The notes beneath the pieces are model-generated. The model saw only the letters and a list, made by a program, of their open reading frames with translations, was not told the origin of the DNA and did no database searches. A DNA stretch of 64,000 nucleotides from Prevotella sp. (GTDB lineage Bacteria; Bacteroidota; Bacteroidia; Bacteroidales; Dysgonomonadaceae). How positions within the stretch are numbered: position 1 is the stretch's first letter; each line of letters begins with the position of its first letter. This document shows, in pieces, positions 1-64,000 of this stretch. The stretch is from assembly GCA_031285625.1 (NCBI GenBank), contig JAITVV010000092.1:128001-192000 (forward strand). Reading direction: 5' to 3'. Both the position numbers and the translations under genes were made by a program.

Positions 1-2
1 AT

Positions 3-1361
3 AAAATGTCAAAGAGTAAAGGAAATGTTATAAACCCATTTGAAACGATCGAAAAATATGGTTCAGACCCTTTGCGCTGGTATATGATTACAAATGCATC
101 GCCTTGGGATAACCTGAAATTCGACTTGGAAGGAGTAGAGGAAGTACGTCGTAAATTCTTTGGAACATTATATAATACATATTCGTTCTTTGCTCTATAT
201 GCAAATGTAGATAATTTCTCTTTCGAGGAGGACTTGATACCTGTATCAGAACGTCCTGAGATAGACCGTTGGATAATATCATTGCTCAATACTCTGATAA
301 AAGATGTGGATGAGTATTATAATACCTATGAGCCTACAAAGGCAGGACGTGCAATATCTGATTTTGTAAACGATAATCTGAGTAACTGGTATGTTCGTCT
401 CAACAGAAAACGTTTCTGGGGAGGTGAGATGACTAAAGATAAACTATCTGCATATCAGACTCTATACATCTGTTTAGAAACGGTGGCTAAGCTAATGGCT
501 CCAATATCGCCGTTTTATTCGGATAAATTATTCTGTGATCTGGTTGCAGTATCGGGTAGAGAAAAGGTGGCTTCGGTTCACTTAACAAATTATCCGGCGT
601 ATGAACCATCTGTCGTGGATAAGTGTTTAGAGGAACGTATGCAAATTGCGCAGGATATATCTTCTGCTGTCTTAGCTCTTCGTCGTAAGACTAATATAAA
701 GGTTCGCCAGCCATTGATGCAAATCATGATACCTGTGTTGAATGAACAACAAGGCAAGGATATAGATGCAGTTTGTGAACTTATACTGAATGAGGTTAAT
801 GTTAAGGAATTGAAGTATGTAGATAATGCAATGGGTATCTTGGTTAAGAAGGTAAAACCCGACTTCAAGAAACTTGGACCTCGGTATGGTAAGATAATGA
901 AACAACTTGCAGCTGAGGTACAAGGCATGGCTCAGGAGGCTATTGCTGCACTCGAGAAAGATGGTAATTACACTTTTGATATAGATGGACAATCAGCTAC
1001 TATCGAAATGGCTGATGTAGAGATCATATCGGAAGATATACCCGGATGGCTGGTAGCTAATGCCGGAAAACTTACAGTCGCCCTTGATGTAACAATTACG
1101 GATGACTTGAGGAAAGAAGGTATAGCCCGCGAGTTAGTAAACCGCATACAAAATATACGTAAATCGAGCGGATTTGAGATAACTGATAGAATAAATATAA
1201 AAATATCTGATCAGGAGCAGATAAGAGATACTATTTCAGAATACAAGGATTATATTGCTTCTCAGGTACTTGCAGATAAAGTTGAATTATCGGATACAGT
1301 TACGGGGCAGAATGTAGACATGGATGACTATATTTTACATATATCAGTAGAAAAAGTCTGA
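3..1361 (+). CDS. ileS: Isoleucyl-tRNA synthetase, C-terminal part (gene begins before the window)
   Basis: Starts at the class I KMSKS motif; DPLRWY, LSNWYVRLNRKRFW and anticodon-binding domain follow; upstream of dksA/lspA as is typical in Bacteroidetes. Confidence 0.95.
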   Translation, partial: KMSKSKGNVINPFETIEKYGSDPLRWYMITNASPWDNLKFDLEGVEEVRRKFFGTLYNTYSFFALYANVDNFSFEEDLIPVSERPEIDRWIISLLNTLIKDVDEYYNTYEPTKAGRAISDFVNDNLSNWYVRLNRKRFWGGEMTKDKLSAYQTLYICLETVAKLMAPISPFYSDKLFCDLVAVSGREKVASVHLTNYPAYEPSVVDKCLEERMQIAQDISSAVLALRRKTNIKVRQPLMQIMIPVLNEQQGKDIDAVCELILNEVNVKELKYVDNAMGILVKKVKPDFKKLGPRYGKIMKQLAAEVQGMAQEAIAALEKDGNYTFDIDGQSATIEMADVEIISEDIPGWLVANAGKLTVALDVTITDDLRKEGIARELVNRIQNIRKSSGFEITDRINIKISDQEQIRDTISEYKDYIASQVLADKVELSDTVTGQNVDMDDYILHISVEKV

Positions 1362-1497
1362 CAAAAAGTATTATCTTTAAGAAAATAAGTAGCTGTAAAA
1401 TTTAATGCAACAGTATTTAATCATAACTAACATTGTTATTTTACATAAAAAATAGTAAATAGGTCTATGACCTAAAACAAGAATAAAAACTAACATT

Positions 1498-1878
1498 ATG
1501 GCAGAAAAAACAAGATATTCGGATGAGGAATTGAATGAATTCCGCGATATTATTCTAGAGAAGCTAAACAAGGCTAAAGTAGAATATGAAGAATTGAGAG
1601 CAGCTATAACAAATGCTGATGGTAATGATGTTACCGATACTTCTCCTACATTCAAAGTATTGGAAGAAGGTGCATCTACGTTATCGAAAGAGGAAGCCGG
1701 ACGTTTAGCTCAACGTCAGATGAAGTTTATTCAAAATTTACAATCGGCTCTTATTCGTATCGAGAACAAAACATATGGTATTTGCCGCGAAACAGGCAAG
1801 CTTATACCAAAAGAACGTTTACGTGCTGTACCTCATGCTACATTGAGTATAGAGGCTAAAAACAGCGGAGTAAAGTAA
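1498..1878 (+). CDS. TraR/DksA family protein
   Basis: Coiled coil then TYGICRETGKLIPKERLRAVPHATLS, the Bacteroidetes DksA-like signature. Confidence 0.9.
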   Translation: MAEKTRYSDEELNEFRDIILEKLNKAKVEYEELRAAITNADGNDVTDTSPTFKVLEEGASTLSKEEAGRLAQRQMKFIQNLQSALIRIENKTYGICRETGKLIPKERLRAVPHATLSIEAKNSGVK

Positions 1879-1973
1879 TGAATTAAAATATAATAAGGAA
1901 AAAGAAGAAAAAGCAATGGCATACAGCTCTGTTTTTTCTTCATTTTCTTTACGGGAATCAGTCAGGTAATTAT

Positions 1974-2612
1974 ATGAAGAAGAACAAAGGCCTAATTGCC
2001 ATATTTGTTATAATATTGATTTTAGTAATAGATCAGGTATCTAAAATCTGGGTAAAAACCAATATGTCATTATACGAAAGTATAGAAATAGTCAGTTGGT
2101 TCAAGATTTACTTTGTAGAGAACCCGGGTATGGCTTTTGGTCTTGAACTGGGAGAAGGAGGTTCTTTCGGAAAACTATTTCTATCGTTATTCCGCATAGT
2201 AGCAATAGGATTCATTGGCTATTACCTGTATTCTCTTGTTAAGAAAGGGTACAAAACCGGCTATATTGTGTGTATCGCCTTAATTCTGGCCGGTGCTTTC
2301 GGCAATATTATAGATAGTGTTTTCTATGGTGAAATATTTTCTGCCAGTTATGCAGGACATGTTGCATCTTTGGTTCCATTAGGAGAAGGATATGCCGGAT
2401 GGTTGCATGGAAAAGTTGTAGATATGCTTTATTTCCCCCTTATTGAGAGTACTTTCCCAACTTGGGTTCCTGTATGGGGTGGACAAAATTTTGTATTCTT
2501 TAGCGCCATATTCAACATTGCTGATTCGGCAATAACCGTAGGTATTTTTATTCTTCTTATTTTTTATCGTAAGACATTAGCACTATCTTTGGAGAAAAAA
2601 GATAAAGCCTGA
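1974..2612 (+). CDS. lspA: Lipoprotein signal peptidase II
   Basis: DQVSK, NPGMAFG, GAFGNIID, VVDM and FNIADSAI motifs; hydrophobic segments. Confidence 0.95.
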   Translation: MKKNKGLIAIFVIILILVIDQVSKIWVKTNMSLYESIEIVSWFKIYFVENPGMAFGLELGEGGSFGKLFLSLFRIVAIGFIGYYLYSLVKKGYKTGYIVCIALILAGAFGNIIDSVFYGEIFSASYAGHVASLVPLGEGYAGWLHGKVVDMLYFPLIESTFPTWVPVWGGQNFVFFSAIFNIADSAITVGIFILLIFYRKTLALSLEKKDKA

Positions 2613-2614
2613 TT

Positions 2615-3523
2615 ATGCTGCGTCCTATCATCTATATTATTATAACTACAATTGCACTGCTCAGTTCTTGTAGCAGGAGACCGGGTTATGTGATACCCGA
2701 AAAGAAGATGATGGAAGTACTTTACGATATCCGCCTGACACAATCTATTTATCTCAATGATCCTCAATTTAAGTCTGATGAGAAGAAGGATGCCTTGGTT
2801 GCAGGAGTTCTTGAGAAACACAAAATAACACAGGTGGAACTGGATTCATCACTCCTTTGGTATTCGGACAATATACAAGCTTATTCTGAGATTAATGACA
2901 GTGTAGCCGCACGCCTAAGAGCTAGAAATGAAGCACTGATGTCTTCACGTATTGTTCAGAACACAAAGGGACGGCAAAGATTTGATCTGGTAATTCCAAC
3001 CTATTATTATCTGGATAAGTATACTCCGACATTATCCTTTAATATCGATTCTTCAAAGATTAAGGGAATTAAGAATATTTCGGCATTCAACTTTAAATTT
3101 GATGTACAAGGATTGAATGATCTCCAGAAAGCTGAAGCTGCAGTTTTCTTTACCTATAAAGATACGTTGATTAGAAAAGTTATTCCAATTGATAGGAATG
3201 AACAATACTCATTATCTAAGCCACAGTTACCGGATAGTTTGCTGAATAATATTTCCGGATATGTTCATATAAGGAATAATACAGGAATTTCTTCCGGGGT
3301 TATATTGTATAACATGAGTTATATTGATTCTGTATCAGTTTCCCCAGCAACTCAAAGTAATCCAACTGAATCCCGTAGACCCGCCGATCGCAGGCCTGAA
3401 GTTGAACTAAGAGAGTCAAAAGTTGAAGAGGTGAAAACTGAACAATCTACATCAGAGCAGACTGTTAAACCTGCTGGTCAGGCTTCGAAAAGCCCTGTAT
3501 TGAGGGGTAAAAGACCCAGATAA
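2615..3523 (+). CDS. DUF4296-like lipoprotein
   Basis: Lipobox LSSC; IPEKKMMEVLYDI and DSSLLWYS pattern; position after lspA. Confidence 0.7.
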   Translation: MLRPIIYIIITTIALLSSCSRRPGYVIPEKKMMEVLYDIRLTQSIYLNDPQFKSDEKKDALVAGVLEKHKITQVELDSSLLWYSDNIQAYSEINDSVAARLRARNEALMSSRIVQNTKGRQRFDLVIPTYYYLDKYTPTLSFNIDSSKIKGIKNISAFNFKFDVQGLNDLQKAEAAVFFTYKDTLIRKVIPIDRNEQYSLSKPQLPDSLLNNISGYVHIRNNTGISSGVILYNMSYIDSVSVSPATQSNPTESRRPADRRPEVELRESKVEEVKTEQSTSEQTVKPAGQASKSPVLRGKRPR

Positions 3524-3530
3524 CATCGAT

Positions 3531-3815
3531 ATGAAACGTTATTATTCCCACTATACATACATATATCCGGATATCTTTCTGAAAAACTGCATAATTGAAA
3601 TGGATGATAAACATAGGATCATCCATATTTTTCAATTTAAAAAAGAGGTTGAGAAAACAGAATTTTATTCTGGCCTTTTATTATTCCTTCCAGAAGGAAC
3701 CGACCTAAGTGAAGACATGTTTACTAAAATAAAAGGTGCTGATTTTAAATCGGTAGATATGAATATTTCCTCAGATAACAGCTATTATTTCATACATAGA
3801 GAAGATTTATACTAG
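3531..3815 (+). CDS. Hypothetical protein
   Basis: ATG ORF 7 nt after the upstream stop; no recognised motif. Confidence 0.55.
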   Translation: MKRYYSHYTYIYPDIFLKNCIIEMDDKHRIIHIFQFKKEVEKTEFYSGLLLFLPEGTDLSEDMFTKIKGADFKSVDMNISSDNSYYFIHREDLY

Positions 3816-3872
3816 CGATTATTCATCACCAAATGAGTGATAAAAAACATTAAGGTTACTGTTGTTTCCATA

Positions 3873-4139
3873 TTATATTTTCCACCAAATATCATACATT
3901 TCATCAATAGCTTTTGAAGACGATTCTTCCTTAATTTTCATCAATTCTTCATAAACAACTTTTTTAGCATTATCTATCGTATCTCCAGTCACAATATATT
4001 CACCATGTCCCAGAATAAAGTCAGCACGATATTCACCACCGGATGAAGAGATGAAAACTTCTATTATTCCTCTCTTTTTAGGCAATTCAGGAGAATCCGG
4101 AAGATTGCCATAACCAAACAATCTAGTAAATAATCCCAT
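3873..4139 (-). CDS. Small hypothetical protein, weakly HicB-like
   Basis: Last gene of the minus-strand cluster; IVTGDTIDNAKKVV resembles the HicB N-terminal motif. Confidence 0.45.
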   Translation of the reverse strand: MGLFTRLFGYGNLPDSPELPKKRGIIEVFISSSGGEYRADFILGHGEYIVTGDTIDNAKKVVYEELMKIKEESSSKAIDEMYDIWWKI

Positions 4140-4143
4140 AATA

Positions 4144-4554
4144 CTAATTCATAAATTTCATAACACAAAAGCTTGCCTCATCTGTTTTACTTCTGTCAAA
4201 ACCGTCTCCGAAAAATACCTTTACAATCTCTATCCGTCCAATAATCTGATTATTAAATTCTTCCAAATCCTCAGCCGGAACCCATAATTCATTATGCATA
4301 AATCCTCCAACATTATGAACTTCATATTTTTGCAGATAATCTGCTGGCAAGTCAAATTTTGTAACTATACCACAATAGCCCGAAAACTCGTCTTTTGTAT
4401 TCCATTTTTCAGCAATCTGCTCTGCATAATCCTGATTAAGCACCGGATAGAAGATCGGCTGCCACTCTAAACGGGGAGGAAATCCTTTGAAATTCAGATC
4501 TATAATCAATTGTAGTTCTTTGAGTCCTATAGGACGATATAATGTTGTTTTCAT
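4144..4554 (-). CDS. Conserved protein associated with ADP-ribosylglycohydrolases (often labelled ADP-ribosylation/crystallin J1)
   Basis: MKTTLYRPIGLKEL...FPPRLEWQPIFYPVLN...ELWVPAEDLEEFN; start moved to the ATG next to the upstream stop. Confidence 0.7.
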   Translation of the reverse strand: MKTTLYRPIGLKELQLIIDLNFKGFPPRLEWQPIFYPVLNQDYAEQIAEKWNTKDEFSGYCGIVTKFDLPADYLQKYEVHNVGGFMHNELWVPAEDLEEFNNQIIGRIEIVKVFFGDGFDRSKTDEASFCVMKFMN

Positions 4555-4555
4555 T

Positions 4556-5428
4556 TTATTCTTTCCATTTATCCACCATTTCATAAACAAGTGGTGCTAT
4601 ATCCAAATAATTAAATTTCTCTATAAATTCTACAGGAATCATATCAACCCCCTTCAAAGTCCCGGTTATCTGCCCGAACATAGAACAAACGGTATCCGTA
4701 TCACCACCTAGTTTTATCAAATCGGTAATGATGGTTTTAAAGTCGGATTCATTTATCTTTTGCGCTGCAAAAATAGCCAGGGGAACAGAATCGACTACAT
4801 AACCTGTTGATTTATAAATCTTCCCGATTTCAGAGATTGATAAGTCCTTCAATTTACCCATCTCAATCAGGCGGTCTCTAACCCGTGTATCAGGTATCTT
4901 TTCTACTACAAAATCTATCAGATTATTATCTCCAGTCCATGCTTCAATTATGGATGCTTTTATTGCGTAATAAATTGCTAATGCACCACAATAAGCTTCA
5001 TCGTTACGATGTGTGATTGTACATATATCCTTAATCTTCAGTCTAGTTGCATATTTCTTAAAAGCCAGAGGAGCAATCCGCATAGCAGCGCCATTACCTC
5101 CAGCATATTCGCCCGAACGGCCAACTATTGCCCAATGTCCTCCCACCTGTAATTCGCGCAACGCTTTTAGAGTACTGGAGCCTAATCCAATAAGCTTCCC
5201 GCTGTTATACCAATTCAGGAAACGTTCAGCTACTTTTTCAGGCCTGATTTCGATATCATCACCTATAGCCTCACAGGTTGCCAAAGTCAATTGAGTATCA
5301 TCAGAAACTGCCCAGTTGAAATCAAAACCGACATTCAGTACATAGTCGATATTCTCATACCGGAAGCCAAGTGCATCGCCTATAGCCCCGGCAATAAGGC
5401 AACCTTCGAGCCTTTGTTTTATGTTCAT
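4556..5428 (-). CDS. ADP-ribosylglycohydrolase (DraG/ARH family) 1
   Basis: GDALG, SDDTQ, GNGAAMR and GGDTDT metal-binding motifs. Confidence 0.92.
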   Translation of the reverse strand: MNIKQRLEGCLIAGAIGDALGFRYENIDYVLNVGFDFNWAVSDDTQLTLATCEAIGDDIEIRPEKVAERFLNWYNSGKLIGLGSSTLKALRELQVGGHWAIVGRSGEYAGGNGAAMRIAPLAFKKYATRLKIKDICTITHRNDEAYCGALAIYYAIKASIIEAWTGDNNLIDFVVEKIPDTRVRDRLIEMGKLKDLSISEIGKIYKSTGYVVDSVPLAIFAAQKINESDFKTIITDLIKLGGDTDTVCSMFGQITGTLKGVDMIPVEFIEKFNYLDIAPLVYEMVDKWKE

Positions 5429-5431
5429 TTT

Positions 5432-5974
5432 CTATTCTGATATATACTTTGAGTCTACAAAATCTGTCAGCCAGACACCATTATCCGATACAAAAAATTC
5501 AATACCATTACGATGCATTTGTCCCGACAAGATAGTGAGAATTACCGGACGTCCGTGACGAGAGCCAACTTTATGTGCCGTCTCTTTATCCTTACTCAGG
5601 TGTACATGCTGACGGCTGGCTTTCCTTATCCCATTCTCCATAATAGATGCGTAGAAACGGTCTGCCGTACCATGATACAGATATTCGGGTGGTTCCACAG
5701 GGCTTAAAGCTAAATCTATATCAACAGAGTGTCCCTGATTGGCTCGTATTCTTGTTTTATCTTCGTTGAAGGAATAACGCTTCTTATCGTTAGTCGCTAC
5801 TATTTCTTCCAACTCATTCATTGTGAAACTGACTCTGTGTTTACTACATTTTTCAATTAGTTCATGTACATTTACCCAACCATTTGGGTCTAGTTCAATA
5901 CCTATTTTTTGAGGTTCATGCCTTAGTATAAGGCTTAAGAATTTACCTATTCTTTTTTTATGTTGTTCTGTCAT
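5432..5974 (-). CDS. kptA: RNA 2'-phosphotransferase (Tpt1/KptA)
   Basis: LSLILRH, KKRY, IRANQGHS, LYHGT, RQHVHLS and NGVWLT motifs. Confidence 0.95.
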   Translation of the reverse strand: MTEQHKKRIGKFLSLILRHEPQKIGIELDPNGWVNVHELIEKCSKHRVSFTMNELEEIVATNDKKRYSFNEDKTRIRANQGHSVDIDLALSPVEPPEYLYHGTADRFYASIMENGIRKASRQHVHLSKDKETAHKVGSRHGRPVILTILSGQMHRNGIEFFVSDNGVWLTDFVDSKYISE

Positions 5975-5994
5975 TTGTGTTTATTATTATAAAA

Positions 5995-6909
5995 TTAATC
6001 AAAGTAAAAAGTATCTGTACTTTCTACTGAATTTAGCCACTCTTGCGGTATGGTTTCATCCGGGGCATAAAGTATCACAATACTGCCTACCATCGCACAA
6101 ATAGTGTCCCTGTCTCCCAATGCCGAGACTGCACGCCAGAGAGCATCTTCAAAGTTATCGAGATGATTGGCAGCGCACCAGATGGCAATAGGCACCGTAT
6201 CCTGAGAGGTCAGCTTAATGCCATTACCAAGAATGGAAACCACTGTATCTATACGGTATGTTCCGGGAATATGCATCGCTTTTCTTATTTTAGACTTTGT
6301 GTCACTGTCTTCTAACTGGTCATATACTTCCTTAATAAAAGCCTCAGCAGAAAGTTGAGTATTTGTTAACCTGAGATTCAACGCAAGAGAAGCTGCATAA
6401 GCAATAGCCGTAGCCCCTACCCTAGCTTCAAGGTTGAAATGTGTAACTAATGCTGATTTAGCTACTTCTGATTTCAGCCACTTCAAATCATTATAGAAAT
6501 ATGCACCCAAAGGAGCAGTCCGCATAGCCGCGCCGTTACCCATAGAGCCCTGTCCATCGAATACACTGGCTGATACTTCCTGCCAGGGTTGCCCCTCGCC
6601 TATTTCTCGCAAAATCTTATGAGCCGTTCCACCATATCCACGGTTGATATCTTTTCGGTAATTACTTGCAAACTGTTTTGCCAGCATATCCTGATTGACT
6701 TCACCATTAGCAACCAGATTATTTAATACGGCTATAGCCATTACAGTATCGTCCGTATATTCCCATTTAGTATAGGGAGGTACAATGCGGTTATCTATAT
6801 AATTGTTTACAGTATCCAAATCTCCGAAAAAGCTATCCCCAAAGGCATCGCCAATAGATAATCCCAACAGAGATTTCTTTGCATATTCTATATTTAATTT
6901 CTTTGTCAT
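5995..6909 (-). CDS. ADP-ribosylglycohydrolase 2
   Basis: GDAFG, TDDT, GSMGNGAAMR and GDRDT motifs. Confidence 0.92.
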   Translation of the reverse strand: MTKKLNIEYAKKSLLGLSIGDAFGDSFFGDLDTVNNYIDNRIVPPYTKWEYTDDTVMAIAVLNNLVANGEVNQDMLAKQFASNYRKDINRGYGGTAHKILREIGEGQPWQEVSASVFDGQGSMGNGAAMRTAPLGAYFYNDLKWLKSEVAKSALVTHFNLEARVGATAIAYAASLALNLRLTNTQLSAEAFIKEVYDQLEDSDTKSKIRKAMHIPGTYRIDTVVSILGNGIKLTSQDTVPIAIWCAANHLDNFEDALWRAVSALGDRDTICAMVGSIVILYAPDETIPQEWLNSVESTDTFYFD

Positions 6910-7389
6910 TTAATCAAAATCGTAGATATAGACATCTATATCATTTTTTACTAATGTTTTTTCAATTAGCGGCTCTACTTTTTCCCACTTGCCACCTGCC
7001 AGACCACACCCAATACGGGGCATATGTACGCTGGCGCGTAATTGTTTTGCTCCCTCAGCCAGTTTTTCGAGGCAGGACTCAATAGCTTCATATCTTATAG
7101 GTACTCCCGTACTTCTCCCTGTTTTGGTTCCACGCTGGCCAATCATATTCGCTACGTAAATATACGGTTCTACCTGCACAATCTGTATATTTCCCAATGC
7201 AAAATTGTTTTCTGCACGTTCCCTGTGCCATAAGCGGAATGCTTTTTCCGGTTCGGGCCAGCGTTTAGATATGGCTAAAACAAAGCCTTTTCCCCAACCG
7301 CCTATATCATTGCTTATATGAGCTATTATCTTTGTTCCGCTGGCTTGCGGGGAAGTAGCATCACCTTTTAGGTATGTTATCTTTTTCAT
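6910..7389 (-). CDS. Macrodomain (Appr-1''-p processing, TARG1/DarG-like) protein
   Basis: KGDAT, N-x-x-G-G-W-G-K-G and MPRIGCGLAGGKW motifs. Confidence 0.9.
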   Translation of the reverse strand: MKKITYLKGDATSPQASGTKIIAHISNDIGGWGKGFVLAISKRWPEPEKAFRLWHRERAENNFALGNIQIVQVEPYIYVANMIGQRGTKTGRSTGVPIRYEAIESCLEKLAEGAKQLRASVHMPRIGCGLAGGKWEKVEPLIEKTLVKNDIDVYIYDFD

Positions 7390-7406
7390 TTTAGTATCAT
7401 TTTTCT

Positions 7407-7997
7407 TTAATCCATCCCTAGCCGCTTCATTATTTCCTCCGATATAGGATAAACCTTTTCTTTCGGTAACAACTCTTTCGCTTTATCATGTCGACCGTCT
7501 AAGCGTAATTTATATATCTTATTTGCCAAAGGGGAATAGTCCTTAATATCCACAATCCATTCTTCGTTATATTCCTGTATCAAATGACGGCTGATACCCA
7601 CTTGTATAGAGCGGTAATCCATCTTTTGTCCCCTGATAGAACGTTCAGGGTCCCATTGTACATGCACCTTTGCCTGGTCAAACATTTCGCGCCAGACATC
7701 ACCATTAGCATACACCCGATGTGAAGGATGTGTTAATACAGCCTGAGAAAGAGCATATTCCCACGCCGAACGTTTGATTCTTACTGCCAGAATATACTCC
7801 TGTCCTGACTTTTGTCCGTAACCGCTGCGTTCCATCATCCACAAGAACGAAGGTTTTATCCATGTCATGCGGGTGTATGAAAATGGCGGTACAAACCGTT
7901 TATTTTCTATTGCGGGTTTTCCTATTGCTTCTCTGTAAGCCTGATAGACAATAATTGTATCCCTGTCGTAATCGGCTCTTATTTCATATTGTTTCAT
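7407..7997 (-). CDS. DUF4291 family protein
   Basis: IRADYD, VYQAY, RMTWIKPSFLWMMERSG, VQWDPER and RSIQVG signature. Confidence 0.85.
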   Translation of the reverse strand: MKQYEIRADYDRDTIIVYQAYREAIGKPAIENKRFVPPFSYTRMTWIKPSFLWMMERSGYGQKSGQEYILAVRIKRSAWEYALSQAVLTHPSHRVYANGDVWREMFDQAKVHVQWDPERSIRGQKMDYRSIQVGISRHLIQEYNEEWIVDIKDYSPLANKIYKLRLDGRHDKAKELLPKEKVYPISEEIMKRLGMD

Positions 7998-8952
7998 TGT
8001 ATTTCTTTTCTAATCTGTCACATAAATCCATTATGTCATCTTTGCGGGCTAACTGGTCTATCCATTTTTGAGGAATGGCATCGAAACCATATAACAGACC
8101 GGCAAGCCCTCCGGCAATAGCGGCTGTAGTATCCGTGTCGCTACCCAGATTAACTGCTCTGAGCACTGTCCCCTCATATGTATCTTCTTTAAAGAGGCAC
8201 CACAAAGCTGCTTCGAGACTGTGAACCACATAGCCCGACGATGCTATTTCCGATTCAGGATATTCATATATTGGCTTTATCTCATATCCTCCAACAGGAT
8301 TTAGTAAAATCCGGTGGAATTTATTTATCTCATTATCGGAACAAATAGGGTTATTATGTAAAAAGTTATTTACTATTTCCTTTGTATTTTCAAAGGCTTT
8401 GAACTTATCATGCATCTTAATCAGTCGCAGCCCAAACTCTATATAGATAAAGCAGGCCAGCACAGACCTGATATGTCCATGGGTAAGGGAGGATACATCC
8501 TGTATATGCCTGAAACGTTCTGCGATATCCATATGCTGCACATAAAACAGTAAAGGCATAATGCGCATTAGTGAACCGTTTCCATTATCGGCTTCCTCGC
8601 GGCCACCTGCCATAACAGGATTTATATCTTTCATCAACTGATATATAGCCCTCGATGTAGCAACCCCAACATCAAAAACCTCTCCATGAGGTGTCCAGTA
8701 ATTATCTTCGTACCATGATACAAAGCGCATCCCCATATCTTTCAGGTTATAACCTCTGGTCAGACTTTCAGCCAGGCAAAAAGTCAAAGAGCTATCGTCC
8801 GACCATGTGCCTGCAGGCTGGTTATGCGTTCCATAGGCAAGCATATCTGTAACGGGATTTTCTTTCAGATAATCCCTATTTCTGAATTCGACAGGTACAC
8901 CTAAAGCATCGCCAACGGCTACGCCGAATAAAGCGCTATATATTAGTTTCAT
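7984..8952 (-). CDS. ADP-ribosylglycohydrolase 3
   Basis: GDALGVPVEF, WSDDSS, NGNGSLMR and GSDTDT motifs; start set at MKLIYS. Confidence 0.92.
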   Translation of the reverse strand: MKLIYSALFGVAVGDALGVPVEFRNRDYLKENPVTDMLAYGTHNQPAGTWSDDSSLTFCLAESLTRGYNLKDMGMRFVSWYEDNYWTPHGEVFDVGVATSRAIYQLMKDINPVMAGGREEADNGNGSLMRIMPLLFYVQHMDIAERFRHIQDVSSLTHGHIRSVLACFIYIEFGLRLIKMHDKFKAFENTKEIVNNFLHNNPICSDNEINKFHRILLNPVGGYEIKPIYEYPESEIASSGYVVHSLEAALWCLFKEDTYEGTVLRAVNLGSDTDTTAAIAGGLAGLLYGFDAIPQKWIDQLARKDDIMDLCDRLEKKYNETI

Positions 8953-9712
8953 AATCAGATAATTTAATTGTATGGTATACCCATTCTTTAGAAGAATCCA
9001 AAAGTGATACAAGCAACAACTTCTTATTCTTAATCAGAGATATTGAACTTCTCTGAGATAATAGTTGTTTGTCGGATTCAAGTTCTAATACAAGTTCAGG
9101 TTCTCTTTTCTGCATATTAAAATTATAAATCGCATTTGAAGAGAATATGAATAAACAATTTTCCAAAGGAGATTCTGCAACCCCAGCAATCTGAAAGCTG
9201 CAAAAATCATTCAGCAGGATTAATTCATCAGTTTTTTTCAGATAACAATAATATTCGTATTCGTTTATATTATCACTCTTGTAAAGGCAAGAATAAAAAA
9301 TGATTCCAAGAAAACTCTCAGGGATAAAAGAAATCCAATTTAATCTTCTTTCTGTATAATTCCCCGAATATATCATTTCCATTTTTCCTGAATCCATATC
9401 AACAAAAACAATCTGGTTACCTTTTTCCACTAGAGAGAAATAACATGTTTTTGAATCTATTGACCATGGATAGTTTGAAATTGCTCTTATATAGTCTCCC
9501 TTATTATGTTCCCAAACAGTTTCATTTGATTCTGTATTTATTATTTTGCCATAATAAAAAGCATCTCCAAATCTGTATTCTCCCATATAAGTTAAGCCTA
9601 ACCGATATTTTTTATCAAGAGACACATAGTTATCTTTTCCATAATATTTAGGTATGCATCCATTAAGTACCTGATAATCGGCTTCTGTTATAGCATCTAT
9701 TTTAAGCTTCAT
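8936..9712 (-). CDS. Hypothetical protein, beta-rich
   Basis: 258-aa ORF overlapping the next gene of the operon; no recognised motif. Confidence 0.6.
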   Translation of the reverse strand: MKLKIDAITEADYQVLNGCIPKYYGKDNYVSLDKKYRLGLTYMGEYRFGDAFYYGKIINTESNETVWEHNKGDYIRAISNYPWSIDSKTCYFSLVEKGNQIVFVDMDSGKMEMIYSGNYTERRLNWISFIPESFLGIIFYSCLYKSDNINEYEYYCYLKKTDELILLNDFCSFQIAGVAESPLENCLFIFSSNAIYNFNMQKREPELVLELESDKQLLSQRSSISLIKNKKLLLVSLLDSSKEWVYHTIKLSDYETNI

Positions 9713-9727
9713 GATTTTTTGGAAAAA

Positions 9728-10279
9728 TTATCCACAATTCTTTTTTAATTTGTCTCGTACCTCCATTAAGGCAAAGCCTAACAGATTTGTCCCTTTCCAC
9801 AAATATGGATTATTTACATTTTCGTTTTCTTCACTTAACCCTATGCCCCATATCCGGTCGAGAGGGCTGGCTTCAACAAGAACTTTATTTCCTGTATCCA
9901 ACAAAAAAGACTTCATCTCTTCATTCTGAGAGAATTTATAGAAGTTACCTTCCTCAACAATACCGGATTGGTATTTTTTCCATTCAGTCAGGTCAAAGTT
10001 TCTGACTTTCTTTCCTAAAATCTGGACTTCGGCAGGAGATTCAGTAGAAAGTATCTCCCGGCAAATATCCTTGTCTCCGAATAATTCTGCTTTTTTAGCC
10101 ATCATCCAGTGCTCAGTTGTCAGATAACACACATTATCTACAGCAAAAGGTGAATATGTCCATTGGCTAAGACATGCTCCGGTTACAGTAGTACCTTTCT
10201 CCGGCTTCCAGAAGAAAAGGTACTCTATTACCTCTGTATTTAGTTTATCGTAAAGCCAATTGATGTTATATGTTTTCAT
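9728..10279 (-). CDS. NADAR family protein 2
   Basis: LSQW, EHWMMAKKAELF, LVEASPLDRIWGIG and GTNLLGFALMEVR motifs. Confidence 0.92.
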   Translation of the reverse strand: MKTYNINWLYDKLNTEVIEYLFFWKPEKGTTVTGACLSQWTYSPFAVDNVCYLTTEHWMMAKKAELFGDKDICREILSTESPAEVQILGKKVRNFDLTEWKKYQSGIVEEGNFYKFSQNEEMKSFLLDTGNKVLVEASPLDRIWGIGLSEENENVNNPYLWKGTNLLGFALMEVRDKLKKNCG

Positions 10280-10832
10280 TATTCAGTTTATCCCTTATCT
10301 CCATTAATGCAAAGCCTAATAGATTCGAACCTTTCCATAGACGGGGATTCTCGGCATGTTCATCATCCTGCGCCATTCCTATTCCCCATATTTTATCTAC
10401 GGGACTGGCTTCAACCAATACCCTGTCTTTTGTATTCAGCAAAAATTCTTTCAGACCGGCATGTTGCGAGAACTTATGATAATTCCCTTCACAAACGATA
10501 TCAAAACAGTTTTCACCCCATACTTTCGGGTCAAAATTCTTGACTTTCCTTCCCAGTTTTTTAGCTTCGGCTGGAGATTTTGCTTGTAAGATTTGTTCTA
10601 TCATTTCTTTATCAAATAATTCTGCTTTCTTAGCCATCATCCAATGTTCGGCAGTGGCATATGTCACGCCATCTACCGTGAAAGCACTCTGCCACCACTG
10701 GCTAAAGCATGATTTTGTTACTGAGCCGTCTTTTGACACGGCATGTCCCCAGAATAGAAGATATTTAGCACTTTCTTTTTTCTCAACTTTATTTAGTAGC
10801 CAGTTTATGTTGTAGGTTGTATATTTTTCCAT
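10266..10832 (-). CDS. NADAR family protein 1
   Basis: FWGH, FSQW, AEHWMM, LVEASPVDKIWGIG and GSNLLGFALMEIR motifs. Confidence 0.92.
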   Translation of the reverse strand: MEKYTTYNINWLLNKVEKKESAKYLLFWGHAVSKDGSVTKSCFSQWWQSAFTVDGVTYATAEHWMMAKKAELFDKEMIEQILQAKSPAEAKKLGRKVKNFDPKVWGENCFDIVCEGNYHKFSQHAGLKEFLLNTKDRVLVEASPVDKIWGIGMAQDDEHAENPRLWKGSNLLGFALMEIRDKLNNENI

Positions 10833-10870
10833 TGTTTTTTTATTTTATATAATTATTTTCTTTTTACTGT

Positions 10871-11095
10871 GCGCAATCAAAGATTGCTTACCTTCCTTTT
10901 GCCCAAAGCCGCAAAAGGAAGCAAAAACGCTTTGGTGGCACACCCTCTCAGACGACCCCTTACAGGCTCACGGACTAAATCGAAAGAACTTGCCTTTCAG
11001 GCTTCGGACAACTTTCAATTTTACGTCCGTTTTACCTGAGGGGTACCCCGTCTGTCGGGTTAACGCCACTGAGAGCAAAGCCGCGACAAGAAAGG
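10871..11095. repeat. GC-richer nested-palindrome element (MITE/REP-like or structured RNA)
   Basis: CTTCCTTTTGC..GCAAAAGGAAG hairpin plus nested long-range pairs GTGGC/GCCAC, AGACG/CGTCT, ACCCCT/AGGGGT and ACGGAC/GTCCGT. Confidence 0.5.
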
Positions 11096-11114
11096 GTATT
11101 AATTTCAAATTTCT

Positions 11115-12005
11115 TTATATACTTAGTTGCACAAATTCTTTTATAAAGTTTTTATCCAGTGTCTCGCGCCAGGTTCGCATAGAGTGAAAAGCATCCGTTT
11201 CGGAAAGCATCAGATAATTCAATACATTCTGATTTACGTTAGCATCACTCCGAAGCCTGACTCCCGAACCGCTGACATCACCCAAAGCACAGATTGCCGT
11301 TTTCTTGGCCAGACTGATGTCTATATACGAACCAGCCTGCTTGGTATCGAACATATAAGGTGGATAGTAATTCTTATATTTCCCATTTATAGTCTTTACT
11401 TTATCGGTACATATATGATAAAAACTTGTCACCTTAATACCATGTATCTCAGGGATAATAAATACTGAATCGGGATTTATGCCTGCATGAGTAACCTCCA
11501 GTGATTCCAGCATAGATACAAATTCTATTAGCCGGGAGAATATCCAGTTCACGTGTTTATTTTTTTCATTTTCAGGGAGTAAACCGATTGCCTTGTTTAA
11601 CGGAATACACTTATATCCGGATTTATAAACCAGTTGATTCCCTTCAAAATCAAGATTAGATGGTATATACTGCATAAAGTGGCTGAAAGACTGCGCATTA
11701 AAATTACTCTTAGCCAAAAATATGATTTTATCATAGTTCACCTTGGACTTCTTAAGCAAATCAACATCACCTTCCCACCTATGGACCAGATAATTGGAAC
11801 GGAATATTCCCGATTCATCCCGAAACTCGTAACCTCTCTCAAAATCCGTTTTCAGATTATTAAGATGGGTAAAAGCCAAGACAGCATCTTTATCTTTATT
11901 TACATCCGGGTGAAGATTTTTTGCTAAAATCTTATAATCCGCGTGGTCTTTACAAATGTCAGGATACCAGTTTGTAGATAATATTCTATTGATGTAGTTG
12001 TTCAT
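11115..12005 (-). CDS. J-domain fused to a degenerate protein-kinase-like domain
   Basis: YKILAKNLHPDVN (J-domain HPD motif); THAGINPDSVFI resembles a kinase catalytic loop lacking the Asp. Confidence 0.6.
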   Translation of the reverse strand: MNNYINRILSTNWYPDICKDHADYKILAKNLHPDVNKDKDAVLAFTHLNNLKTDFERGYEFRDESGIFRSNYLVHRWEGDVDLLKKSKVNYDKIIFLAKSNFNAQSFSHFMQYIPSNLDFEGNQLVYKSGYKCIPLNKAIGLLPENEKNKHVNWIFSRLIEFVSMLESLEVTHAGINPDSVFIIPEIHGIKVTSFYHICTDKVKTINGKYKNYYPPYMFDTKQAGSYIDISLAKKTAICALGDVSGSGVRLRSDANVNQNVLNYLMLSETDAFHSMRTWRETLDKNFIKEFVQLSI

Positions 12006-12099
12006 AAGTTTGGTTGTTAATGATTAAAATAATATATCTATGAGGGATGAGATTCTTCACTTCGTTCAGAATGACAAAACAATAGATACATATTCTCCA

Positions 12100-12801
12100 T
12101 TACAATTCAAAGTAAAATCCATCTTTCGACAATTTCTCATATTTCTCTTTGTCGAAACTATACAGTTTTGGTGCCCTGTTTGGCGCTCCGCTTAGAAACT
12201 CATTTTTATCAATCAGAAGACCGAAGCTCAGCATTTTCTTTCTGAAATTGCGTCTGTCCATCTTTGTTTGTAGAACGGTTTCGTAGAGTTGATGCAGCTC
12301 AGGCAAAGTAAATTCCTCCGGTAACAGTTCAAAACCAATAGGCTGATATTTTATTTTCCCTTTTAGTCTTTCAATTGCCATTTTCAGAATTTCCTGATGG
12401 TCAAAAGCCAAGTCAGGAACTTCTGAAAGAGGAAACCATTTTATATTAGCCGTATCCGTTCCTGCCTGCGCATCATAATCGGATAGTTTAACTAATGCAT
12501 AATAGGCAATACTCACCACCCGGTAACGGGGGTCACGCTCTACTGCCGAAAAAGTGTAAAGCTGCTCCATAAATAAATCAGACAGACAAGTCTCTTCCAA
12601 TAATTTACGTCGAGCACAGGTTTCTGCATCTTCATTCATATCAAGGAATCCACCAGGCAGTGCCCATCTGCCTTTATAGGGCTCAATACCCCTCTCAATC
12701 AACAGTATTTTCAATTCTCCTTCATCGAATCCGAATATAACACAGTCAGTCGTCACTGCCGGTCTCGGATATTCATAAATGTAACTTCCCGGTTGTTCCA
12801 T
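12100..12801 (-). CDS. nrtR: NrtR family Nudix-wHTH transcriptional regulator
   Basis: PAVTTDCVIF, WALPGGF, degenerate Nudix box, RDPRYRV, LAFDH; C-terminal wHTH FTLPELHQLYE...DRRNFRKK. Confidence 0.9.
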   Translation of the reverse strand: MEQPGSYIYEYPRPAVTTDCVIFGFDEGELKILLIERGIEPYKGRWALPGGFLDMNEDAETCARRKLLEETCLSDLFMEQLYTFSAVERDPRYRVVSIAYYALVKLSDYDAQAGTDTANIKWFPLSEVPDLAFDHQEILKMAIERLKGKIKYQPIGFELLPEEFTLPELHQLYETVLQTKMDRRNFRKKMLSFGLLIDKNEFLSGAPNRAPKLYSFDKEKYEKLSKDGFYFEL

Positions 12802-12870
12802 ATTTTTTATTTCAAAATTCTAAGTTGTAAAAAGAGGTTTAATTAAAAATATCAGAGTATTATCTTCTTT

Positions 12871-12939
12871 GTCATTCTGAATGTAATGAAGAATCTCGAC
12901 CCTCCGGACATGAGATGTTTCACTACGTTCAACATGACA
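12871..12939. repeat. GTCATTCTGA...GAATGAC-type palindromic REP-like repeat; partial copies near 12050, 38532 and 43190
   Basis: GTCATTCTGAATGTAATGAAGAATCTC...GAGATGTTTCACTACGTTCAACATGAC; related GAGATTCTTCACTTCGTTCAGAA halves elsewhere in the window. Confidence 0.65.
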
Positions 12940-12982
12940 AAGAGAAAAAATTACTTTTGAGGCTCTTACCATCCTATAGTTA

Positions 12983-13049
12983 GCGTAATTTTTACGCAAA
13001 TATATATGGTTATTTTTTATCTGCAAAATATTTGGCGTAATTTTTACGC
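12983..13049 (-). promoter_or_regulatory. Two tandem NrtR-type operators flanking a TAnnTTTG promoter of nrtR
   Basis: Identical GCGTAATTTTTACGC at 12983-12997 and 13035-13049 (GT-N7-AC core); TATATTTG on the minus strand at 12997-13004. Confidence 0.75.
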
Positions 13050-13060
13050 AAACTACAAAA

Positions 13061-14083
13061 TTATTCTTGATTATTATATAGTTCTTTAGCCAAACGAAAT
13101 TTCCAACCAAAAAAATCGACCAAAGACTGAGGAGATAATACCTTTATGCTATTAGCAAAGCCGAAAATCTCCCGTTGTAATTCCTGATTAATCACAACCT
13201 CTATTTCAAATACAATGGAACCATCTTCGTTTTCTTTGACAACCTTCTGGCTTTTGTGGAAAGGCTTTGTCCTTATATAGGGAGCGTTTTGCTTATCTGC
13301 CCAGAAACGTACGACTTCCGCCTCCTGATTCAATGTTTTTGTAACACCTATAACATTATCGAAGAAAGTGGTTGTGTCGAATATTGTATTTTCATGGTAT
13401 GGTTCGTTTTCGGCAATATCCAGGCTATGAATCCTATCCAAAGCCAGATTCATAAGCATAGGTGTTCCTTTTTTTACTCCGAATACAAACCAGCGGTTAC
13501 GATACTCTTTCAGCAGGTAAGGATAAAAAATAAATGTAGAGGCCGAACGTGCTTTAAACGAACGGTATTTCATTTCCAGCGATTGCTTATTGGCAATAGC
13601 ATGATAGATTGCATCGAGGTAATCCAGTCCCTTCAGGCTTTCATTCTTCTCAAAATCGATAACAGGTACGGTTTTCTGTTTAGCAGAAGTTACATGGTCT
13701 TCGAGACGGCTAACAATATCGTCCATCCCCGTGAAATAAGAAAAACTTTTGAATTGCCTAAGTACCTCAACAGCTTCTGACATTACTTTGAGGTCTTGCT
13801 CCGACAAAGGTGTATTTGTTATACTATAGTCCTCATCTTCATAGGTGTAATACTTATTATCGTAGACAATAATAGGTGCGTTATACCCTAGTTTTTCACT
13901 GCGCATCATCTGTATATCCATTTGCACGGTGCGCTTGCTGATTCCTTTATCAATACCTTCGTATTCATACAAGGCATCCGAACAGGCATCAATCAGGTCT
14001 TCGAGTGTCCATCTACGGTACTTGTTTCGCAGGCAGGTGTCTATTGTTTTATAGCGTATCAGTGCGTTTCTGTTTGCTGGCAT
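13061..14083 (-). CDS. wHTH-WYL-WCX transcriptional regulator
   Basis: MPANRNALIRY, ISKRTVQMDIQMMR (HTH), PYLLKEYRNRWFVFG, LALDRI, IKVLSPQSL. Confidence 0.9.
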   Translation of the reverse strand: MPANRNALIRYKTIDTCLRNKYRRWTLEDLIDACSDALYEYEGIDKGISKRTVQMDIQMMRSEKLGYNAPIIVYDNKYYTYEDEDYSITNTPLSEQDLKVMSEAVEVLRQFKSFSYFTGMDDIVSRLEDHVTSAKQKTVPVIDFEKNESLKGLDYLDAIYHAIANKQSLEMKYRSFKARSASTFIFYPYLLKEYRNRWFVFGVKKGTPMLMNLALDRIHSLDIAENEPYHENTIFDTTTFFDNVIGVTKTLNQEAEVVRFWADKQNAPYIRTKPFHKSQKVVKENEDGSIVFEIEVVINQELQREIFGFANSIKVLSPQSLVDFFGWKFRLAKELYNNQE

Positions 14084-14085
14084 AG

Positions 14086-14451
14086 TTATTCATATTTACT
14101 ATATTTCTTAATCCATCCGTCATCACCAAGCAGTTCACCTGCAAGCCCGTCACTTTCATCAACCAGATTATGAAAGACTTCTTTTTCACCGAGATAACCG
14201 ACTAAATACTCTTCATTTTGCTCAAATAACGTTAATGTATTAAATAGCTGATTATCTATAGTATCCATAATAACACGATGTAAAATTGATTTTGCATTCT
14301 CGTCCAATTGAGAAATAAAAGTATGCAGTTTAAGGCTATTGGCATCCTTCATCTTTCCCTCTATAATCCTATTATATTTGTCAATTGTCCTATCTCTTAC
14401 ATTTTCAATAAGCAGCTCTCCAAAAGTATTTAGTTTATCATTTGCTTTCAT
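14086..14451 (-). CDS. Hypothetical protein, possibly an orphan immunity-type protein
   Basis: 121-aa ORF ending 2 nt before the WYL start; DGLAGELLGDDGWIKKYS C-terminus. Confidence 0.55.
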   Translation of the reverse strand: MKANDKLNTFGELLIENVRDRTIDKYNRIIEGKMKDANSLKLHTFISQLDENAKSILHRVIMDTIDNQLFNTLTLFEQNEEYLVGYLGEKEVFHNLVDESDGLAGELLGDDGWIKKYSKYE

Positions 14452-14502
14452 AATCTTATTTCTTTTTCTCCCAAATCTTTTTTATTATACTATTCATAGT
14501 TT

Positions 14503-15105
<603 letters not shown>

Positions 15106-15133
15106 TCAAAAATAGAGAAAAATATTCAGGTTG

Positions 15134-15148
15134 CGCAAATGAATTGCG
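15134..15148. promoter_or_regulatory. CGCA-N7-TGCG box upstream of the cbrC-like/WYL operon
   Basis: CGCAAATGAATTGCG; TATTTTTG on the minus strand at 15107-15114. Confidence 0.55.
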
Positions 15149-15186
15149 TTATATTTTAATATTCTGTAATAGGCTTGCAAAAAAAT

Positions 15187-15216
15187 AAAAAGGGTATCCA
15201 GTCGGATACCCTTTTT
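15187..15216. terminator. Intrinsic terminator with bidirectional form
   Basis: AAAAAGGGTATCC-agtc-GGATACCCTTTTT. Confidence 0.8.
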
Positions 15217-15236
15217 GAACAACTTATTAAATAACC

Positions 15237-16490
15237 TTATTTAATAGTAACTTTAATCGTGTTAGCTACAGTCGGTATAGGGAAAGTATTATCGACTTTC
15301 TTTATCACAGCATCTTCAACTTGTGATGTACCCCCAAATAAAGACTGACCATTACCGGCACCCGGATACTGGCTAACAGCTGTACCATCATCGAACAGTA
15401 CTGTCTTACTGGTTAAGTCTCCTTTATAGCTAGCCAAAATCGATTCCTCATTAGCATAGAACCAGTCGTTACCATATCCAAACATCGTAACATATGCAAT
15501 CTTATCTCCATCCCATGCCTTGAATTTAACTTCAGCACTTTTTCCCGGGTTAATCGGTTCTGAATTAGCTACGAATAAATATCTTACATTAGACATTCCC
15601 GAAAGAGCGGATTTCAGTTTAGATTCGTCTCCATTTTGAGCAAGTTCTTTAAGACCAATATTAGCATCTTTCTTATCAAGTTGATAAATTGGATTAACAT
15701 CACCTGTATAAACAACTACCAAAACAGGAGAAAGAGTGGTAATAATACCAGTCATCTCACTAACCATATCTCCTAATGGTTGATTATTTCCATTTTCAGC
15801 AAGTGCTGTAAGTTGGGCAGATGATTTTTCGTCTCCTTTGAAGAATGGCTCTCTTTTGACATATTCACCTCCCAACATATTAGACACAACCCATACTCCA
15901 GAAGATAGTGGAGTTTCATTAATTGTACCATTACTGTTATTTTTGATAGTAAGCGTAAATTCTGAAGTAACAGCATCGTAAGTTAAGTTTAGCTTTACAA
16001 GATCTGATGCCGGACGATATAAATTGCCTTGAGCATCCTGCGTCTCTACTTTCTTTATCGTACCATCTTCAGGATCGCCAGGATGAGCGATACCAGATCC
16101 CGGTTGTTTATTTATTCTGGTACCATTGTCCCATAAATGAATTTGTGATGACACATCTCCAGTACGGGCTTTTCCGTCTCCATCAAATAATTCTACTCCC
16201 GGATTTTCAGGTGCAAAAAATAAATCATTGGAGTAACCATACATTGTAGCAAACATCAGACGTTGCCCTTTTCCAGCATGAAATTTGATATCTACCGAGT
16301 TACCCGGAAGTATACCGTCAAATTTACCACTTTGGACAAACTCTTTAAGAACCACTTTATTCTCAAATGTAATAGTGGATTCCAAATCATAATAATCATC
16401 AGCATCGTCATCATCGCTACAAGAGCTGAACGACAAACCAGTAATTAATAGCACTGTTAAAAATGCAATTGATAAAAATTTCTTTTTCAT
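15237..16490 (-). CDS. Spondin_N-domain lipoprotein
   Basis: Lipobox FSSC; two FATMYGYSNDLFFA / VTMFGYGNDWFYA repeats; WDNGT. Confidence 0.75.
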   Translation of the reverse strand: MKKKFLSIAFLTVLLITGLSFSSCSDDDDADDYYDLESTITFENKVVLKEFVQSGKFDGILPGNSVDIKFHAGKGQRLMFATMYGYSNDLFFAPENPGVELFDGDGKARTGDVSSQIHLWDNGTRINKQPGSGIAHPGDPEDGTIKKVETQDAQGNLYRPASDLVKLNLTYDAVTSEFTLTIKNNSNGTINETPLSSGVWVVSNMLGGEYVKREPFFKGDEKSSAQLTALAENGNNQPLGDMVSEMTGIITTLSPVLVVVYTGDVNPIYQLDKKDANIGLKELAQNGDESKLKSALSGMSNVRYLFVANSEPINPGKSAEVKFKAWDGDKIAYVTMFGYGNDWFYANEESILASYKGDLTSKTVLFDDGTAVSQYPGAGNGQSLFGGTSQVEDAVIKKVDNTFPIPTVANTIKVTIK

Positions 16491-16904
16491 AAGATCTTAA
16501 TTTTTTTTGTGAAATGTATTAAATGGACATTTATTCATACCCTATATAACAAGTGCTATTTTTCAAAAGTTGAGTGATTTTATAGCAAAAAGTGACAAAT
16601 TAACGTTCAATAAGTAATTTTAGAATTAAAACTCGATTTTTTCTTAAAAAACTCATCATTCATAACATATTTTTAAATCAATTTAACACCAATAGAAATT
16701 TACATTAAAGGCTTTTCGAATGATAGATTTGATTTGGCTAAAAAATCTTTATATCTTTGTTCATATTATTTATAACTGTTTATAATTGATGTCATGTAAT
16801 TGTTTAGGATACATACCGGGAGCCTTCCCGGAGATTGGAGACCGCAAGCTGTAACTTGTAGGTCTTAGCTATTGTATTCTATATTCATTAAAAACAATTA
16901 CATA

Positions 16905-17603
16905 ATGTTATCACAAAAATATGGTCGCACATACCATTTTCCGTTTTCGCCCGGAACTACAAGCGACGACCGAATCAATCATACATACTGGGATGATATC
17001 CAACAGATAAAAACCCTTATTCATACAGAGAAACTGGATGGCGAAAATAACTGTCTTAATCAGTTCGGGGTATTTGCACGTTCGCATGCAGCACCTACAA
17101 CCTCAGCCTGGACAACCCAGCTGCGTGAACGGTGGGAGCTGATAAAACGCGACTTAGGAGAAATCGAACTTTTTGGAGAAAATCTGTATGCAGTGCATTC
17201 TATTGAATATAAACAGATAGAATCCTACTATTACATATTTGCAGTCCGTTGTCTCGATAAATGGTTATCATGGGAAGAGGTAAAATTCTATGCTGCAATG
17301 TTTGATCTTCCTACTGTACCCGAAATTGCAGCTCATTCAGTAAACAATCTCACAAAAGATAGTCTGGAGAAGCAGATTATAGCATTGGCTAATGAACCCA
17401 GCATATTTGGCTCTATTGACACTCAGACTGAAGAAGATTGTACACGGGAAGGCATTGTTACACGAAACGCAGAGGAATATGCAGCAAAAGATTTTGCCCA
17501 CAATGTATTCAAATATGTAAGAAAAGGACATGTAAAAACAGGAGAGCATTGGACCCGTAACTGGAAACGGGCTCAGCTTATTTGGGAAAGGGGAAAAATA
17601 TGA
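16905..17603 (+). CDS. ATP-dependent RNA ligase (Rnl2-like nucleotidyltransferase)
   Basis: Motif I TEKLDGEN, motif III LFGEN, motif IV REGIV, motif V FKYV; start set at MLSQKY. Confidence 0.85.
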   Translation: MLSQKYGRTYHFPFSPGTTSDDRINHTYWDDIQQIKTLIHTEKLDGENNCLNQFGVFARSHAAPTTSAWTTQLRERWELIKRDLGEIELFGENLYAVHSIEYKQIESYYYIFAVRCLDKWLSWEEVKFYAAMFDLPTVPEIAAHSVNNLTKDSLEKQIIALANEPSIFGSIDTQTEEDCTREGIVTRNAEEYAAKDFAHNVFKYVRKGHVKTGEHWTRNWKRAQLIWERGKI

Positions 17604-17681
17604 AGAATGATACACGAATAAACGGAATTATATCCCCCCAAAATTATCTAATATAAAGATCGTAAACTATAAGTCATAAAA

Positions 17682-17733
17682 GAAAAAGTAACAATAAAAA
17701 ACAAGTAAAATAGTGTCACCTTTGTCACTTTTT
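17682..17733 (-). repeat. ~50-bp dispersed GTGACA/GTAACA repeat, copy 1 (others at 33743, 38408, 58163, 61674)
   Basis: AAAAGTGACAAA(A/G)GT(A/G)ACA-N~21-TGTTACTTT, recurring five times in intergenic DNA. Confidence 0.7.
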
Positions 17734-17813
17734 AACATAAATCACATTGATTACTATATGTTTAAATATTTTAAGAAAGGTGTCACTTTTTTATATATGA
17801 TAAAATATAAATT

Positions 17814-18932
17814 ATGGAAAAGATTTGGAAACTGACACAAGATAAAAATTGGGATGCATTGGAAAAGCAATTCCAATGGGTAAATGATATGAGTAATGTA
17901 CCACAACATAAAATACATCACGGAGAAGGTAATGTTGCCAAACATACACAAATGGTATTGGACGAGCTCATCAAACTTCCCCAATACAATACATTATCAG
18001 AGCAAGATAAAGAAATATTATGGGTTAGTGCTTTGTTGCATGATGTGGAAAAACGATCTACATCACAGGACGATGGATTTGGTAAGGTTTCGGCAAACGG
18101 ACATGCGCGCAGAGGAGAATATACAACACGTACTATTCTTTTCAGGGATATCCCTACCCCATTTCATATCCGTGAAAAAATAGCTTCATTGGTACGCTTT
18201 CATGGATTACCATTATGGTTATTAGAAAAAGTAGAGCCGGCAAAAAAAATACATGAAGTATCGTTAAGGCTTGACACCTCACAATTAAAAACGCTTGCAG
18301 AAGCAGATGCAAAAGGAAGAATATGTGAAGATCTGCCTCAATTGATGGAATCATTGGAATTATTTGAATTGTTCTGTAAAGAGCAAGGTTGTTGGGGTAA
18401 AGCTTTAGAATTTGAGACACCCAATGCAAGGTTTCAGTATTTTAACTCGATAGACGGATATATAGGATATGTTCCTTTCGACGATTTTAAGAGTGAAGTC
18501 ACAATACTTTCCGGATTACCGGGCATGGGAAAAGATCATTACATTCAATCCTTAAAAACTGATATTCCGGTAATAAGCCTTGATGCTATCCGCCGCAAAC
18601 ATAAACTAAGCCCGACAGACAGGTCTGCCACAGGGTGGGTAGTACAAACGGCCAAAGAGCAAGCTCGCGAATACCTTCGCAAAGGACAAAATTTTATATG
18701 GAATGCAACTAATATTACACGACTTATGCGGCAGCAACTAGTCGATTTGTTTACATTATACGACGCAAAAGTAAATATCGTTTATCTGGAAAAGCCATAT
18801 GATAAATGGCGTACTCAAAATCGTAATCGTGAGTACCCATTACCTGAAAACGTATTGAATAAGATGCTATATAAATTGGAAATACCTCAACTCGTAGAAG
18901 CACACGACGTGAAATATATTATAGAAGAGTAG
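17814..18932 (+). CDS. HD phosphohydrolase fused to a P-loop (AAA_33) kinase; probable RNA end-healing enzyme
   Basis: HHGEGNVAKHT, LLHDVEK, GHARRG; GLPGMGKD Walker A; IWNATN. Confidence 0.85.
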   Translation: MEKIWKLTQDKNWDALEKQFQWVNDMSNVPQHKIHHGEGNVAKHTQMVLDELIKLPQYNTLSEQDKEILWVSALLHDVEKRSTSQDDGFGKVSANGHARRGEYTTRTILFRDIPTPFHIREKIASLVRFHGLPLWLLEKVEPAKKIHEVSLRLDTSQLKTLAEADAKGRICEDLPQLMESLELFELFCKEQGCWGKALEFETPNARFQYFNSIDGYIGYVPFDDFKSEVTILSGLPGMGKDHYIQSLKTDIPVISLDAIRRKHKLSPTDRSATGWVVQTAKEQAREYLRKGQNFIWNATNITRLMRQQLVDLFTLYDAKVNIVYLEKPYDKWRTQNRNREYPLPENVLNKMLYKLEIPQLVEAHDVKYIIEE

Positions 18933-19068
18933 TCAAGAATTACTAATATAATTTAAGGTGTTGCTTATGTTTCGCCTTAAATTATATTCAATATCCATCT
19001 ATTTTTCGTACGTTTGCTAATATAAGAAATGAACAGGTCTACTTCCTTAACTTTTTATCTAAGCAATA

Positions 19069-20025
19069 ATGTCAATCTTTACTATACTCGTTATAATATT
19101 CATTATAGTACCTATTATTAAAAGCATATTTAAGCATTATAATGAACAAAAGCCGCATTCTACCGGCTATAATTGGGGGAAATTATATTCAGCAAGACTT
19201 CGTTCGATATTAAGTTCCTATAATAATTTACGAGATGAGGAGATTATTGACAGTGCCATCGGATTTTATCTTTTTAGTTATAATGACGACACGAATGAAT
19301 TCATCTTCATACAAGAAGAAGATATCGCTATTATAAATCATTTTACTTATATGCAACTTATAAGCTATAATATCAGGAACACACGGGATTACAATATCAT
19401 TATAGATCTAAAAACGACTGTACCTAATAAGACACATATTTCCATCGAATGCTTTAATAGAGAAATTGCTCTGAAAAAGATACCATACTTAACATCAAGC
19501 CCTTCTGAATTTGATAATTTATATCAAATTGAAAAAGAGAAAGTAGAAGAAGTAGAATACATACTTCAGGAAATTCTTGAAAAACGTGGTAATACTGAAC
19601 AACCTCCAGTATATAAGGAAGAGGCTATAACTAATGAGGTTCCTATATATACTATCCCTATACCCGTAGAAGATGAAGTTCAGGTAATTGATGTCAAAGA
19701 AGAAATCATTCCGACAGAAATAGAGGAGGATGTTCCAGTATTGGGCGAACTAGTAACGGAAGAGGAAGAGCTTTTATACGAAACTCCATATTATGAAACT
19801 TCTCAACTTGAAGAATTAGTTACCAAGCAATCTGATAAAGAGGATAAGATACCAGTAACAGAAGAAAGCAGTGGTGAGATTGAAGTATCTTTATCTGATA
19901 TCGATGACTATTCCCGGGGGAAATTTCTGGATTGGGAAATACAGTCGGCAGTAGGTGACGCAAAAATAAAAGGACAGAAATCGATCTATCTCAGTGCCGA
20001 ACAATTAGAGAAACTAAAATCGTAA
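19069..20025 (+). CDS. Hypothetical membrane-anchored protein with an acidic tail
   Basis: N-terminal TM helix; Glu-rich low-complexity C-terminal half. Confidence 0.6.
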   Translation: MSIFTILVIIFIIVPIIKSIFKHYNEQKPHSTGYNWGKLYSARLRSILSSYNNLRDEEIIDSAIGFYLFSYNDDTNEFIFIQEEDIAIINHFTYMQLISYNIRNTRDYNIIIDLKTTVPNKTHISIECFNREIALKKIPYLTSSPSEFDNLYQIEKEKVEEVEYILQEILEKRGNTEQPPVYKEEAITNEVPIYTIPIPVEDEVQVIDVKEEIIPTEIEEDVPVLGELVTEEEELLYETPYYETSQLEELVTKQSDKEDKIPVTEESSGEIEVSLSDIDDYSRGKFLDWEIQSAVGDAKIKGQKSIYLSAEQLEKLKS

Positions 20026-20113
20026 ATAATAAACATTTTAAAGAGAAAACCGTTTATAAATAAGTTCTGTAATACAATATAACAGAAATTATTACTTTAT
20101 AAACAATTTAATT

Positions 20114-20473
20114 ATGTACAAATTAATTCTAAGCTTGCTAACAATGACCTTATTTTTAGGTGCATGCAGCAGCTCACAAAAAAACACCGATTCAGAAAAT
20201 GTAGAAACCCTGGTAATAGCATCACAGCAAGGTGATTGTGTAGGTGTAGCGCCTATGGAATGTTTTCTTGTAAAAAAAGATGGGCAAACCGAATGGGAGT
20301 TCTTTTATAACAATATAGAGGGTTTTAATTACGAACCTGGAAACGAATATGTAATAGAGGTAAAAACCGAAAAGATAGAAACTCCTGCTGCTGATCAATC
20401 ATCTTTAAAATATACTTTAGTGAAAGAAGTATCGAAGACACAAAAGACATCAGAAAATTTGCCTGTCAAATAA
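20114..20473 (+). CDS. DUF4377 lipoprotein
   Basis: Lipobox LGAC; CVGVAPMECF, IEGFNYEPGNEY and PAADQSSLKY motifs. Confidence 0.85.
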   Translation: MYKLILSLLTMTLFLGACSSSQKNTDSENVETLVIASQQGDCVGVAPMECFLVKKDGQTEWEFFYNNIEGFNYEPGNEYVIEVKTEKIETPAADQSSLKYTLVKEVSKTQKTSENLPVK

Positions 20474-20544
20474 ATACTTTCAATGAGATAAATAGAATAA
20501 AGCTTACATGAATTTATGTAAGCCTTATCTTTTAAATTAGTAAG

Positions 20545-21870
20545 TTATTCAAATAAAAATGGTTTGACTAACTCCAGTTTTGCTCTTTGCTCTTCAAAAA
20601 AGAATTTGTCATCACCAAAGGCTGGTTTCAACTGATTAAACCACGTTGCCTTCGAATCATATTGAGCAAAGAAAGGAATATCCACCCATTTAGGATTTCT
20701 TCCCTGTATAAAGCGTAGAACGAATATCTTCTCCCCTCTTACTTCTTGTACACCCAAGACTTGTATTTTCCCCGCATGGTCACTCATACTTGGACCTCTA
20801 ACTGTCCGGCAAAGACCGCTAACCTTACGGTATGCACGGCGGAAAATCTGCCAACACCTGTCTAAAGGTAATTCAAAATAATGTTTGGCACCCGTATCCC
20901 GAGCTATAAACATATAATAAGGTATGCATCCCAAATCAACCTGCTTTCGCCACATTTCAGCCCAAAGTTCAGGCTTGTCATTTATATTTCTCAGCAATGG
21001 CGATTGGGTACGTATCTGTGCACCTGTATTACGAATACGCATAATAGCCTGCTTCACCGCATCAGTAGATAGTTCCCTTGGATGATTAAAATGTGCCTGC
21101 ACCGACAGATTCTTACCAGCTTTGGTTATATCTTCAAACAGACGGATTACATCATCACTGTCTTTATCGGTCAAATACCTGTATGGCCAGTATGCCAAAG
21201 ATTTTGTACCGATACGGATAGAACGGATATGGCTGAATTCAGGTCCGAGCAAAGGCTTTATATATGCCTCAAGTGTAGCTGCATTCATTACCATCGGGTC
21301 GCCTCCGGTAAATAGTATATCTGTCACCTCTTTGTGCAATCGCAGGTATTTGAGCAATAGATCCGCCTCTTTCATGGCAAACTTAAGTTCACTCATACCC
21401 GAAAATTGTGGCCAACGGAAACAAAATGTACAAAACGCATGGCAGGTCTGTCCCTGGCTGGGAAAAAATAATACTGTTTCAGGATACTTGTGCTGTATCC
21501 CCTTCAACTTGATCTCACCTAAATAAGGTACATTATGTTCCTGTCCTGCAGGATTGGGATTCAGAGCCATACGTATCTGTTGTACTTTCTTGGCTATAGT
21601 TTCCTTATCCGCATTCTCATCTAACAACTTTTCAATAGCCGTATAATGCCTCTTTTCCAACATCCCTTGTCGTGGAAAATTCAACGTAAAGATAGGATCA
21701 GACTCTACATTTGTCCAATCAATCAGTTCATCTACCACATAGCTGTTTGTTTTAAATGGAAGAACTCTTCCTACAACATCTATGTCTTTTATCATCTCTT
21801 CTGTAAGAGATAAAATCTGTGGAATTGTACGGTAGTTATGTAACGCGTACGATATAATTTGCTTACTCAT
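20545..21870 (-). CDS. KamA-family radical SAM protein (lysine 2,3-aminomutase-like)
   Basis: HKYPETVL, CHAFCTFC, TGGDP, HFNHPREL, PYYMF; start set at MSKQII. Confidence 0.88.
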   Translation of the reverse strand: MSKQIISYALHNYRTIPQILSLTEEMIKDIDVVGRVLPFKTNSYVVDELIDWTNVESDPIFTLNFPRQGMLEKRHYTAIEKLLDENADKETIAKKVQQIRMALNPNPAGQEHNVPYLGEIKLKGIQHKYPETVLFFPSQGQTCHAFCTFCFRWPQFSGMSELKFAMKEADLLLKYLRLHKEVTDILFTGGDPMVMNAATLEAYIKPLLGPEFSHIRSIRIGTKSLAYWPYRYLTDKDSDDVIRLFEDITKAGKNLSVQAHFNHPRELSTDAVKQAIMRIRNTGAQIRTQSPLLRNINDKPELWAEMWRKQVDLGCIPYYMFIARDTGAKHYFELPLDRCWQIFRRAYRKVSGLCRTVRGPSMSDHAGKIQVLGVQEVRGEKIFVLRFIQGRNPKWVDIPFFAQYDSKATWFNQLKPAFGDDKFFFEEQRAKLELVKPFLFE

Positions 21871-22038
21871 AGTTATAAAATTTCGAAGGGCATTTGATCT
21901 CCATCCATACAATATACTAAAAATGTGTCACATATACAAAATACGTACCTTAGCGCACACATTTTTTTAAAGTATTATAACATTTACCCCCCTCTATCGG
22001 GCATTTTTTTTCTTTTTATGCCAAAATAGTTATAGGTA

Positions 22039-22073
22039 CGCAAAAAAACTGCGCAATCACTATATTATATTTG
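22039..22073 (+). promoter_or_regulatory. CGCA-N7-TGCG box plus -7 element upstream of the Hen1 operon
   Basis: CGCAAAAAAACTGCG at 22039-22053; TATATTTG at 22066-22073. Confidence 0.7.
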
Positions 22074-22101
22074 TACCAATATTAGAAATAAGATAGAAAT
22101 T

Positions 22102-23412
22102 ATGATCTTAAAAATTAGAAGCAAAAACGATTATTTGCTTGATATTCTTTTCAAGAACCCGAACACAGACTATGGATTGTATTTCAAGACTTTAAAGAAT
22201 GGTCAGATAGTAGGAAATGCGGTTAACAAACATTACTATGAGGTAGTTTTTCAGGATACTAAATACAGTTATCTGCCTGAAGAAAGCAACCAGATAGACT
22301 ATCAAAGCTATTGCACACCATTATCTGTATTGCACATATGCAATGAGCTTTTTACACATATACTAAAAAGTAAAGACGAGTTTTCTCAAAAACCAATTAC
22401 GTGGCTTGACATTACACAAGGTAAAGCCGATACAGAAAATTGTATAATTGAAATACCTTCTTTTTATATTGACTCCAACTGGTTTCGAAACGAACGTTTT
22501 CTACCTTCAAAGTATTTTGATGGGGTAAAGGTCGAACAACAAACAAACCGCATCTTTAAGTTGACAATTACTGCAAAATCTGTTTTTGAAGCATTCAATT
22601 TACTGGCTTTGGTCGCATTGTTTACTCATGTTACAAATGAATATAGAATACATACTTATATAGATGATCAATTGGCCCAGAAATATGGACGAATATTGAC
22701 CAATATTGAAAATGTTCCATATTTTGTTTTCTACCTGTTCATTATGAAGGCTGTGAAATCCGAAAGTCAGTTTAAGGAACTGAAACCTTTATTCGAGAAA
22801 TATCTTGAAGGAAACGGATTGATAGCTAATCTGGTATTAAAAGGTACATACCTGCAGCGTATTCATTATATAGTTAATCAGCTAGAACTGGATATACCAA
22901 TTCTGGATATTGGATGTGGAGAATTCACCTACTATAAAAAGATGATGGCTAAGGAATTTAAAGCACCATATTATGCTGTAGATCAAGATAGCCAATTTGA
23001 ACGATTGAGTGAGAATATTGCACGAAGGTATGAGGAAGACAATCTGATATTCTACAATTCATTAGAACAGTTTACATCTGACGAACAGGTAAATATTCTT
23101 TTGACCGAAGTTATTGAGCATAATCCAAGGGAAGAAGCCGATATATTGATAAAGAAGGCTTTATCATTTAATTTCAACAAATTATTAATTACCACCCCAA
23201 ATGTGGAGTTCAATCAATTTTACAATATGGAGAGTGAGTTTCGCCACGACGATCATCAGTTTGAACTTACCCAAAAAGAATTTGAAGAACTAATAGAGAG
23301 TTGTATCTGGAACATGGAAAATCCGGAACAATATAAAGTAGCGTTTTTTCAATTAGGTGATAGTCTAAATGACATTCAGCCAACACAAGGATGTGTAATC
23401 AGAAAACAATAA
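22102..23412 (+). CDS. hen1: Hen1-type RNA 3'-terminal 2'-O-methyltransferase
   Basis: ILDIGCGE (SAM), EVIEH, ITTPNVEFN and FRHDDHQFE Hen1 metal-binding motifs; N-terminal KNP motif. Confidence 0.85.
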   Translation: MILKIRSKNDYLLDILFKNPNTDYGLYFKTLKNGQIVGNAVNKHYYEVVFQDTKYSYLPEESNQIDYQSYCTPLSVLHICNELFTHILKSKDEFSQKPITWLDITQGKADTENCIIEIPSFYIDSNWFRNERFLPSKYFDGVKVEQQTNRIFKLTITAKSVFEAFNLLALVALFTHVTNEYRIHTYIDDQLAQKYGRILTNIENVPYFVFYLFIMKAVKSESQFKELKPLFEKYLEGNGLIANLVLKGTYLQRIHYIVNQLELDIPILDIGCGEFTYYKKMMAKEFKAPYYAVDQDSQFERLSENIARRYEEDNLIFYNSLEQFTSDEQVNILLTEVIEHNPREEADILIKKALSFNFNKLLITTPNVEFNQFYNMESEFRHDDHQFELTQKEFEELIESCIWNMENPEQYKVAFFQLGDSLNDIQPTQGCVIRKQ

Positions 23413-23441
23413 TCAGTTAATAGTTATCAAACGATATAATT

Positions 23442-24626
23442 ATGGAAGATTTAAAACGATTAAAAAATAGAATTGACTGGTTTTGTGAAAACAAAGTGAA
23501 TGCTTTTTCACCTACCATATCACCGGCTCCAAAATCGATTGAACGAAACGAGATAGAGAGTATATATGAAGGTATCCGTTACTTCTTTGAAAATGGAGTA
23601 CAGGAGATAGTGATACAAAAGAAATATATGGGCTCTTACTGTGATATATATTTAAATAAGAATCTGGAAGATACCTATTTCGTTAGCCGAAACGGGCATA
23701 AAATAGATCATATTGACTTGATTGCAGCAGTAGAAGCCTGTAGAGAATTGCACAGCCGTATCGACTGGACTGATACTGACATGCTCATTATCCAATCGGA
23801 ACTTATGCCTTGGAGTGCTTTAGGTAAAGGACTGATTGAAAATGAATTTGAAGGCTATCTGAATGTACACCAAAACCACTGCAACCATCTGACTCAATCG
23901 GATATATATGAGAAAATCTCAAAAGTAAAGGCTTCTCAACCTTACATAGACTTTATTGAGGATAAGAACAAACTTTCTCTCAAGGAATTGAGAGAAAGGT
24001 ATCCTCATCATATTATCCGCCAGTATGAATCTGTAGCCGATTTTAATATACTGGATATGGAAGTGTATAAAACAAGTATCGATATATACGAAAAACAGAT
24101 CAATCATTTTGGCAAAAAAGATTCTATACACTTCAAGCCGTTCAATATTCTGAAAAAAGTATTTAAAGACGGCTCTGAACTGATAGTGAACGACAACCTA
24201 AGTTATAGAGAAGTAAATAATGATGAATGTCTGAACTTGTACATACGCAACGAAGAGGAATTTAACCAGTCAGTAGAAGAGATATACAAGTGGTTTGTAA
24301 CCCTGGAGCAAAATATGGAAGAAGGTATTGTAATCAAACCCCGTCAGGCGTTTATCAGAAATATGCCTCCTGCATTCAAAGTAAGAAACAATAAGTATCT
24401 TACAATGATATACGGAGTAAATTTTCATGAACAATATGATTACTATCTTTATAAACGTAAGATCGACCGTAAACTGGAATGCTCCATTAATGACTGGATG
24501 ATCAATTGGGAGTTGCTGAAAGTGAAATACAAAGATATCAGCAAAGAAAACTACCTGTTGAAGAACCTTGTTTTCGACCGCATTATGGGAGAGAGGGTTG
24601 AAGCTGGATTGGATATGAGATTATAA
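23442..24626 (+). CDS. Stand-alone Pnkp-type RNA ligase (Rnl)
   Basis: FSPTISPA, QKKYMGS (motif I), SRNG, ELMPWS, EEGIVIKP, KVRNNKYLTMIYG, C-terminal LDMRL. Confidence 0.85.
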   Translation: MEDLKRLKNRIDWFCENKVNAFSPTISPAPKSIERNEIESIYEGIRYFFENGVQEIVIQKKYMGSYCDIYLNKNLEDTYFVSRNGHKIDHIDLIAAVEACRELHSRIDWTDTDMLIIQSELMPWSALGKGLIENEFEGYLNVHQNHCNHLTQSDIYEKISKVKASQPYIDFIEDKNKLSLKELRERYPHHIIRQYESVADFNILDMEVYKTSIDIYEKQINHFGKKDSIHFKPFNILKKVFKDGSELIVNDNLSYREVNNDECLNLYIRNEEEFNQSVEEIYKWFVTLEQNMEEGIVIKPRQAFIRNMPPAFKVRNNKYLTMIYGVNFHEQYDYYLYKRKIDRKLECSINDWMINWELLKVKYKDISKENYLLKNLVFDRIMGERVEAGLDMRL

Positions 24627-24783
24627 GAATGAACTTGTACAAATTGCTGGGTATGTCTGAATATTTTTATGGAGATTCTATTGAAATAGATATTATAAAA
24701 ACAGACAAAACGAAAACAAGATTTTTGAATTAATCTTTACATACTTTATAAGCAAAAATTAAGTAAGACATAAGTATATAACA

Positions 24784-25698
24784 ATGAAAAAAAACTCCAA
24801 AATATTAATATTAATCGGTGCTCCCGGATCGGGTAAATCCACTTTCGCAAAGTATTTTATCCGCACCGAAGAAAATTGGATGCGTCTTTGCCGTGATGAT
24901 TTTCGCATGATGCATTTTACATATGCTAATTTATCTCCACGCGATGAAGGTTTGATTACCGACATGCTGGATGTATCTATAGAAGCATTACTAAAGAAAA
25001 GATGTAATGTGCTGATAGATGCTACTCACTGCAGAGCAGAATATCTGAACCACTATATAGAAAAATTTAACCATCTGGCAGATATATCTTTCAAAGTATT
25101 TGAAGCCGATGCCGAAGAAATAGCCGAACGCTGTGATAAACGTAATAAGGAAACGGGCAAATATATTCCGGCGAATGTGCAAAAACGCTATATAAAAGAA
25201 CTGGAAGAGTTGAAAAAGACATTTGATCTCTCAACCCGTCCTAAGATTGATAAAAGAGTAAAAATAGCAGAGCAGAATACAACCCTACCTAAAGCTGTTA
25301 TTTGTGACCTTGACGGAACGCTTGCCCTTATGGATGATCGTAATCCATTTGATGCATCCCATAGTGATAAAGATGAATTAAATAAACCGGTAGCAAATAC
25401 ATTAAAAGCTTTAGCGAAAGATGGTTACCAGATACTTTTGGTTTCAGGTAGGGAAGATAAGTTCAGAGAACCGACTAAGCGTTTTCTTGAAATCCATAAC
25501 ATTCCTTATCATCAACTTTGGATGCGCCAAAGCAAGGATTATAGAAAAGATTCGATAATAAAAAAAGAAATATTCGACGCTGAAATAAAGGATAAATATT
25601 ATATCGATTTAGTACTTGACGACAGAGACCAGGTGGTAGAAATGTGGCGTAAAGAGTTAAAGTTAAATTGCTTTCAGGTGAATTATGGGAATTTTTAA
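24784..25698 (+). CDS. T4 PNK-like polynucleotide 5'-kinase/3'-phosphatase (Pnkp1)
   Basis: GAPGSGKST and RDDFR kinase motifs; DLDGT, SGR and DDR HAD phosphatase motifs. Confidence 0.9.
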   Translation: MKKNSKILILIGAPGSGKSTFAKYFIRTEENWMRLCRDDFRMMHFTYANLSPRDEGLITDMLDVSIEALLKKRCNVLIDATHCRAEYLNHYIEKFNHLADISFKVFEADAEEIAERCDKRNKETGKYIPANVQKRYIKELEELKKTFDLSTRPKIDKRVKIAEQNTTLPKAVICDLDGTLALMDDRNPFDASHSDKDELNKPVANTLKALAKDGYQILLVSGREDKFREPTKRFLEIHNIPYHQLWMRQSKDYRKDSIIKKEIFDAEIKDKYYIDLVLDDRDQVVEMWRKELKLNCFQVNYGNF

Positions 25699-26118
25699 AG
25701 CATACCATGTATGCTTACATAATATCCAGTTTGCTTTTGTCTTTTTCGAAGAGAAAAGTATAGCCATATTCACCAAGCCTTTTCTGTGCATCAATCATAT
25801 CTTCTGATGATTTTGTGAGAATCAAAGTAGAAATGATTACAGGATGATCTACATCTTGTAGGTAAGGTTGAAAATAACCGATAGGTACATCAAATCCCAG
25901 ATACTCGGACTAAAACTGATTGCTCATTCCAAGGCTCTATATTTTCAGGTCTTTCCTTTATTACTCTGTTATGATATATATCTAATTGATCCAATAATGA
26001 AGAAAGAATGTATTAAGAAAACAATGTTCGGATTCTGTTCCAATGAAAGTATTATTATCATCAAACGATCGAATTTAATCATTATCCCCAACATGAACCC
26101 GTACAAGATATACTTGTT

Positions 26119-26352
26119 ATGATAGGCCGTCACTTCAATATAGATCCCTTGTTGAAACAATGGACAAAAAGTAAGTCAACAGCTTCTGTTTTACATTTTG
26201 TTGATTTAATGATTAATAAAGATTATAAACAGATTAGCTCATACCCCAATGTTCAAATGGAAAGTAGGATTGATATATGGCTTAAAAAGGCTGATACTAA
26301 AATACATTTTATGGCTGAAAGTCGATATAGAGATAGCATATGCTACATATAA
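26119..26352 (+). pseudogene. Probable gene remnant
   Basis: Short protein-like fragment in an AT-rich stretch with broken frames. Confidence 0.3.
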
Positions 26353-26455
26353 GAATATAGATACAGGCTTTCATACATAGATATTAACAATCCAAATTGT
26401 TATACAAGTAATACTGAATATCCTACCTTTGTTATATTAACTAAATAGTAGAATT

Positions 26456-26755
26456 ATGGTCTTAATACAAATAAATTTTGACTTTCCGGTAGAAATGATG
26501 GGTGACGCTCTCACTATAGGAGCTAAAGAATTGGCAGAAAGTATTAATAATGAGCCTGGTTTTGTTTCCAAAATATGGATAGAAAATGTTAAAACTGAAG
26601 AGAGTGGTGGAATCTATATTTTTAAAGATATGGAGTCTGCTGAAAAATATGCAGCGATGCACTCTAAACGAGTTGAGGCTATGGGTGCAAAAAATATTGT
26701 ATGCAAATTCTTTAATGTGAACGAGCCTTTATCTCGAATTAATCACGGAATATAA
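26456..26755 (+). CDS. YdhR-family putative monooxygenase
   Basis: LAESINNEPGFVSKIWIEN, GGIYIF, FNVNEPLSRI. Confidence 0.85.
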   Translation: MVLIQINFDFPVEMMGDALTIGAKELAESINNEPGFVSKIWIENVKTEESGGIYIFKDMESAEKYAAMHSKRVEAMGAKNIVCKFFNVNEPLSRINHGI

Positions 26756-26758
26756 TAT

Positions 26759-26973
26759 ACAAGTAAGGTAACAGGCGAGAAGAGACTTGCCTTGCGGCTA
26801 TCGGACGTTCTTACCCCCAGGAGGCAGTGAACCGGCATTCGACATCTCAGGGAGACTTGCGCATTGTGCTTTGCCCTGTCGGTTTTCAACCCGACTTCGC
26901 GGAATCGGTTGCCCGAATCTAAGCTACCTTAGGCCCATTATCGAAGTAACCCTTCTCTACGACACTTACTTGT
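26759..26973 (-). ncRNA. Large Y-RNA-like ncRNA with a 23S rRNA H69-H71-like insert
   Basis: Terminal ACAAGUAAG/CUUACUUGU stem; GUGUCGUAG, GUUACUUCG and CCUGUUAC family motifs; TATCTTTG promoter at 26981-26988. Confidence 0.7.
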
Positions 26974-27000
26974 TATTGTGCAAAGATAGTAAAAAAGAAC

Positions 27001-27189
27001 TTATCGGAAAGACTTCCTCTTCTGAATGGCTCCGGCAACAAGCATCACTAGCCCAAGGCCTGTAGTAAATCCCTGAAAGAAAGCAATTGCTGATATCGTA
27101 TGGTCCGGCGATAAATATTTTAAGATGAAAGACACAGATATTAGAAATAATCCCAAGCTTATTTTCTTATTCAAATTTATGTTTTTCAT
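27001..27189 (-). CDS. Small two-TM membrane protein
   Basis: 62 aa, two hydrophobic segments, directly downstream of the helicase. Confidence 0.5.
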   Translation of the reverse strand: MKNINLNKKISLGLFLISVSFILKYLSPDHTISAIAFFQGFTTGLGLVMLVAGAIQKRKSFR

Positions 27190-27223
27190 GATATGTCATT
27201 TTTATTATATACAAATATAATAA

Positions 27224-29980
27224 CTATCTCCATTTGTTCACTTGTTCCGATGTATTATCATCCGTAAAATTTGCCGAAAGGGCTTTCATTCTGGCCTCTA
27301 ACAGTTGTTTTCTACCTTCAATTGTACGTGTATAAATAAGGTCGCATGGACCAACAAGTTCGAGCCATTGCTGAGAGAAATATTGAGCAAGTTTTTTATT
27401 CCTACCCAAGATCTCAGGTACTGCATGGTAGTCGCGCCGGATTTGTTCTGCAAAGAATTTACTTTTACGTACGATTATATAACGTGGATTTTCAATGACA
27501 TTAACAATTTCTTGCAATGTATCGATAAATACAGCTTGCTCAAAAGTACTTCCTCCATCGAGATAACAATAAATGGCTCCAGCTTCATCAGAATATGCAA
27601 TAACCTTTAGGTTTGCAGGATTAGTAATTATTGTGCCTTGCTTGATTAATGACTTGAGCAACACATTTCCTATTTGTTGAATATCTTTAGAAATATCCCT
27701 GAATTTTATATATAGTTTTAGTGTCTTATAAGTTTGCCTGCCACACATAAATAATCCTGTAAGGGCAGTAAGAAGAATAAAGAAATAGAAATCTTTTGGG
27801 GTTCGCAATGCCTTTATATTGTGTATCAATGATTCAAGAGTCTGAGAAGCAAAAGCTGTAAGTAACAATAGAAGATCGGCTCCAAGATACTTTATCGTCC
27901 GCATCATGTATAGTTGTTTTAGCTTTGGGTATTCGCCCCCTTTTTCGCTATAGAACGGGATCTTTATCTCCTCTACAATTTGTACCCCTCCGGCAATAGC
28001 TTTTGCCCATCTTTCATTTAGGGTGCATCGGTCTCCGGCATTCGTTAATGTAACAAGATTAATTCCTCTGATTGTTTCCTCATTGTATGAATCCCTATGT
28101 ATATTAAGGCGTTGCAATCCATTTTCAATTGTCGGTTCCTCATAGTTTGATAATCCGACAAAGCTTCGAAAACGTCTTCTCATTACTTCCAGGTCGCTAC
28201 CTCCATCTTCCATTGTAGGATCGAGGCAGACAAGATGCCATATATTACTTGTTTTGGATGGATTATCTTTTTGTGTTCTTATTGCACGTCCCCGCATTTG
28301 ATTGGAAAGTACAAAAGATCCTACAAAACTAGCTAAAATCAGACTATTGATTGCCGGAGCATCCCATCCTTCTCCCAACAGGGATTTAGTACCGATAAGA
28401 ATCTCGATCTCCCCTTCCTGAAATAGTTGTGTTATGATTTGTACCAGTTTATTTTTAAGAGTTGCATTTGATTTGATAATCCTGTATCCATCTATATACT
28501 CATATGTGAGCGGATCCAGTTCTGTCATGCCGTGTATGATGCATAATTCATGGAAACGACTAATTGCATCAATAGGTATGATTGTTATTGAACCTGTGAG
28601 TACTCCGAGTTTTTTATTATCATTGTTATATTTACGTAGATGTTCGAATATGGGAATCACCCCAATCTTGCTTAACTCAATGTCTACATTGTCTTTATTG
28701 AGGCATTCACTTCGTATATAATCTGACAAAATAACCATGCGCAAATCAGATTGTAAATGGCTATGTTCAAAATCAACAATCTCTTTTATGCTATTCATCT
28801 TTCCATTACTGGAAATAAGAAGCTTATTGATGCGCTGATTATAAAGCATGTTCACTCTGTTGCGTTCGAGTACTCCATATCGTCTTAATTGATTCATCAA
28901 GGCTTCCTTTTCTTCTTCAAACTCTTCAAAGAGTTCTTTCTCCTGAAAAAGAAAGAAGTTAAGTAATATTTCAATACGTTCATAGAGCAATTCTGGAATA
29001 TCTACTTTGGGTATATCATTTCCCTCATATCCACTTACTATTCTTAAGTGGATAACGGGAATCTCGATATTATTTGCATGCAGGAATATAATACATGATG
29101 TGTATATAGGTAAATTATCATAAATCCAGTCCAGATACTTTTCCGGCTCATTCCATGCAGGGATACTTGCCATTGCATTAATCAAAGTCTCCGAATGGGA
29201 TAGCTTCTGATAAAGATCATTCATGTCTTTTCGAAACTTATTTATCTTTCGGTATTCTTCTTCAGTAGGCATTGAAAAGTAAATATGATCCTGATGAGGG
29301 CACAGATCGCCTTCGATAATTAGTTCCGGAATGGAAATTTCTGTGTCGATACTACCATTCAGGTCGAGGTAGCGTCTCCATTCAGTATAGCTGACATCAT
29401 AGGGTGGAGTGGCCGTAAGACCAACGACAAAGGGATCTAATTGTTCTTTAACCTTTATGAGAGTATGCCACCATTCATTCATCAGATGATGTGCTTCATC
29501 AACAACAATTGTCCCTATTCCTACACTTTTTAGTCCTTTAACGATAGATACCAGAGTGGATTTATTATGAGCTTTGGCTTTGATCGGTTTAGGTTCAGAA
29601 TTTTCATCTTCCGGTTCTTCATCTTCTGCTTGTATTTGTCCGCTACATGATGAGTGTAAGCCTTGATACGTCACTACAGTTATGAATGCAGGCTTGCGGA
29701 TATCGGTTGATATCCATTCGGGAGTGATATGTGTATCTAAGAATAGTTCACAAAAACGTTGTATCCATTGGTTCCGGATGGTTAAAGACGGGGCTAGTAT
29801 TAAAGTCGCTTTATTGATGCGTATTGCTACTTCTAGTCCTAATACTGTTTTACCTGATCCTGGAGGTGCGATAACATGCAAATGCCTGTCTTCCATATGG
29901 AAGTCTAATTCATCCAATACTTTTTGTTGGTATTTTCTCCAGGGATATTTAAATTTTGTATTGGATGGAAAGGTTTTCAT
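27224..29980 (-). CDS. SF2 DEAD/DEAH-box (ResIII-like) helicase with C-terminal TM segments
   Basis: PPGSGKT, DEAHH, GLTATP, LGEGWD and QMRGRAIR motifs; two hydrophobic helices near the C-terminus. Confidence 0.85.
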   Translation of the reverse strand: MKTFPSNTKFKYPWRKYQQKVLDELDFHMEDRHLHVIAPPGSGKTVLGLEVAIRINKATLILAPSLTIRNQWIQRFCELFLDTHITPEWISTDIRKPAFITVVTYQGLHSSCSGQIQAEDEEPEDENSEPKPIKAKAHNKSTLVSIVKGLKSVGIGTIVVDEAHHLMNEWWHTLIKVKEQLDPFVVGLTATPPYDVSYTEWRRYLDLNGSIDTEISIPELIIEGDLCPHQDHIYFSMPTEEEYRKINKFRKDMNDLYQKLSHSETLINAMASIPAWNEPEKYLDWIYDNLPIYTSCIIFLHANNIEIPVIHLRIVSGYEGNDIPKVDIPELLYERIEILLNFFLFQEKELFEEFEEEKEALMNQLRRYGVLERNRVNMLYNQRINKLLISSNGKMNSIKEIVDFEHSHLQSDLRMVILSDYIRSECLNKDNVDIELSKIGVIPIFEHLRKYNNDNKKLGVLTGSITIIPIDAISRFHELCIIHGMTELDPLTYEYIDGYRIIKSNATLKNKLVQIITQLFQEGEIEILIGTKSLLGEGWDAPAINSLILASFVGSFVLSNQMRGRAIRTQKDNPSKTSNIWHLVCLDPTMEDGGSDLEVMRRRFRSFVGLSNYEEPTIENGLQRLNIHRDSYNEETIRGINLVTLTNAGDRCTLNERWAKAIAGGVQIVEEIKIPFYSEKGGEYPKLKQLYMMRTIKYLGADLLLLLTAFASQTLESLIHNIKALRTPKDFYFFILLTALTGLFMCGRQTYKTLKLYIKFRDISKDIQQIGNVLLKSLIKQGTIITNPANLKVIAYSDEAGAIYCYLDGGSTFEQAVFIDTLQEIVNVIENPRYIIVRKSKFFAEQIRRDYHAVPEILGRNKKLAQYFSQQWLELVGPCDLIYTRTIEGRKQLLEARMKALSANFTDDNTSEQVNKWR

Positions 29981-30398
29981 TTGTATTGTTTGAGTAATAA
30001 ATCACAAAGATAATTGAAAAAAGGAATAACTCCTTGTTATCCCTTTAGTCTCTATCTTTTAAAATTCTCCATCCTGGTTGGGAATACATTACTTCCATTA
30101 TGAAAAGCAAAGGGGATTCTATACTCAGCAACTGGGTTATCAACGTAAAGGGATGAATAAACGTTTCCGGGAACGTTTTAATCATGAAGAAACCTTTATA
30201 TTTACCAGGAAGGATAATTTTGATTATGCCTATAAGTGTGTCAATTATTATTGGCATGATGACACAAAAGAAGATGTTGATTTACGTAAAAATTCAAACA
30301 TGATTTTATAGATAAATATATTGAAGGTGCAAGTTTTATGATGCCGGACTATTAAGTGTCTGATAAATTATTGTACTTTTAAAAGAAATTATAATCAT

Positions 30399-31151
30399 AT
30401 GAGAGAAAAGAGGGATTTAAATCTGGCAGTACTGATTGATGCAGATAATGTACCGTATTCTAATATAAAAGGTATGCTGGATGAAATAGCCAAAATAGGT
30501 GTACCAACAATAAAACGTATTTATGGAGATTGGACAAAGCCAACAGTTTCGGGATGGAAGCAGCCGTTACTGGAGCATGCAATCACTCCGATACAACAAT
30601 ATAGCTACACTACGGGAAAAAATGCGACCGATTCTGCAATGATTATTGATGCCATGGATATTCTGCATAGTGACAAAGTAGATGGATTCTGTCTGGTTTC
30701 CAGTGATAGTGACTTTACCCGACTGGCAGTAAGACTCAGGGAATCTGGTATGCAGGTGATCGGTATAGGAGAGAAAAAGACGCCGAATCCATTCATTGTA
30801 GCCTGTGATAAGTTCATCTATATTGAAATTATCGGTGATTCTGAGGATCAGCAGGATACAACAACTTCTGCAACAAAGAAAGATAAAGAAAAGAATATAG
30901 AGCCTGTAAATAAAAAACTTATCAATCTGTTAAAGAGCACAGTGCGTGATCTTGCCGACGATGACGGCTGGGCCTATCTGGGAGATATAGGTAATCTCAT
31001 TATTAAAAAGCGCCCCGATTTTGATTCCCGTAACTATGGTTTCTCCAAGCTTGCAGCTTTAGTAAAGGCGCAAAAGAAGGTATTTGAGATAGATGAACGA
31101 AAGACTGAAAAAGGACACTCGCAATTGGTATATGTGAAAATTAAGGAGTAG
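30399..31151 (+). CDS. NYN (LabA/DUF88) ribonuclease-like domain plus OST-HTH/LOTUS
   Basis: LIDADN, RIYGDW, GKNATD, SSDSDF; C-terminal PDFDSRNYGFSKL. Confidence 0.9.
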   Translation: MREKRDLNLAVLIDADNVPYSNIKGMLDEIAKIGVPTIKRIYGDWTKPTVSGWKQPLLEHAITPIQQYSYTTGKNATDSAMIIDAMDILHSDKVDGFCLVSSDSDFTRLAVRLRESGMQVIGIGEKKTPNPFIVACDKFIYIEIIGDSEDQQDTTTSATKKDKEKNIEPVNKKLINLLKSTVRDLADDDGWAYLGDIGNLIIKKRPDFDSRNYGFSKLAALVKAQKKVFEIDERKTEKGHSQLVYVKIKE

Positions 31152-31152
31152 C

Positions 31153-31848
31153 TCAACCTGCTCCATTTATACAATAAAGCAGGATTTTTCCCTCTTTATT
31201 CTTTCGTATATAATATATTTCAGAAAATTCGGTGATACTTTCTTTTGGGTCTCCACTGTTATAGCTCAAATGATAATTTGAAATATACTCTCCTTGGTAT
31301 TCCTCTCCGGTAAAGAGATGGATAGAGTGTATATAGCCATCGGATGTTTTTAGGGTCGGATTATATGCCTTGTCTTTTATTGCTTTATCAAAATCATATT
31401 TAACTAATAATTGTATAAACTCCTTATCAAAGATTTTACTTGCATTCTCAATAAAGTCCTCTCTATAGAATTTACCATCTTTGCTATTAGCTAGTGCCAC
31501 CTGTTCATCAGTATAATCCGGCGCATAAACTTTAAATCGAAAAACATCCCCAAATAAGGGATATTGTACCATGTCGGCCAGTTTATGATAATCTTTTTTT
31601 AAGAGGTTCTTTTTGAACTCTTTCCAAAAACTGATTTGTTCTTCAGCACTCATTATTTCTGTGGAAGTCATCTCCTTATAAGGATCGTCCTGAATATCTT
31701 TCCGTATAGTAGTTTCGGATATTATAGAATCAGTCAATGATACCACTGAGTCAATTTTTTCAACGGGAGCTGCTTTACTTGTATTGCTCGTACATGAAAA
31801 ACAAATCGCTGAAAATAGTATGAAAGAGAAATAAATCAGTTTGTTCAT
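31153..31848 (-). CDS. Hypothetical lipoprotein
   Basis: Lipobox CFSC. Confidence 0.65.
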   Translation of the reverse strand: MNKLIYFSFILFSAICFSCTSNTSKAAPVEKIDSVVSLTDSIISETTIRKDIQDDPYKEMTSTEIMSAEEQISFWKEFKKNLLKKDYHKLADMVQYPLFGDVFRFKVYAPDYTDEQVALANSKDGKFYREDFIENASKIFDKEFIQLLVKYDFDKAIKDKAYNPTLKTSDGYIHSIHLFTGEEYQGEYISNYHLSYNSGDPKESITEFSEIYYIRKNKEGKILLYCINGAG

Positions 31849-31881
31849 ATGTTTGTAAAGTATGTCTGTATAAAGATAGAT

Positions 31882-31918
31882 AAAATCAGAGCTGAAATAT
31901 TACATTTCAACTCTGATT
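31882..31918 (-). terminator. Probable terminator after rsr and the mini Y-RNA
   Basis: AATCAGAG(c)TGAAAT...ATTTCA(a)CTCTGATT hairpin followed by a U-rich tail on the minus strand. Confidence 0.6.
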
Positions 31919-31925
31919 ATTAAAA

Positions 31926-32007
31926 AAATCTTGTGAAGTAACTATCACAAAGAGGCTAGCAAATTTTAAGTCCGAAGGAACTCTATGCTACGACACTCAC
32001 AAGATTT
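31926..32007 (-). ncRNA. Mini Y-RNA-like stem directly after the Ro60 stop codon
   Basis: AAAUCUUGUGAGUGUCGUAGCAUAGAGUUCCUUCG...CUCUUUGUGAUAGUUACUUCACAAGAUUU; same motifs as the other units. Confidence 0.65.
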
Positions 32008-32012
32008 CTCAT

Positions 32013-33527
32013 TTATAGTTCTATTTTTCTTACTTCGTCCAAAGCGTTCCCACCATTATCTATAGCCGATATGATGTCAAATATTTTATCGGACCAACCA
32101 GCTATCAAATACACATCGTTCTGAGTGATATCCAATGGAGTGTTTCCATAACCGGACAAGTCGAACAGATATAGCTTACTGCTTGGTGATATCTTTTTAT
32201 ATTCATTCCATAGATCAGCTATTTTCTTGTCATTTTTGTTGTTCCACAATTGCAAATCAGTAAACATCATGACTTTATCCATCTGTTGTTTTCTCTTTAT
32301 CAGGTCTTCTATTACCAGATAACCGTTGGTTGCATAGCCTACTTCTCCTTCGCGGCGATAGAAAGCATCCACATTAGACAATATACCTTGTGTAGGTACA
32401 TTTATCACCTTCCACTTATCACCGAACATCCCGGTTATGGCATTTTCGCAGCGTGACTTCAATAGCATAGCCAGCATCAAACCTATATCATAACACAGTA
32501 TTTTACTTTTAGCAGATACCGGACGTTGCATAGAGCCTGATACGTCACATGCTATCAGTACACTGGTGTCAGCATCAAAACCTTTTATATTTTCAGCAGA
32601 TACAGCTACGGCTTTTTCCAATGCATCCAGTACACGGCTTGCATATGCAGACTTCACTTTAGATATTTCACGATACGCAGCCAGAAAACGGAATGGCAAT
32701 TGTTTTGAACGACGTACAGCTTCCGGTGAAGCCAACGCACTGCATACTTTTATGATATGCTCTTTCGAAACATTCGATTCCAGTATATTACGCAAGTTAC
32801 GCATCAATGCCATATAGCCTATTTTACCACTATCTATCAGTTCTTCCCATTTGATGCGGAATGCAGTTCCCTTTTCAGCTTCGGAATCAAATTTTATTTG
32901 ACCCAATGCAGAAAGTTCTGTTTCCCAAGTATATGGTGTTTCCAATGTATCATTTACTATCTTGTTGAACAAAGCCTGTTGGTCTTCATCCTTTGCCTTA
33001 GGGTGTACAAGAAATAGTGCATCACGAAGTTTTATTTCCGCATCACGATTATATTTTGCAAACTGATATTCATCAAACCGGTTGAATGCATTCTGCAATC
33101 CGGCTTGTAGCTGTTTCGACAGACGATTTAGTTTCTTTGTGTCTTGTCTTTCATTAGCAAGCTGGTAGTAGGCCAACAGTTCTGTTATCTCATCTGCACG
33201 CTGCACCACTTGCAATACCATTTTGCTTACAGTAGAGTCTCCTCTGTGTATTTTAGCCAACTCTACAGCCAATACCAATGGAATTGAACGCAGATTCATC
33301 TTCTGGCGTGTATATACAGCCAGCTGTGCTACAAATATCGGGTCACATCGTTTTATCAAACCACGCATTGTTTCAACTCGGGCTTGCGCGCTTTCGTAAA
33401 ACTTGTCACTCAATGCAGAGGTAACGGCAGCAGTATACAATTGCCACTCTGGTGATAGACGGTATGCTTGTGCTCCTTCATAATTTACCACCTTGTTTTT
33501 TCCTTTGTTTCTGAAATTGAATTTCAT
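32013..33527 (-). CDS. rsr: Ro60/TROVE-domain RNA-binding protein with vWA domain
   Basis: VNYEG, FYES, RADE, KYNR, TWETELS, MALMRNLRN, SKQLPFRFLAAY; MIDAS DVSGSM. Confidence 0.93.
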   Translation of the reverse strand: MKFNFRNKGKNKVVNYEGAQAYRLSPEWQLYTAAVTSALSDKFYESAQARVETMRGLIKRCDPIFVAQLAVYTRQKMNLRSIPLVLAVELAKIHRGDSTVSKMVLQVVQRADEITELLAYYQLANERQDTKKLNRLSKQLQAGLQNAFNRFDEYQFAKYNRDAEIKLRDALFLVHPKAKDEDQQALFNKIVNDTLETPYTWETELSALGQIKFDSEAEKGTAFRIKWEELIDSGKIGYMALMRNLRNILESNVSKEHIIKVCSALASPEAVRRSKQLPFRFLAAYREISKVKSAYASRVLDALEKAVAVSAENIKGFDADTSVLIACDVSGSMQRPVSAKSKILCYDIGLMLAMLLKSRCENAITGMFGDKWKVINVPTQGILSNVDAFYRREGEVGYATNGYLVIEDLIKRKQQMDKVMMFTDLQLWNNKNDKKIADLWNEYKKISPSSKLYLFDLSGYGNTPLDITQNDVYLIAGWSDKIFDIISAIDNGGNALDEVRKIEL

Positions 33528-33581
33528 CTCTTTTAATTTTTAATGTTAAGGTCTTAACGACACTCTAATTGTTTGACATTA

Positions 33582-33616
33582 CAAAGATTCAAAAACAAGT
33601 ACGCAGCTTTTTTGCG
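33582..33616 (-). promoter_or_regulatory. CGCA-N7-TGCG box and -7-like element upstream of rsr
   Basis: TACGCAGCTTTTTTGCGTA at 33600-33618; AATCTTTG on the minus strand at 33582-33589. Confidence 0.7.
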
Positions 33617-33904
33617 TAACAAAAACTTTCTTTTAAAACTTCTCATTTTTAACAATTATCATAAAAAAGTAACAAGTTACATCGATCTCCAATATTCAAT
33701 TAATTATTTGATTATTAAATATATGATTCTAACATCAAGCATAAAAAGTGACAAAAGTAACAGGTTTTGCCCATTTTTTATTGTAACCTTATTCTTTTAT
33801 CGATATGCTGACCTAATAAGATAAAGTTTTTAAACAATCTCAAATCTGGTAATTTCATACTGATTATAAAAATAATAAGTGTATTTTTGGCTAAAATTTA
33901 ACAA

Positions 33905-34816
33905 ATGTTTGAAAAGAAAATCAGTACGGCAATAGGCCGGTATTTCCCATTATTTATAGGATGGAGCCGATATATATTATATAAACATCCCGACTGGCTG
34001 CTTCGAAAGGATATTCTTAAATATTATGATTCCGTATCTCCATCAGAAATAAATGAAGAACAAGCGGAAGCAGTTTCTTACATTCGTAAAAAAGGGGCGC
34101 ATTATTTTCCCTATTCGTTTATTGAAAAGTATAATCCGGAAAAAATAAAAGTATATACAAATGAAAAATGTGGATTAAAGTATGTATTACATAATGAGAA
34201 ACGGCTCTATTTTGCAAGAGAAACATCAGCTTTTAATATTCAGAGGATATATACCAACCTTTTGTACGAGCAGGATCGTAAATCTGCACATTGCTACCAG
34301 ACTGAGACTTTTAGGATAGAAGAAGGAGACATCCTGTTTGATGTAGGTGCTGCAGAAGGTATATTTTCGTTAACAGTGATTGAGAAGGTAAAGAAAGTCT
34401 ATCTCTTCGAAGTAGAGGAGCGCTGGCTGGAAGCATTACGCGAAACTTTCAAGCCATGGCAGGATAAAGTGGAGATTATCTGCAAATATGTATCTGATAC
34501 GGATAGTGAGCAAACTGCCAAACTGGATACTGTTATAAAAAAGCTTAGTAATGAATCTTTATTTCTTAAACTGGATGTGGAAGGAGCCGAAAAATTAGTT
34601 ATCAAAGGAGCAAACGAGATATTAACTTCAGGAAATAATAAAATTAAAGCTGCCGTATGTACCTACCACAATCAAGATGATCATGAAGAACTATCGGCTA
34701 TCATGAAGGATTTAGGATATAGGGTAAGTACATCTCCCGGCTACATGCTTTTTAAGCAACAAAATCTGGCTCCGCCTTATCTGAGAAGGGGTTTAATTTA
34801 TTGTAGTAAAGAATAA
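33905..34816 (+). CDS. FkbM-family SAM methyltransferase
   Basis: FDVGAAEG, LKLDVEGAE and VCTYH motifs. Confidence 0.85.
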   Translation: MFEKKISTAIGRYFPLFIGWSRYILYKHPDWLLRKDILKYYDSVSPSEINEEQAEAVSYIRKKGAHYFPYSFIEKYNPEKIKVYTNEKCGLKYVLHNEKRLYFARETSAFNIQRIYTNLLYEQDRKSAHCYQTETFRIEEGDILFDVGAAEGIFSLTVIEKVKKVYLFEVEERWLEALRETFKPWQDKVEIICKYVSDTDSEQTAKLDTVIKKLSNESLFLKLDVEGAEKLVIKGANEILTSGNNKIKAAVCTYHNQDDHEELSAIMKDLGYRVSTSPGYMLFKQQNLAPPYLRRGLIYCSKE

Positions 34817-34845
34817 TCTTTACATTATCAGAGAAATAATAGAAG

Positions 34846-35904
34846 ATGACAATACAAGAAATAAAGGACAAAGGGCTATTACTATTTGAATGCATAAGTG
34901 GCAGTAAGGCATATGGTCTGGATACACCAACTTCTGATACAGACCTGAAAGGAGTATTTTATCTACCGAAAGACCAATTCTTCGGACTGGACTATATTAC
35001 TCAGATAAATAATGAGACCAACGATGAAGTATATTATGAGTTGGGGCGGTTTGTAGAATTGCTTTGTAAAAACAATCCTAACATACTCGAAATACTAGCT
35101 TCCCCTGAAGACCGTATATTATACAAGCATCCTATTATGGATAGCTTAAATATCGAACTGTTCTTATCCAAACTCTGTAAGGAAACTTTTGCGGGTTATG
35201 CTCATTCACAAATCAAAAAGGCCAGAGGCTACAAAAAGAAGATCGTAAACCCGATGGAAAAAGAGCGGAAGGATGTGCCCGACTTCTGTTATATTCTCGA
35301 AGGATATTCTTCTGTTCCGGTAAAAGAGTGGCTACAGGCGAAAGATTACCTTCAGGAAAGATGCGGACTGAGTTCTATACCTCATACTAAAGGAATGTAC
35401 GCCTTGTTTTATGACGAAGATGATAAATTCAGATATAAAGGAATAGTACATAATCCCGACGCCAATGAAGTTGCTTTATCTTCTATACAAAAAGGAGAGA
35501 AAGAAGTCGCCTATCTGTATTTTAATGTTGAAGCTTATTCTTTGTATTGTAAAGAGTACAAAGAATACTGGGATTGGGTTGCCAATCGCAATGAAATACG
35601 CTATCAGGGTAATCAGCAACATGGAAAAAATTATGATGCAAAGAACATCATGCACACTATCCGGCTGTTGCAGGTTGCCGAAGAAATATTGCGTGATGGG
35701 AAGCTAAATGTAAAGAGGCCTAATCGAGAACAATTGCTGAATATAAAAGCTGGAATGATGGAATATGATGAACTCTTGGTAATGGCGGACGACCTGATGC
35801 ACAGGATAGAGCAATATGTCGGTAAAAGCCACCTGCAAGATATTCCTGATAAGAATAAAATAGAGGAAATATTGATCGGGATGAGAGTGAAATTATATAA
35901 ATAG
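34846..35904 (+). CDS. Pol-beta-superfamily nucleotidyltransferase (RlaP/YcgL-like, RNA-repair associated)
   Basis: SGSKAYGLDTPTSDTDLKGV, NNPNILE, YDAKNIMHTIRLL. Confidence 0.85.
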   Translation: MTIQEIKDKGLLLFECISGSKAYGLDTPTSDTDLKGVFYLPKDQFFGLDYITQINNETNDEVYYELGRFVELLCKNNPNILEILASPEDRILYKHPIMDSLNIELFLSKLCKETFAGYAHSQIKKARGYKKKIVNPMEKERKDVPDFCYILEGYSSVPVKEWLQAKDYLQERCGLSSIPHTKGMYALFYDEDDKFRYKGIVHNPDANEVALSSIQKGEKEVAYLYFNVEAYSLYCKEYKEYWDWVANRNEIRYQGNQQHGKNYDAKNIMHTIRLLQVAEEILRDGKLNVKRPNREQLLNIKAGMMEYDELLVMADDLMHRIEQYVGKSHLQDIPDKNKIEEILIGMRVKLYK

Positions 35905-36335
35905 CTATAGATCAGAATAATATATCAGAATTCCTATCTAAAGTTGAAAATATTATTAAGTCTCTTGATGAACTTTCAGGTTTATCAGACAATTGCATTA
36001 AAGAATTCGACGGTACTGAATTTGATGGACAAAGCCAGTTAGCTGGTAAGTTGGATGACCTGTTCCTTATAGCTAGCCACGAAATGGCAACACAACTTGC
36101 TTTCGTAAAAGAAGATATTCTTATCCTTATAAAGTTCATAAAATTCAGAAAAGGATATCCCCAACTATCGGAAACAGAGCTCGAACAAATATTAGACACT
36201 GAGAATCTGGAACTTAAATTTAAAATGGAGATAAAACCTAAATTGAGAGACCATAGTATTCTTGAAATAAAGGAATTATGGAACAATACATTCAACAATA
36301 AATCATTCAAGAAGATAATAAACCGGTTCAAATAA
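35901..36335 (+). CDS. Hypothetical protein; frame open from an ATA at 35901
   Basis: Stop-free frame from ATA 35901 (overlapping the upstream TAG) to TAA 36335; the ORF track starts it late at TTG 36051. Confidence 0.45.
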   Translation: MAIDQNNISEFLSKVENIIKSLDELSGLSDNCIKEFDGTEFDGQSQLAGKLDDLFLIASHEMATQLAFVKEDILILIKFIKFRKGYPQLSETELEQILDTENLELKFKMEIKPKLRDHSILEIKELWNNTFNNKSFKKIINRFK

Positions 36336-36339
36336 AAAA

Positions 36340-36463
36340 TCAGGGTAATAAGGCGAAAAGGCTGATATAAACCGGCGCTTTACTTTAAGCTACGAAATCG
36401 ATAGGTCTTGCACCTATATAATCCGGATCCCAAATCGAAGAAATCCTCTTCTACGACACCTGA
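36340..36463 (-). ncRNA. Y-RNA-like unit 5 of array; degenerate permuted tRNA
   Basis: GUGUCGUAG 5' arm; T-arm AUAGG-UGCAAGA-CCUAU, short CGA/UCG acceptor-like hairpin, D-arm UAGCUUAAAGUAAAGC, CCGG/CCGG stem. Confidence 0.7.
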
Positions 36464-36473
36464 AATTATAAAA

Positions 36474-36611
36474 AACAGAAGTAACAAGCGAAAAGAGCGA
36501 GCGGGGCATGGCTTGCCGGAGTCGAACCGGATAGTCTCGCCGGATTTACGACCTCACTATTCCTCCCCTAAAATTGGTAGCCGAAGTATCTCTCTTCTAC
36601 GACATTCTGTT
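36474..36611 (-). ncRNA. Y-RNA-like unit 4 of array; T-arm plus an unrecognised stem module
   Basis: AACAGAA/UUCUGUU stem, AUGUCGUAG, GAUACUUCG; CCGG-UUCGACU-CCGG T-arm; AUAGU/ACUAU and GGGG/CCCC stems. Confidence 0.7.
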
Positions 36612-36621
36612 ATATTTAATC

Positions 36622-36745
36622 AACAAGGCAACAAACGAACAGAGACTATAATAGCTTGCTCTACCCACTGAGCTACACCCGAAGATGACAGGAATCGAAC
36701 CCGTGACCCAGTTAACCGAAGTAACTCTATTCTACGGCACTTGTT
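36622..36745 (-). ncRNA. yrlA: YrlA-type Y RNA (unit 3): circularly permuted tRNA mimic
   Basis: GUGCCGUAG arm, then GGUC-ACGGG-UUCGAUU-CCUGU (T-arm), CAUC-UUCG-GGUG (closed acceptor), UAGCUCAGUGGGUAGAGCA (D-arm). Confidence 0.85.
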
Positions 36746-36763
36746 TGTACTAATTCACAAATA

Positions 36764-36880
36764 AACAAGGTAACAAGCATAAAGAGCAAACTTTGTCCAA
36801 CCTCGGACGTTGCGGGAGTCGAACCCTTTTCATTAATTGGCGTTTAGCAAACGAAGTAACTCTTTACTACGACACTTGTT
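36764..36880 (-). ncRNA. Y-RNA-like unit 2 of array; T-loop hairpin plus two other hairpins
   Basis: AACAAGUGUCGUAGUAAAGAG/CUCUUUAUGCUUGUUACCUUGUU stem; GGG-UUCGACU-CCC; GUCCGA-GG-UUGGAC; CGUUU-GCU-AAACG. Confidence 0.7.
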
Positions 36881-36888
36881 ATATTATT

Positions 36889-37030
36889 TAAACAAGGCAA
36901 CAAACGAGAAAAGCCTTTTTGATCTGGTGTCCTATTTTACTAGACGACTACAACTTACATTGCTGGCTGTTTTTTCAACAGCGTTTCCAGAGTGGATTAC
37001 GAAGTATCTCTTCCCTACGGCACTTGTTTA
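36889..37030 (-). ncRNA. Y-RNA-like unit 1 of array; degenerate permuted tRNA
   Basis: GUGCCGUAG arm; CUGG/CCAG stem, GCUGU-UGAAAAA-ACAGC (T-arm geometry), CAGC/GUUG, UCGUCUAGUAAAAUAGGACA (D-arm-like). Confidence 0.7.
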
Positions 37031-37062
37031 TTTATTTCAATGATCTTTTCTTATTTATACTG

Positions 37063-37096
37063 CAAAGTAATAACCTTGATGTGCAATCTTTTTGCG
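37063..37096 (-). promoter_or_regulatory. Promoter of the Y-RNA array with a variant CGCA-N7-TGCG box
   Basis: TGCAATCTTTTTGCG at 37082-37096; TTACTTTG on the minus strand at 37063-37070. Confidence 0.6.
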
Positions 37097-37160
37097 CAAT
37101 GAAATATTTCTTGAAAAAAAGCTATTCTAACATATTGAAGATACTTACATCAAAACATTA

Positions 37161-38303
37161 TTATTTCCTATTGGGGTCATATACAGCAACAGCCACACGT
37201 GAATCAGCACAGCCATAATACAGATACCATTTTTCATTATGTAATACCAGACCTTCAATGAACACTGTTCCTGCAGGATATTGTCCACTCTTCTCAAAAT
37301 CAGCTTCCGGAATATAGAAAGGCTTATCAAGCTGCCCGATCACTTTTGTCGGATCTTGCAGGTCGAACAATACCTGTCCTGCACAATAGGAGTTCGCAGT
37401 ATATGCAGTATCACCTTCTGCTCCATCTGCATTTTTGCCATTATAAAGCAAAAGGATACCCTTGTCTGTCATTACAGCAGGTGGGCCACACTCTGTAAGA
37501 GAGCTATCAAACTTGCCCGGACGAGGCACTATCACTTTAAGGAAATCTCCGCTTTCTGTCAGTATTGGAGTCCAGTTGATCAAATCATCGGAAGTTGCAA
37601 CATTCACGAATTTTTCACCCCAATACATCCAGTATTTTCCATCAATTTTAGCAATTACCTGTTTTCCATCTACAATTTTAGTTATAATCGATGCCGACTT
37701 CGAAAAATCATCTTTAAAACGTCCGTCATAAGCTTTTGCAAATGCAGGCCCATGTTTTTCCCACTTTTGCAAGTCACGGGTAGTTGCTACAGCCAGGCGT
37801 GCCTGCTTTCTGTTCCATTGTGTATACAGCATCACATACATACCATCTTCAGTCATTGTAAGACGGGGATCTTCACAACCTCCCGGCCATTCCAGCTCTT
37901 TCTGACTATCATTGTCAGGATAAAATGCCGGAGTAGATTTTCGTTGAAAATGCAACCCATCTTCCGACCATGCATATCCAAGGCGGGAAGTACGGCCACC
38001 TATACCCTCTCCCGATTTATCCTCTGCACGATAAAGAACTACTACCTTTCCATCATAAATAGTTGCTGCAGGATTGAAGGTATCATTCGATTCCCAGTCG
38101 ACAGAATCTTTTCTCAACGGACAATAGAAACGGGTGGTAGCATCCGGTGAAATAATTGGATTTATCCCTTCCGGACGTTGAAAATCAGCCCATGCCCAAT
38201 CCGGAAATTCCGAACCTTTTTCAGTTGGTTTCTTTTCATTACAAGAAACGAGCATAGCAGCTGTTGCTAAAAACAAGCTTACTTTAAAAATACTTTTTTT
38301 CAT
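37161..38303 (-). CDS. GH130-family mannoside phosphorylase/hydrolase lipoprotein
   Basis: FNPAA, LYRAED, GGCEDPR, ECGPP, YYGCADS beta-propeller motifs; lipobox LVSC. Confidence 0.85.
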   Translation of the reverse strand: MKKSIFKVSLFLATAAMLVSCNEKKPTEKGSEFPDWAWADFQRPEGINPIISPDATTRFYCPLRKDSVDWESNDTFNPAATIYDGKVVVLYRAEDKSGEGIGGRTSRLGYAWSEDGLHFQRKSTPAFYPDNDSQKELEWPGGCEDPRLTMTEDGMYVMLYTQWNRKQARLAVATTRDLQKWEKHGPAFAKAYDGRFKDDFSKSASIITKIVDGKQVIAKIDGKYWMYWGEKFVNVATSDDLINWTPILTESGDFLKVIVPRPGKFDSSLTECGPPAVMTDKGILLLYNGKNADGAEGDTAYTANSYCAGQVLFDLQDPTKVIGQLDKPFYIPEADFEKSGQYPAGTVFIEGLVLHNEKWYLYYGCADSRVAVAVYDPNRK

Positions 38304-38571
38304 TGGTTATATATTAATTATTTATTTGCAATGTATTTTACTTGTCTATCAAAAAGTAACATTAACACAAAACATCTACTCATCTAATAATCAGGCAATA
38401 TACTATTAAAAGTGACAAAAGTAACACTTTTTTGTATGTTTTTATATTGTTACTTTATTGCTAGATAACACGCTTGTTATCTGTATTATATAGACAATAT
38501 TGAAAATATAAAGTAACAGCTTTATTGGTAAAGAGATCCTTCGTTCCTCTGGATGACAAAATCTTCATTAC

Positions 38572-40722
38572 TTATGGAAATGAAGGCGGATCTACCTTAG
38601 TGCCCCATTGTAAATCAGGCTTGGAGGAAGTATTATATTCCAGTGTTGCTCCATTTGAGATATCCTTCCAGTCTATCCATGTACTATCATATGGTTTGCC
38701 ATCTATCTTTAAAGACCGTATATAAATATCTTTTTCCGACCCCCCTTTTATTACCAGGTCGCCATTCTTAAGCCGCATCTTTATAGAAGGGAAGATGGGA
38801 GTGTTTATTGAGAAGCCTCCAACACCCGGAATCTCCGGATATAGACCCACACATGCAAAAACATACCATGCACCCATTGTTCCCAGGTCATCATTTCCAG
38901 GAAGCCCATCAATCTTATTAAAGTACTGCTCATTCAGCACACGATTTATTATTTTCTGTGTTTTATCCGGACGTCCTACCCAGTTATATATCCATGGAAT
39001 ATGAAAACTAGGCTCATTTCCCGAAGCATACCAATCATCGTTATAACTTGCATCTAACCGTCTGAACAGATCATCAAGCCGCGCTTCCGCCTTGGCTTTA
39101 CCACCTACGATATCTATCAGTCCGCCTATATCATAAGGAACCATCCAGAAATAATTTTTGTATGTGGATTCACGGAAATCATCGCTTAATGGCTTCCATG
39201 AGCCATCCGCATTCCGGGATTGTAACCATCCTGTTTCAGGATTATACAGATTTTTCCACGATCGTGCAAAGTGAGTGTAGCGCCAGGTTGTAAATTCGTC
39301 ACCACAGGCATATAATGAAAATCTGGCAATAGCAAAATCGGCAGAGGTATATTCCAGTTGTTCAGATGCATTGTAATAGCCTTTTTCCAGATATTGTTTC
39401 AATCCCGGACGCACTTCTATTTTTTGTGACATTGAACCGGGAATTTCGGCTCCATGTTGCATTATCTTGAGGATAGGCTTAGGATTATAATTTCTGGCAC
39501 CAAATGCCCATGCATTTGAAATAAGTATCGGAGTAGGATCTCCCTGCATAATTCCGGTCTCTATATTTGCCATCGCCCAACGTGGAAATCCCTGTCCACC
39601 CGTTTCCTCTGCAAACAACTGATGAGAAATCACTATATCGGAAGCAATATCAGGATCGAGCATAGAAAGAAGCTGTATCTGTGTGTGATAGGTATCCCAG
39701 TTACTGAAAGAAGTATAATGTTTAGATTTAGTTTTATGGATCTTAAAATCCGCGCCCATATATTCCCCATTCACATCACTACAAACATTCGGATGAATAA
39801 GTACTCGATAAAGATGTGTATAAAACTGGATAGTGCGGTCAGGATTGGTTCCTTCCACTTCTATTCTGCCTAAATATTCATTCCATTTAGCTTCAGCCTG
39901 ACTTTTCGTAATATTAAAATTCCATCCTGTATTCTCAGCTCTCAGATTTTCTCTGGCATTTTCAATAGATACATACGAAACCCCTACTTTATATTGTACT
40001 ACTTTATTACTACTAACATCGAAAGTAAAATATACACCGGAGTTACTCCCTTCGGCAAAGGTTGATTTTTCTCTTATCTTATCGTCTTTCCATGTTCCTG
40101 TATCAACAGCTTTAGTATCAAATTCGGCAACAAAATATACCTTATACGGTGTAGGAGTTCCACAAAAATTACCTCCTTCGGCATACCCCTCACAAGTATT
40201 TGGACTTGTAATAATTACCGTGGCATTTTCTGTATGCGTTGCAGCTACACCTGCCCCGATTATAACAGTGCCTAAATTCTCACCCTGAGGATATTCATAG
40301 CGGGCCATACCTGTTCTTTCCGTAACAGTAAGTTCAGCTTTGATATCTTCCTGCACCATCGTTTCATAATAGCCGGCATGTCCTTTTTCTTCAGATAAAT
40401 TTATGCGATAGCTGATAATATCATCAGGGGACATTTGCAACCTTCCCTTTACCGGAAAAGTAGGAAAATTCCCCATATGCTCGCAGCCTCCACCGCTTAA
40501 CTGATTGATAACAAAACCCGACTGTTTGGAAAAATAAGACGGTGTAAACTGCACCATCCCGAAAGGATAAGTAGCTCCGGGATATACATATCCGGATGCC
40601 CAGCCTACCCCTTTATTACCGATGAGCGTATTTACCTTACTTGCATAGTCTGATAGTGCCGTTTGCGCATTCATTACTAAAAAAGGAATGATAAAAAGTA
40701 GACATATCAATCTGATTTTCAT
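38572..40722 (-). CDS. GH92 alpha-mannosidase
   Basis: PGATYPFGMVQ, WDTYH, QLEY, GNEPS, PGNDDLGTMGAWYV. Confidence 0.9.
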   Translation of the reverse strand: MKIRLICLLFIIPFLVMNAQTALSDYASKVNTLIGNKGVGWASGYVYPGATYPFGMVQFTPSYFSKQSGFVINQLSGGGCEHMGNFPTFPVKGRLQMSPDDIISYRINLSEEKGHAGYYETMVQEDIKAELTVTERTGMARYEYPQGENLGTVIIGAGVAATHTENATVIITSPNTCEGYAEGGNFCGTPTPYKVYFVAEFDTKAVDTGTWKDDKIREKSTFAEGSNSGVYFTFDVSSNKVVQYKVGVSYVSIENARENLRAENTGWNFNITKSQAEAKWNEYLGRIEVEGTNPDRTIQFYTHLYRVLIHPNVCSDVNGEYMGADFKIHKTKSKHYTSFSNWDTYHTQIQLLSMLDPDIASDIVISHQLFAEETGGQGFPRWAMANIETGIMQGDPTPILISNAWAFGARNYNPKPILKIMQHGAEIPGSMSQKIEVRPGLKQYLEKGYYNASEQLEYTSADFAIARFSLYACGDEFTTWRYTHFARSWKNLYNPETGWLQSRNADGSWKPLSDDFRESTYKNYFWMVPYDIGGLIDIVGGKAKAEARLDDLFRRLDASYNDDWYASGNEPSFHIPWIYNWVGRPDKTQKIINRVLNEQYFNKIDGLPGNDDLGTMGAWYVFACVGLYPEIPGVGGFSINTPIFPSIKMRLKNGDLVIKGGSEKDIYIRSLKIDGKPYDSTWIDWKDISNGATLEYNTSSKPDLQWGTKVDPPSFP

Positions 40723-40874
40723 ATTGTTTTCTTATTATTATAGGAAACTATTCCTGTTCATACCTAACATTGTCGCTGTTCCGAAAAATTCAGGTATTCC
40801 GTGCGTTTACTGCATAAACCGCCAGAACAGCAAGCAGATGTTACTATTCATTTATTTAATTAACTTTATTCGCC

Positions 40875-43151
40875 TTATTTCTTCGAAAGAGAGAATGGAG
40901 CAGCGTCTTTAGTTACACCTCTACTCCTATTTGGCTGCCCGCTCATTTCATATTTTATAGTTCCGCCGTTTACTATGTCTTTGTATGTGATATAATTTTT
41001 ATTCAATGCATTACCATTCAGTGTAACCGATTGTACATACACATTGTCCTTGCTATTATTATTTGCTTCCACAACAAATTTCTTTCCGTCTTCCATTGTA
41101 ATGGTTGCTTTCTTAAATAATGGGCTACCCAATACATATTGGTCAGTACCCGGACAAACAGCATAAATGCCCAATGCACTCAGAATATACCAGGATGACA
41201 TACCTCCCTGATCTTCATCTCCCGGATAACCTTTTTCTGAGGAATTGTACAACCTGTCCATAATCTGGCGTGCCCAATATTGAGTCTTCCATGGTTGCCC
41301 TGCATATGAATACATATATATCATATGCTGAATAGGTTGATTACCTTGTGCATACTGTCCCATACCGGAAAGTTCCATTTCTTTCATTTCATGGATTACA
41401 CTTCCGTATGTACCCGGTTTGATAACATTAGGAACAGTAAATACCGAATCCATTTTTGTTGTCATCTTATCAGGTCCGCCAAACAGGTCGATCAAGCCCT
41501 GTACGTCATGAAATACAGACCATGTATAATGCCACGCGTTACCTTCACAATACGGTCCACCCCATACGAATGGGTCGAAAGGCTCCTGCCATTTACCATC
41601 ATTGCCCCTACCCCTCATAAATCCTGTAGAAGCATCGAATACATTCCGGTAGTTATACATCTGTCTTTCAAAAACATCCATATAAAACTGATTTCCAGTC
41701 ATTCTGGCCAGCTCATAACCACACCAGTCATCATAGGCATATTCCAGTGTCTGAGCACTAGATCCCGACGACTCAGGATATGGTACATAGCCTAACTGGA
41801 AATATTCTTTCCAGAAGATGCGACCATTAGCCCCACCCCACGGGCCTTTATTCATAGCTTCATGTGCATAAGCTTTGAGAGCGCGTTGCGGATCGAATGT
41901 ACGGATACCCTTTGCCCATGCATCGGCAAGAAGTGAGATTGCATGGTTTCCGATCATACCACCCGTTTCTCCGGGTTGCGACCATGAAGGCAACCAGCCG
42001 CACTGATCATGAGCATCAAGCAAAGCATTCATATATTGTCCCTGCATAGTAGGATGAAGAATATTTGTCAACGGAAACTGTGTGCGGAATGTATCCCAGA
42101 ATCCATTATCGGTGTACATATAGCCATTATAGATTTTACCATCATAAGGGCTGTAGTAATATGGTTCATTATTCGCATTACGCTCGTAGAATTTGCGTGA
42201 AAAAAGATTGGCACGGAAAAGGCATGAATAAAATGTCCTCATCTGTTCATCTGTTCCACCTTCAACGACTACCCTGTTCAGCAATTTATTCCATGTCTCT
42301 GCACCACGGGCTTTTGTTTGTTCCAGATTCTTATCACTACCCAATTCCCTGTTTAACGTTAATAAAGCCTGTTCAGGACTTATATAAGACGAGGCTGCTT
42401 TTGCCTGCACCTTTGTCCCTTTTTTGAACTTGATATATGCTCCAGCTCCCTTTCCTTTACGGTGGGCTTCACCAGAGAATATCTCATCTTTCTGATTCTC
42501 CCATGTACCATAAGCTTCAAACGGTTTATCGAACTGAACAACAAAGTAGTTGCGAAAATTTTCCGCATGATTTACGAAGCGTTGATTGTTTACCCAACCT
42601 GTAATTTGTCTTTTCTGTGGGTCTATCGTAACCTCACTCATATCAGTATAGCCATCTAGTACCAGATAGGCATCGCCTTTAGGGGGAAATGAAAAACGAA
42701 GATGTGCTCCACGTGTAGTGGGAGCCATTTCGGTAGTAATTCCATTGTCAAGAGTAACCTTGTAGTAATTTGGTTTAGCTATTTCATTATTGTGGCTGAA
42801 TTTAGAAGCTCGCTTTTCCTGATTTACAACTAATTCTCCCACCATCGGCATAAAAGAATATACAGCATAGTCGCTCACCCACGGACTGCACTGATGTGCC
42901 TGCTGGAATCCGCGTATTTTGTCTTCAGCATATTGATATTTCCATCCTTCACCATTAGGCCCGGTCTGTGCCGACCATGTATGCATAGCATAAGGCATAG
43001 CCGTAGTGGCATATGTATTCCCATAACTTAATCCGAAATTAGAATCTGTTCCCTGTAAGGTATTTACATATTGCACCAGGTCTTTTTGCTGTGAATGCAC
43101 AGCAATAACTGATAATAAATAAATGAAAACGAATATTGCGATTTTTTTCAT
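40875..43151 (-). CDS. GH92 alpha-mannosidase
   Basis: WDTFR, QTLEYAYDD, EGNAWHY, GNQP, PGDEDQGGMSSWY. Confidence 0.92.
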   Translation of the reverse strand: MKKIAIFVFIYLLSVIAVHSQQKDLVQYVNTLQGTDSNFGLSYGNTYATTAMPYAMHTWSAQTGPNGEGWKYQYAEDKIRGFQQAHQCSPWVSDYAVYSFMPMVGELVVNQEKRASKFSHNNEIAKPNYYKVTLDNGITTEMAPTTRGAHLRFSFPPKGDAYLVLDGYTDMSEVTIDPQKRQITGWVNNQRFVNHAENFRNYFVVQFDKPFEAYGTWENQKDEIFSGEAHRKGKGAGAYIKFKKGTKVQAKAASSYISPEQALLTLNRELGSDKNLEQTKARGAETWNKLLNRVVVEGGTDEQMRTFYSCLFRANLFSRKFYERNANNEPYYYSPYDGKIYNGYMYTDNGFWDTFRTQFPLTNILHPTMQGQYMNALLDAHDQCGWLPSWSQPGETGGMIGNHAISLLADAWAKGIRTFDPQRALKAYAHEAMNKGPWGGANGRIFWKEYFQLGYVPYPESSGSSAQTLEYAYDDWCGYELARMTGNQFYMDVFERQMYNYRNVFDASTGFMRGRGNDGKWQEPFDPFVWGGPYCEGNAWHYTWSVFHDVQGLIDLFGGPDKMTTKMDSVFTVPNVIKPGTYGSVIHEMKEMELSGMGQYAQGNQPIQHMIYMYSYAGQPWKTQYWARQIMDRLYNSSEKGYPGDEDQGGMSSWYILSALGIYAVCPGTDQYVLGSPLFKKATITMEDGKKFVVEANNNSKDNVYVQSVTLNGNALNKNYITYKDIVNGGTIKYEMSGQPNRSRGVTKDAAPFSLSKK

Positions 43152-43357
43152 TTGAATTTAATGTTATGTTTTTATGTTATCGTAATTTTGTCATCCTGAC
43201 CATCAGAAAGGGTCTCGACCTTATAAGTAAGAACCAGAGAGAAAAGAGATTCTTCACTTCGTTCAGAAACAACTGTTAGCTCTGCTGATTCTTCGAATTC
43301 GGCAGAGCGAAGCATAGCCAATGACAAAGAGAAATAACTCTTATTAAAAATACCTTA

Positions 43358-45688
43358 TTATATTCCCCACTCTTTATTCGGTTGGTCTCCCATATACAAC
43401 TCAAGTACCCCGCCTTTAGAAATCTCTGAAAAATCGATAAAACAATCTTTATATTCCTTACCATTTAGCAAAGCTTTCTGGATATAGATATTCTTAGAAG
43501 AGTTATTATGAGCTTTTATTGTAAATGTATCTCCTGTATAATATTTAGGATCAAGCTTAAATTCCACTTTATTAAAAACAGGGCTGGTAATTTCTAAACG
43601 TGTATCTCCCGGGCATACAGGATGTAATCCTGATGCTGCTAATACATACCAAGCGGACATCTGCCCCACATCTTCATTTCCTACAAGTCCTTCCACCTTA
43701 TTGGTATAAGCTTTGTCGCAAATATGTCGTGTCCATTTTTGTGTAAGCCATGGTGTACCCAAACGGTTGAAAAGGAAAGGAACATGATGGACCGGCTCAT
43801 TGGCATGATTGTAATAATCATTCCATAAAAGGCTTTCAGGTGTTTTCTCAAACATATTTGTAAGGTCGGCAACAGTTTTCTCCTGTCCTCCCATCAGTTC
43901 GACCATACCCGGAATATCATGCGGAACAAACCAGCCTTGCTGATATGCATTGGATTCTATACATCCGTACCATTCTTTGATACGTGCATTTTCAGGCCAT
44001 TCTTCCCAAGTACCATCTTCTTTTTTAGGGCGGAACCAGCCTTTTTCTTTGTCGAAAATATTCTTATATGCCTGCCCTTTCTCTGCGAATAATTTCTCAT
44101 CATCTGATTTTCCTAATTCTTTAGCCAGGCGTGAAATACACCAATCGGTATAGGCATATTCCAAAGTATGGGAAATACTCAAAGAACCTGCCGTATAACC
44201 AAGTTTATCATTACCAAATATCTTTGAAGTGTTTAAGGCATATTTATAAGCTTTCTCAACATCATAATTGCGAATACCTTTGGTATATGCATCAGCTAAA
44301 ACAGATAACGCCGGATTACCGATCATGCAACCGGAATATGCGTTTACTATTTCCCAACGCTCATAATATTCGCGACTACTTTCGTCAGCCAAAGTTATCA
44401 AAGAGTTTAACTGATCATTTACCAATTCAGGATTGATAATTGTCTGAAGTGGAAACTGACTGCGGAATACATCCCAGCCACTGAAAATAGTTCGTTTTGT
44501 AAAATCTGTTGTACCATGAACCTTTTGATCTCCCCCTATATATCGTCCGTCTACATCAGCATAGGCACGCGGGTCTATCATTGTATGGTAAAGGGATGTG
44601 TAAAAAATCGTTTTCTCATCTTTTGTACCGCCTTCTATCTTAATACGTCCGAGTTCTTTATCCCAGAGGCTTTTTGCTTCTTTTTGAATCTGGTCGAAAT
44701 CCTTATTCACCATTTCCGCTTTGAAATTTTTCTCTGCACCATCCATATCTACAAAAGATATTCCTACTCTCAGTATAACTTCTTCGTCTTTCTGAGTTTC
44801 AAATTCAGTGAAGAAACCAAGATGTTTTCCTTCAAGTTCTTCTTTCCCTTTAATTACAGGTGCTTCGGAAACTCTTTGCAGATAAGGGATACCTGTTGCT
44901 TCATCTATTTTACGTTTCCAGTCGTCAGGTATATTAGCACTCCAAAATCCATAATTATTAAGCGGCTTACTAAACTGTGCATAAAAATGAACGGTGTAAT
45001 CGGTCTTACCTTCGCCATTTCCCCAGCCTCCGCCATCAGGAGTACATTTCATCCATCCTTGGATAGTACTATCGTTCACTACCTTAATATATTGGTAAAC
45101 AGAAGTCCCACCTACCCTACGGGCCAAATCTATTTGAATGCGCGACTGTTTGTTTTCGGGGAATGTAAACTTTAATATCCCACTATGTGGTGCTGCAGTA
45201 GCCTCTACTTTGATATTATAATCGGTAAGTTCAGCCGAATAATAGCCGGCTTTGGCAATTTCTGTATTCTTATTGTATGATGAACGATAACCTTTTATGC
45301 TTCCATCCTCTTTACCTGCAATTGTTTTCAGAGATCCGGTGGTAGGCATTACAAGGAAATTACCTAAATCGCCATACCATCCCACTCCACTCATTTGAGT
45401 AAATGCAAAGCCCTCAATAGTCTGATGCTCATAGCTATAACCGGGACTATTGTCTCCCCCAGTGATAGTATTAGGACTTACCTGAACCATACCATAGGGA
45501 GTAGTTACACCGGGGAAAGTTTTCCCCAAGCCATGATAAGTTCCGGCAGCACCAACACTGGTACTGGCTCCAATAAAAGGATTAACATAATCAGAAGGGC
45601 TAAAATCTTCTACAGGCTTCGTAGCTGGAGTGCAGCTTGCTGCTATCAGACATAATCCTACTATAGAAGTTATTATCGCTTTATACAT
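43358..45688 (-). CDS. GH92 alpha-mannosidase (lipoprotein)
   Basis: VNPFIG, PYGMVQ, WDVFR, TLEYAY, ANEP, GNEDVGQMSAWY. Confidence 0.92.
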   Translation of the reverse strand: MYKAIITSIVGLCLIAASCTPATKPVEDFSPSDYVNPFIGASTSVGAAGTYHGLGKTFPGVTTPYGMVQVSPNTITGGDNSPGYSYEHQTIEGFAFTQMSGVGWYGDLGNFLVMPTTGSLKTIAGKEDGSIKGYRSSYNKNTEIAKAGYYSAELTDYNIKVEATAAPHSGILKFTFPENKQSRIQIDLARRVGGTSVYQYIKVVNDSTIQGWMKCTPDGGGWGNGEGKTDYTVHFYAQFSKPLNNYGFWSANIPDDWKRKIDEATGIPYLQRVSEAPVIKGKEELEGKHLGFFTEFETQKDEEVILRVGISFVDMDGAEKNFKAEMVNKDFDQIQKEAKSLWDKELGRIKIEGGTKDEKTIFYTSLYHTMIDPRAYADVDGRYIGGDQKVHGTTDFTKRTIFSGWDVFRSQFPLQTIINPELVNDQLNSLITLADESSREYYERWEIVNAYSGCMIGNPALSVLADAYTKGIRNYDVEKAYKYALNTSKIFGNDKLGYTAGSLSISHTLEYAYTDWCISRLAKELGKSDDEKLFAEKGQAYKNIFDKEKGWFRPKKEDGTWEEWPENARIKEWYGCIESNAYQQGWFVPHDIPGMVELMGGQEKTVADLTNMFEKTPESLLWNDYYNHANEPVHHVPFLFNRLGTPWLTQKWTRHICDKAYTNKVEGLVGNEDVGQMSAWYVLAASGLHPVCPGDTRLEITSPVFNKVEFKLDPKYYTGDTFTIKAHNNSSKNIYIQKALLNGKEYKDCFIDFSEISKGGVLELYMGDQPNKEWGI

Positions 45689-45715
45689 AATAATTTGGCT
45701 AGGTTAATATATTAG

Positions 45716-48244
45716 TCAATTAGTTTTTAATAATAGTGTTTTTATCCCGAAACGAGGCATAGACATTGAAATATTTCTCTGATCTTCAACTTTTTTTGTA
45801 ATGATATTTCCATTCAGATCAACTTCTTCTATACTGGAAACAGGGAATTCAAATTTAATTTTTTTTATTGAATCATCACTCTCTGCATTAAAAAACCTGA
45901 TGAGAATATTATTACCCTCAATTTTGAATGCAGTGACTTCATACCCCGGTTTATCTATACTCAGAAAAGATTTATCTGTCAGAGATATTTCTTTATGGAA
46001 AGAAGCTACTAATGGTTCATTCCATTTATTACTTTCTGTAGATATTGCAGCCTTATCCCACTTCCCACTATGAGTAATAATAGCATATTTCATTTTTAGG
46101 GGACGTGTAATCTTATAATCCGGCCCCCATAGGCCAACACCTGAATACTGAACGGTGAGGCCAAGAGGGGAATCCTCTGCATAAGAGTAAGAAGTTGTGT
46201 GGTCGGAAAGTACTGCTAGTCCATGTTTCTGATCTTTCTGTACTAGATCTACCCAATTCAGGATAATATTGTGCTTTATGCTATCCCATGTTCCGAAAAA
46301 AGTATTATCCAACTTACTTTCGCATACATCAAACGGGGCATTCTTATATAAAGTAGAAGATGATAAAGCTACAGGAAACAATACGTTTAATTTAAACTCA
46401 TCATTCGTATATGCTCTCCTGTTGTCGCGCCAGTTATCACCCTGTTTGTATTCGCCTATACCTACATTATTTTTCCAATTTACAGTCAGGTCAAAATCAA
46501 TACGCTTCTGGCCTTTGGTCAAAGTTATCATCTGACTGAAAGGATGTGAAGCAATTTCTCCTTCCACTTTTACTTTTGTACTGAAAGAATTATTTTCCAG
46601 TATAGTTATTTTAGCAGGGGAATCTGTTGTGGAATAGAATTTACCTTCATCATAGAAGTGTCCTCTGAGTTCTCCCATACTATATTTATTAGTTTTATCT
46701 ACGTATTCCTTATTTCCTTCCGCCTTTGCAATGAGGCTTTTGATTATACCACCTTTTGCAGGATCGAGTACGATCCTGTACATATCATTCTCAAGGATAT
46801 AATCCCCATTGGTACTGGTATGTACAGGAATACTCTTATTTACCGTAGCCTCTTTTCCTAAAACCTTAAATGTTGCATACCCTAAAGCAGGAACTTCTGC
46901 CTGAAAGGATACACAAATAGAATCTCCAACCTGCTCTGAATGAGAAGGTAGCAATTTATTACTTGAATTATATATAGCTACATCCCGCTGAACACCAGAT
47001 ATTGGTAAAACAAAATGAACCGGTTCGGTACGTTTTATGCCCAAAGTATTATATACCCTGATATAACCGTAACTATCTACGCCTGAGAGATTATAAGAAC
47101 CAACTGCTGCCTCAACCACATTATCAGCTATTTCATTTGTATTATTAGTCCATAATGTAATTTCCTGAGCCCATGTGCGACCCTTATATAAGCCGTTGTA
47201 AGGTACTATCCATGAGTCGTGATGCTGGGCCATCAATAAAGTACGCCACGCATCGTCAATTTTCTCCTGAGACGGATAATATTTATTATCGATATTTGCC
47301 ATAGCAGCTATCTTTTCAGCCATAACTATTTTATTCTCAGATACCCGAACTTCCTGTGCTATCTTTTGCAGTACCTGACTTCCCCACATTAAATTTACCC
47401 GGACATCTTCCTGCGAAAAATGATAATTATCATCTGTTCTGCCATCAGAAATATTTTCGATATAATTCTTCCATGTAGTGTATATGGATTTATTTTTTAT
47501 ACTGTCACCAAAGCCTATCCACGGCCCATTATTCCATCCGGCATCCTGATAACACATCCCCACAGGGTTCTTTATTCCATAGTCAAAGCTTGCCTTAAGA
47601 TATAAATCTGAATTACCCCATGCCTCTGTCTGCCATGTAGAATTATCTTCCAGTCTTTCGCTGGCGTACCGCGGAACTGTAAGTATAGATGTACCATCAG
47701 GTCCTATCCAGTTAACCAACTGTCTGCCATACGGCGCAGTATAGCCACCCCAACATGTATTGGGGCACTTTAATACTGCATATTTGAAACCAAACAATCT
47801 CAATATTTGAGGTAGACTACTTGTAAAACAAGGTTCCTCTACCGAATAAGTTATAAAATTGACATCAGGGAAATGTTGATGTATTTTCTTTATACCATAT
47901 TCAAATTGACGTATAATACTTTCACCTGAAATATTGTAGCAATAAGGCTGTGCATAAGTAGGATTTGTAAATTCTATCCTTTTGTCCGCCGCCATTTTTT
48001 TGAAATTATTATAGGCAACCCATTCCTTTACTTTTACAGTATCCCACGTTTCAGGTTCTATCTCCAATCCTATCTGCCATTCAGGATGCTTAGTAAGCCC
48101 ATCTACCATAAATTGTGTGACCCACATGGGATAATGTCCATAAATACCTCCATGATAACCATCAACAAAATAAGCCTGCTTCTGGGAGAAAATATTACCG
48201 CAAAAAGAAAGAAAAAGTATCGCAATAGCAGCTGTTTTTCCCAT
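45716..48244 (-). CDS. GH38-like alpha-mannosidase
   Basis: GESIIRQFEYG, LPQIL, LLMAQHHD and LENDMYRI motifs. Confidence 0.8.
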   Translation of the reverse strand: MGKTAAIAILFLSFCGNIFSQKQAYFVDGYHGGIYGHYPMWVTQFMVDGLTKHPEWQIGLEIEPETWDTVKVKEWVAYNNFKKMAADKRIEFTNPTYAQPYCYNISGESIIRQFEYGIKKIHQHFPDVNFITYSVEEPCFTSSLPQILRLFGFKYAVLKCPNTCWGGYTAPYGRQLVNWIGPDGTSILTVPRYASERLEDNSTWQTEAWGNSDLYLKASFDYGIKNPVGMCYQDAGWNNGPWIGFGDSIKNKSIYTTWKNYIENISDGRTDDNYHFSQEDVRVNLMWGSQVLQKIAQEVRVSENKIVMAEKIAAMANIDNKYYPSQEKIDDAWRTLLMAQHHDSWIVPYNGLYKGRTWAQEITLWTNNTNEIADNVVEAAVGSYNLSGVDSYGYIRVYNTLGIKRTEPVHFVLPISGVQRDVAIYNSSNKLLPSHSEQVGDSICVSFQAEVPALGYATFKVLGKEATVNKSIPVHTSTNGDYILENDMYRIVLDPAKGGIIKSLIAKAEGNKEYVDKTNKYSMGELRGHFYDEGKFYSTTDSPAKITILENNSFSTKVKVEGEIASHPFSQMITLTKGQKRIDFDLTVNWKNNVGIGEYKQGDNWRDNRRAYTNDEFKLNVLFPVALSSSTLYKNAPFDVCESKLDNTFFGTWDSIKHNIILNWVDLVQKDQKHGLAVLSDHTTSYSYAEDSPLGLTVQYSGVGLWGPDYKITRPLKMKYAIITHSGKWDKAAISTESNKWNEPLVASFHKEISLTDKSFLSIDKPGYEVTAFKIEGNNILIRFFNAESDDSIKKIKFEFPVSSIEEVDLNGNIITKKVEDQRNISMSMPRFGIKTLLLKTN

Positions 48245-48257
48245 AATTATTAATCCT

Positions 48258-49646
48258 TTATTTAGCTTTTACCAAAGTTATTTTTCTCTTAACAGGAGAA
48301 TTAATATCATAAATAGCCGAAAGGAGCATGTCCATTTCATCCTGCCATGCTTTTCTAATCTCAGGATACATTACTTTACTATAATGATCACGCTTAGAAT
48401 TCAACCAGAAGTTTTTTTCCTTATTTTCATCCACTACTTTAATAGCGTCTCTTGTACTAATATCGCCTGTTATACCTTTCGATAAAAAGAAATTAAACTT
48501 TATCCATGCATACTCCCTGAAACGACGCTCTATTTCCCAACGCTCTTCATTCAGAAACATTATTTTCAGTGCCTGCTGATATTGTGGTGTATTTGTAAGG
48601 GTTGCCAGGTTGATTCCTTTAGCAAAATCACTGGCAGACCATGTACCGATTTCTTCTTCATCTATCAAAAGTCTGTAATTCCCTTTAAGACCTTTTACTG
48701 TCAGCATTTCCTTATTCATTTCATCAATGAAAGGTACAATTTTTACAGCTTCTGCCTGGCTTTTCTTTTGCTCCCATCCACGGGCAATAGTATCCATCGG
48801 ATATGGTAATGCATTTGCCAGATAATCGAATTCTATTCCTCTGGCTGTCTTTCTGATATCTGTTATTTTACAATTTGATGATGAAGTTACAGAAGCCTTG
48901 GAAGCATCTATATTTATATCTGCCACTTCTTTTCCTGCAAGGCCCTGTGCTTTAAGTATTAGGTAAGCCATAACCATATGTCCGTCATTATCAGGATGAA
49001 TCCGATCTCTACCACAAAGAGTAAATGTAGGATCCTTCTGTTGGAATTGTTGGTTAAGGGCTGTCATTGGTTGATTAAGATCGAAAAACTGCCACCCATT
49101 TGCCTTTGCCGATTCCCTCTGAAAATCAACAATACGAAGCATTGCTTTATTCTTATTCCTCAAAGGTGTATTCCCTTCTATAACTGCAGTTTCGTCGAAA
49201 GGCGAGCTGCCCATTAGTACTATATTGGTATTTACCAGACTTTTAAACCGAGCTTCCATCTGCTTATAAGCATCATAGGATGCTTTCACTTTCTCATCCG
49301 CGAATTTCTCAGGTTGGTCACCATTATATTCCAGATAACCGGAGTCGTTCATTCCGAAGGTTGTGATCAGAACAGTAGGTCTTTTGCTGAAAACATCCCC
49401 ATCGAGCCGTTTTACCATATCACTGGCCTGATCACCTCCAATTCCAGCGTTGAGAACAGTCAATCTCATATCAGGAAAACGAGTCATATAATAGAGCCAT
49501 ATGTATGAATGGTAATGACCGCCGTCAGTTATACTATTACCAAGAAATACAACCCTGTCACCATCTTTAAACGGTGGTATTTGTTGAGCCTTAACAAGTG
49601 AATTTAAGGAGAATAGAAGAACAATGGTTAAAAGTATATTTTTCAT
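48258..49646 (-). CDS. SGNH/GDSL carbohydrate esterase
   Basis: FLGNSIT, NAGIGGD, FGMND and DRIHP motifs. Confidence 0.88.
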   Translation of the reverse strand: MKNILLTIVLLFSLNSLVKAQQIPPFKDGDRVVFLGNSITDGGHYHSYIWLYYMTRFPDMRLTVLNAGIGGDQASDMVKRLDGDVFSKRPTVLITTFGMNDSGYLEYNGDQPEKFADEKVKASYDAYKQMEARFKSLVNTNIVLMGSSPFDETAVIEGNTPLRNKNKAMLRIVDFQRESAKANGWQFFDLNQPMTALNQQFQQKDPTFTLCGRDRIHPDNDGHMVMAYLILKAQGLAGKEVADINIDASKASVTSSSNCKITDIRKTARGIEFDYLANALPYPMDTIARGWEQKKSQAEAVKIVPFIDEMNKEMLTVKGLKGNYRLLIDEEEIGTWSASDFAKGINLATLTNTPQYQQALKIMFLNEERWEIERRFREYAWIKFNFFLSKGITGDISTRDAIKVVDENKEKNFWLNSKRDHYSKVMYPEIRKAWQDEMDMLLSAIYDINSPVKRKITLVKAK

Positions 49647-49652
49647 TTCTTA

Positions 49653-49880
49653 TTATTTTGATTTCTTTCCTTTCTGAGCATATTCTACAAATTTAGAAAG
49701 TTTTATTTTAGCTATTGGCATATCTTTTTTGCGAAGAAGTAATTCTGTTAATCCTATTAAGTTTTGAGTTTCAATAAACTCCTCTGTCAAATCAGTATCT
49801 TGGCTGATATGAATAAGAATGTCCTGCTTTTCTTTTTCAGTAAGTTCCCCGCTAAAGTATTTACAAATAAGATCGTCCAT
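49653..49880 (-). CDS. Short protein resembling only the N-terminal domain of a FecR-type anti-sigma
   Basis: MDDLICKYFSGELTEKEK pattern directly after an ECF sigma; no TM or periplasmic part. Confidence 0.55.
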   Translation of the reverse strand: MDDLICKYFSGELTEKEKQDILIHISQDTDLTEEFIETQNLIGLTELLLRKKDMPIAKIKLSKFVEYAQKGKKSK

Positions 49881-49942
49881 TCAACTTCTTTTTTTATTAT
49901 GAACGATTCTCTAGTAAGATACCCCCAAAAAAGATTCAATAT

Positions 49943-50560
49943 TTACAAAGATAAATGCCCTTTTAGCTTTATCCTCAATTTCTTTAAAGCTATACTCATT
50001 TGATTTTCAACAGTATTGACGGAGATACCAAAGCGTTCGGAAATCTCTCGGTATTTTAATCCTTCAATCCGGCTTAAAAGGAATATTTCACGACATTTGG
50101 GCGGTAAATTGTTTATTGCTTCGTTAACTATGTCTTCCATGCTTTTTTCGGACACGAACGAATCGTCAAATCTATCTAACGATTGTATTTTAAGATTCAT
50201 TTCTGCTTCGAATGAATTCTGAACAGTCTTGTTATATTTTTCAGTAGACAATCTGTATCTCAAATAGTCTACACATTTATTCTTCACCAACCGGAAAAGA
50301 TATGCATTAATATTCTCAATCAAACATATTGTATCTTGTCGCTCCCACACCCTTAGAAAAATATCCTGAACTATATTTTCAGCGTCTTCATTTATTCCTA
50401 CATACTCTTTAGCAAACCTAATAAGCTTAGGGTAATAATTGATATAAATATTTGAGAATTGGAGACTGACAGTATCAGGGATAATTTCTTCTTTTGTTCC
50501 TTCGTTTTGATTACAGGCACATAAAGATATATTTTTATAAAGAGGTTTATTATATAACAT
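49943..50560 (-). CDS. ECF sigma-70 factor (Bacteroidetes type)
   Basis: AENIVQDIFLRVWE, LPPKCREIFLLSR, YREISERFGISVNTVENQ. Confidence 0.9.
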   Translation of the reverse strand: MLYNKPLYKNISLCACNQNEGTKEEIIPDTVSLQFSNIYINYYPKLIRFAKEYVGINEDAENIVQDIFLRVWERQDTICLIENINAYLFRLVKNKCVDYLRYRLSTEKYNKTVQNSFEAEMNLKIQSLDRFDDSFVSEKSMEDIVNEAINNLPPKCREIFLLSRIEGLKYREISERFGISVNTVENQMSIALKKLRIKLKGHLSL

Positions 50561-50753
50561 GGTATAGTAGATTAGATGTGGTTACTCCTCAAAAATGTAT
50601 GGACAAAGATATATACACAAAATGCCTACTTCTTTTTCGAAGTAGGCATTTTGGTAAACGTTTTTCAAAACACAACCTACATAACACAATGATTACAAAT
50701 AAATTACCAAAAACACATAATTAGATTTTGGTAAATGATATTGAATCATTTTT

Positions 50754-52358
50754 TCAAGAAAAAGTACCTATTTTTCTTACTTCTTCTTCAAAATTTTCAC
50801 TTTCAATAGCCTTCCCTTTTACCTTACTTTTATAATTGTAGATAGTCTGCATAGAGTACCGGAGAAATACTGCTATCTGGTTCACATCGGTAATACCTAA
50901 ACGTATAAGGGCAAATATGCGAAGTTCTGTATTCAACTGCCCTTTTTCCAATTTATAACGTTCATCTTCTTTCAATAAAGCATTAAACTTTTCTACGAAA
51001 TCGGGATAAATCTTAAAAAATGCCTTATCAAATGTTTCATATAGTTCCTCTACATTCTTTTCCAGTCCGCGTGTAGATGATGTAAGTTTATACAGGTCAT
51101 CAATCTGGCCTGCTTTTATTTTTCTGTTTACATTTTTTCTATAATCATCCAGCTGATCGATATAGACAGCACACTGATTCATAAAGTATCCGATGTACTT
51201 CTCTTTTATAAGATTTGCTTCATCCAGACTTTTATTTACATCCGATAGCTGTTGATTCATAGTTTTCAGGCTCTTCCTTGCTCTGGATACAATCTTTATT
51301 TGCCTATAGATAAAATATAAGGCAATGATAAGGATAACAACAAACAAACTTGTAAGTACAGCATAAGTACGAAGGTTTTGTTTCTGTTGCTCTATTTTCT
51401 GAAGATATGTGTCTTCTATAATGGGCTGTACCCTGGCAATAATTGTATTACGAAACCTGGAATTATAAAAATTTGCATCATCCAAAGCAGCTTTGATATA
51501 TGTATATGCCCTGTCAACATCCCCTTTTTCATACAAATTGATAGCCAAAGCCAGTAATGCTTCATTTTCCTTAACGGCTAGCCTCGTATCTGTTATCGAG
51601 GCCAGAATAAGATATTTTTCTTCCTGTTCTGTATTTTTCAGATTTCCGTGAACTATAGCAAGACTCATGGCAGCCATGGCATAGCTATGCGTATAAGGCT
51701 CTTGTTGTGAAAATATATCTGCCAAAATCTTATAAGCTTCCTGATACCTTCGCTCATCCTGCAGTTTAAATGCTTCTTCTTTCAGATACATTTCAGAGCT
51801 CTTATCAAGGAAAGACATGATAGTATCCCTATAATGCCTCTCTTCTTCCAGATATTTAATTCTATATTTGGAATCGTCTGTATATTTTATAAGATTGCCA
51901 TAATATCTGATATAAGTCCAACAGTACATAAACTTCATATCCAGAGATAATCCTTCAAGCTTTATTGTATTCAATACTTCCAATGCTTCAGTAAATAGTC
52001 CGGAAAGAGATAATACAAATGAATACCTCAGACGGCTCTGACTGATAAGTTCCGGATTGCTCAATTTTTCTGAAATGATTATATTCTTGTTTATATATGT
52101 TATAGCCGAATCACATATAAACGATTCATATTCGGCAATAATACCTTCATTTATATGGTACTCTTCTTCCAGAGGAAGATTGTCTATCAGTTTGGATTTT
52201 AGTGTATTTATTTTTGAAATTTTTTCGGAAGCATATTGCGGGCGGTTGGATATAGTCTTATCCAATACTTTCAATAATGAATCTATTTCATTTCCAAAAC
52301 ATGTATTTATTGGGATGTATGTAAAACAAAATATAAGGAGTAGAACCTTTTTCATCAT
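50754..52358 (-). CDS. SusR-like (DUF6377) membrane-spanning regulator
   Basis: Periplasmic TPR-like region, TM helix, LNTELRIFALIRLGI...YSMQTIYNY. Confidence 0.85.
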   Translation of the reverse strand: MMKKVLLLIFCFTYIPINTCFGNEIDSLLKVLDKTISNRPQYASEKISKINTLKSKLIDNLPLEEEYHINEGIIAEYESFICDSAITYINKNIIISEKLSNPELISQSRLRYSFVLSLSGLFTEALEVLNTIKLEGLSLDMKFMYCWTYIRYYGNLIKYTDDSKYRIKYLEEERHYRDTIMSFLDKSSEMYLKEEAFKLQDERRYQEAYKILADIFSQQEPYTHSYAMAAMSLAIVHGNLKNTEQEEKYLILASITDTRLAVKENEALLALAINLYEKGDVDRAYTYIKAALDDANFYNSRFRNTIIARVQPIIEDTYLQKIEQQKQNLRTYAVLTSLFVVILIIALYFIYRQIKIVSRARKSLKTMNQQLSDVNKSLDEANLIKEKYIGYFMNQCAVYIDQLDDYRKNVNRKIKAGQIDDLYKLTSSTRGLEKNVEELYETFDKAFFKIYPDFVEKFNALLKEDERYKLEKGQLNTELRIFALIRLGITDVNQIAVFLRYSMQTIYNYKSKVKGKAIESENFEEEVRKIGTFS

Positions 52359-52384
52359 GCAAGTTTAGGATATTGTAAAAGATT

Positions 52385-52480
52385 TAGGTCTCAGACCTAT
52401 TTATTACTTTAATAGGTAAGCAACTATCAATCGTTATGATTTGAAAATGTATCATTAAATACTTATTACTAACATAAGCT
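52385..52480. repeat. AGGTC(T/A)CAGACCT-headed intergenic repeat; related copies near 52612 and 63046
   Basis: Palindromic head plus about 90 bp of similar AT-rich sequence shared with 63046-63135. Confidence 0.55.
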
Positions 52481-52574
52481 TCGTACAAACTTACATAATT
52501 AATAGGAGAAATAATATCTTATTATAAAAAAATGCACCACGCTTATCAGCATAAGTGAAGGTAAAAAATAGTAA

Positions 52575-52611
52575 ATCCGGCAAAGAGATTAATGTCTTCT
52601 TTGCCGGATTA
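52575..52611 (-). terminator. Hairpin terminator or attenuator after susD
   Basis: AATCCGGCAAAGA...TCTTTGCCGGATT. Confidence 0.65.
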
Positions 52612-52680
52612 AGGTCACAGACCTATTTCATTACTTTAGTTAGTAGAACAATTATCAGTTATGATTCGTATATACCAGTA

Positions 52681-54495
52681 TTACCAACCCGGATTCTGTG
52701 TAAGATTCGGATTTGACATCATTTCGATATAAGGGAATGGCCATAACAATAGTTTGTCATTCCAAGAGCCCTTATCTGCTACGTCATCATACATTACATC
52801 ATAATTACTCAAATCCCATGGATCAGCAGGACGTGGAGCATTCGGATTTTTAAATCCTGCAAGCCATGCAAAAGCTGTTCCCCAATAATCTCCAACTCCA
52901 TTGTCTGTGGTATCAAGAATAAAATTCTTATAGTCTCCCCAACGGATTAAATCTACATAACGGTCACAATCTTCCATACACAGTTCGAAACGACGTTCCG
53001 CCTTAATCCCGTAGGTAGCATTATTCATATCCAGAGAAGGAGCATTTGTAAGACCGGCACGATTACGTACTTTATTTAAAGCCTGTAGGCCCGTAATATT
53101 AGCAGTTCCTTCAGAACCTGATGAACATACTGCTTCTGCATATAAAAGTAATACATTGGCATAACGCATAAGAGGGAAATTGGTACGGTTACCACTTGCC
53201 TGACCCGAAGCATAGCGGCCTTCGTCAAGATCGTCAAGATGGTTATAATATTTCATCCGGAAATATCCCTGATTACTAAATAACCTGCCACTTGTCATAA
53301 CACCACGGGCAGCACTGTTTGCATAAGAAAAATCATTATATACTTCATAGTAGGTAGCCAAAGACATGCGACGGCGTACACTATTTCCATCATGCTTGCA
53401 AAAAGCAGTACCAAAGGCACGGGTAGGATTAATGAATCCCCAACCATCAGCTTGAGAGTTAGTACAATCACCCGGAGTAAATAGCTGGTCGTTACGCCAG
53501 CCTGTATATGCCCAAAACCAGTAAGGTTCGGTATTGGTAATAGTATTGTTATCACCATCAGTGTCTATCTCCAGTAGATATTCGTCGCAAAAGTCAGCCT
53601 CTGTACGGAAAAGTGTCAGATACTCATAACTTTCACTTCCATCAACCCATGTAGCAGACTTACTTTCTTTATACAGTGTAGTATTTGCTCCATAAGAGCT
53701 TGGGCCCATTGTTTTGGTTTTTGTCCAAAGGTCATATTTATTCGAATTAATAACTTTTGCCAGCCATACTTTAGCATTCTCATAATCATTCTGCCACATA
53801 TAGCCTTGCCCCTTAAAGGCATAACAAGCCTCAGCTGTCCAACGTCCACCGATTTGCCTTTGTCCGCCTAATCCGCTTTTGGATGGAAGATCAGCAGCAG
53901 CTTCATCAAATTGTTGCATTATCCATATCCAACTTTCTGCCGGAGTAGAGTTTCCTGGTGTAAACGAATGGTTAATTCCATCCAGAACATGATCAACTAA
54001 AGGCGCTGATCCCCATAGCTGAGTAAGACGCATCATAGCCCATGCCCGCCATGCTTTAGCCTCAGCAATCACTCGTTTTCTTTCCGGTGAGCCATCATTC
54101 AACTTATCTACGATCATATTACTTTTGTAAATGATATTATAAAAACGTTGATACATATCCTTATATGCATTGTTCTCCGAATCATCTACCATCTTCGCCA
54201 TCTTCTGATAGTCGCCACCATCACCCGAGCTAGAACCTCCAGGCCAGAAGTCTGCTGTTTTTACAGTAGTAGAAGCGATATAGTGAATCCCCCAATCTCC
54301 GGTAACAAGATTCTTAGCAGTAGCATATATTTCACCTACCAATTGAGTAGCAGTTGCATCATCAGCATTTGCATATGTTTCATCTACCGGAATCACCCCC
54401 AATTGTGGAATGTCAAGTTCATTATCATTACAGGAAACCAACATGATACCTGTAAACAAGCTGATTATGACTAGTGTTATAATATATTTTCTCAT
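52681..54495 (-). CDS. SusD/RagB family glycan-binding lipoprotein
   Basis: Lipobox LVSC; AEAKAWRA, LMRYANVLLLYAEA, LNKVRNRA, ERRFEL, DLIRWG, NPNLTQNPGW. Confidence 0.93.
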   Translation of the reverse strand: MRKYIITLVIISLFTGIMLVSCNDNELDIPQLGVIPVDETYANADDATATQLVGEIYATAKNLVTGDWGIHYIASTTVKTADFWPGGSSSGDGGDYQKMAKMVDDSENNAYKDMYQRFYNIIYKSNMIVDKLNDGSPERKRVIAEAKAWRAWAMMRLTQLWGSAPLVDHVLDGINHSFTPGNSTPAESWIWIMQQFDEAAADLPSKSGLGGQRQIGGRWTAEACYAFKGQGYMWQNDYENAKVWLAKVINSNKYDLWTKTKTMGPSSYGANTTLYKESKSATWVDGSESYEYLTLFRTEADFCDEYLLEIDTDGDNNTITNTEPYWFWAYTGWRNDQLFTPGDCTNSQADGWGFINPTRAFGTAFCKHDGNSVRRRMSLATYYEVYNDFSYANSAARGVMTSGRLFSNQGYFRMKYYNHLDDLDEGRYASGQASGNRTNFPLMRYANVLLLYAEAVCSSGSEGTANITGLQALNKVRNRAGLTNAPSLDMNNATYGIKAERRFELCMEDCDRYVDLIRWGDYKNFILDTTDNGVGDYWGTAFAWLAGFKNPNAPRPADPWDLSNYDVMYDDVADKGSWNDKLLLWPFPYIEMMSNPNLTQNPGW

Positions 54496-54512
54496 AATGT
54501 TATTGTTTTAGA

Positions 54513-57500
54513 TTAGAATGAAAGATTGAGCCCAAATGTTACAGTTTTCGGACTTGGATAATCTCCGTAATCCATACCCATTGCTCCGGTTTCACTTAGA
54601 GTGCCTTTCGTATTCGGAGGAGTCACACTTACAGACTCAGGATCCATACCCGGATATTTTGTAAAAGTGAAGAAGTTATCCAAAGAAGCAAAAACACGCA
54701 GTCTGGATATTTCAATCTTCCTTGTAAGTGAAGCCGGTATAGTATAGCCAAGTTGTAATTGTTTGATCTTGAAATATGAACCGCTCATAAGCTGTGCCGA
54801 TGATTTGGCAAACTTATCGTCAGTTGGATTCGGATGCGGATATTTTGCTCCCGGACCTTTCACATCCCACGAATCTGTCCAGAATTCTGCCAATTGATTA
54901 GCAGTTGCCGATCCACGCATACTAACCACCATTTTTCCACCTGAGCTACCGCTACCAAAAGCTGTAAAGTCAAATCCTTTGTAAGCTGCGGATATTGTTA
55001 GCCCATAATAAAACTTAGGTATAGCAGAACCTAAGAATACTTTATCAGATTCATTTATTTCACCTTCTCCTGTTTGATCTTTATATAGAGCTTTGCCAGT
55101 ATCAGGATCCGGACCCAGATATTCATAGCCATAATAGCTCCACACCGGTTGTCCTTTGTAGAAATAAACGAATCCATTAGAATATCCATCCTCAATAGGT
55201 TTCTGAACTTCATCCAGTTTTGTAACCTTATTATGCAAAGTTGCCAGATTAGCACTCACACTGTAAGAAAAATCATCTATTTTATCTTGCCAGCCCAGAT
55301 CAAATTCAAATCCTGCGTTATTTACTTTACCCACATTCTTCCACATCTCTGTAGTTCCTGTAGAAAGAGGAGGTGTTATTTTTACTAGCTGCCCAGTTGT
55401 ATTCTTATTATAATAATCGACAGTAAGAGTAAGACGATCATTCAGGAATCTGGCATCAATACCCGCATCTATTTGTTTAGATTCTTCCCAGTTCAACATA
55501 GGGTTTGTCAATGTATTAGACGGAGAGATTGTGTTTACAAGGCTTCCTCCGATAGGATAATAACCCGGAAGGTTCAAAGATGAACTCCACCGATACCCGC
55601 TAAGAACATTTACGTTACCATTTACCCCATATGAAGCACGTACTTTCAGGAAAGATAAAGTTTTAGGACTTATATTCTCCATAAATTTTTCATTACTAAC
55701 AGTCCATCCGGCAGATACAGAAGGGAAATATCCCCAGCGATTATCTTTTGATAGTTTAGAATTGTCAAAAGCATCTGCACGGAAATTAGCTTGTATCATA
55801 TAACGATTATCATATGCATAGCCTATACGTCCGAAGTAACTCATTTTCTTACTTTTACCTACTGATCCGCCTACACCATCATTAGCGCCGCTTGAAGAAT
55901 AGTCCAAATAATGGAAGTTTGGTGCACCATTTATAAATTCGTCTGTGGTACCTCTGGTATAGTTTCTCCAATTAGATGAATATGACATCCCAGCCATCGC
56001 ATATACATTATGCTTGTTGAAAGTCTTATTATAGTTTGCAAAGTTTTCCCATTCATAAAATCTTTCAGTAGCTGTTTCTGCTTCGTAGCTTAGCTTCGAG
56101 CGTGGAGAAATAGAGAAATACACAGGAACTCCATAATATTTATAATCTTCGGATCCTAAACGGTAGCCCAAACGGGTAGTAAATACAAAACCTTTGATCG
56201 GTTTGAAATTCAATGATGTTACCCCTCTGATATTAAAATCCTTATGTTTACTGTTCTGACTATAATACCATGTCATAGGATTTGTATTATCAGCATTGTA
56301 TTTAGGAACAGCAGCATAATCTCCGTTCTCATTTTTCATAAGCATATCATCACCTTTAGACGTAATCAGGTCTTTCATATATTGTGGCAAATTATCCTTA
56401 TCATAGAAAAGAGGAGTCAACGGATCATAGTAATAAGCAGAGTTAAATCCTTGTTTATTAATTCCATCCCCTACTCTTGAGTATTCTGAGTTTTCGATTG
56501 AATTATTCGAAGAGAATTCGAGCCACGGCTTAATATTATAAGTAGCGTTCAGTTGGAAAGAAAGACGATTTATATAATCTTTATCTCCATAGTACATACC
56601 ATCATTTTTCATATAAGATACTGATGAGTATAGAGTACCATTATCATTTCCTCCTTCAAAACCTACTGTATGACGCTGGAAAGAGCCATTATCTCCATAG
56701 AGAGCTTCGCTCCAATCTGTATCTGTAACGCCATCCCAGTCATTCACCAAAGAGTTACCGGCTGCCTTGTTATAGTCAACATATTGTTGAGCATTCATCA
56801 TTTTGGGCTTGCGGGCCAATGAAGTAATCCCGTAGTTAAAATCATAGAAGATTTTGCTTTCCCCTTTTGTTCCGCTTTTGGTTGTGATAAGTACCACTCC
56901 ATTACCGGCTTCTACTCCATAGATAGCTGCAGATGCACCATCTTTAAGTATCTCCATCGATTTTATGTTATTTGGATCCAGATAGGCAATATCTTTTACT
57001 TTAAGACCATCGACCACATAAAGAGGTTCTGAATTTCCTGAAGAGTTGGAGCTTATACCGCGTATACGAACAGCAGGACTGGTTCCCGGTGCGGATGAAC
57101 CACCCATGACTTGTACACCGGCTGCTTTTCCCTGAAGGGCTTGTTGTACGTTTTCAACAGAACGTGATCCAAGAGCATCTCCCTTTACCGAAGTTATGGC
57201 TCCTGTTACATCGCTTTTCTTTTGTACACCGTAACCAATCACGACTACATCATCTAGCATTTTTGTATCTTCTTCAAGAATAATGTGAAGAGATGTTTGA
57301 TTCCCTACAGATATAAGTTGAGGGCTAAATCCCAAAAGCGAGACTTTAATTTTTTGACTAGACGATACATTTTCCAATGTAAATGTACCATCATCTAAGG
57401 TTAGAGTTCCCTGGGTAGTTCCCTCGATCACCACAGTTGCTCCAATAATAGGTTCTCCCGTATTATCGACAACTGTTCCTGTCAGATTCCTCGTTTGCGC

Positions 57501-57581
57501 AACAGTCTGGCTGCCTGCAAACGGAATTGCAAGAATCATAATCAGTGTTATTAAAGTCAATTTCAATAAGCTTTGTTTCAT
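54513..57581 (-). CDS. SusC/RagA TonB-dependent transporter
   Basis: VVVIGYG, PLYVVDG, ILKDGASAAIYG, NGVVLITTK, FPSVSAGW, C-terminal aromatic residue. Confidence 0.95.
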   Translation of the reverse strand: MKQSLLKLTLITLIMILAIPFAGSQTVAQTRNLTGTVVDNTGEPIIGATVVIEGTTQGTLTLDDGTFTLENVSSSQKIKVSLLGFSPQLISVGNQTSLHIILEEDTKMLDDVVVIGYGVQKKSDVTGAITSVKGDALGSRSVENVQQALQGKAAGVQVMGGSSAPGTSPAVRIRGISSNSSGNSEPLYVVDGLKVKDIAYLDPNNIKSMEILKDGASAAIYGVEAGNGVVLITTKSGTKGESKIFYDFNYGITSLARKPKMMNAQQYVDYNKAAGNSLVNDWDGVTDTDWSEALYGDNGSFQRHTVGFEGGNDNGTLYSSVSYMKNDGMYYGDKDYINRLSFQLNATYNIKPWLEFSSNNSIENSEYSRVGDGINKQGFNSAYYYDPLTPLFYDKDNLPQYMKDLITSKGDDMLMKNENGDYAAVPKYNADNTNPMTWYYSQNSKHKDFNIRGVTSLNFKPIKGFVFTTRLGYRLGSEDYKYYGVPVYFSISPRSKLSYEAETATERFYEWENFANYNKTFNKHNVYAMAGMSYSSNWRNYTRGTTDEFINGAPNFHYLDYSSSGANDGVGGSVGKSKKMSYFGRIGYAYDNRYMIQANFRADAFDNSKLSKDNRWGYFPSVSAGWTVSNEKFMENISPKTLSFLKVRASYGVNGNVNVLSGYRWSSSLNLPGYYPIGGSLVNTISPSNTLTNPMLNWEESKQIDAGIDARFLNDRLTLTVDYYNKNTTGQLVKITPPLSTGTTEMWKNVGKVNNAGFEFDLGWQDKIDDFSYSVSANLATLHNKVTKLDEVQKPIEDGYSNGFVYFYKGQPVWSYYGYEYLGPDPDTGKALYKDQTGEGEINESDKVFLGSAIPKFYYGLTISAAYKGFDFTAFGSGSSGGKMVVSMRGSATANQLAEFWTDSWDVKGPGAKYPHPNPTDDKFAKSSAQLMSGSYFKIKQLQLGYTIPASLTRKIEISRLRVFASLDNFFTFTKYPGMDPESVSVTPPNTKGTLSETGAMGMDYGDYPSPKTVTFGLNLSF

Positions 57582-58259
57582 AATCTTAAAAAAATTAATA
57601 ATTTATTGTTTAGTAGTTCATTGTATCCGGCGTCTATCACTCTCTCGTCAACCGGATGAGGTCGTAGTATGGATTTCTTAGTTACATTCATAAAGATTTA
57701 TTGGTTAGTATTAGGTGAATTATTTCATAGCATAAGATATTTTAGTGTTATCATCTTATGAACGACTTAGGATTAAAATACCACTAAAACATTTTTCAAT
57801 TTCGTGAAAATAAGGGCTTAAAGAATTAAAAGGCCGGCTGATTAAATAAATAATCAATCGACCTGTATTTTAGAAGTTAATCTTACAATAACTTATTCTA
57901 TTTTAGCTTTTTGTAAAACTCTGTAAGTTTATCAACTGAATGATGCATCTTTGGATATAAAAGAGATCAGCTTAACAGTAAGACCCTCAAGAGCAGCAGC
58001 CTCTATTTTATGATGACCATCCAACAAACAGTTGGCAAATCCCCAATGTGATACAATTCCATCTTTAGGAGTTGTAAAACTTAGTCTCGATTGTGATTTT
58101 CTGACTTCGAGATGTTTGTGATCTATATTACTTTCCATATTCAATCTTATTTACCATACATTAAAAAAGTGACAAAAGTAACAACTTATACATATATTTT
58201 ATCTGTTACTTTTTCTTTCTGTCCCATTTATATTAGACAATCTTAATTATATATTCTTG

Positions 58260-58455
58260 TACTCCTAATGAGATTCGAACTCATATTCCCTTTCGGGCAG
58301 TACGGCTCTAAATACGCTTCCCTACTTTTCAGTTAAGAATTTCGGTGCATCTGTAAAATCTACCCATAACAACGCGCAGCTATTACGGGGCTATCCATAC
58401 ACTCTATGGTAAGTCTAAATTTTGCCACAGGCTTTTCCTTTTAAGCTATAGGAGC
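58260..58455 (-). ncRNA. tRNA-like RNA with a 117-nt structured insertion in the anticodon loop
   Basis: Acceptor GCUCCUA/UAGGAGU plus A, D-arm GCUU/AAGC, UGUGGC/GCCGUA stem, CCC-GAAA-GGG variable arm, T-arm AUGAG-UUCGAAU-CUCAU. Confidence 0.7.
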
Positions 58456-58462
58456 AAATTAT

Positions 58463-58613
58463 AAACGAGGTAACAGGCGAAAAGAGACTGTTTATCCTGC
58501 TCTACCACTGAGCTACACTCCCGTTAATTTGTATTACTGAGAGAGTGAGGGGACTCGAACCCCCGACCCGGGCATTAAAAGTGCGAAGTAACTCTAATCT
58601 ACGACACTCGTTT
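58463..58613 (-). ncRNA. yrlA: YrlA-type Y RNA: circularly permuted tRNA mimic
   Basis: AAACGAGUGUCGUAG...GUUACUUCG; GGGGG-UUCGAGU-CCCCU; CACUCUC/GGGAGUG closed acceptor; UAGCUCAGUGGUAGAGCA; CCUGUUACCUCGUUU. Confidence 0.85.
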
Positions 58614-58650
58614 TATGCTTTGTATATGAATGATCGCTTGTTTGATGATA

Positions 58651-58684
58651 CAAAGTAAAAGCACCGGAGCGCAGTGTTTTTGCG
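58651..58684 (-). promoter_or_regulatory. Promoter with CGCA-N7-TGCG box for the remote Y-RNA/tRNA-like pair
   Basis: CGCAGTGTTTTTGCG at 58670-58684; TTACTTTG on the minus strand at 58651-58658. Confidence 0.7.
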
Positions 58685-58877
58685 TACAGATATTTATTTG
58701 ATAAATAATTTTAGAAATAGTTATGATAAGACTAATAATCAACATTTTGTACAAAACATTATATAAATAGTGAGACAACTACAATTATCATATTTATAAA
58801 TTTCATATGAGTTGTTAATTAAAAATACAAAGATAATGTCTTACTTTGTGCCACATTAATAACACAACTAACTACAC

Positions 58878-59564
58878 ATGATAAGAATAACCATTTTATC
58901 GATCCTTCTCCTTGTAATATCCCAAAATATACAGGCACAATCTGAAACAATCACAGACAGTATCTACATAAAAGCAGATGAAATGCCTCAGTTTCCCGGT
59001 GGTGAAGAGGCTTTAGTCAGACATATATCATCCAATTTAAGCTATCCTCGAATAGCGATCGAGGCAGGCGTACAAGGCCGTGTGGTTGCACGCTTTGTTG
59101 TCGGGGCAACAGGTCTGGTCAGAGATATAGAAATTATGAGAAGTCTACACCCTGAATGCGACAAAGAAGTAATAAGGGTAATAAACCTGATACCACAATG
59201 GATACCTGGGAAAATGGATGACGAAAATGTCTCAGTCTACTTTACCTTACCTGTAATCTTCCGGCTACCGCATGATTATATAACAGATGATGAAAATGAT
59301 TCAACAGAGGAGTATGATTCAACTGAGGATATTATTTTGACCGAAAGTGAGTATGGACCAGCTGACTCAGCGGAAGAATTCATTTCGAATTTCGAGCGCT
59401 TTATGAATGAGATTTATTTATTACCCGATCCCGATAATTATGTAAATGACTTTAATACAATAAGTAAAGACTATATAAAATTTCAGGATCAACTCAACGA
59501 AGAGCAGGTTATGCAATTAGTAAAAATACTGGAAGATGCACAGAAACAGGAAAAAGAAAAGTAA
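58878..59564 (+). CDS. TonB C-terminal domain protein
   Basis: EMPQFPGG, LSYPRIA, GVQGRVVARFVV, WIPGK, FTLPVIF. Confidence 0.88.
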   Translation: MIRITILSILLLVISQNIQAQSETITDSIYIKADEMPQFPGGEEALVRHISSNLSYPRIAIEAGVQGRVVARFVVGATGLVRDIEIMRSLHPECDKEVIRVINLIPQWIPGKMDDENVSVYFTLPVIFRLPHDYITDDENDSTEEYDSTEDIILTESEYGPADSAEEFISNFERFMNEIYLLPDPDNYVNDFNTISKDYIKFQDQLNEEQVMQLVKILEDAQKQEKEK

Positions 59565-59572
59565 ATAGTTAT

Positions 59573-61420
59573 CTATTGTTTTTCTGTGGCTGCCTGAACA
59601 GCAGACATTACTCTTAAGAAATTGCCACCCCATATTTTTGCGATATCTTCATCCGAGTATCCTCTTTCCAGAAGCTTTACTGTTATATTAATCATATCAT
59701 TACTCCCATTGCAGCCAATGAGTCCGCCGCCGCCATCAAAATCGGAAGCGATACCTACATGGTCTATTCCTGCCACTCTGACTGCATAATCTATATGGTC
59801 GACAGCATCCTCTAATGAGGCTTTCTTCCTGTCCTTATTGATGAATAAGTCTACCAGACAAATCTGTACTACTCCACCATTCTTGGCTATCGCCTGCATC
59901 TGCTTATCAGTCAGGTTACGGTCATTAAAACACAACGCTTTTACGGATGAATGAGAAGCAATAATAGGTTGGGTAGACAGATTGATGACATCCCAGAAAG
60001 TCTTTTCCCCGGCATGTGATACATCTATCATTACACCCAGACGGTTCATTTCCCTGATAACTTCTTTACCAAAGGGACTCAGGCCGTTCCATTCATGATT
60101 CGATTTACTTGAAGTATCGCATATATCGTTATCCCTCGTATGGCAGAGTGTAATGTAATTTACACCCATTTCTTTAAACCGGGCTATATTTGATATATCC
60201 TTTCCTATTCCATAGCCATTCTCTATCCCGATAAATATAGCTTTCTTACCGAACTTCTTTATACGCATTAAATCTTCGGCAGTATAGGCTATCTCACAGA
60301 TATCCTTATTATTCTCTACCTGAGTATGTATACCTTTTATCAGTCCTTCTATCTTATCAACAGCCTTTTGTGACGATACCTTATCGCGCGGGCCCTGGCC
60401 TGTATAGGCAGCAAAGAAAATAGCATCAAGCATCCCCTCCTCCATCTTCGGGATATTCACCTGGTTAGCTTCACGTTTACCGATATCAAAGCCTGCTTTC
60501 TTAAACTCTAATGGAGTGTCACAGTGTGTATCAATAGTGAAAATACGCTTATGCAGTTCTTTTGCCTTACGGAAAGTCTCTGCTTCATTTACAATAAAGC
60601 TGAACAGCTTCAGCATGGTTGTATCACCTCCCCAGACATGCCCTTCGGGGTGCCATTGCACGCCCATAATCTTCCGGTTGGGATAGGCCTCTATCGCCTC
60701 AACAATTCCATCAGAGGTCTTTCCTACAACGTTGAAACCAGGAGCAACATCTTTAACACCCTGATGATGGTATGTATTTGTGGAAACTTCCGTTAACCCT
60801 AGTATTTTAGCCAGTTGAGAATCTTTTGTAATGGAAACAATATGTGTACCGACATCTCTTGGTTCACTCTGACTGTGTTTTATACTTTTATCCTTGTGCT
60901 GGGTGGGTATATCCTGATAGAGTGTACCACCAAAAGCTACATTCATAGCCTGCTCTCCCCTGCAAATACCCAACAAAGGAATGTTACGGTCTGTAGCCAT
61001 CTTTAACAGCACCAAATCGTAGATGTCACGTATAGAGTCTATATCATTCATATCGGGTATAGCCCGCTCTTTGTAATAACGCGGGTCGAAATCCCCTCCT
61101 CCAATCATTACCAGTCCATCTAAATCCTTTATAATATCCCTTAATATAAGCCCATCTGACATCACCGGAATAATAACAGGTCTGCCACCTGCTTTAAGTA
61201 CAGCATGAATATATGTACCAGCAACACTGGAGCCGCCACTTTGAGTATGGCTTGCAGATACACCAATAAGTGGTTGCTTCTTAGCCCTTAAATCTACAAA
61301 ACGTGAATCGGTATACTCATATAGTTTCTGAAGGTCAGGTGTTAAAACGTCCTGCCCTCTTAGCGGTAAGAAACTTATTAATAATACTATAACAGATATA
61401 TAGAATATGACTTTTTTCAT
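59573..61420 (-). CDS. Peptidase C26 (gamma-glutamyl hydrolase-like) fused to an M19 membrane dipeptidase
   Basis: GGGD, GICRG, HHQ, QWHPE; then DTHCD, IENG, DVSH, ASHS, SDFDGG. Confidence 0.9.
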   Translation of the reverse strand: MKKVIFYISVIVLLISFLPLRGQDVLTPDLQKLYEYTDSRFVDLRAKKQPLIGVSASHTQSGGSSVAGTYIHAVLKAGGRPVIIPVMSDGLILRDIIKDLDGLVMIGGGDFDPRYYKERAIPDMNDIDSIRDIYDLVLLKMATDRNIPLLGICRGEQAMNVAFGGTLYQDIPTQHKDKSIKHSQSEPRDVGTHIVSITKDSQLAKILGLTEVSTNTYHHQGVKDVAPGFNVVGKTSDGIVEAIEAYPNRKIMGVQWHPEGHVWGGDTTMLKLFSFIVNEAETFRKAKELHKRIFTIDTHCDTPLEFKKAGFDIGKREANQVNIPKMEEGMLDAIFFAAYTGQGPRDKVSSQKAVDKIEGLIKGIHTQVENNKDICEIAYTAEDLMRIKKFGKKAIFIGIENGYGIGKDISNIARFKEMGVNYITLCHTRDNDICDTSSKSNHEWNGLSPFGKEVIREMNRLGVMIDVSHAGEKTFWDVINLSTQPIIASHSSVKALCFNDRNLTDKQMQAIAKNGGVVQICLVDLFINKDRKKASLEDAVDHIDYAVRVAGIDHVGIASDFDGGGGLIGCNGSNDMINITVKLLERGYSDEDIAKIWGGNFLRVMSAVQAATEKQ

Positions 61421-61423
61421 TGT

Positions 61424-61654
61424 TTATTTTATCTCATTATTTATCAACGTTCCCAGTAAAGCAGCTAAAGTATTATCATTTATACATTTATTAGCTATAT
61501 TCCATTCCTCTCCATCAAATTTGGAAATTACAATCCAATTGCCTGCATCAAATCTGAATGTATAATACATAAAGTCTGTACATTTATCAACATTACCTTC
61601 AATAGTAACATTATATACTTTATTGTCAATCGTAATATTCGTTGTTTTCCGCAT
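61424..61654 (-). CDS. Hypothetical protein
   Basis: Short ORF ending 3 nt before the next start; start set at MRKTT. Confidence 0.5.
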   Translation of the reverse strand: MRKTTNITIDNKVYNVTIEGNVDKCTDFMYYTFRFDAGNWIVISKFDGEEWNIANKCINDNTLAALLGTLINNEIK

Positions 61655-61785
61655 TATCAAATACTTTATATACAAAAAGTGACAAAAGTGACAGTTTTTA
61701 TATGTTTCTTTATTGTTACTTTTTCTTCTTTTGTTACTTGTTAACTTGTATCTCGTACCTTGTCAACTTTCTCATTTATAATAAT

Positions 61786-63030
61786 TTATTCCACTTTCAT
61801 TACTTCTTTCCTTACCCAATCCTTTCCTTCTGCCAAACGTGTCACCATCATAGCACAAACAACATTCCCGGTAGAATTAAGCAAAGTAGCAGGCACATCT
61901 ATTATCGTACTAATAATCATCAGGGTAGCCGCAAACTCAGGCGAAAAGCCAAAAATAGAACAGATGAGTAGTTCCCCGGTCATGCCTCCACTTGGGATAG
62001 CTCCGACAACAGCTGCCGCTAAAACCGCAACACCTATAATCATAAATATATTGGACGATGTGGTTATTTCCTGCCCGAATATAGTAAACAGGAAGATAAT
62101 CTTCAACACGCCACCTATGATAGAACCATCCTTGTGCATATTCGTACCCAATGGTATTACGGTTTCGGCAATACCTGCAGGAACTCCTATACGTTTCGAG
62201 GCCTCTATATTTACAGGAATACATGCTGCACTGGAAGATGTGGCAATTGCAGTAAGAGACGGGGTTATTATATTTTTCCAAAATTCAACAAAACCTTTCT
62301 TTCCCCCTGCCCAGAATACATAGAGGGAATTCAACCCGAAAAAGCTGATTCCGGTAAGAATAAGGAAAAGGATAAAAACATGCATATATCCGTTCAATAT
62401 CTGTCCGCCAAGTTTCCCGACCGTATCGGCAAAATAACAGCCAAGACCAATAGGCGCAGCCTTCATAATAATATCCATCATCTTCATGATAACATGGGTT
62501 GACGCATTCAGGAAGTCGGCTACCAACTTCCCTTTATCCCCAGAAAAGGCTGTTGCCAGACCAAAAAAGATAGAAAATATAATCAGGGGTAACAGATTTG
62601 ATTTGGTAAACAGTTGCTGAAAATCGGATACAGTAAAAATATTAACAAATATTTCGGCTGATGTCATTTGCTTTACAGTCTGTTCCGGTAAACCCAATAA
62701 TAGTTCCGACTGATTAATCCCGTCAAGAGGATTGTATAATAATGTAAACAGATAAGATACGGCTGCTGCCACAATACCTGTAAACAGGAAGACAAAGACA
62801 ATACTCCCGATAACTTTCCCTACCATATTGGAATCCCGCATATTGTATATAGAGGACACCACACTGAAAAACACAAGCGGCACAATAAGCACAAACATCA
62901 GGTTAAGGAATATATCCCCTACAGGCTTAACAACGGAAGTTGCTTCTCCGAAAATTATTCCGCAAATACCTCCTATCAGTATTCCACAAAGCAGAAGGAT
63001 AGTAAATGCATAGTTTTTCAAAATATTCAT
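61786..63030 (-). CDS. Dicarboxylate/amino acid:cation symporter (DAACS)
   Basis: TSSSAA, PLGTNMHKDG, GAIPSGG, DVPATLLNSTG; multiple TMs. Confidence 0.92.
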   Translation of the reverse strand: MNILKNYAFTILLLCGILIGGICGIIFGEATSVVKPVGDIFLNLMFVLIVPLVFFSVVSSIYNMRDSNMVGKVIGSIVFVFLFTGIVAAAVSYLFTLLYNPLDGINQSELLLGLPEQTVKQMTSAEIFVNIFTVSDFQQLFTKSNLLPLIIFSIFFGLATAFSGDKGKLVADFLNASTHVIMKMMDIIMKAAPIGLGCYFADTVGKLGGQILNGYMHVFILFLILTGISFFGLNSLYVFWAGGKKGFVEFWKNIITPSLTAIATSSSAACIPVNIEASKRIGVPAGIAETVIPLGTNMHKDGSIIGGVLKIIFLFTIFGQEITTSSNIFMIIGVAVLAAAVVGAIPSGGMTGELLICSIFGFSPEFAATLMIISTIIDVPATLLNSTGNVVCAMMVTRLAEGKDWVRKEVMKVE

Positions 63031-63288
63031 TCGTCAATTCTTATTAGGCCTCAGACCTATTAATTATTTTGGTAAGTAAGACAATAAATCATTACAATTT
63101 AAATTATATCATCAAATACTTACTGGTACTTATAAGTCAACAAAAATACTGTTTCATTCCGAAATAATTGTAGTAAAAGGAGATAGATTTAAGATAGGGT
63201 AATAACCTTTAAAAATAAAGAAGTTTTTTTCTCATAAGCCTTGCTATTATAAGAAAAATGCATATATTTGCACCGCAATTGCAAAAAT

Positions 63289-63363
<75 letters not shown>

Positions 63364-63367
63364 CTGT

Positions 63368-63400
63368 AAAAGAAACTGTTAAAACAAACAGTTTCTTTTC
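63368..63400 (+). terminator. Terminator after tRNA-His
   Basis: AAAAGAAACTGTT...AACAGTTTCTTTT hairpin followed by a T tract. Confidence 0.7.
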
Positions 63401-64000
63401 TTTTTATAAGAAAAAACTGCATCTACAGCCATATTCCGCAAAAAAGAGTACAAGTAAAAGACTCTGATTTACTGACAATTACAAAACTTAACTTTTTTTT
63501 CAAAAAAATAATTTACTTTTTATTCCCTTTGAATATTGTATTTGTAAAAATAATAACTACATTTGCAAAGATGATTTTAACACTAAATCATGTAAGACAA
63601 CAAACTTTATAAAACTTAATTTAAAAACCATTCAAGAAATAGAGGAAACCCAGAATTAATATTTTAACACTAGAGGAAATCAAATTGTAATTAACAATTA
63701 TAATTTTTATATAAACAGATAATAGAAATCTATTATCACATATGATGATTTGTTTGTAAAAACAGTTGTCGGTGTACTTTGTGTACACAATAAATAAGGA
63801 AATCAGAGGAAATCAAATTTAAAACAACAAGACTAAAGTAGTAGGAAATCAAGACTTAAATACACAAACAATTAACTTTTACATTTATGACAACAAGCAA
63901 TTTTTTTAATTGGTCATCAGTCCGTTCTGCCGGATTAACAATGAAAACTAAAACAATGAAAACTAAGACATTAGCCTACCTATGTATTGCTTTTGCCTGC

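Follow-up and report, generated by a model that had tools for sequence, protein, structure and literature searches.

A palindromic box as the candidate operator of a WYL regulator of RNA-repair genes in Dysgonomonas and other Bacteroidota

Organisation of the locus

The window, i.e. the whole 64-kb stretch of DNA analysed here, belongs to a Dysgonomonas genome of 4.84 Mb and contains the operon of a WYL regulator together with several dispersed RNA-repair units. Gene identities in the window were confirmed by Pfam and NCBIfam. The regulator (13061..14083, minus strand) is an HTH-WYL-WCX transcription regulator of 340 amino acids (Pfam WYL, E 1.1e-11; WCX, E 2.7e-12) and the candidate binder of the box described below. 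Its AF2 model (pLDDT 80.7) displays an N-terminal winged helix of three helices and a hairpin. Foldseek ranks DriD (8tp8) first (E 4.4e-15, about 350 columns), followed by PafBC (1.1e-11), BrxR (1.1e-7) and CapW (2e-6), with CapW/BrxR matches ranging from 1e-7 to 8e-6.

The first gene of the operon (14503..15096, minus strand) encodes a CbrC/UPF0167 protein (PF03691, E 7e-61), which scores 308 bits against the NCBIfam model for colicin E2 tolerance protein CbrC (cutoff 300). Within the operon, an ORF of 121 amino acids (14086..14451, minus strand) separates it from the WYL gene and has no match in Pfam or NCBIfam and one marginal match in PADLOC (E 0.00098). The operon promoter contains a degenerate box, CGCAATTCATTTGCG (15134..15148, minus strand), and, 19 nt from it, a canonical -7 element, TATTTTTG (15107..15114, minus strand). 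A TTTG inside this box occupies the -33 position, 21 nt upstream of the -7 element. On the other side of the operon, an NrtR-like Nudix-wHTH gene (12100-12801) adjoins the WYL gene; an NrtR-like gene also adjoins RtcB in another genome of the genus, G012.

The hen1 unit (22102..25698, plus strand) comprises hen1 (22102-23412; Pfam Hen1_N), a Pnkp ligase-domain gene (23442-24626; PNKP_ligase) and a kinase-phosphatase gene (24784-25698; HAD_PNKP and AAA_33), all on the plus strand. The box upstream of it (22039..22053, plus strand) reads CGCAAAAAAACTGCG in the hen1 direction and is followed, 12 nt further on, by the -7 element TATATTTG (22066..22073, plus strand). The remaining units are all on the minus strand. 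The Ro60 ortholog rsr (32013..33527; TROVE and vWA domains, Pfam TROVE E 6.5e-31) is preceded by a box at 33602..33616 and a -7-like element, AATCTTTG (33582..33589), 12 nt from it. An array of five YrlA-like (tRNA-mimic) Y-RNA modules spans 36400..37055, in which the stem motif CTACGRCA recurs at 36451, 36597, 36732, 36867 and 37015, and a single remote YrlA-like RNA lies at 58470..58625; the array modules align with each other and with this remote copy. Against Rfam YrlA, the array scores 35.2 bits (E 8e-6) and the remote RNA 34.3 bits (E 1e-5), both below the gathering score of 69. Their boxes, at 37082..37096 (with TGCA/TGCG half-sites) and 58670..58684, respectively, are each 11 nt from the -7-like element TTACTTTG (37063..37070 and 58651..58658). 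The gaps of 11 to 12 nt at these four units and of 19 nt at the WYL operon are as given in the preliminary description.

Occurrence of the box in the window and the genome

The same description had placed a CGCA-N7-TGCG palindrome at these five positions, and all five were confirmed. Exact matches lie at 15134, 22039, 33602 and 58670, i.e. four against 0.24 expected, and none of 100 shuffles of the window contained four or more. With one mismatch, the window contains 13 matches, including TGCA...TGCG at 37082, a class that alone is not enriched (7.28 expected; 4 of 100 shuffles reach 13). The whole genome contains 18 exact matches, 4 of them in the window, and a composite search allowing one mismatch returned 14 matches versus 13 in the reversed genome.

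A genome-wide scan, suggested in the preliminary description, was carried out with a matrix (PWM) trained on 96 box sites, all from other genomes, using the reversed genome as control. The top five matches score 28.3-30.4 bits, while the next real match reaches 15.7 and the best one in the reversed genome 18.0. These five sites lie upstream of hen1-pnkp (28.7 bits), rsr (28.3), the Y-RNA array (30.4), the remote YrlA-like RNA (29.2) and an unlinked ORF of 443 amino acids. The one-mismatch box at 37082 is a genuine site, and its score is the highest in the genome. At 13.3 bits, the WYL-operon box falls within the null range; it is supported by its exact half-sites, its position and its conservation at the same place in three Dysgonomonas relatives (L094, L084 and L085).

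Sequence, orientation and promoter spacing of the box

The full box is a 19-bp sequence, TR-CGCA-gTcTTTT-TGCG-YA, in which the half-sites are palindromic and the spacer is T-rich and asymmetric. Among 101 non-identical sites, the flanks of the half-sites are palindromic as well (TR...YA), and T occupies box position 1 in 8. From Bacteroidales to Cytophagales, the half-sites are kept while the flanks diverge. Palindromic half-sites and flanks fit a dimeric HTH protein, not a sigma factor.

The box has an orientation, TR-CGCAgTcTTTTT-GCG-YA, and its two sides differ. Toward the target, a mostly non-canonical -7 element follows 11-12 nt after the box, which takes the place of the -33 element: NNNNTTTG is found 11 or 12 nt from the box in 88 of the 101 sites, and only 20 of 89 target -7 elements start with TA, the other 69 being without the canonical TA. 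On the opposite side, the box provides the -33 TTTG for the promoter of the regulator. The geometry of the WYL promoter, with its 19-nt gap to the -7 element, recurs in 29 of the 101 sites, and gaps of 17-21 nt in 44. Three observations go beyond the preliminary description: the asymmetry and orientation of the box, the -33 TTTG of the WYL-operon promoter inside it, and the sixth site, located at the 443-amino-acid ORF on a separate contig, C91.

Distribution of box, targets and regulator

Footprinting against the presence of the WYL gene, likewise suggested beforehand, covered 25 genomes of the genus, 14 of which contain a WYL ortholog (at least 70% identity). The strict box, CGCA[AG][CT]NTTTTTGCG, was found in 13 of these 14 and in none of the 11 WYL-negative genomes; in the fourteenth, G021, RtcB is preceded by a site of 27.9 bits. 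All genomes of the genus with Ro60 (7/7), with Hen1 (4/4) or with a box-bearing RtcB paralog of about 435 amino acids (10/10) are WYL-positive, and the RtcB paralog of about 470 amino acids has the box at none of its 9 loci. No box-bearing target was found in the 11 WYL-negative genomes. The box upstream of Ro60 is at the same position in G004, G007, G012, G022 and G024 and is a one-mismatch variant in G023 (L089); the box upstream of hen1 recurs in G016, G023, L114 and L119.

Across the phylum, 80 loci were selected via the WYL gene, a sample thereby biased toward linkage. A T-rich box was found at 54 of them, in Bacteroidales, Cytophagales, Sphingobacteriales and others, and was not found within 6 kb at 26. 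The T-run points toward the WYL gene in 86 of the 88 box sites listed. Targets at these 88 sites are Ro60 (16), RtcB (15), RlaP (6), Hen1 (2) and an RNA ligase (1), with further sites at families of unknown function of 745 (6) and 157 (6) amino acids and at SPFH proteins. One box site, L164, has an ECF sigma gene nearby.

In an independent phylum sample, the strict box lies 40-41 nt upstream of the WYL gene in 6 of 16 ortholog-bearing genomes outside Dysgonomonas. The strict 15-mer occurs in 10 of 18 ortholog-bearing genomes of that sample and also in 26 of 133 genomes without the ortholog, the latter at about the reversed-pattern rate (35 real versus 25 control matches). Bacteroides xylanisolvens and B. 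congonensis have the WYL gene without a box, and boxes of 34-36 bits elsewhere, upstream of the 745-amino-acid family; their WYL proteins retain those residues of the recognition helix that do not vary in alignment A1. No regulator other than the WYL gene was consistently seen beside the box, and boxes track the WYL gene even when the two are unlinked.

Together, these genome comparisons show that box, regulator and RNA-repair genes are linked and establish the promoter geometry, and a regulator-operator-regulon relationship among the three is well supported. The earlier proposal that the WYL protein uses the box to control Ro60, Y RNAs and repair enzymes is supported by all comparative tests carried out: by co-occurrence in the genus, by boxes in the regulator's own promoter across the phylum, by boxes upstream of Ro60, RtcB, RlaP and Hen1, and by a layout like that of the DriD operator.

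Proposed mechanism and alternatives

Beyond this link, we infer binding as a dimer, whether targets are activated or repressed, autorepression and the ligand. The box is almost certainly where the WYL regulator binds; with a probability of roughly 0.6, the regulator acts there as a DriD-like activator of RNA-repair units while its own operon is damped. A dimer of the regulator would bind the 19-bp box and control at least five units, i.e. hen1 with the two pnkp genes, rsr, the five-gene Y-RNA array, the remote YrlA-like RNA and the 443-amino-acid ORF on C91, as well as its own cbrC-orf121-WYL operon. At the targets, it would most likely help RNA polymerase with the primary sigma factor to engage a weak promoter; in front of its own operon, binding over the -33 TTTG would most likely damp synthesis of the regulator.

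A nucleic-acid fragment arising from RNA or DNA damage is the expected signal for the WYL domain. In a weak HMMER alignment, the arginines R176, R178 and R204 of DriD, which contact ssDNA according to PMC9186387, align with no arginines in the regulator, so that its ligand may differ from ssDNA; DriD Y168 and Y192 align with the invariant residues Y173 and W198.

Activation appears the more likely sign. The target -7 elements without canonical TA (69/89) resemble weak, help-dependent promoters conserved across the phylum. The missing -33 element is a weak argument for activation, the -33 element being, as described in PMC7366714, not generally required in the phylum. The same regulator and operator might instead work as in CapW and BrxR, with a repressor bound over the -33 position of both divergent promoters until a nucleic-acid fragment releases it from the DNA, derepressing the RNA-repair genes and its own operon. 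CapW and BrxR are homologous WYL repressors, and the family includes repressors that leave DNA upon binding ssDNA (PMC11662680); the box reaches into the core of both promoters, and target promoters might fire unaided if -33 is dispensable. We nevertheless consider repression doubtful. The seemingly help-dependent promoters argue against it, and the fixed spacing of 11-12 nt matches the fixed-distance rule given for DriD (PMC13004042), whereas a repressor requires only overlap. Repressed genes could also outlast their repressor, yet no box-bearing targets persist in WYL-negative genomes of the genus, and DriD and PafBC resemble the predicted fold more closely than CapW and BrxR do.

It is improbable that another factor binds the box and that the WYL gene is merely a member of the regulon. 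One candidate would be the NrtR-like protein, whose gene adjoins the WYL gene in the window and has a counterpart beside RtcB in G012. Others would be some different co-transferred regulator or, as the ECF sigma gene near L164 might suggest, an alternative sigma factor reading the box as a -35-like element. However, an NrtR-like gene is present at just 5 of the 80 WYL loci, the palindrome suits a dimeric HTH protein, the layout is that of the DriD operator (PMC10853764), and boxes consistently accompany the WYL gene but no other regulator. It is highly improbable that the palindromes arose by chance or were passively copied as a promoter cassette lacking a dedicated regulator, as the one-mismatch counts in window and genome and the near-control rate of the strict 15-mer in genomes without the ortholog would allow. 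The excess of exact matches, five PWM matches at least 10 bits above every control match, strict orientation and spacing, and half-sites conserved between differing flanks contradict it; the differing flanks also speak against recent copies of one mobile element.

No paper describing this system was found in the literature searched. As the almost certain binding site of the WYL regulator, the box would give Ro60, Y RNA and RNA-repair genes in Bacteroidota a common, testable switch.

Comparison with known systems

DriD of Caulobacter crescentus is described as a homodimeric wHTH-WYL-WCX activator of an SOS-independent DNA-damage response, with the operator CGxC-N7-GxCG, an AT-rich gap, and sites that overlap the -35 position at a fixed distance from -10 in promoters without -35, one site also lying within the bidirectional driD promoter (PMC10853764, PMC13004042). 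The regulator shares with DriD, its best structural match, the domain order. The box shares with the DriD operator two GC-rich half-sites of 4 bp with CG outermost and a 7-nt AT-rich gap (15 bp in total), a position over the upstream promoter element, absent from the regulated promoters, at a fixed distance from the downstream one, and a further site in the regulator's own bidirectional promoter. The regulator is not a DriD ortholog, however (16-21% identity, sequence E 0.002-0.007). The half-site is CGCA rather than CGAC, and the spacer has an asymmetric sequence and a direction. The promoters belong to the Bacteroidota sigma-ABfr type (-7/-33), the phosphate-binding arginines of DriD are not evidently kept, and the predicted regulon comprises Ro60, Y RNAs, RtcB, Hen1-Pnkp and RlaP instead of recA, didA and bapE.

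PafBC of actinobacteria, an ssDNA-triggered heterodimeric WYL activator working by sigma adaptation, is reported to bind just upstream of -10 in promoters without -35 (PMC11804915, PMC13004042). It has the same WYL-WCX architecture but a different regulon, and PafBC depends on RNA polymerase to remain on its site (PMC13004042), whereas the single WYL gene and palindromic site here point to a homodimer.

CapW, which senses ssDNA, and BrxR belong to the same family and have a palindromic operator in the promoter adjoining the regulator gene, but they repress an adjacent defence operon, CBASS and BREX, respectively (PMC11662680). They are structurally more distant from the regulator than DriD, and the text consulted describes no multi-locus regulon with fixed promoter spacing for them.

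In Salmonella Typhimurium, as the preliminary description had noted, the rsr-yrlBA-rtcBA operon is under RtcR (PMC7790460). RtcR is a CARF and sigma-54 enhancer-binding protein; no RtcR domain was found in the present genome (94% complete). A WYL factor would here serve several dispersed primary-sigma units instead of one operon, and the Y RNAs would be separate transcripts. In both cases, Ro60, YrlA-type Y RNAs, RNA ligase and repair enzymes would stand under one nucleic-acid-sensing regulator.

Occurrence of the box in the window and the genome

The preliminary description had placed the CGCA-N7-TGCG palindrome at five positions in the window. Four of them (15134, 22039, 33602 and 58670) are exact matches where 0.24 were expected in 64 kb, and none of 100 shuffles reached 4. 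One-mismatch matches number 13 against 7.28 expected, so that this class by itself is not enriched. In the whole 4.84-Mb assembly of 96 contigs, of which the window is C37:128001-192000, there are 18 exact matches, 4 of them inside the window, and most of the others, to judge from the bases on either side, seem to fall within coding regions. The genome-wide motif scan that had been proposed was performed with a matrix derived from 96 sites outside the window, the reversed genome serving as null. Five sites stood apart, at 37082 (30.4 bits), C91:50601 on another contig (29.9 bits), 58670 (29.2 bits), 22039 (28.7 bits) and 33602 (28.3 bits); the next match in the genome scored 15.7 bits and the reversed-genome peak was 18.0. 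The one-mismatch site at 37082, the highest-scoring of these by a matrix of foreign sites, is a genuine box. The WYL-operon site at 15134 is degenerate and scored 13.3 bits; it was accepted on account of its position and its conservation in three related loci (L094, L084 and L085), not of its score. All five positions hold.

The sixth strong box, at C91:50601-50625, lies 12 nt before TACCTTTG and upstream of a 443-aa ORF (L090:4053-5384) that could be assigned to no family of Pfam, NCBIfam or PADLOC and had no usable match in the Atlas. By virtue of its site, this ORF is a predicted member of the regulon outside the window.

Genes and Y RNAs of the window

The gene names given earlier agree with Pfam and NCBIfam: CbrC/UPF0167 (14503-15096), the WYL+WCX protein (13061-14083), an RNA ligase (16872), an HD-kinase (17814), Hen1 (22102), the Pnkp ligase-domain gene (23442), the kinase-phosphatase (24784), Ro60 (32013-33527) and RlaP (34846). 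No box at canonical spacing was found for the FkbM-RlaP pair (33905-35904) or the RNA ligase (16872), nor any box in the flanks of the genome's own RtcB gene (contig C29), which belongs to a paralog type of ~470 aa.

Rfam at gathering thresholds reports no Y RNA in the whole window. Matches to YrlA (RF02553) below the gathering threshold of 69 are seen at 36633-36733 (35.2 bits), within the Y-RNA array (36400-37055), and at 58496-58571 (34.3 bits), within the remote YrlA-like RNA (58470-58625). The five array modules and the remote copy align together, and because a stem motif and T-arm-like segments are common to all six, they probably work like YrlA, while scoring below the threshold of the Rfam family.

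Several other features of this region were noted. Pnkp is split in the window (22102-25698), its ligase domain and kinase-phosphatase being encoded by separate genes after hen1; in one relative (G016), a 5’-nucleotidase gene stands at the kinase-phosphatase position. Between its promoter and start codon, the RNA ligase gene has a leader of ~90 nt with stem-loops (window 16780-16871, + strand; L084:3355-3480; L094:4725-4850), which is conserved in several Dysgonomonas species and may be a cis-regulatory RNA. A 918-aa ResIII/DEAD helicase gene (27270-30098) is skipped by a 2827-nt joint in the contigs of two runs from related strains, indicating a presence/absence polymorphism inside the RNA-repair island. 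The remote YrlA-like RNA is followed directly by a tRNA-like gene (58228-58462, - strand) whose acceptor, D-arm and T-arm segments are interrupted by ~150 nt of inserted sequence; it receives no ARAGORN or Rfam call and folds with a z-score of only -1.35. A repeat dispersed through intergenic DNA, AAAAAGTGACAAAAGTAACA, mostly with the inverted TGTTACTTTT ~20-30 nt behind it, occurs at 17714-17730, 33746-33762, 38410-38426, 58167-58183 and 61677-61693 (5 copies against 0.01 expected) and in 139 copies genome-wide; contigs of other strains end or branch there, and the repeat may be a terminator-like or REP-like element. The RNA-run contigs over the window (four runs) derive from related strains and have flat depth on both strands, without transcript ends or expression levels.

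The box accompanies the regulator within the genus

Phylogenetic footprinting of the box against the presence of this WYL family had also been suggested. We searched 41 genomes, 25 of them in Dysgonomonas. A full-length WYL ortholog of at least 70% identity is present in 14 of the 25 genus genomes; Ro60 was found in 7 genus genomes and Hen1 in 4, all among these 14. The loose pattern CGCANNNNTTTTGCG matches in 29 of the 41 genomes and thus has a background. Within the genus, 13 of the 14 genomes with the ortholog and 0 of the 11 without it contain the strict form CGCA[AG][CT]NTTTTTGCG, counted by eye, as do 2 of 16 genomes from other families. For one of the 13 (G018), the strict match lies inside coding sequence and is probably due to chance; this genome and the one where the strict form is missing (G021) both have high-scoring sites beside RtcB. 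Footprinting within the genus thus bears out the association of box and regulator.

In the relatives, a single box typically stands between divergent units, the WYL operon on one side and Ro60, RtcB, an RlaP pair or Hen1-Pnkp on the other; some boxes precede gaps of 500-800 nt in which Y RNAs likely lie. RtcB provides an internal control. A paralog of ~435 aa has a site of at least 25 bits in 10 of 10 loci, all in ortholog-bearing genomes, while the ~470-aa paralog has a site in 0 of 9 loci, and the two genomes with RtcB and without the ortholog (G010 and G019) have no box. The same box thus precedes rsr, the Y RNAs and hen1-pnkp in this genome; in relatives it precedes RtcB and RlaP. From this we infer that Ro60, Y RNAs and repair enzymes would be co-regulated by one regulator.

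The box across the Bacteroidota

Searching with the WYL protein yielded 433 relatives; the 80 loci retained represent Bacteroidales (Bacteroides, Parabacteroides, Odoribacter, Butyricimonas, Tannerella), Cytophagales, Sphingobacteriales and other groups. One or more T-rich boxes lie within 6 kb in 54 of the 80 loci, and the T-run points to the WYL gene in 86 of the 88 listed sites; as the loci were selected through their WYL gene, part of this linkage follows from the selection. On the side opposite WYL, the gene closest to the box, assigned by blastp against the annotated genes of the window and relatives, is Ro60 at 16 sites, RtcB (two types) at 15, RlaP, a 745-aa family and a 157-aa family at 6 each, Hen1 at 2, and an RNA ligase and a 274-aa protein at 1 each. 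Another 14 sites face an unassigned gene, at least 5 of these encoding SPFH/Band_7 proteins, and 22 face a contig end or have no gene within 800 nt.

An independent sample of 151 Bacteroidota genomes contained 18 with an ortholog at an E-value of 1e-99 or better. The strict 15-mer occurs in 10 of these 18 (15 matches) and in 26 of the other 133; the 35 matches in the latter are near background, the reversed-pattern control there giving 25. Of the 16 ortholog-bearing genomes outside Dysgonomonas in this sample, 6 have a strict box that precedes the WYL gene by 40-41 nt. The result from the 151 genomes is weaker than that from the 80 loci, yet consistent with it. Divergent clades use half-site variants such as TTATTGCG and TTGTTGCG, which are missed by the strict pattern. 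In the Bacteroides xylanisolvens group, the box at the WYL gene is lost and the alignment-invariant recognition-helix residues are kept; B. xylanisolvens XB1A and B. congonensis have boxes of 34-36 bits at other genomic positions, ahead of genes for the 745-aa family, indicating that the box follows the regulator even when unlinked.

Considerable variety is seen in the gene that separates the box from the WYL gene (L072, L074, L077, L080, L096, L102, L108 and L116). First genes of the WYL operon encode CbrC, a Sel1-repeat protein, a ferredoxin-nitroreductase fusion, an alpha/beta hydrolase or one of several unassigned proteins of 96-298 aa, and some genomes have 2-3 paralogs of WYL, whose partner genes differ from one another. 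The regulator of Pontibacter humidus (L170:6001-7758) is 585 aa long and has a PhyH-type dioxygenase domain fused to its C-terminus. Long forms of 527-573 aa occur in other loci from Bacteroidota MAGs, Aureispira among them (L161, L166 and L169); the L166 form has no PhyH match. A HEPN_LA2681 protein and a CPCC-Barstar fusion are further products of the box-controlled RlaP operon in Dysgonomonas hofstadii (L072:4023-6097); together they look like a toxin-immunity-like pair inside the regulon.

Site anatomy and promoter geometry

In the direction of the genes they precede, all four target sites of the window have the form CGCAAAAAnnCTGCG, followed after 11 or 12 nt by a NNNNTTTG element. This element is TATATTTG after 12 nt at box 22039, AATCTTTG after 12 nt at box 33602, and TTACTTTG after 11 nt at both 37082 and 58670. 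The Bacteroidota primary sigma factor reads TAnnTTTG near -7 and TTTG near -33, according to the available part of PMC7366714; with the -7 element at this distance, the box occupies the would-be -33 position. Read toward cbrC, the WYL-operon box is CGCAATTCATTTGCG, and the canonical TATTTTTG begins 19 nt further on, which places a TTTG inside the box 21 nt from the -7 element. The usual -33/-7 spacing in Bacteroidota promoters is 19-21 nt.

The consensus of 101 non-identical sites is TR-CGCA-gTcTTTT-TGCG-YA, in which half-sites and flanks are palindromic, a symmetry that would suit binding by a dimer; the spacer part is partly circular, since sites were picked partly by the T-richness of their spacer. 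On the target side, NNNNTTTG follows at a gap of 11 nt in 60 sites and 12 nt in 28, together 88 of 101. Only 20 of 89 target -7 elements start with TA, the commonest being TTACTTTG, AATCTTTG and TTTCTTTG. Facing WYL, 44 of the 101 sites have a canonical TAnnTTTG, in most cases TATTTTTG, at a gap of 17-21 nt. Both spacings reported earlier for the window, 11-12 nt at the targets with the box at the -33 place and 19 nt at the WYL operon, were thus recovered. Given the different layouts on its two sides, the box reads as an oriented element rather than a plain palindrome, one that could serve two divergent promoters differently.

The regulator and the sign of control

Pfam identifies in the regulator a WYL domain (PF13280, E 1.1e-11, residues 155-222) and a WCX C-terminal dimerisation domain (PF25583, E 2.7e-12, residues 256-323), and gives no HTH match. 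An AlphaFold2 model computed with 25 orthologs (mean pLDDT 80.7) shows a winged helix, a helical linker, WYL and WCX, the N-terminus consisting of helices 5-19, 27-42 and 50-61 and a hairpin at 71-81. Thus, the regulator belongs to the wHTH-WYL-WCX family (PafBC/DriD/CapW/BrxR). In Foldseek, its whole length aligns to DriD chains (E 4.4e-15), followed by PafBC (E 1.1e-11), both activators, and by the repressors BrxR (E 1.1e-7) and CapW (E 2e-6). In a phmmer search, only DriD chains match, weakly (E 0.0016-0.0071), in the WYL-WCX part only; identity to DriD is 16-21%. Residues Y168, Y192, R176, R178 and R204 are described as DriD ligand residues in the accessible portion of PMC9186387. In the same weak alignment, Y168 and Y192 correspond to the invariant Y173 and W198 here, and the three arginines to A181, T183 and M209. 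Single-stranded DNA is bound by DriD, PafBC and CapW, as stated in the available parts of PMC9186387, PMC11804915 and PMC11662680, respectively.

A regulator of this family could act at the same operator as an activator, like DriD and PafBC, or as a repressor, like CapW and BrxR. We favour activation at the targets by roughly two to one, because the targets have weak -7 elements whose weakness is conserved, the box-to-(-7) spacing is fixed, no box-bearing targets were found in genomes without the regulator, and the fold is nearer to the activators. Two points count against activation: Bacteroidota promoters do not as a rule require the -33 motif, going by the available part of PMC7366714, and close family members are repressors, going by that of PMC11662680. 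At the regulator's own promoter, where the -33 TTTG lies inside a half-site, autorepression of the WYL operon would be expected. A different box binder, the NrtR-like Nudix + winged-helix protein (12100-12801, - strand), was rejected as it is present in only 5 of the 80 WYL loci. Its gene follows the WYL gene, and a homolog lies beside RtcB in G012.

Discussion

As far as sequence comparison goes, the hypothesis that a WYL regulator and its box control an RNA-repair regulon is supported. We give a probability of about 0.3 to a broader reading: a phylum-wide RNA-damage response of Bacteroidota in which a DriD-like WYL activator would respond to RNA-cleavage products. Its ligand would be, for instance, RNA ends or tRNA fragments, not ssDNA. 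The variable first genes of the WYL operon and the multiple WYL paralogs would form interchangeable input or immunity modules (candidates being CbrC, Sel1-repeat, ferredoxin-nitroreductase, hydrolase and unassigned proteins), so that ribotoxic attacks of different kinds, whether by colicin-like, contact-dependent or phage nucleases, would all be coupled to a single shared set of repair genes. If so, the regulator would be the functional counterpart of RtcR with an unrelated sensor, and the shared set would include commensal Ro60, linked to lupus autoimmunity.

To our knowledge, WYL regulators have so far been known for DNA-damage responses and phage defence. Burroughs and Aravind in 2016 reportedly tied WYL domains to RNA-repair contexts. 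Their work is cited to this effect in the available part of PMC7824862, and it may already have pointed out WYL genes beside RNA-repair genes. The literature searched yielded no description of an RNA-repair regulon under WYL control, of its operator, or of how Ro60, Y RNA, RtcB and Hen1-Pnkp are switched on outside Proteobacteria. The window contributes a Dysgonomonas example, in which the regulon is dispersed and the Y RNAs form stand-alone units. With a 19-bp operator, a named regulator and few target promoters, the regulon is directly testable, and it could show whether DriD-mode activation operates with the unusual Bacteroidota sigma factor. Review articles connect commensal Ro60 with autoimmunity, and the system offers a handle on commensal Ro60 expression.

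Two known systems invite comparison. Firstly, Ro60, Y RNA and repair enzymes apparently stand under one box here, which resembles the RtcR-type operon; RtcR itself (CARF + sigma-54 AAA+ activator, PF06956) has no match in the genome (94% complete), and an E. coli control matched. Secondly, the DriD operator is CGxC-N7-GxCG in the available part of PMC10853764, a layout seen here with 4-bp GC-rich half-sites and a 7-nt gap that is AT-rich in DriD and T-rich in the box. The accessible text of a DriD cryo-EM study (PMC13004042) describes a site that overlaps the -35 place at a constant distance from -10, bound promoters without a -35, and one site in a bidirectional promoter including driD. Each of these points recurs here in the terms of a Bacteroidota promoter (-33/-7): the box lies over the -33 place, 88 of 101 sites being separated from the -7 element by a fixed 11 or 12 nt, and a site is present in the regulator's own promoter in 54 of 80 loci, degenerate in the window. 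The regulator is not an ortholog of DriD, given its 16-21% identity and weak E-values. The system would appear to work like DriD but to govern RNA repair rather than DNA repair.

Follow-up and report, generated by a model that had tools for sequence, protein, structure and literature searches.

Y RNAs are small RNA partners of the ring protein Ro60 (Rsr) and are known to be modular, a Ro60-binding module being joined to an effector module (Wang et al. 2018, preprint). The YrlA RNAs (Rfam RF02553) of Salmonella Typhimurium, Mycobacterium smegmatis and other bacteria are encoded beside rsr on the same strand. Their 5′ and 3′ ends pair, the Ro60-binding stem carries a G-N-C-G-purine-rich motif on its 5′ strand, and a YUAY-like element opens a tRNA-mimicking module. 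Chen et al. (2014, PMC4201824) describe the motif as GNCGAAN0-1G near the 5′ end of YrlA, together with a conserved YUAY, and already find more than one YrlA-like sequence at a locus (355 in 276 genomes). Salmonella also has the short YrlB, in the setting rsr-yrlBA-rtcBA (Chen et al. 2014, PMC4201824; Hughes et al. 2020, PMC7790460). Yrn1 of Deinococcus radiodurans tethers Rsr to PNPase via its loops and, as described by Chen et al. (2014, PMC4201824), keeps the T stem-loop without a full D arm. The vertebrate Y RNAs (hY1, hY3, hY4 and hY5) are paralogues with one bulged Ro60-binding stem and differing loops.

We analyzed a 64,000-nucleotide stretch of DNA (the window) from a gut-type Bacteroidia bacterium that has a Ro60 gene and eight RNA genes, U1–U8 (Table 1). 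All eight units lie on the minus strand where an earlier note on this DNA had placed them. The 5′ motif TGYCGTAGNNNRGNNNTNCTTCG, with at most one mismatch, gave eight matches in the window, every one of them on the minus strand, compared with a mean of 0.00 in 100 dinucleotide shuffles; across the whole genome (4,843,028 bases) it matched only the eight window units. The pattern TGYCGTAG..CTTCG likewise occurred eight times in the window, was absent from shuffles and had no further match in the 4.84 Mb genome. A genome-wide search with covariance model R1 returned the same eight and no others, at 74.6–116.6 bits. Single-sequence folding energies of the units were unremarkable (z from -2.28 to +1.52).

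Table 1. Features of the locus, in window coordinates, with unit bounds obtained by helix tracing and from covariance model R1
Feature	Position	Strand	Helix-traced bounds	R1 bounds	R1 score (bits)	Description
U1	26759..26973	-	26759-26973	26757-26975	104.3	Class E Y RNA, 215 nt; handle and 165-nt non-tRNA-like module
U2	31926..32007	-	31924-32009	31927-32006	74.6	Class G, short, YrlB-like; handle and small loop
U3	36889..37030	-	36889-37030	36886-37033	109.3	Class C2; first in five-unit array
U4	36767..36881	-		36759-36885	110.6	Class D1; T-arm-like hairpin (GGGUUCGACUCCC) and second hairpin; ends read from the sequence by eye, not by the helix-tracing script
U5	36622..36745	-	36622-36745	36617-36750	116.6	Class A-short; YrlA-type permuted tRNA mimic
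U6	36474..36611	-	36474-36611	36470-36615	95.9	Class B
U7	36340..36463	-	36340-36463	36334-36469	95.8	Class C, tRNA-like; last in array, then a U run
U8	58463..58613	-	58463-58613	58459-58617	101.5	Class A-long; YrlA-type tRNA mimic with long A/U-rich acceptor loop
rsr (Ro60/TROVE gene)	32013..33527	-				504 aa; Pfam TROVE E 6.5e-31
Element CGCAAAAANNNTGCR	33602..33616	-				Shared putative promoter/operator element, upstream of rsr
Element CGCAAAAANNNTGCR	37082..37096	-				63 nt upstream of U3; putative U3-U7 array promoter
Element CGCAAAAANNNTGCR	58670..58684	-				67 nt upstream of U8
Element CGCAAAAANNNTGCR	22039..22053	+				Upstream of Hen1-Pnkp operon
Hen1-Pnkp operon	Hen1_N 22102-23412; Pnkp ligase domain 23442-24626; Pnkp kinase-phosphatase 24784-25698					Profile matches
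Terminator-like hairpin	31884..31918	-				After U2, putative end of rsr-U2 unit; 16-pair stem, U-rich tail
rsr leader and first codons	33411..33565	-				Handle-like strands around start codon
Handle-less tRNA-like RNA	58260..58455	-				196 nt, directly after U8

The 5′ and 3′ ends of the units form a long stem with a conserved 5′-strand motif, as in bacterial Y RNAs. In alignment A1 this handle has a terminal helix, P1, followed by a bulged U, a G-C pair and a Y-R pair; an asymmetric loop, in which 5′ CGUAG faces 3′ YGYYUGUU; and an inner part made of a purine/pyrimidine helix, P2, and the motif Y/A-U-A/U/C-CUUCG. All the handle features previously described for these units are seen in this alignment. 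All eight window units share CGUAG without change; in relatives GYCGUAG is nearly invariant, with GUAA in a few copies. We assessed covariation over 64 units from 10 genomes. The two sides of the handle could pair in 90.9% of cells, as against 73.6% in shuffles and 47–58% with the partner slid, and 233 cells had changed on both sides; shuffles gave 76, and none of the 500 reached the observed value. At the Y-R position, 34 units have U-A and 27 have C-G. Covariation is thus strong in P1, P2 and the Y-R pair, and the claim of a co-varying terminal helix is borne out.

Comparison with YrlA showed both likeness and difference. The GYCGUAG of the units departs from GNCGAAN0-1G at one base (U for the first A; GYCGUAG rather than GNCGAAG), and their UUAC fits YUAY. 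U5 and U8 have the YrlA order of T arm, acceptor-like hairpin and D arm; the Rfam YrlA model aligns their T and D arms (GGGUUCGAnUCC and GUAGCUCAGUGGUAGAGC), and compensatory pairs back them. U7 and U3 have this order with variant loops, and U1, U2, U4 and U6 do not have it. No unit matched any Rfam family at the gathering score in the scan that the earlier note had proposed. Sub-threshold matches to YrlA were confined to U5 (35.2 bits, E 1e-4) and U8 (34.3 bits), about half of the gathering score of 69. Unlike YrlA, moreover, the units have an extra invariant CUUCG after P2, and six of the eight carry other modules. U2 resembles YrlB and other short Y RNAs by description, being likewise short, handle-only and located after rsr; short units also adjoin TROVE in five other genomes (G009, G016, G020, G023 and G048). 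Yrn1 is the closest parallel for units whose only tRNA feature is a T-arm-like hairpin (U4, and class F in relatives). Like the vertebrate Y RNAs, the units pair one stem with differing interiors, but the vertebrate RNAs are polymerase III transcripts of dispersed genes without tRNA-like modules, and the likeness is one of modular build. The eight units are a large set of a known RNA class. The earlier statement that characterised loci contain no more than one to a few Y RNAs overstates the rarity of such sets: five other Bacteroidia genomes have 4–5 tandem Y RNA units beside TROVE, and Chen et al. (2014) report multiples as well, so there is nothing exceptional in the expansion as such.

In the family, about eight module classes can be told apart, each kept across 2–10 genomes with compensatory pairs, and most of them are tRNA mimics. 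About six to seven are represented in the window. The statement that all the enclosed modules are different mostly stands, the exceptions being U5 and U8, which share a YrlA-type module, and U3 and U7, which cluster loosely. In U5, the acceptor-like hairpin between the T and D arms has a UUCG loop, and the consensus fold of its class contains 10 compensatory pairs in 7 sequences. In U7, a D-arm-like hairpin accompanies a variant T loop (GGUGCAAGACC), and class C, to which this unit belongs, occurs in 8 genomes with 8 compensatory pairs. The order in U3 is also tRNA-like; one of its hairpins resembles a D arm, and a plain hairpin stands where the T arm would be (arms assigned by eye). U3 clusters with L049:6897-7039 of genome G035. 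Class D1 (U4) is kept in G016 and G035. U6 contains a GGGG..CCCC helix, an AUAGU/ACUAU helix capping a covarying hairpin, and a T-arm-like element (CCGGUUCGACUCCGG); its class B has 11 copies, present in all 10 TROVE-positive family genomes, and 7 compensatory pairs. Modules B and E are without known counterpart, so for them ‘effector module’ is only a label.

Presence of the units follows that of Ro60. Among 170 genomes of the same family, 10 have a TROVE gene, and at least five handle-motif matches were found in those same 10 only, each of which holds 5–8 units. None of the 160 TROVE-negative genomes had more than two pattern matches, all of them with one mismatch and at the level of the reversed-pattern control, and no handle array independent of TROVE was found among them. 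In the TROVE-positive genomes, R1 detected 64 units, all scoring at least 52 bits, the next best match being 17 bits. This co-occurrence (10/10 versus 0/160 for arrays) upholds the proposal of Ro60-linked Y-RNA-like genes with a shared handle and differing modules. In a phylum sample of 401 genomes, every genome with at least two exact matches was TROVE-positive, and those matches shared the strand of TROVE and were no more than about 2 kb away from it. In the window, the Ro60 vWA domain of the rsr product scored 27.4 bits (E 3.8e-6), slightly below the Pfam cut-off of 27.7, and the product scored 48 bits against NCBIfam Rsr, for which the cut-off is 900. U2 starts 6 nt past the rsr stop codon, the U3–U7 array is 2.8–3.5 kb upstream of rsr, and U1 and U8 are 5 kb and 25 kb away; U8 is 21 kb from the array, past a polysaccharide utilisation locus. 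U2–U7 therefore fall within the 4 kb, same-strand limit used for YrlA by Chen et al. (2014), and U1 and U8 fall outside it. Besides rsr, we found no fixed neighbor: each other gene was in just 1–3 of the 9 flanks fetched from other genomes, and gene order therefore shows no fixed protein partner.

A common promoter element, CGCAAAAANNNTGCR, joins rsr, the Y RNA arrays and the Hen1-Pnkp repair genes. It matched four times in the window versus 0.62 expected, and four of its six exact copies in the genome are in this island. The element precedes rsr in 10/10 TROVE-positive genomes and lies 57–75 nt before the first unit of an array in 16 of the 17 sequences examined; the window search found none for U1. 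The near-constant spacing of this conserved element lends indirect support to expression of the units as discrete small RNAs. Nearby genes encode an RNA ligase, an HD-kinase, Hen1, a split Pnkp, an NYN-LOTUS protein and RlaP. Terminator-like sites numbered 5 in the region versus 6.7 expected from shuffles, and the hairpin after U2 is a pattern match only. In the rsr leader and first codons, two strands look like the halves of the handle: a 5′ strand GAGUGUCGUUAAG (33565-33553) and a GCCGUUAC-CUCUGCAUUG strand (33428-33411). This leader motif is kept in 9/10 genomes (it was not recovered in G035) and scores 15–15.4 bits with R1 in G027, G033 and G048; its covariation is weak. The RNA that follows U8 has acceptor, D and T arms, the last two being separated by about 150 nt of structured RNA. 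Copies 77–92% identical occur right after a Y RNA unit in G035, G016, G023, G009 and G048, and of the 54 pairs in the consensus fold, 12 show compensatory changes; neither ARAGORN nor Rfam gave a match. RNA-labelled sequencing runs were stored as multi-kilobase contigs with flat depth on both strands, and are uninformative on transcripts.

Could the units be something other than Ro60 partners, namely tRNA-derived repeats, tRNA pseudogenes or processing signals in an RNA-repair island? T-arm and D-arm motifs are present, the Rfam tRNA model matches units weakly (23–29 bits, below the gathering score; 23.2 for U7 against 29), and a handle-less tRNA-like RNA follows U8. Yet ARAGORN called only a tRNA-His at 63290 in the window and none of the eight units, their arms come in permuted order, what stays constant among them is a covarying non-tRNA handle, and presence tracks TROVE (10/10 versus 0/160 genomes). 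We regard this reading as hardly credible. It is also quite unlikely that the units are redundant paralogues, spare Y RNAs produced by tandem duplication whose modules drift and in which only the handle and the tRNA-like core matter. Unit number does vary (5–8 within the family, 4–5 in other families), some classes are absent from part of the genomes (class E is present in 5/10, class D1 in 3/10 and class F in 4–5/10, four by R1 plus a G048 copy that R1 missed), and near-identical duplicates occur in G023 and G154. However, A-long (U8) and B are in 10/10 TROVE-positive genomes, the 165-nt E module is highly similar in alignment across all 5 genomes carrying it (G009, G016, G023 and G035 besides this one), and the classes keep their own sequence, P1 and helices with compensatory changes, unlike drift. 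That each class keeps its own P1 across genomes suggests paralogues of long standing, not modules shuffled recently; the idea of ‘interchangeable’ modules thus finds no support as ongoing swapping.

Another possibility, about which we are doubtful, is that the modules of Ro60-bound Y RNAs serve mainly as ribotoxin decoys. Each would mimic an attacked tRNA or rRNA feature and soak up the toxin or report its activity, while the nearby Pnkp-Hen1 and ligases would mend damaged RNAs. The toxins envisaged are an anticodon nuclease, whose usual target is the anticodon loop, or an rRNase. Consistent with decoys, tRNA mimicry occurs in several topologies, the promoter element is common to Y RNAs and Hen1-Pnkp, and the U1 class carries a stretch nearly identical to 23S rRNA at about E. 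coli positions 1909-1938. The G035 copy matches at 29/30 bases (E 1.7e-7) and the other four at 17–18/19 (17/19 for U1), and the class E profile scores 11.4 bits against 23S rRNA (E 3e-4). Beyond those 19–30 bases, however, local alignment of 4/5 class E copies to rRNA was within the shuffle range. Most modules also lack an anticodon loop, classes A and C having the handle or a linker there, and no toxin gene was identified in the window. As for precedent, Hughes et al. (2020, PMC7790460) propose a competitive-inhibitor role for YrlA, but also report that Salmonella YrlA is uncut by a damage-induced nuclease.

We consider it highly probable that the units are Y RNA genes, a Bacteroidia branch of the YrlA/YrlB kind, which would work as follows. 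The 5′ and 3′ ends of each RNA close into one common handle that, by analogy with the YrlA GNCGAAG motif, would dock on Ro60 and that presents an inner effector module. U5, U8, U7 and U3 present permuted tRNA mimics, U4 a T-arm-like hairpin, U6 a four-helix domain that includes a T arm, U1 a 165-nt domain holding the 23S rRNA-like stretch, and U2 almost nothing. The genes probably form four transcription units: rsr with U2; U3–U7, a five-unit precursor that would be cut into single RNAs; U8 with the tRNA-like RNA; and U1 alone. Because one promoter element is common to rsr-U2, U3–U7, U8 and Hen1-Pnkp, co-induction would follow, with the first three units and the Hen1-Pnkp operon switched on together as an RNA-damage regulon. 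The resulting set of Ro60-Y RNA particles may tether Ro60 to differing tRNA- or rRNA-recognising partners, or gate the Ro60 cavity.

All eight minus-strand units claimed by the earlier note (U1–U8, of which U3–U7 form a tandem array) were found by reading the sequence and aligning the units (Table). Each runs through the same parts in the same order. A terminal helix (P1) of 5–14 pairs, the value for U4 being read from the sequence, is followed by a bulged U and two further pairs, G-C and Y-R. Then come an asymmetric loop, a purine/pyrimidine helix (P2) of ~7 pairs, a (U/A)U(A/U/C)CUUCG element and a variable inner module. In the loop, a 5' CGUAG that is invariant in the eight window units faces a 3' YGYYUGUU. 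We call the common stem–loop–stem (P1, loop and P2) the handle. The motif TGYCGTAGNNNRGNNNTNCTTCG matches the window 8 times, whereas 100 shuffles average 0.00 matches, and it has no match elsewhere in the 4.84 Mb genome. Run genome-wide, a covariance model built from the eight units with the handle helices as its only structure (R1) recovered exactly these eight, at 74.6–116.6 bits.

That one handle is common to all eight units, with helices that covary, was upheld on 64 units from 10 genomes. At the 18 handle pairs, 90.9% of cells hold standard pairs, compared with 73.6% in shuffles and 47–58% when the partners were slid. Shuffles have 76 double changes where the units have 233, and none of 500 shuffles attains the observed figures. 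At the Y-R position, 34 units have U-A and 27 have C-G. Having been fitted to R1, the alignment is biased towards the modelled structure, yet sliding the partners and counting the types of pair leave the handle helices secure. Folding energies of single unit sequences are unremarkable. An alternative hairpin pairing CGUAG with CUUCG was dropped, because relatives carry GUAA and CUUCA variants without compensation.

Coordinates of features in the window and, for module class D2, in fetched regions of relatives (L-numbers)
Feature	Position	Strand	Remark
RNA ligase and HD-kinase gene set	16872-18932	+	4 kb upstream of Hen1-Pnkp
CGCAAAAANNNTGCR	22039-22053	+	before Hen1-Pnkp
Hen1-Pnkp region	22102-25698	+	Pnkp split, behind Hen1
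Pnkp, ligase-domain gene	23442-24626	+
Pnkp, kinase-phosphatase gene	24784-25698	+
U1	26759-26973	-	class E
TATCTTTG box	26988-26981		upstream of U1
ResIII/DEAD helicase gene	27224-29980
Segment skipped in two public runs	27270-30098
ORF	31153-31848
U2	31926-32007	-	class G
rsr (TROVE gene)	32013-33527	-
rsr leader and first codons	33411-33565	-	handle-like strands
CGCAAAAANNNTGCR	33602-33616	-	before rsr
ORF	35912-36331
U3–U7	36340-37030	-	classes C2, D1, A-short, B and C
CGCAAAAANNNTGCR	37082-37096	-	63 nt before U3
Polysaccharide utilisation locus	37161-57581	-	between array and U8
tRNA-like RNA, 196 nt	58260-58455	-	directly after U8
U8	58463-58613	-	class A-long
CGCAAAAANNNTGCR	58670-58684	-	67 nt before U8
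Class D2 example	L045:8733-8879
Class D2 example	L046:7139-7285
Class D2 example	L042:8595-8723
Class D2 example	L052:10644-10783

The product of rsr has a TROVE domain (E 6.5e-31) and a Ro60 vWA score of 27.4 bits, just below the Pfam cut-off of 27.7. U2 starts 6 nt past the rsr stop codon, and a terminator-like hairpin then follows it. The dependence on TROVE genes that the earlier note assumed holds in both surveys: in 170 family and 401 phylum genomes the stems were not found to occur independently of TROVE, and by covariance model the units track TROVE in 10 of 10 family genomes. TROVE is present in 10 of the 170 genomes of the family, and only these have at least 5 motif matches; the 160 TROVE-negative genomes have 0–2 each, all with 1 mismatch, a level that the reversed-pattern control also gives. 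On fetched regions of the 10 TROVE genomes, R1 gave 64 units of at least 52 bits (8, 6, 8, 6, 8, 5, 5, 8, 5 and 5 per genome), and the next best match scored 17.4 bits; one extra unit, in G048, was found by the motif only. The phylum survey was an even sample of 401 genomes, 22 of them with TROVE. All six genomes with at least two exact motif matches (G170, G292, G327, G371, G439 and G503) are TROVE-positive, and their matches lie on the same strand as TROVE, within ~2 kb. One match was seen in the TROVE-positive G323, and three single matches in TROVE-negative genomes of this sample. The exact motif is absent from one TROVE-positive genome of the class and from 13 of other classes, so this exact form of the handle is a feature of the class. 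B. thetaiotaomicron likewise carries a Ro60 gene, as seen in the control rows of the TROVE searches. That the units are Y RNAs bound by Rsr, the bacterial Ro60, is in our judgement highly probable.

Matches of the units to known RNA families, which the earlier note had raised, proved partial. At Rfam gathering thresholds the window yields one tRNA-His only and no match for any unit, whereas relaxed searches give sub-threshold YrlA matches, of 35.2 bits for U5 and 34.3 bits for U8 against a gathering score of 69; both alignments include the T and D arms. The features of YrlA described by Chen et al. (2014, PMC4201824) are a 5'-proximal GNCGAAN0-1G motif, YUAY at the module opening, and a tRNA-like domain that runs from T arm through acceptor-like hairpin to D arm. 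The window units read GYCGUAG, one base off the first of these, and match YUAY with UUAC; the tRNA-like domain is complete in U5 and U8.

Clustering of the 64 modules, then folding per class, gave classes A to G. Class A-long, found in 10 of 10 genomes, and class A-short are YrlA-type tRNA mimics; the acceptor-like helix of A-long has 7 pairs, capped by a 25–30 nt A/U-rich loop. Class B, also in 10 of 10 genomes, combines a GGGG/CCCC helix, an AUAGU/ACUAU helix round a covarying hairpin, and a T-arm-like CCGGUUCGACUCCGG. Class C (8 genomes; C2 is a variant) combines a stem of five pairs with a T arm whose loop reads GUGCAAU and with acceptor-like and D-arm-like hairpins; class D1 (3 genomes) has a T-arm-like hairpin and a second hairpin. 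Class D2, in 5 genomes and in none of the window units, reads by eye as a tRNA mimic opened in the D loop, not at the anticodon. Its order is D-arm 3' half, GNRA-capped anticodon-like hairpin, T arm, acceptor-like hairpin and D-arm 5' half, a permutation that differs from that of YrlA on the same by-eye reading of the alignment. The module of class E (5 genomes) is 165 nt long. Class F (4 genomes, plus the G048 copy missed by R1) has a T arm only. In class G, made up of U2 and short units next to TROVE (6 genomes), the module is all but absent. P1 sequence is class-specific and kept across genomes, which argues that the classes are old paralogues; the modules, called interchangeable in the earlier note, show no sign of recent swapping.

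Class profiles were also compared with 23S, 16S, tmRNA and RNase P RNA. Classes A and D2 matched only the tmRNA T arm, at 7–9 bits, and classes B, D1 and F gave nothing above shuffles. A match of class C to 23S 1447–1503 (9.8 bits, E 0.002), via a 12-base identity, was rejected as too weak given that ten tests were made. The stretch AUAAYGRNCCUAAGGUAGC is present in all five class-E copies. Compared with the 23S rRNA of a relative (the reference rRNAs are those of relatives, as this genome's own 23S rRNA is not in the assembly), this stretch has 17–18 identities in 19 in four copies, and the copy of G035 has 29 in 30 (E 1.7e-7). The class-E profile scores 11.4 bits against 23S (E 3e-4), whereas the maximum over 20 shuffled reference sets is 4.7 bits. 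Through the annotated E. coli gene, the stretch maps to E. coli 23S ~1909–1938, a segment comprising the helix 69 loop and 3' strand together with the beginning of helix 70. Beyond the stretch, no rRNA likeness was demonstrable in the five class-E modules against 23S. Wider mimicry was tried by Smith–Waterman alignment and set aside: four of the five modules fall within the shuffle range (48.8–52.5 versus null maxima of 56.8–63.2), and that of G035 alone exceeds its null (81.3 versus 60.2), driven by its 30-base match. The 23S match gives a lead towards possible mimicry and falls short of demonstrating it.

A short inverted repeat, CGCAAAAANNNTGCR, has 4 matches in the window versus 0.62 expected, and these are 4 of its 6 exact copies genome-wide. 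Among 30 copies in the 17 sequences examined, 16 precede a Y RNA array, at 57–75 nt from its first unit, and 10 precede rsr, one per genome; the distance to the array is fixed across 10 genomes. The repeat is probably an operator on which a regulator acts. It was not found at U1, where the upstream TATCTTTG box fits the Bacteroides -7 consensus. A sigma-70 promoter scan returned 44 sites versus 44.9 expected, which is chance level; such a scan is ill suited to this group. The spacers within the U3–U7 array are only ~6–16 nt, so the array is probably one precursor. Three sequencing runs, two labelled as RNA in their records and the third presumed to be RNA, were rejected as evidence of transcription: their Logan contigs reach several kb and span genes of either strand at flat depth.

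In the rsr leader, GAGUGUCGUUAAG resembles the handle 5' strand, and codons ~33–39 of rsr contain GCCGUUAC-CUCUGCAUUG, like the handle 3' strand; the ribosome-binding site and start codon of rsr could lie enclosed between these strands. Of 10 genomes checked, 9 retain the leader motif. The R1 score of the leader is only ~15 bits, and its covariation is weak. These handle-like strands hint at autoregulation by Ro60.

The island also codes for an RNA ligase, an HD-kinase, Hen1, split Pnkp, a ResIII helicase, NYN-LOTUS, an FkbM-type methyltransferase and RlaP; of the island genes, rsr alone recurs in the flanks (6–10 kb) of all nine other genomes. Contigs of two of the three runs, which are public, cleanly skip a segment at the helicase gene and otherwise match, so related strains without this gene exist; sited between U1 and the NYN-LOTUS gene, it resembles an insertion. 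Two ORFs have no family match and no counterpart in the other genomes' flanks, and were not counted among the parts of the system. The polysaccharide utilisation locus, whose checked genes include GH130, GH92, an ECF sigma factor, DUF6377, SusD and SusC, may have been inserted into a Ro60 island that was older and compact. The 196-nt RNA lacks a Ro60 handle and has no ARAGORN or Rfam match. It has an acceptor stem, D arm and T arm (GAGUUCGAAUCUC), with ~150 nt of structured RNA between the two arms. Copies 77–92% identical lie directly after a Y RNA unit in five other genomes, with compensatory changes in 12 of 54 predicted pairs.

The earlier note took one to a few Y RNAs per locus as the norm, and this did not survive comparison. 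Five other Bacteroidia genomes, from three other families, have 4–5 tandem R1 matches beside TROVE, and Chen et al. (2014, PMC4201824) count 355 YrlAs in 276 genomes and mention several per locus; a multi-copy array is therefore normal. This locus stands out in having as many as 8 units, spread over 32 kb with the polysaccharide utilisation locus between array and U8; in its wide range of conserved module classes, non-tRNA-like ones among them; and in the promoter element in common. The literature searched, at the level of main texts, held no description of Bacteroidetes Y RNAs; some searches brought up immunology or vesicle reviews only, as judged by their entries. Y RNA, Ro60, Rsr, TROVE, tRNA-like and YrlA go unmentioned in the main texts of two B. 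thetaiotaomicron transcriptome papers and a 2026 review, and the main text of Chen et al. (2014) has no word starting 'bacteroid'.

It is well supported that the units are a real Y RNA set that has diversified richly; as a kind of system it is not new. The handle would dock on Ro60 in the manner of Xenopus, whose Ro60–Y RNA structure has its contacts on the 5' strand (Wang et al. 2018 preprint). The module would then gate the Ro60 ring, or tether it to partners that recognise the tRNA elbow; that of U1 perhaps tethers Ro60 to a partner recognising a 23S feature. It is possible, if less probable, that the modules act instead as decoys, a reading proposed for YrlA by Hughes et al. (2020, PMC7790460). 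Mere redundancy among the units is argued against by the conservation of each module class.

A more ambitious reading, which we think unlikely, is a damage-induced, self-balancing panel of Ro60 RNPs presenting mimics of translation RNAs beyond tRNA, with one protein, about seven RNA 'heads' and a handle in the rsr mRNA. Heads of the U1 class would copy the 23S helix 69/helix 70 junction (E. coli ~1909–1938) and serve as decoy, sensor or recruiter for a factor or toxin recognising that site, and the remaining classes would present tRNA in different permutations. A handle round the rsr start codon would let free Ro60 stop its own synthesis unless Y RNAs titrate it.

Ro60 and its Y RNAs are conserved from bacteria to humans, and the function of the variable part is known in few cases only. 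In relatives of B. thetaiotaomicron, one docking stem is combined with about eight distinct conserved heads: tRNA mimics in varied arrangements and one with an rRNA-like stretch, with a promoter element in common with RNA-repair genes. None of these RNAs is caught by Rfam at gathering thresholds, which is relevant to annotation. The set is a natural test set, in which each head could be used as bait for its partner.

Follow-up and report, generated by a model that had tools for sequence, protein, structure and literature searches.

Y RNAs are described as modular molecules, in which a stem binds Ro60 and a second module tethers an effector or gates access. In the published accounts, YrlA (RF02553; Salmonella, Mycobacterium and many bacteria) is a tRNA mimic without the anticodon loop and with a closed acceptor stem, and Yrn1 of Deinococcus radiodurans (Rsr/Y RNA/PNPase, RYPER) supplies the model of mechanism, with Rsr bound at the stem and an effector tethered through the other module. 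One bacterial module type, the tRNA mimic, is so far understood, and its partner is still to be found. Outside the Y RNAs, the leaders of ribosomal-protein operons are short RNAs that copy an rRNA site to bind its binder, and they are cis-acting mRNA elements that precede ribosomal-protein genes.

Here we analyse an RNA in a 64,000-nt stretch of DNA (the window) that joins a Y-type terminal stem to an rRNA-like inner domain. It resembles YrlA, as the latter is described, in its position near rsr, in a long stem formed by pairing of the ends, which in this RNA carries a motif one base away from GNCGAA, and in a second module of the type seen in YrlA, a permuted mimic of a translation RNA in which the Ro stem replaces the distal tip. 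In contrast to YrlA, the module is not tRNA-like but is made up in part of sequence from 23S H69 and its linker, and with eight inner helices the RNA has about double the length; YrlA and tRNA models searched over 26400-27400 gave no match at E <= 10. No sequence relation to Yrn1 was found. The likeness to H69-H71 of 23S rRNA (domain IV) consists of up to 33 identical nt that comprise the H69 loop, the H69 3' strand and CCUAAGGUAGCGAAAUUC. As in 23S rRNA, the 3' strand is paired and a hairpin comes next at the H71 position, whereas the H69 5' strand is supplied from the other end of the insert and a GNRA hairpin stands in place of the 9 nt that precede H71. Unlike the ribosomal-protein leaders, the RNA has a Y stem and a gene of its own, and no ribosomal-protein gene lies nearby. 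A first reading of the window from sequence only had known of no described equivalent, and none was found in Rfam 15 or in the full-text literature, a body of text that mostly excludes subscription journals; the species tables of Chen 2014 may include these genera. The rRNA-like RNA probably represents a previously undescribed Y RNA subfamily, and with it the few RNA mimics known from nature would gain one of rRNA that is free-standing.

The locus, the family and the terminal stem

The RNA lies in a dense RNA-repair island (17814-35904). The features of the surrounding locus are listed below in window positions; bit scores labelled R1 refer to a covariance model made from 16 sequences.

17814-18932: HD and kinase protein (HD+AAA_33), part of the RNA-repair island
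22102-23412: Hen1, part of the RNA-repair island
23442-24626: ORF with the Pnkp ligase domain, after Hen1
24784-25698: Pnkp kinase/phosphatase ORF, after Hen1
26759-26973 (-): whole RNA, ~215 nt, Y-type terminal stem and rRNA-like inner domain
26950-26973 (-): 5' strand of the terminal stem, P1 ACAAGUAAG, GUCGUAG (26963-26957), then P2 GAGAAGGG
26759-26784 (-): 3' strand of the terminal stem, CUCUUCUC ... CUUACUUGU
26981-26988 (-): promoter-like box TATCTTTG, 7-8 nt upstream of the RNA 5' end
27224-29980 (-): 918-aa ResIII/DEAD helicase
30399-31151 (+): NYN-LOTUS protein
31927-32005 (-): minimal Y-like sibling RNA, 79 nt, directly after the rsr stop codon (R1, 45.1 bits)
32013-33527 (-): rsr, the Ro60 ortholog (Pfam TROVE, E 6.5e-31; vWA_Ro60, E 3.8e-06)
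33905-34816: FkbM-type methyltransferase, part of the RNA-repair island
34846-35904: RlaP, part of the RNA-repair island
36334-37032 (-): tandem array of five Y-like siblings, several of them tRNA-like (R1, 27-45 bits)
36633-36733 (-): YrlA-matching sibling (Rfam YrlA, 35.2 bits, E 7.9e-6; gathering score 69)
58459-58616 (-): YrlA-like sibling, T arm then D arm (R1, 44.7 bits)

R1 matches the whole RNA at 26757-26974 with 197.9 bits. The RNA is intergenic, with a convergent ydhR-like gene on one side and a 62-aa ORF on the other, and because the next gene is convergent, there is no gene downstream on its own strand. The CTTTG of the promoter-like box is invariant in five Dysgonomonas copies, and we take the box to resemble the Bacteroidota -7 box. 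Traces of expression, which are assembled contigs of RNA libraries only and no proof of a transcript or its ends, include a 153-nt metatranscriptome contig wholly within the RNA (26805-26958); the other contigs include flanks or may be DNA. In the island itself, Pnkp is split over two ORFs (ligase; kinase/phosphatase), both after Hen1.

The RNA belongs to a conserved family, from which 25 clear and six divergent high-GC members were collected. The members come from Dysgonomonas, Chryseobacterium, Chitinophagaceae, Niastella and metagenomes, and one is Myxococcota-like. At ~188-245 nt, they are longer than the 80-130 nt described for Y RNAs. The 25 members score at least 134 bits with R1 and the six high-GC members 31-58 bits, while R1 gives no match to true 23S rRNA. 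A DNA search found the RNA in five of 61 related genomes, all from the window's genus. An independent genome search used a pattern from a hairpin distant from the 23S-like block; it returned 18 genome loci, of which two are chance matches in unrelated sequence and 16 are real (nine in Chryseobacterium, four Dysgonomonas duplicates, and one each in Niastella, Chitinophagaceae and a Bacteroidota MAG). A pattern of the 23S-like block plus the next hairpin returned 14 metagenome loci, six of them high-GC. The Rsr beside one high-GC member (L037) is 85% identical to Kofleriaceae/Myxococcales MAG proteins, and the family therefore extends beyond Bacteroidota. It is nevertheless rare: in an even sample of the phylum, one of 151 genomes gave a full-length match, and this was the window's own genome. 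Searches for an association with mobile elements gave 0 matches in viral contigs and none in plasmid or phage records. No Rfam 15 family reached its gathering score in the window or in eight related loci, and over the RNA region Rfam 15 returned noise only at E <= 10.

The terminal stem is well conserved as a structure. Its helices 1 and 2 together comprise 19 pairs that are 97% paired, and 12 of these pairs have changed on both sides (9/11 in helix 1 and 3/8 in helix 2). A motif close to the Y RNA 5' end, GNCGAAN0-1G, has been published and is thought to be involved in Rsr recognition (Chen 2014). The window copy reads GUCGUAG, with one difference from this motif, a variant common to all eight Y-like RNAs of the window, and the canonical form GCCGAACG is present in a high-GC member (L027). 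For the related decamer GTGYCGTAGA, the window holds 11 copies where 2.84 would be expected, a count reached by 0/100 shuffles. These eight RNAs, which are the rRNA-like RNA and seven siblings, have both stem strands in common and their terminal pairs covary, and the siblings match R1 by the terminal stem only. Several siblings show a T arm followed by a D arm. None of the siblings reaches the gathering score of the Rfam YrlA model, which indicates that this model covers the Bacteroidota Y-like forms poorly.

Linkage to rsr is found at several levels. In the window, rsr lies 5 kb upstream of the RNA on the same strand. Across the family, Rsr was detected by tblastn at 15 of 34 loci, and in L037, on a Myxococcota-like contig, 148 nt separate the end of an upstream TROVE/vWA_Ro60 ORF from the RNA. 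Eight of 35 genomes of the genus contain rsr, and all five RNA-carrying genomes are among these eight; the remaining three rsr-positive genomes contain stem-type Y RNA arrays only (at most 51 bits). The RNA had been called Y-RNA-like from the window alone, and this description is borne out by a terminal stem common to seven siblings, one of which is a sub-threshold match to YrlA, and by a family that adjoins rsr in two phyla. From the stem and the rsr linkage, we infer that the RNA at 26759-26973 is a Y RNA that would bind Rsr.

In Chryseobacterium (L008, L009, L012, L018, L020, L024 and L025), the RNA lies inside Y-like arrays that adjoin rsr, and the same layout is seen at L010, L011, L016, L026 and L030-L038, with up to ~6-8 RNAs in an array. 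A tRNA-like Y RNA often stands next after the rRNA-like RNA, and its D arm is identical to that of a spacer tRNA. On a high-GC metagenome contig (L035), the gene after the RNA encodes a vWA-domain protein that stands alone (430-1206, plus strand), and the 3.1 kb of this contig show no TROVE gene.

The 23S-like block and the fold of the inner domain

Because the window's genome is without an assembled 23S rRNA, we took as the reference the 23S rRNA of G003, a complete genome from this genus, with the secondary structure from the Rfam LSU alignment. The features of the inner domain are as follows.

26923-26941 (-): 23S-like block AUAAUGGGCCUAAGGUAGC, the H69 3' strand between a shortened H69 loop and the strand toward H70
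26933-26937 (-): UGGGC, equivalent of the H69 3' strand and 5' side of P3, pairs with 26802-26806
26902-26919 (-): P4, GNRA-capped hairpin directly 3' of the 23S-like block
26878-26895 (-): P5, hairpin GUCGG-GUUGAAAA-CCGAC
26834-26875 (-): P6, GGCA paired with UGCC
26861-26869 (-): P7, hairpin within P6
26844-26856 (-): P8, hairpin within P6
26807-26832 (-): P9, two-part hairpin GUUC-AC-UGCCU...GGGUA-A-GAAC, abutting P3
26802-26806 (-): GUCCG, distal segment supplying the H69 5' strand, 3' side of P3, supported by covariation
26789-26798 (-): P10, small hairpin GCC-GCAA-GGC, between P3 and the 3' strand of the stem

The window copy of AUAAUGGGCCUAAGGUAGC (26941-26923) is identical to 23S 1927-1945 (G003 numbering) at 17 of 19 positions, as had been noted at the outset. 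Taken by itself, this copy matches 23S rRNA only modestly beyond chance: blastn gives E 0.076, and its score is reached by 12/500 dinucleotide shuffles against 23S 1820-1990 and by 3/200 shuffles against the whole 23S. The relatives show a much stronger likeness. A homolog from the same genus (G023) matches 23S exactly over 27/27 nt (E 7e-11), all 12 members from outside Dysgonomonas whose discovery did not depend on the block have exact matches of 15-27 nt to the same 23S site, and the longest exact match in the family is 33 nt, again at this site. For L005, L009, L011 and L037, the observed 23S score was reached by 0/500 shuffles, and the family HMM matches 23S 1920-1952 with E 3.9e-8. Of the proposed significance against shuffled sequence, the part that concerns the window copy alone is thus modest, whereas the part that concerns the family and the relatives lies far beyond chance. 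The results confirm the 23S H69 identity of the block, which is stronger in the relatives than in the window copy, and they agree with the earlier claim of an insert bearing a 23S block of H69 and the H70 linker, a block that the homologs keep as exact matches of 15-33 nt at one 23S site.

As a control, 113 Y-like RNAs were compared with the rRNA locus. Matches within 23S came from the rRNA-like family only, and all of them fall at the H69 site, except a 14-nt match of the window copy at 1658-1671; the other Y-like RNAs match the D and T arms of the spacer tRNAs and give one weak 18-nt match outside 23S. In 23S rRNA, the counterpart of the block takes in the loop and 3' strand of H69, the C-UAA-G turn and GUAGC, and it runs into the strand that leads toward H71. 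Beyond ~33 nt, the family profile shows no significant 23S similarity, and the Rfam LSU model gives no match to the RNA at E <= 10. A 23S fragment or pseudogene was considered and rejected on these grounds, since only 33 nt are alike and the RNA possesses a stem and covarying helices of its own.

The fold was scored as 61 pairs on 22 full-length members, in an alignment fitted to our own model; the key counts are equal on a plain MAFFT alignment (A3). In the fold, 96.5% of the cells are paired, compared with 40-47% when the 3' partners are slid. Both-side changes are seen in 32 of the 61 pairs, compared with 3-12 in the slid controls, and 0/500 shuffles reach 32. Covariation supports 11 helices. 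The inner domain runs in the order 23S-like block, P4, P5, P6 enclosing two small hairpins, P9, P3 and P10. In helix 4, two of five pairs have changed on both sides, and the P4 hairpin, which comes immediately 3' of GGUAGCG, occurs throughout the family, including all high-GC members. Helix 6 is 98.1% paired with both-side changes in three of five pairs, and helices 7 and 8 within it are supported. Helix 9 is 99.5% paired, and the base of P9 covaries across lineages (GUUC/GAAC, GCUC/GAGC and GUCC/GGAC). Folding of single sequences gives no such consistency: the whole-RNA MFE has a z-score of -1.06, with 36/200 shuffles folding as well, and MFE folding pairs the H69 strand with its distal partner in 2/27 members and otherwise chooses inconsistent partners. 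Because single-sequence folding is inconsistent, we relied on covariation.

The pairing that defines the permuted layout is P3. The earlier observation that GUCCG (26806-26802) is complementary to UGGGC (26937-26933) is correct, and the prediction that the H69 3' strand pairs with a distal segment on the 3' side, GRC(G) across the family, is upheld by compensatory changes in the closest relatives, with CGAAC/GUUCG in place of UGGGC/GUCCG. The core pairs of P3 are 100% paired in the 22 members (GC20/AU2; UA13/UG5/AU2/GU2; CG22), and the helix has 3 bp in most members and 5 bp in window-type copies. Because this pairing covaries, the permuted topology is real, and because the partner has been compensated where the H69 3' strand changed, the H69 helix itself is maintained. 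The module is a candidate structural mimic of H69 in that it holds H69 sequence with the 3' strand in a helix. Pairing between the CG that precedes the loop and the CG that follows it (UG in the window copy) is possible in all 22 members, so that a complete H69-like hairpin can form in the relatives, and in these the Y stem and P10 branch from the 5' strand of this hairpin. The idea that the Ro stem replaces the H69 loop is not sustained: the loop (UAACUAUAA) is kept in the relatives, and the point at which the Ro stem branches off is the 5' strand of H69.

The loop takes the following forms in the 22 members.

8/22: the 23S sequence, 9 nt
1/22: one substitution
2/22: 8 nt
7/22: 6 nt
4/22: 4 nt, including the window copy

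With a 6-nt loop in 7/22 and a 4-nt loop in 4/22 members, a function that depends on the loop cannot be universal. Two local alternatives to P3 fare poorly. The CUAAG/CUUAG hairpin, which the first reading had named as a competitor of the rRNA-like fold, is present in only 4/22 members. A local GUUACUU/AGGUAGC pairing was also considered and rejected, as it is lost where the 5' side changes.

Possible roles of the H69-like module

The family, its structure, its 23S identity and its rsr linkage are observations, whereas the function proposed here, most likely that of a tether or dock, is deduced from them. We consider it probable that the RNA is a bacterial Y RNA, a predicted partner of Rsr from a previously undescribed subfamily, with the H69-like module as a putative effector or docking module. 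Rsr would bind the terminal stem, which is of the same type as in the neighbouring tRNA-like Y RNAs, and the second module appears to be built around 23S H69 and the conserved strand after H69 (CCUAAGGUAGCG). Since the H69 3' strand pairs with the far 3' segment of the insert, the Y stem would enter via the H69 5' strand. By analogy with the modular Y RNAs, the rRNA-like module may act as an effector-binding or docking module and bring Rsr, together with any associated exonuclease, to a target that would ordinarily recognise the 50S subunit by its H69 region.

H69 and the nucleotides that follow it form inter-subunit bridges to h44, h45 and h24 of 16S rRNA, and RluD, RlmH, RRF and HflX contact the H69 region. 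Candidate targets of the module would therefore be the 30S interface around h44/h45, an immature 50S subunit without docked domain IV, or an H69-binding protein such as RluD, RlmH, RRF or HflX. A second independent mimic, and one whose model is a 23S element universally conserved and situated at the subunit interface, points to the ribosome or to ribosome-handling factors as the target of Rsr, and it hints that RNA quality control may be connected to the ribosome in a new way. The question becomes a testable one, namely what binds both H69 and the rRNA-like Y RNA, and the family occurs in culturable Chryseobacterium and Dysgonomonas strains. A more far-reaching version, which we regard as unlikely, would read the Y RNA arrays by rsr as a panel of look-alikes of the translation machinery, made up of tRNA bodies and, in this family, of H69 with its junction; the rRNA-like member would dock Rsr and a 3'-5' exonuclease on the 30S face that is the usual contact of H69 or on a 50S subunit with undocked domain IV. 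If it were true, ribosomal subunits would be chosen for trimming, repair or decay under stress in an RNA-guided manner.

The same module could instead serve as a decoy or bait, in which it would mimic the ribosomal target of an rRNA-directed nuclease or modifying toxin and either absorb the toxin or, as a damaged copy, be handled by Hen1, Pnkp and RlaP or signal to them. The gene content of the island (Hen1, the Pnkp ligase, the Pnkp kinase/phosphatase, RlaP, and the HD+kinase and NYN-LOTUS proteins) is in its favour, as is the identity of the block to a universally conserved rRNA site. We nevertheless hold it improbable, because rsr is the only window gene beside the RNA in the Chryseobacterium, Chitinophagaceae and Myxococcota-like loci, apart from a Pnkp kinase/phosphatase homolog at L016. 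Moreover, the H69 loop, which would be the most exposed target, is shortened in 11/22 members, and a hairpin takes the place of the stretch that joins GGUAGCG to H71 in 23S. We also know of no toxin that acts on H69, and we count this against the decoy.

A pseudo-substrate or gate is another reading to which we give a slight chance. Here, the module would imitate a 23S substrate of Rsr, and Rsr or its partner exonucleases would stay inactive until rRNA competes. Published work in which Y-RNA-free Rsr assists 23S maturation, bound Y RNA inhibits it and Yrn1 may act as a gate fits this idea, but the mimicked site is internal to 23S (domain IV) and far from the ends that are trimmed in maturation.

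That the block is an evolutionary fossil, a captured 23S fragment that now serves as structural filler or makes a sequence-specific contact unrelated to ribosome mimicry, seems to us decidedly improbable. Although ~33 nt alone resemble 23S and the remaining domain is without significant similarity, the block is identical over 15-33 nt across Bacteroidota and the Myxococcota-like lineage while the flanking helices covary freely, and compensation in the partner of the H69 3' strand indicates that the helix is maintained. Finally, it is hardly credible that the RNA is no Y RNA at all but an unrelated structured RNA or a cis-regulatory leader within the island, as its lack of an Rfam family match and its length above that of known Y RNAs might suggest, because there is no downstream gene on its strand and the next gene is convergent, both stem strands are common to the YrlA-like siblings, and in other genera it is located in Y RNA arrays beside rsr.

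Among the neighbouring genes, the 918-aa helicase and the NYN-LOTUS protein flank the RNA and rsr. In the genus genomes compared, the presence of NYN-LOTUS does not follow that of the RNA. The helicase is a weak lead as a candidate partner: it is present in three of four RNA-carrying genomes examined (G000, G023 and G027; not G004) and in 0/3 rsr-positive genomes without the RNA, numbers that are too few to use.

Further likenesses to rRNA in the inner domain

Beyond the H69 block, the sequence-only reading had proposed additional rRNA equivalents, and these fared differently. GAAUGCCG had been equated with 23S GAAUGG(U/C)G, that is, with the H67 3' strand. Its UGCC pairs with the upstream GGCA, and the pair covaries to UUACC/GGUAA (helix 6); because GAAUGCCG is the 3' strand of the covarying P6, it is not an H67 equivalent. 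The wider similarity to H67/H68 has also been given up. The family profile matches 23S 1822-1865 with only E 0.7, and this match lay in the predicted permuted order, but a broader 3'-core profile (28 members, including the high-GC ones) found nothing in 23S at E <= 100. Since the match vanishes with the broader profile, H67/H68 mimicry is not claimed.

The proposed intact H71 stem, GUCGG...CCGAC, is indeed present at 26895-26878 as P5, but as an H71 element it is lineage-specific and freely covarying: the stem pairs vary as CG11/UA9/AU1 and CG11/UA8/AU1, and among the Bacteroidota members only some have the hairpin, which L039 lacks and which is not evident in the high-GC members. P4 is universal and located where H71 would begin, and both P4 and P5 are candidates for the H71 equivalent. 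The 14-nt match seen in the control belongs to P5, which is identical over 14/14 nt (26882-26895, AGUCGGGUUGAAAA) to 23S 1658-1671 of the same genus (E 0.004 and 0.083), a region other than H69. This identity is read as chance because the stem covaries in the relatives, and P5 as a copy of 23S 1658-1671 was rejected for the same reason. A further feature of this region is that the unit AGCG-(N)AA-UCGGG-loop-CCGA-CC occurs twice in a row at 26880-26919 (-), as P4 and P5, an arrangement suggesting that an H71-like hairpin was duplicated locally together with the sequence beside it.

Follow-up and report, generated by a model that had tools for sequence, protein, structure and literature searches.

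Five tandem Y-type RNA units with different modules on a shared stem near a Ro60/Rsr-like gene of a Dysgonomonadaceae bacterium

Structure of the units and their likeness to tRNA

The window analysed in this work is a 64,000-nt stretch of contig JAITVV010000092.1 (positions 128,001 to 192,000). On its minus strand, from 37027 to 36340, five Y-type units of 115-136 nt follow one another head to tail, as a first-pass annotation of the same DNA had proposed. They share a closing stem and an opening signature, RUGYCGUAG-N4-GRRWUNCUUCG, whose complementary 3' strand is found at the end of each unit. The five units are the following:

37027-36892, minus strand: U1, 136 nt; Y stem plus a small hairpin, a T-arm (GCUGU/ACAGC, loop UGAAAAA), an acceptor-like stem of 6-7 bp capped by GUAA and a D-arm-like GUCU/AGGAC
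36879-36765, minus strand: U2, 115 nt; Y stem, UUGC...GCAA helix around a T-arm (GGG-UUCGACU-CCC), GUCC/GGAC hairpin, no D-arm
36744-36623, minus strand: U3, 122 nt, YrlA-type permuted tRNA mimic; T-arm with loop UUCGAUU, 4-bp acceptor closed by UUCG, D-arm GCUC-AGUGGGUA-GAGC
36609-36476, minus strand: U4, 134 nt; Y stem, GGGG/CCCC helix around a two-tier hairpin and an invariant T-arm CCGG-UUCGACU-CCGG, no D-arm
36463-36340, minus strand: U5, 124 nt; Y stem, CCGG/CCGG as an anticodon-like stem, T-arm (AUAGG/CCUAU, loop UGCAAGA), very short acceptor, D-arm GCUU/AAGC

Unit boundaries were set at the first and the last base of the 5-bp closing stem. The linkers U1-U2, U2-U3, U3-U4 and U4-U5 are A/T-rich and measure 12, 20, 13 and 12 nt, respectively. 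The lengths of 117-142 nt and the linkers of 8-18 nt given in the first-pass annotation agree with these values if the closing stems are drawn 1-3 pairs longer. Two ORFs on the plus strand overlie the array (36408-36671 and 36919-37218), and neither gave a family match in PADLOC or NCBIfam searches.

The lower part of the common stem has 7 bp and a bulged U; above it lie an internal loop, in which CGUA is invariant, and an upper stem of 8 bp. The lower stem is made up, in order, of the 5-bp outer helix, the bulged U, a G-C pair and a Y-R pair. A conserved UACUUCG "handle" comes after the common stem, and the inner module differs from unit to unit. The T-loops that had been read previously in U1 (UGAAAAA), in U5 (UGCAAGA) and in both U2 and U4 (UUCGACU) were all recovered, and U3 is indeed a permuted tRNA in which the T-arm, the UUCG-closed 4-bp acceptor and the D-arm are all present. 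The topology of U2 and U4 is non-permuted: their T-arm and a hairpin sit inside a helix, an arrangement that resembles a tRNA's top half. The folding energy of the single sequences gave no signal against shuffled sequences for U1 to U5 (z = -0.37, -0.63, -0.31, +1.19 and -0.16, respectively). The case for the reality of the units is a comparative one.

The modules were compared with the 42 predicted tRNAs of the source genome and with one 23S locus. U3 is identical to a tRNA of the same genome at 20 of 21 bases over tRNA positions 7-27 (the D-arm region), and matches in the T-arm as well, while the match of U2 and U4 is limited to 11-15 nt of the T-arm. No match to the tRNAs or to the 23S locus was obtained for U1 and U5 at E-values up to 0.5, although both retain the geometry of T-stem, closed acceptor and D-stem, which in U5 is backed by covariation. 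The earlier description of the array as a case of graded tRNA mimicry is an apt one. When the layout of YrlA (permuted T-arm, closed acceptor stem, D-arm) was taken as a reference, U3 contained all of its parts, U2 and U4 lacked the D-arm, and U1 and U5 kept the geometry with non-canonical T-loops.

With the Rfam YrlA model (RF02553), U3 scored 35.2 bits (E 9.3e-6, or 1.1e-5 when the whole genome was searched), which is below the gathering threshold of 69; U1, U2, U4 and U5 gave no match to this model at E-values up to 10. No Rfam family reached its gathering threshold within the array, and ARAGORN found no tRNA there. Sub-threshold scores with the tRNA model were obtained for U5 (23.2 bits) and for a further, stand-alone unit of the window described below (28.7 bits). 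Standard annotation, that is Rfam curated thresholds and ARAGORN, thus leaves all five genes unannotated.

The Ro60/Rsr-like gene, further Y-type units and the repair island

The array lies in a region that contains a candidate protein partner, three more Y-type units and a set of RNA repair genes:

32013..33527, minus strand: gene of a Ro60/Rsr-like protein of 504 aa (Pfam TROVE, E 6.5e-31)
31933..32000, minus strand: short Y unit of 68 nt, with its start 13 nt past the stop codon of rsr and a U7 run behind it
26763..26969, minus strand: long Y unit of 207 nt with the same stem and signature, its own TATCTTTG box and five orthologues
58465..58611, minus strand: stand-alone YrlA-type unit with a long acceptor arm (Rfam YrlA 34.3 bits) and ten orthologues
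22102-25698: cassette of Hen1, Pnkp ligase and Pnkp kinase/phosphatase

In the Ro60/Rsr-like protein, both the TROVE ring and the vWA domain by which a Ro60/Rsr partner was defined are present, the vWA_Ro60 domain scoring 27.4 bits, just below its cut-off of 27.7. The NCBIfam Rsr equivalog model gave 48 bits against a cut-off of 900, and the protein is therefore a divergent member. Its gene is 2.8 kb downstream of the array on the same strand, and three plus-strand genes, encoding an FkbM-type methyltransferase, an RlaP-family nucleotidyltransferase and a small ORF, lie in between. As Chen et al. 2014 (PMC4201824) report, YrlA RNAs share the strand of rsr and lie no more than 4 kb from it, and a YrlA candidate is expected to be encoded on the strand of a Ro60 orthologue, within 4 kb, with a model E-value under 5e-5. 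For U3, the distance to the TROVE gene start is 3.1 kb, the strand is shared and the E-value is below this limit, the Rfam model having been used and not that of Chen et al. 2014. Arrays are found 0.2-3 kb downstream of rsr, on the same strand, in five other genomes (G007, G012, G022, G074 and G178); in G023, which has the same order of U1 to U5, rsr is on a different contig.

The type of the short unit next to rsr also adjoins rsr in four other genomes (G004, G012, G024 and G074). The first bases of the long unit are identical to a segment of 23S rRNA at 17 of 19 positions in the window and at 29 of 30 in G023, a comparison made with the 23S rRNA of a relative, the source genome having no assembled 23S rRNA; no Rfam LSU match was obtained for this unit. 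The stand-alone unit at 58465-58611 is identical to the genome's own tRNAs over 20 of 20 bases, and stands behind the same promoter-like element as the array.

A NYN/OST-HTH protein and a ResIII-type helicase are also encoded in the surroundings, and the RtcB gene is on another contig of the genome. The Pnkp/Hen1 proteins and RlaP are presumably RNA repair functions here. The array is part of an RNA quality-control and repair island, which comprises rsr, the three further Y-type RNAs, Pnkp/Hen1, the RlaP-family nucleotidyltransferase and the NYN nuclease. Around the array PADLOC returned weak helicase and methyltransferase matches, with no toxin gene recognised adjoining it, and neither an integrase nor a transposase turned up among the genes nearby.

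Conservation of the stem and of the unit types

The 23-nt signature has eight matches in the whole 4.8-Mb genome, all on one strand and all within 32 kb, while the reversed control pattern gave 0 matches in this genome and, elsewhere, 0-1 per strand and at most 2 per genome. Eight Y-type signature units in 32 kb are more than chance would place there. Clusters of at least 5 matches were found in 10 of the 170 genomes of the family, in 3 of 21 genera. Signature clusters were also present in 4 of 400 sampled genomes of the phylum. The other 160 genomes of the family contain at most 3 scattered matches each. The TROVE gene is present in exactly the same 10 of the 170 genomes as the clusters.

From the 10 cluster-bearing genomes 63 units were extracted (one further unit could not be delimited), 62 of which are distinct. 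Among these, the Y-R pair of the lower stem (7:-7) is C-G in 26 units, U-A in 33, U-G in 2 and something else in 1, and 466 of the 496 cells of the upper stem are paired. When the 3' partner was slid as a control, pairing of the stem fell to 31-49%. Because the units were located and bounded by means of the five outer pairs and much of the signature, the constancy of these elements is in part built in, which is not so for the Y-R pair and the upper helix. The stem motif GYCGUAG occurs in 62 of 62 units, partly imposed by the search pattern, and is one base off the Ro60-binding stem motif of bacterial Y RNAs, GNCGAAN0-1G, as given in the accessible text of PMC4201824.

The identification of the locus as a Y-RNA array, made already in the first-pass annotation, is supported by three findings: the shared closing stem covaries, a TROVE gene is encoded on the same strand at a distance of 2.8 kb, and signature clusters and TROVE genes occur in precisely the same genomes. 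Judged from these comparisons, the units are very probably Rsr-associated Y RNA genes.

The modules themselves are also conserved. The U4 type is represented by 11 sequences from 10 genomes, with 98.2% of cells paired and 7 pairs changed on both sides; the U5 type by 8 sequences from 8 genomes (94.2%, 8 pairs); and the U3 type by 7 sequences from 6 genomes (95.9%, 9 pairs). For these three types, none of 500 shuffles reached the observed pairing, and slid controls gave 33-51%. The U2 type has two orthologues (3 sequences in all), and its UUGC/GCAA helix becomes AUGC/GCAU in G027. The U1 type has one orthologue, in G023 (2 sequences in all), where the T-stem differs by two compensatory pairs and the T-loop is UGCAAGU in place of UGAAAAA.

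Orthologues are 71-90% identical as compared to 56-64% for paralogues within the array, and 44-55% when the modules of paralogues alone are considered. The best conserved unit is U4 (84-90%, as compared to 75-78% for U3). In the U5 type, the second position of the T-loop is a G in 8 of 8 sequences, which indicates a fixed difference and not noise. The U5 acceptor has about 2 bp in our sequence and 5 bp in the other sequences of this type, and this shortening could be early decay. As noted previously, U2 and U4 have no D-arm, and both contain the word CCAAUU in this genome. This word is not conserved in orthologues (1 of 11 U4-type sequences, namely the one described here, and 1 of 3 U2-type sequences), and was dropped as a conserved feature of the two units.

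Unit number and order, whose comparison across related strains had been suggested, were followed in the relatives. The order is U1-U2-U3-(445-nt insert)-U4-U5 in G023, U3-U2-U4-U5 in G027 and U3-U4-U5 in G004. It is kept across genera, with U5 standing last in 8 of the 8 arrays that have it. Arrays of 3-6 units are the rule in the rsr-bearing relatives. The five units are five distinct conserved types, each with at least one orthologue in another species.

Transcription, interpretation and known systems

Upstream and downstream of the array, the following elements may govern its transcription:

37080..37098, minus strand: operator-like element TGCGCAAAAAGATTGCACA at the -35 position, containing two half sites of the TGCRCA type 7 nt apart; putative regulatory role
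37063..37070, minus strand: TTACTTTG, putative -7-type promoter box 35 nt upstream of U1
37028..37055, minus strand: predicted leader from a putative transcription start, with a GATCATTGA block (37045-37037) common to other arrays
36334..36339, minus strand: U6 run right after the closing stem of U5, likely transcript end

The TTACTTTG box resembles what we take to be the Bacteroidota consensus TAnnTTTG; a sigma-70 scan did not call it, and a terminator scan called nothing. The U6 run after U5 faces the stop codon (36333-36335) of a convergent plus-strand ORF, and a T-run follows U5 in 5 of 8 arrays. Another U6 run follows U4, so that some transcripts may stop before U5.

A composite element was defined as an A-run, a TGC half site and, 6-24 nt on, a TTTG box ending 28-47 nt before the unit. 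It precedes 16 of 17 leading or stand-alone units as compared to 1 of 33 internal units, an internal unit being one that follows another within 25 nt (linkers across arrays are 10-21 nt). The short rsr-adjacent units have no composite element and come directly after the rsr stop codon, and in the long units the box is 9-12 nt upstream. Within the array a promoter-like element is found upstream of U1 only, which is consistent with the single promoter supposed in the first-pass annotation, as far as the sequence can tell. In one metatranscriptome run (X4), a single 206-nt contig corresponds to 36813-37018 with no differences, at a depth of 2.7; it bridges the U1-U2 linker, is the sole covered part of 26000-38500 and cannot show a single transcript. 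Runs X1, X2 and X3 gave even coverage of all 12.5 kb of this interval, from a roughly 97%-identical strain, and may be DNA. The position of the composite element before leading and rarely before internal units favours a single precursor, and the polycistronic precursor proposed earlier gains indirect support from it and from the X4 contig. A single five-unit transcript cut in the linkers is, in our judgement, the probable arrangement.

Our main reading, to which we assign a probability of about 0.78, is that the five-unit stretch consists of distinct Y RNA genes in an Rsr-bearing RNA repair island, made as one precursor and carrying different modules on a shared stem. In this model, transcription from the promoter-like element ahead of U1 would yield a single precursor of all five units, about 720 nt long and ending at the U-run past U5. 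The precursor would be cut in the A/U-rich linkers and trimmed to Rsr-protected stems, like YrlA and YrlB from the Salmonella rsr operon. Each mature RNA would then dock its stem on Rsr and show a different module, namely a canonical tRNA elbow (U3), a tRNA-shaped module with a changed T-loop (U1 and U5) or a T-arm only (U2 and U4), and one pool of Rsr could in this way be split into several RNPs with different partners or gates. That the modules engage different partners, for which the first-pass annotation had proposed tRNA-elbow-binding proteins or toxins, is a tentative suggestion, to which we give somewhat less than even odds.

The modules could instead form a panel of decoys or sensors, which imitate cellular RNAs and on which RNA-damaging toxins or the cell's own repair enzymes act first, with no tethering of Rsr to partner enzymes. 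The array does lie in an island with Hen1, Pnkp ligase, Pnkp kinase/phosphatase, the RlaP-family nucleotidyltransferase and the NYN nuclease, the start of the long Y unit is near-identical to a 23S rRNA segment, and the distribution of the arrays over genomes and genera is patchy. However, the usual target of anticodon nucleases is the anticodon loop, which the modules do not contain and hence cannot imitate, and no toxin gene was recognised beside the array, where the PADLOC matches were weak ones to helicase and methyltransferase genes. Nothing observed here separates a decoy panel from tethering, and we consider such a panel unlikely. A different objection concerns the precursor, in that the units may be separate genes with their own starts, or the transcript may end after U4. 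A partial TTTATTTG box in the 20-nt U2-U3 linker and the U6 run after U4 would fit this possibility, but the linkers are too short for a -33/-7 promoter, the composite element is nearly absent before internal units and the X4 contig runs across the U1-U2 linker, and independent transcription of the units seems to us improbable.

It may also be argued that U3 alone is functional and that U1, U2, U4 and U5 are decaying duplicates, considering that only U3 touches the Rfam YrlA model, that U1 and U5 have no sequence match to real tRNAs, and that U1 has a single orthologue with a different T-loop. Decay of all units except U3 had been named in the first-pass annotation as the outcome that would speak against it, and is excluded as far as conservation is concerned: U4 is better conserved than U3 itself, compensatory changes are found in U3, U4 and U5 types alike (11 and 8 sequences for the latter two), the G of the U5 T-loop is fixed and unit order is kept across genera. 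Decay of U4 and U5 was rejected on these grounds, and the whole proposal is very improbable. The reading of the locus as a decayed tandem array of tRNA genes or a mobile-element repeat, and not as Y RNAs, is hardly credible. The T-arms, the D-arm and the two sub-threshold tRNA-model scores could be cited in its favour, but ARAGORN recognises no tRNA, the arms are in permuted order inside a covarying non-tRNA stem, the occurrence of the units is tied to the TROVE gene, and integrase and transposase genes were not seen among the neighbours; this reading was rejected as well.

A bolder idea, which we regard as a long shot, extends the reading of the array as Rsr-docked Y RNAs to the whole region. 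The at least eight RNAs docked on Rsr might constitute a mimic library of the translation apparatus, each imitating a different part of it, with one canonical and two altered tRNA elbows, T-arm/acceptor mini-helices and a 23S rRNA strand around helix 69. They might serve as baits that detect RNA-damaging attack or pass damaged tRNA and rRNA to Pnkp/Hen1 and RlaP. If this were true, the system would be a defence and repair sensor and not a simple tether.

Bacterial Y RNAs are known mainly as one or two examples per species. The modules of the array grade naturally from complete tRNA mimicry down to a lone T-arm, and could be used to find out which feature attracts which partner. With the 23-nt signature and the stem model, the entire subfamily could be annotated across this bacterial class. 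In our literature search we came across no account of Y RNAs from Bacteroidota, nor of five Y RNAs in an ordered array; such loci may be included in Supplementary Tables S1 and S2 of PMC4201824, which concern genomes with several YrlA matches, and the accessible text of that paper counts 355 YrlA candidates in 276 genomes, hence several in some genomes.

The comparisons that follow refer to the accessible portions of the sources cited. YrlA (RF02553), present in Salmonella Typhimurium, M. smegmatis and others (Chen et al. 2014, PMC4201824), resembles U3 and the unit at 58465-58611 in its end-paired Ro60-binding stem and in its permuted tRNA module, and the likeness drawn for these two units also takes in the location of the gene within 4 kb of rsr on the same strand. 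The YrlA module is described as a close tRNA mimic whose partner is stated to be unknown (Wang et al. 2018, bioRxiv 10.1101/312249). [quoted passage not shown] YrlA is a full tRNA mimic, whereas YrlB and Yrn1 have the T-arm only (PMC4201824; bioRxiv 10.1101/312249). A second Y RNA that is less like a tRNA can accompany a full mimic, as do YrlB in Salmonella and Yrn1/Yrn2 in Deinococcus radiodurans, and some of these have only a T-arm, like U2 and U4 (PMC4201824; 10.1101/312249). In these systems several small RNAs adjoin rsr, as they do here (four lie upstream of rsr in D. radiodurans; PMC4201824), a likeness that is drawn from descriptions; they comprise two to four RNAs, whereas in our case a single array has five and the 32 kb contain eight Y-type units in all. 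The array can also be likened to the Salmonella rsr-yrlBA-rtcBA operon, in which Y RNAs are released from a longer transcript in a context of RNA repair (10.1101/312249; PMC7790460). In contrast to this operon, the array has its own promoter-like element outside the rsr transcript, RtcB is encoded elsewhere, and the neighbours are Pnkp/Hen1 and RlaP. With respect to YrlA, the scores obtained here are half the Rfam cut-off, GYCGUAG replaces GNCGAAN0-1G, an extra invariant UACUUCG handle is present and the acceptor of U3 has 4 bp. The array is a well-supported member of a known RNA family. Three traits stand out as specific to its subfamily, namely the stem motif in its GYCGUAG form, the UACUUCG handle and a promoter-like element belonging to the array itself.

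Minimal Y unit and genes near rsr

Beside rsr, the Ro60/Rsr-like gene on the minus strand of the window (32013-33527), we found a unit reduced to the Y stem, which closes all units of this kind, and a small loop:

31933-32000, minus strand, minimal Y unit, 68 nt

This unit starts 13 nt past the rsr stop codon, directly precedes a U7 run and is probably co-transcribed with rsr; a unit of the same type adjoins rsr also in the same-family genomes G004, G012, G024 and G074. Another element of this region is related to RNA repair:

22102-25698, plus strand, bacterial Pnkp/Hen1 RNA-repair cassette

The cassette encodes a Hen1 N-terminal domain protein, a Pnkp ligase-domain protein and a Pnkp kinase/phosphatase, and a radical-SAM gene (20545-21912) lies upstream. 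In contigs from two RNA runs (X1 and X2) of a related strain, position 27270 is joined directly to 30098 and the segment 27271-30097 is missing; from this junction we infer that the ResIII-type helicase gene, present in the window genome, is absent from that strain.

Unit types and array changes in relatives

Two further unit types were observed in the arrays of relatives, with coordinates given in each locus:

L050:3740-3874 (+), L051:4145-4279 (-), L049:4601-4717 (-), D-loop-joined tRNA-mimic units, second in the array
L050:4039-4124 (+), L051:3895-3980 (-), L039:1647-1732 (+), L041:1442-1526 and 1687-1771 (+), T-arm-only units, 85-86 nt

In the former, the Y stem is attached via the D-loop and not the anticodon stem, giving the order D-arm 3' half, anticodon-like hairpin, T-arm, closed acceptor and D-arm 5' half. 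The module of the latter is a T-arm alone (GCAGG-UUCGAAU-CCUGC), located in three genomes between the orthologues of the fourth (U4) and fifth (U5) array units and present in two copies in G178. The array of G023 contains a 445-nt insert between the U3 and U4 types (L045:5309-5753, +), and in G024 the U3 type is duplicated together with its promoter-like element, 1.1 kb apart (L046:5577-6845, +).

Stand-alone Y unit and likeness to tRNA

In the stand-alone Y unit on the minus strand, the 5' half (58540-58611) scored 28.7 bits with the ordinary tRNA model (cut-off 29); it comprises the 5' strand of the Y stem, the T-arm and, between them, an anticodon-like hairpin. The score hints that Y RNAs of this kind originated from adjacent tRNA genes. 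Nine nt downstream of the unit lies a further RNA:

58258-58455, minus strand, tRNA-shaped RNA, 198 nt

Its acceptor stem has 7 bp and, together with a D-arm and a T-arm, frames a structured central part about 145 nt long. ARAGORN made no call, and Rfam gave no match at E up to 1. The RNA is kept in G004, G024, G027 and G023, and its first acceptor pair shows A-U/G-C covariation among relatives.

Long Y unit and likeness to 23S rRNA

26763-26969, minus strand, long Y unit, module with a 23S rRNA-like segment

Directly 3' of the conserved handle (UACUUCG), the module agrees at 17 of 19 bases with the 23S rRNA of a relative (roughly positions 1926-1945; shuffle z = 2.0), and in the G023 orthologue the likeness extends to 29/30 bases of positions 1920-1949 (z = 9.5). 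The long unit had no Rfam LSU match. The segment is followed on its 3' side by a GUCGG...CCGAC hairpin showing covariation across five orthologues. The long unit may be a Y RNA that mimics rRNA.
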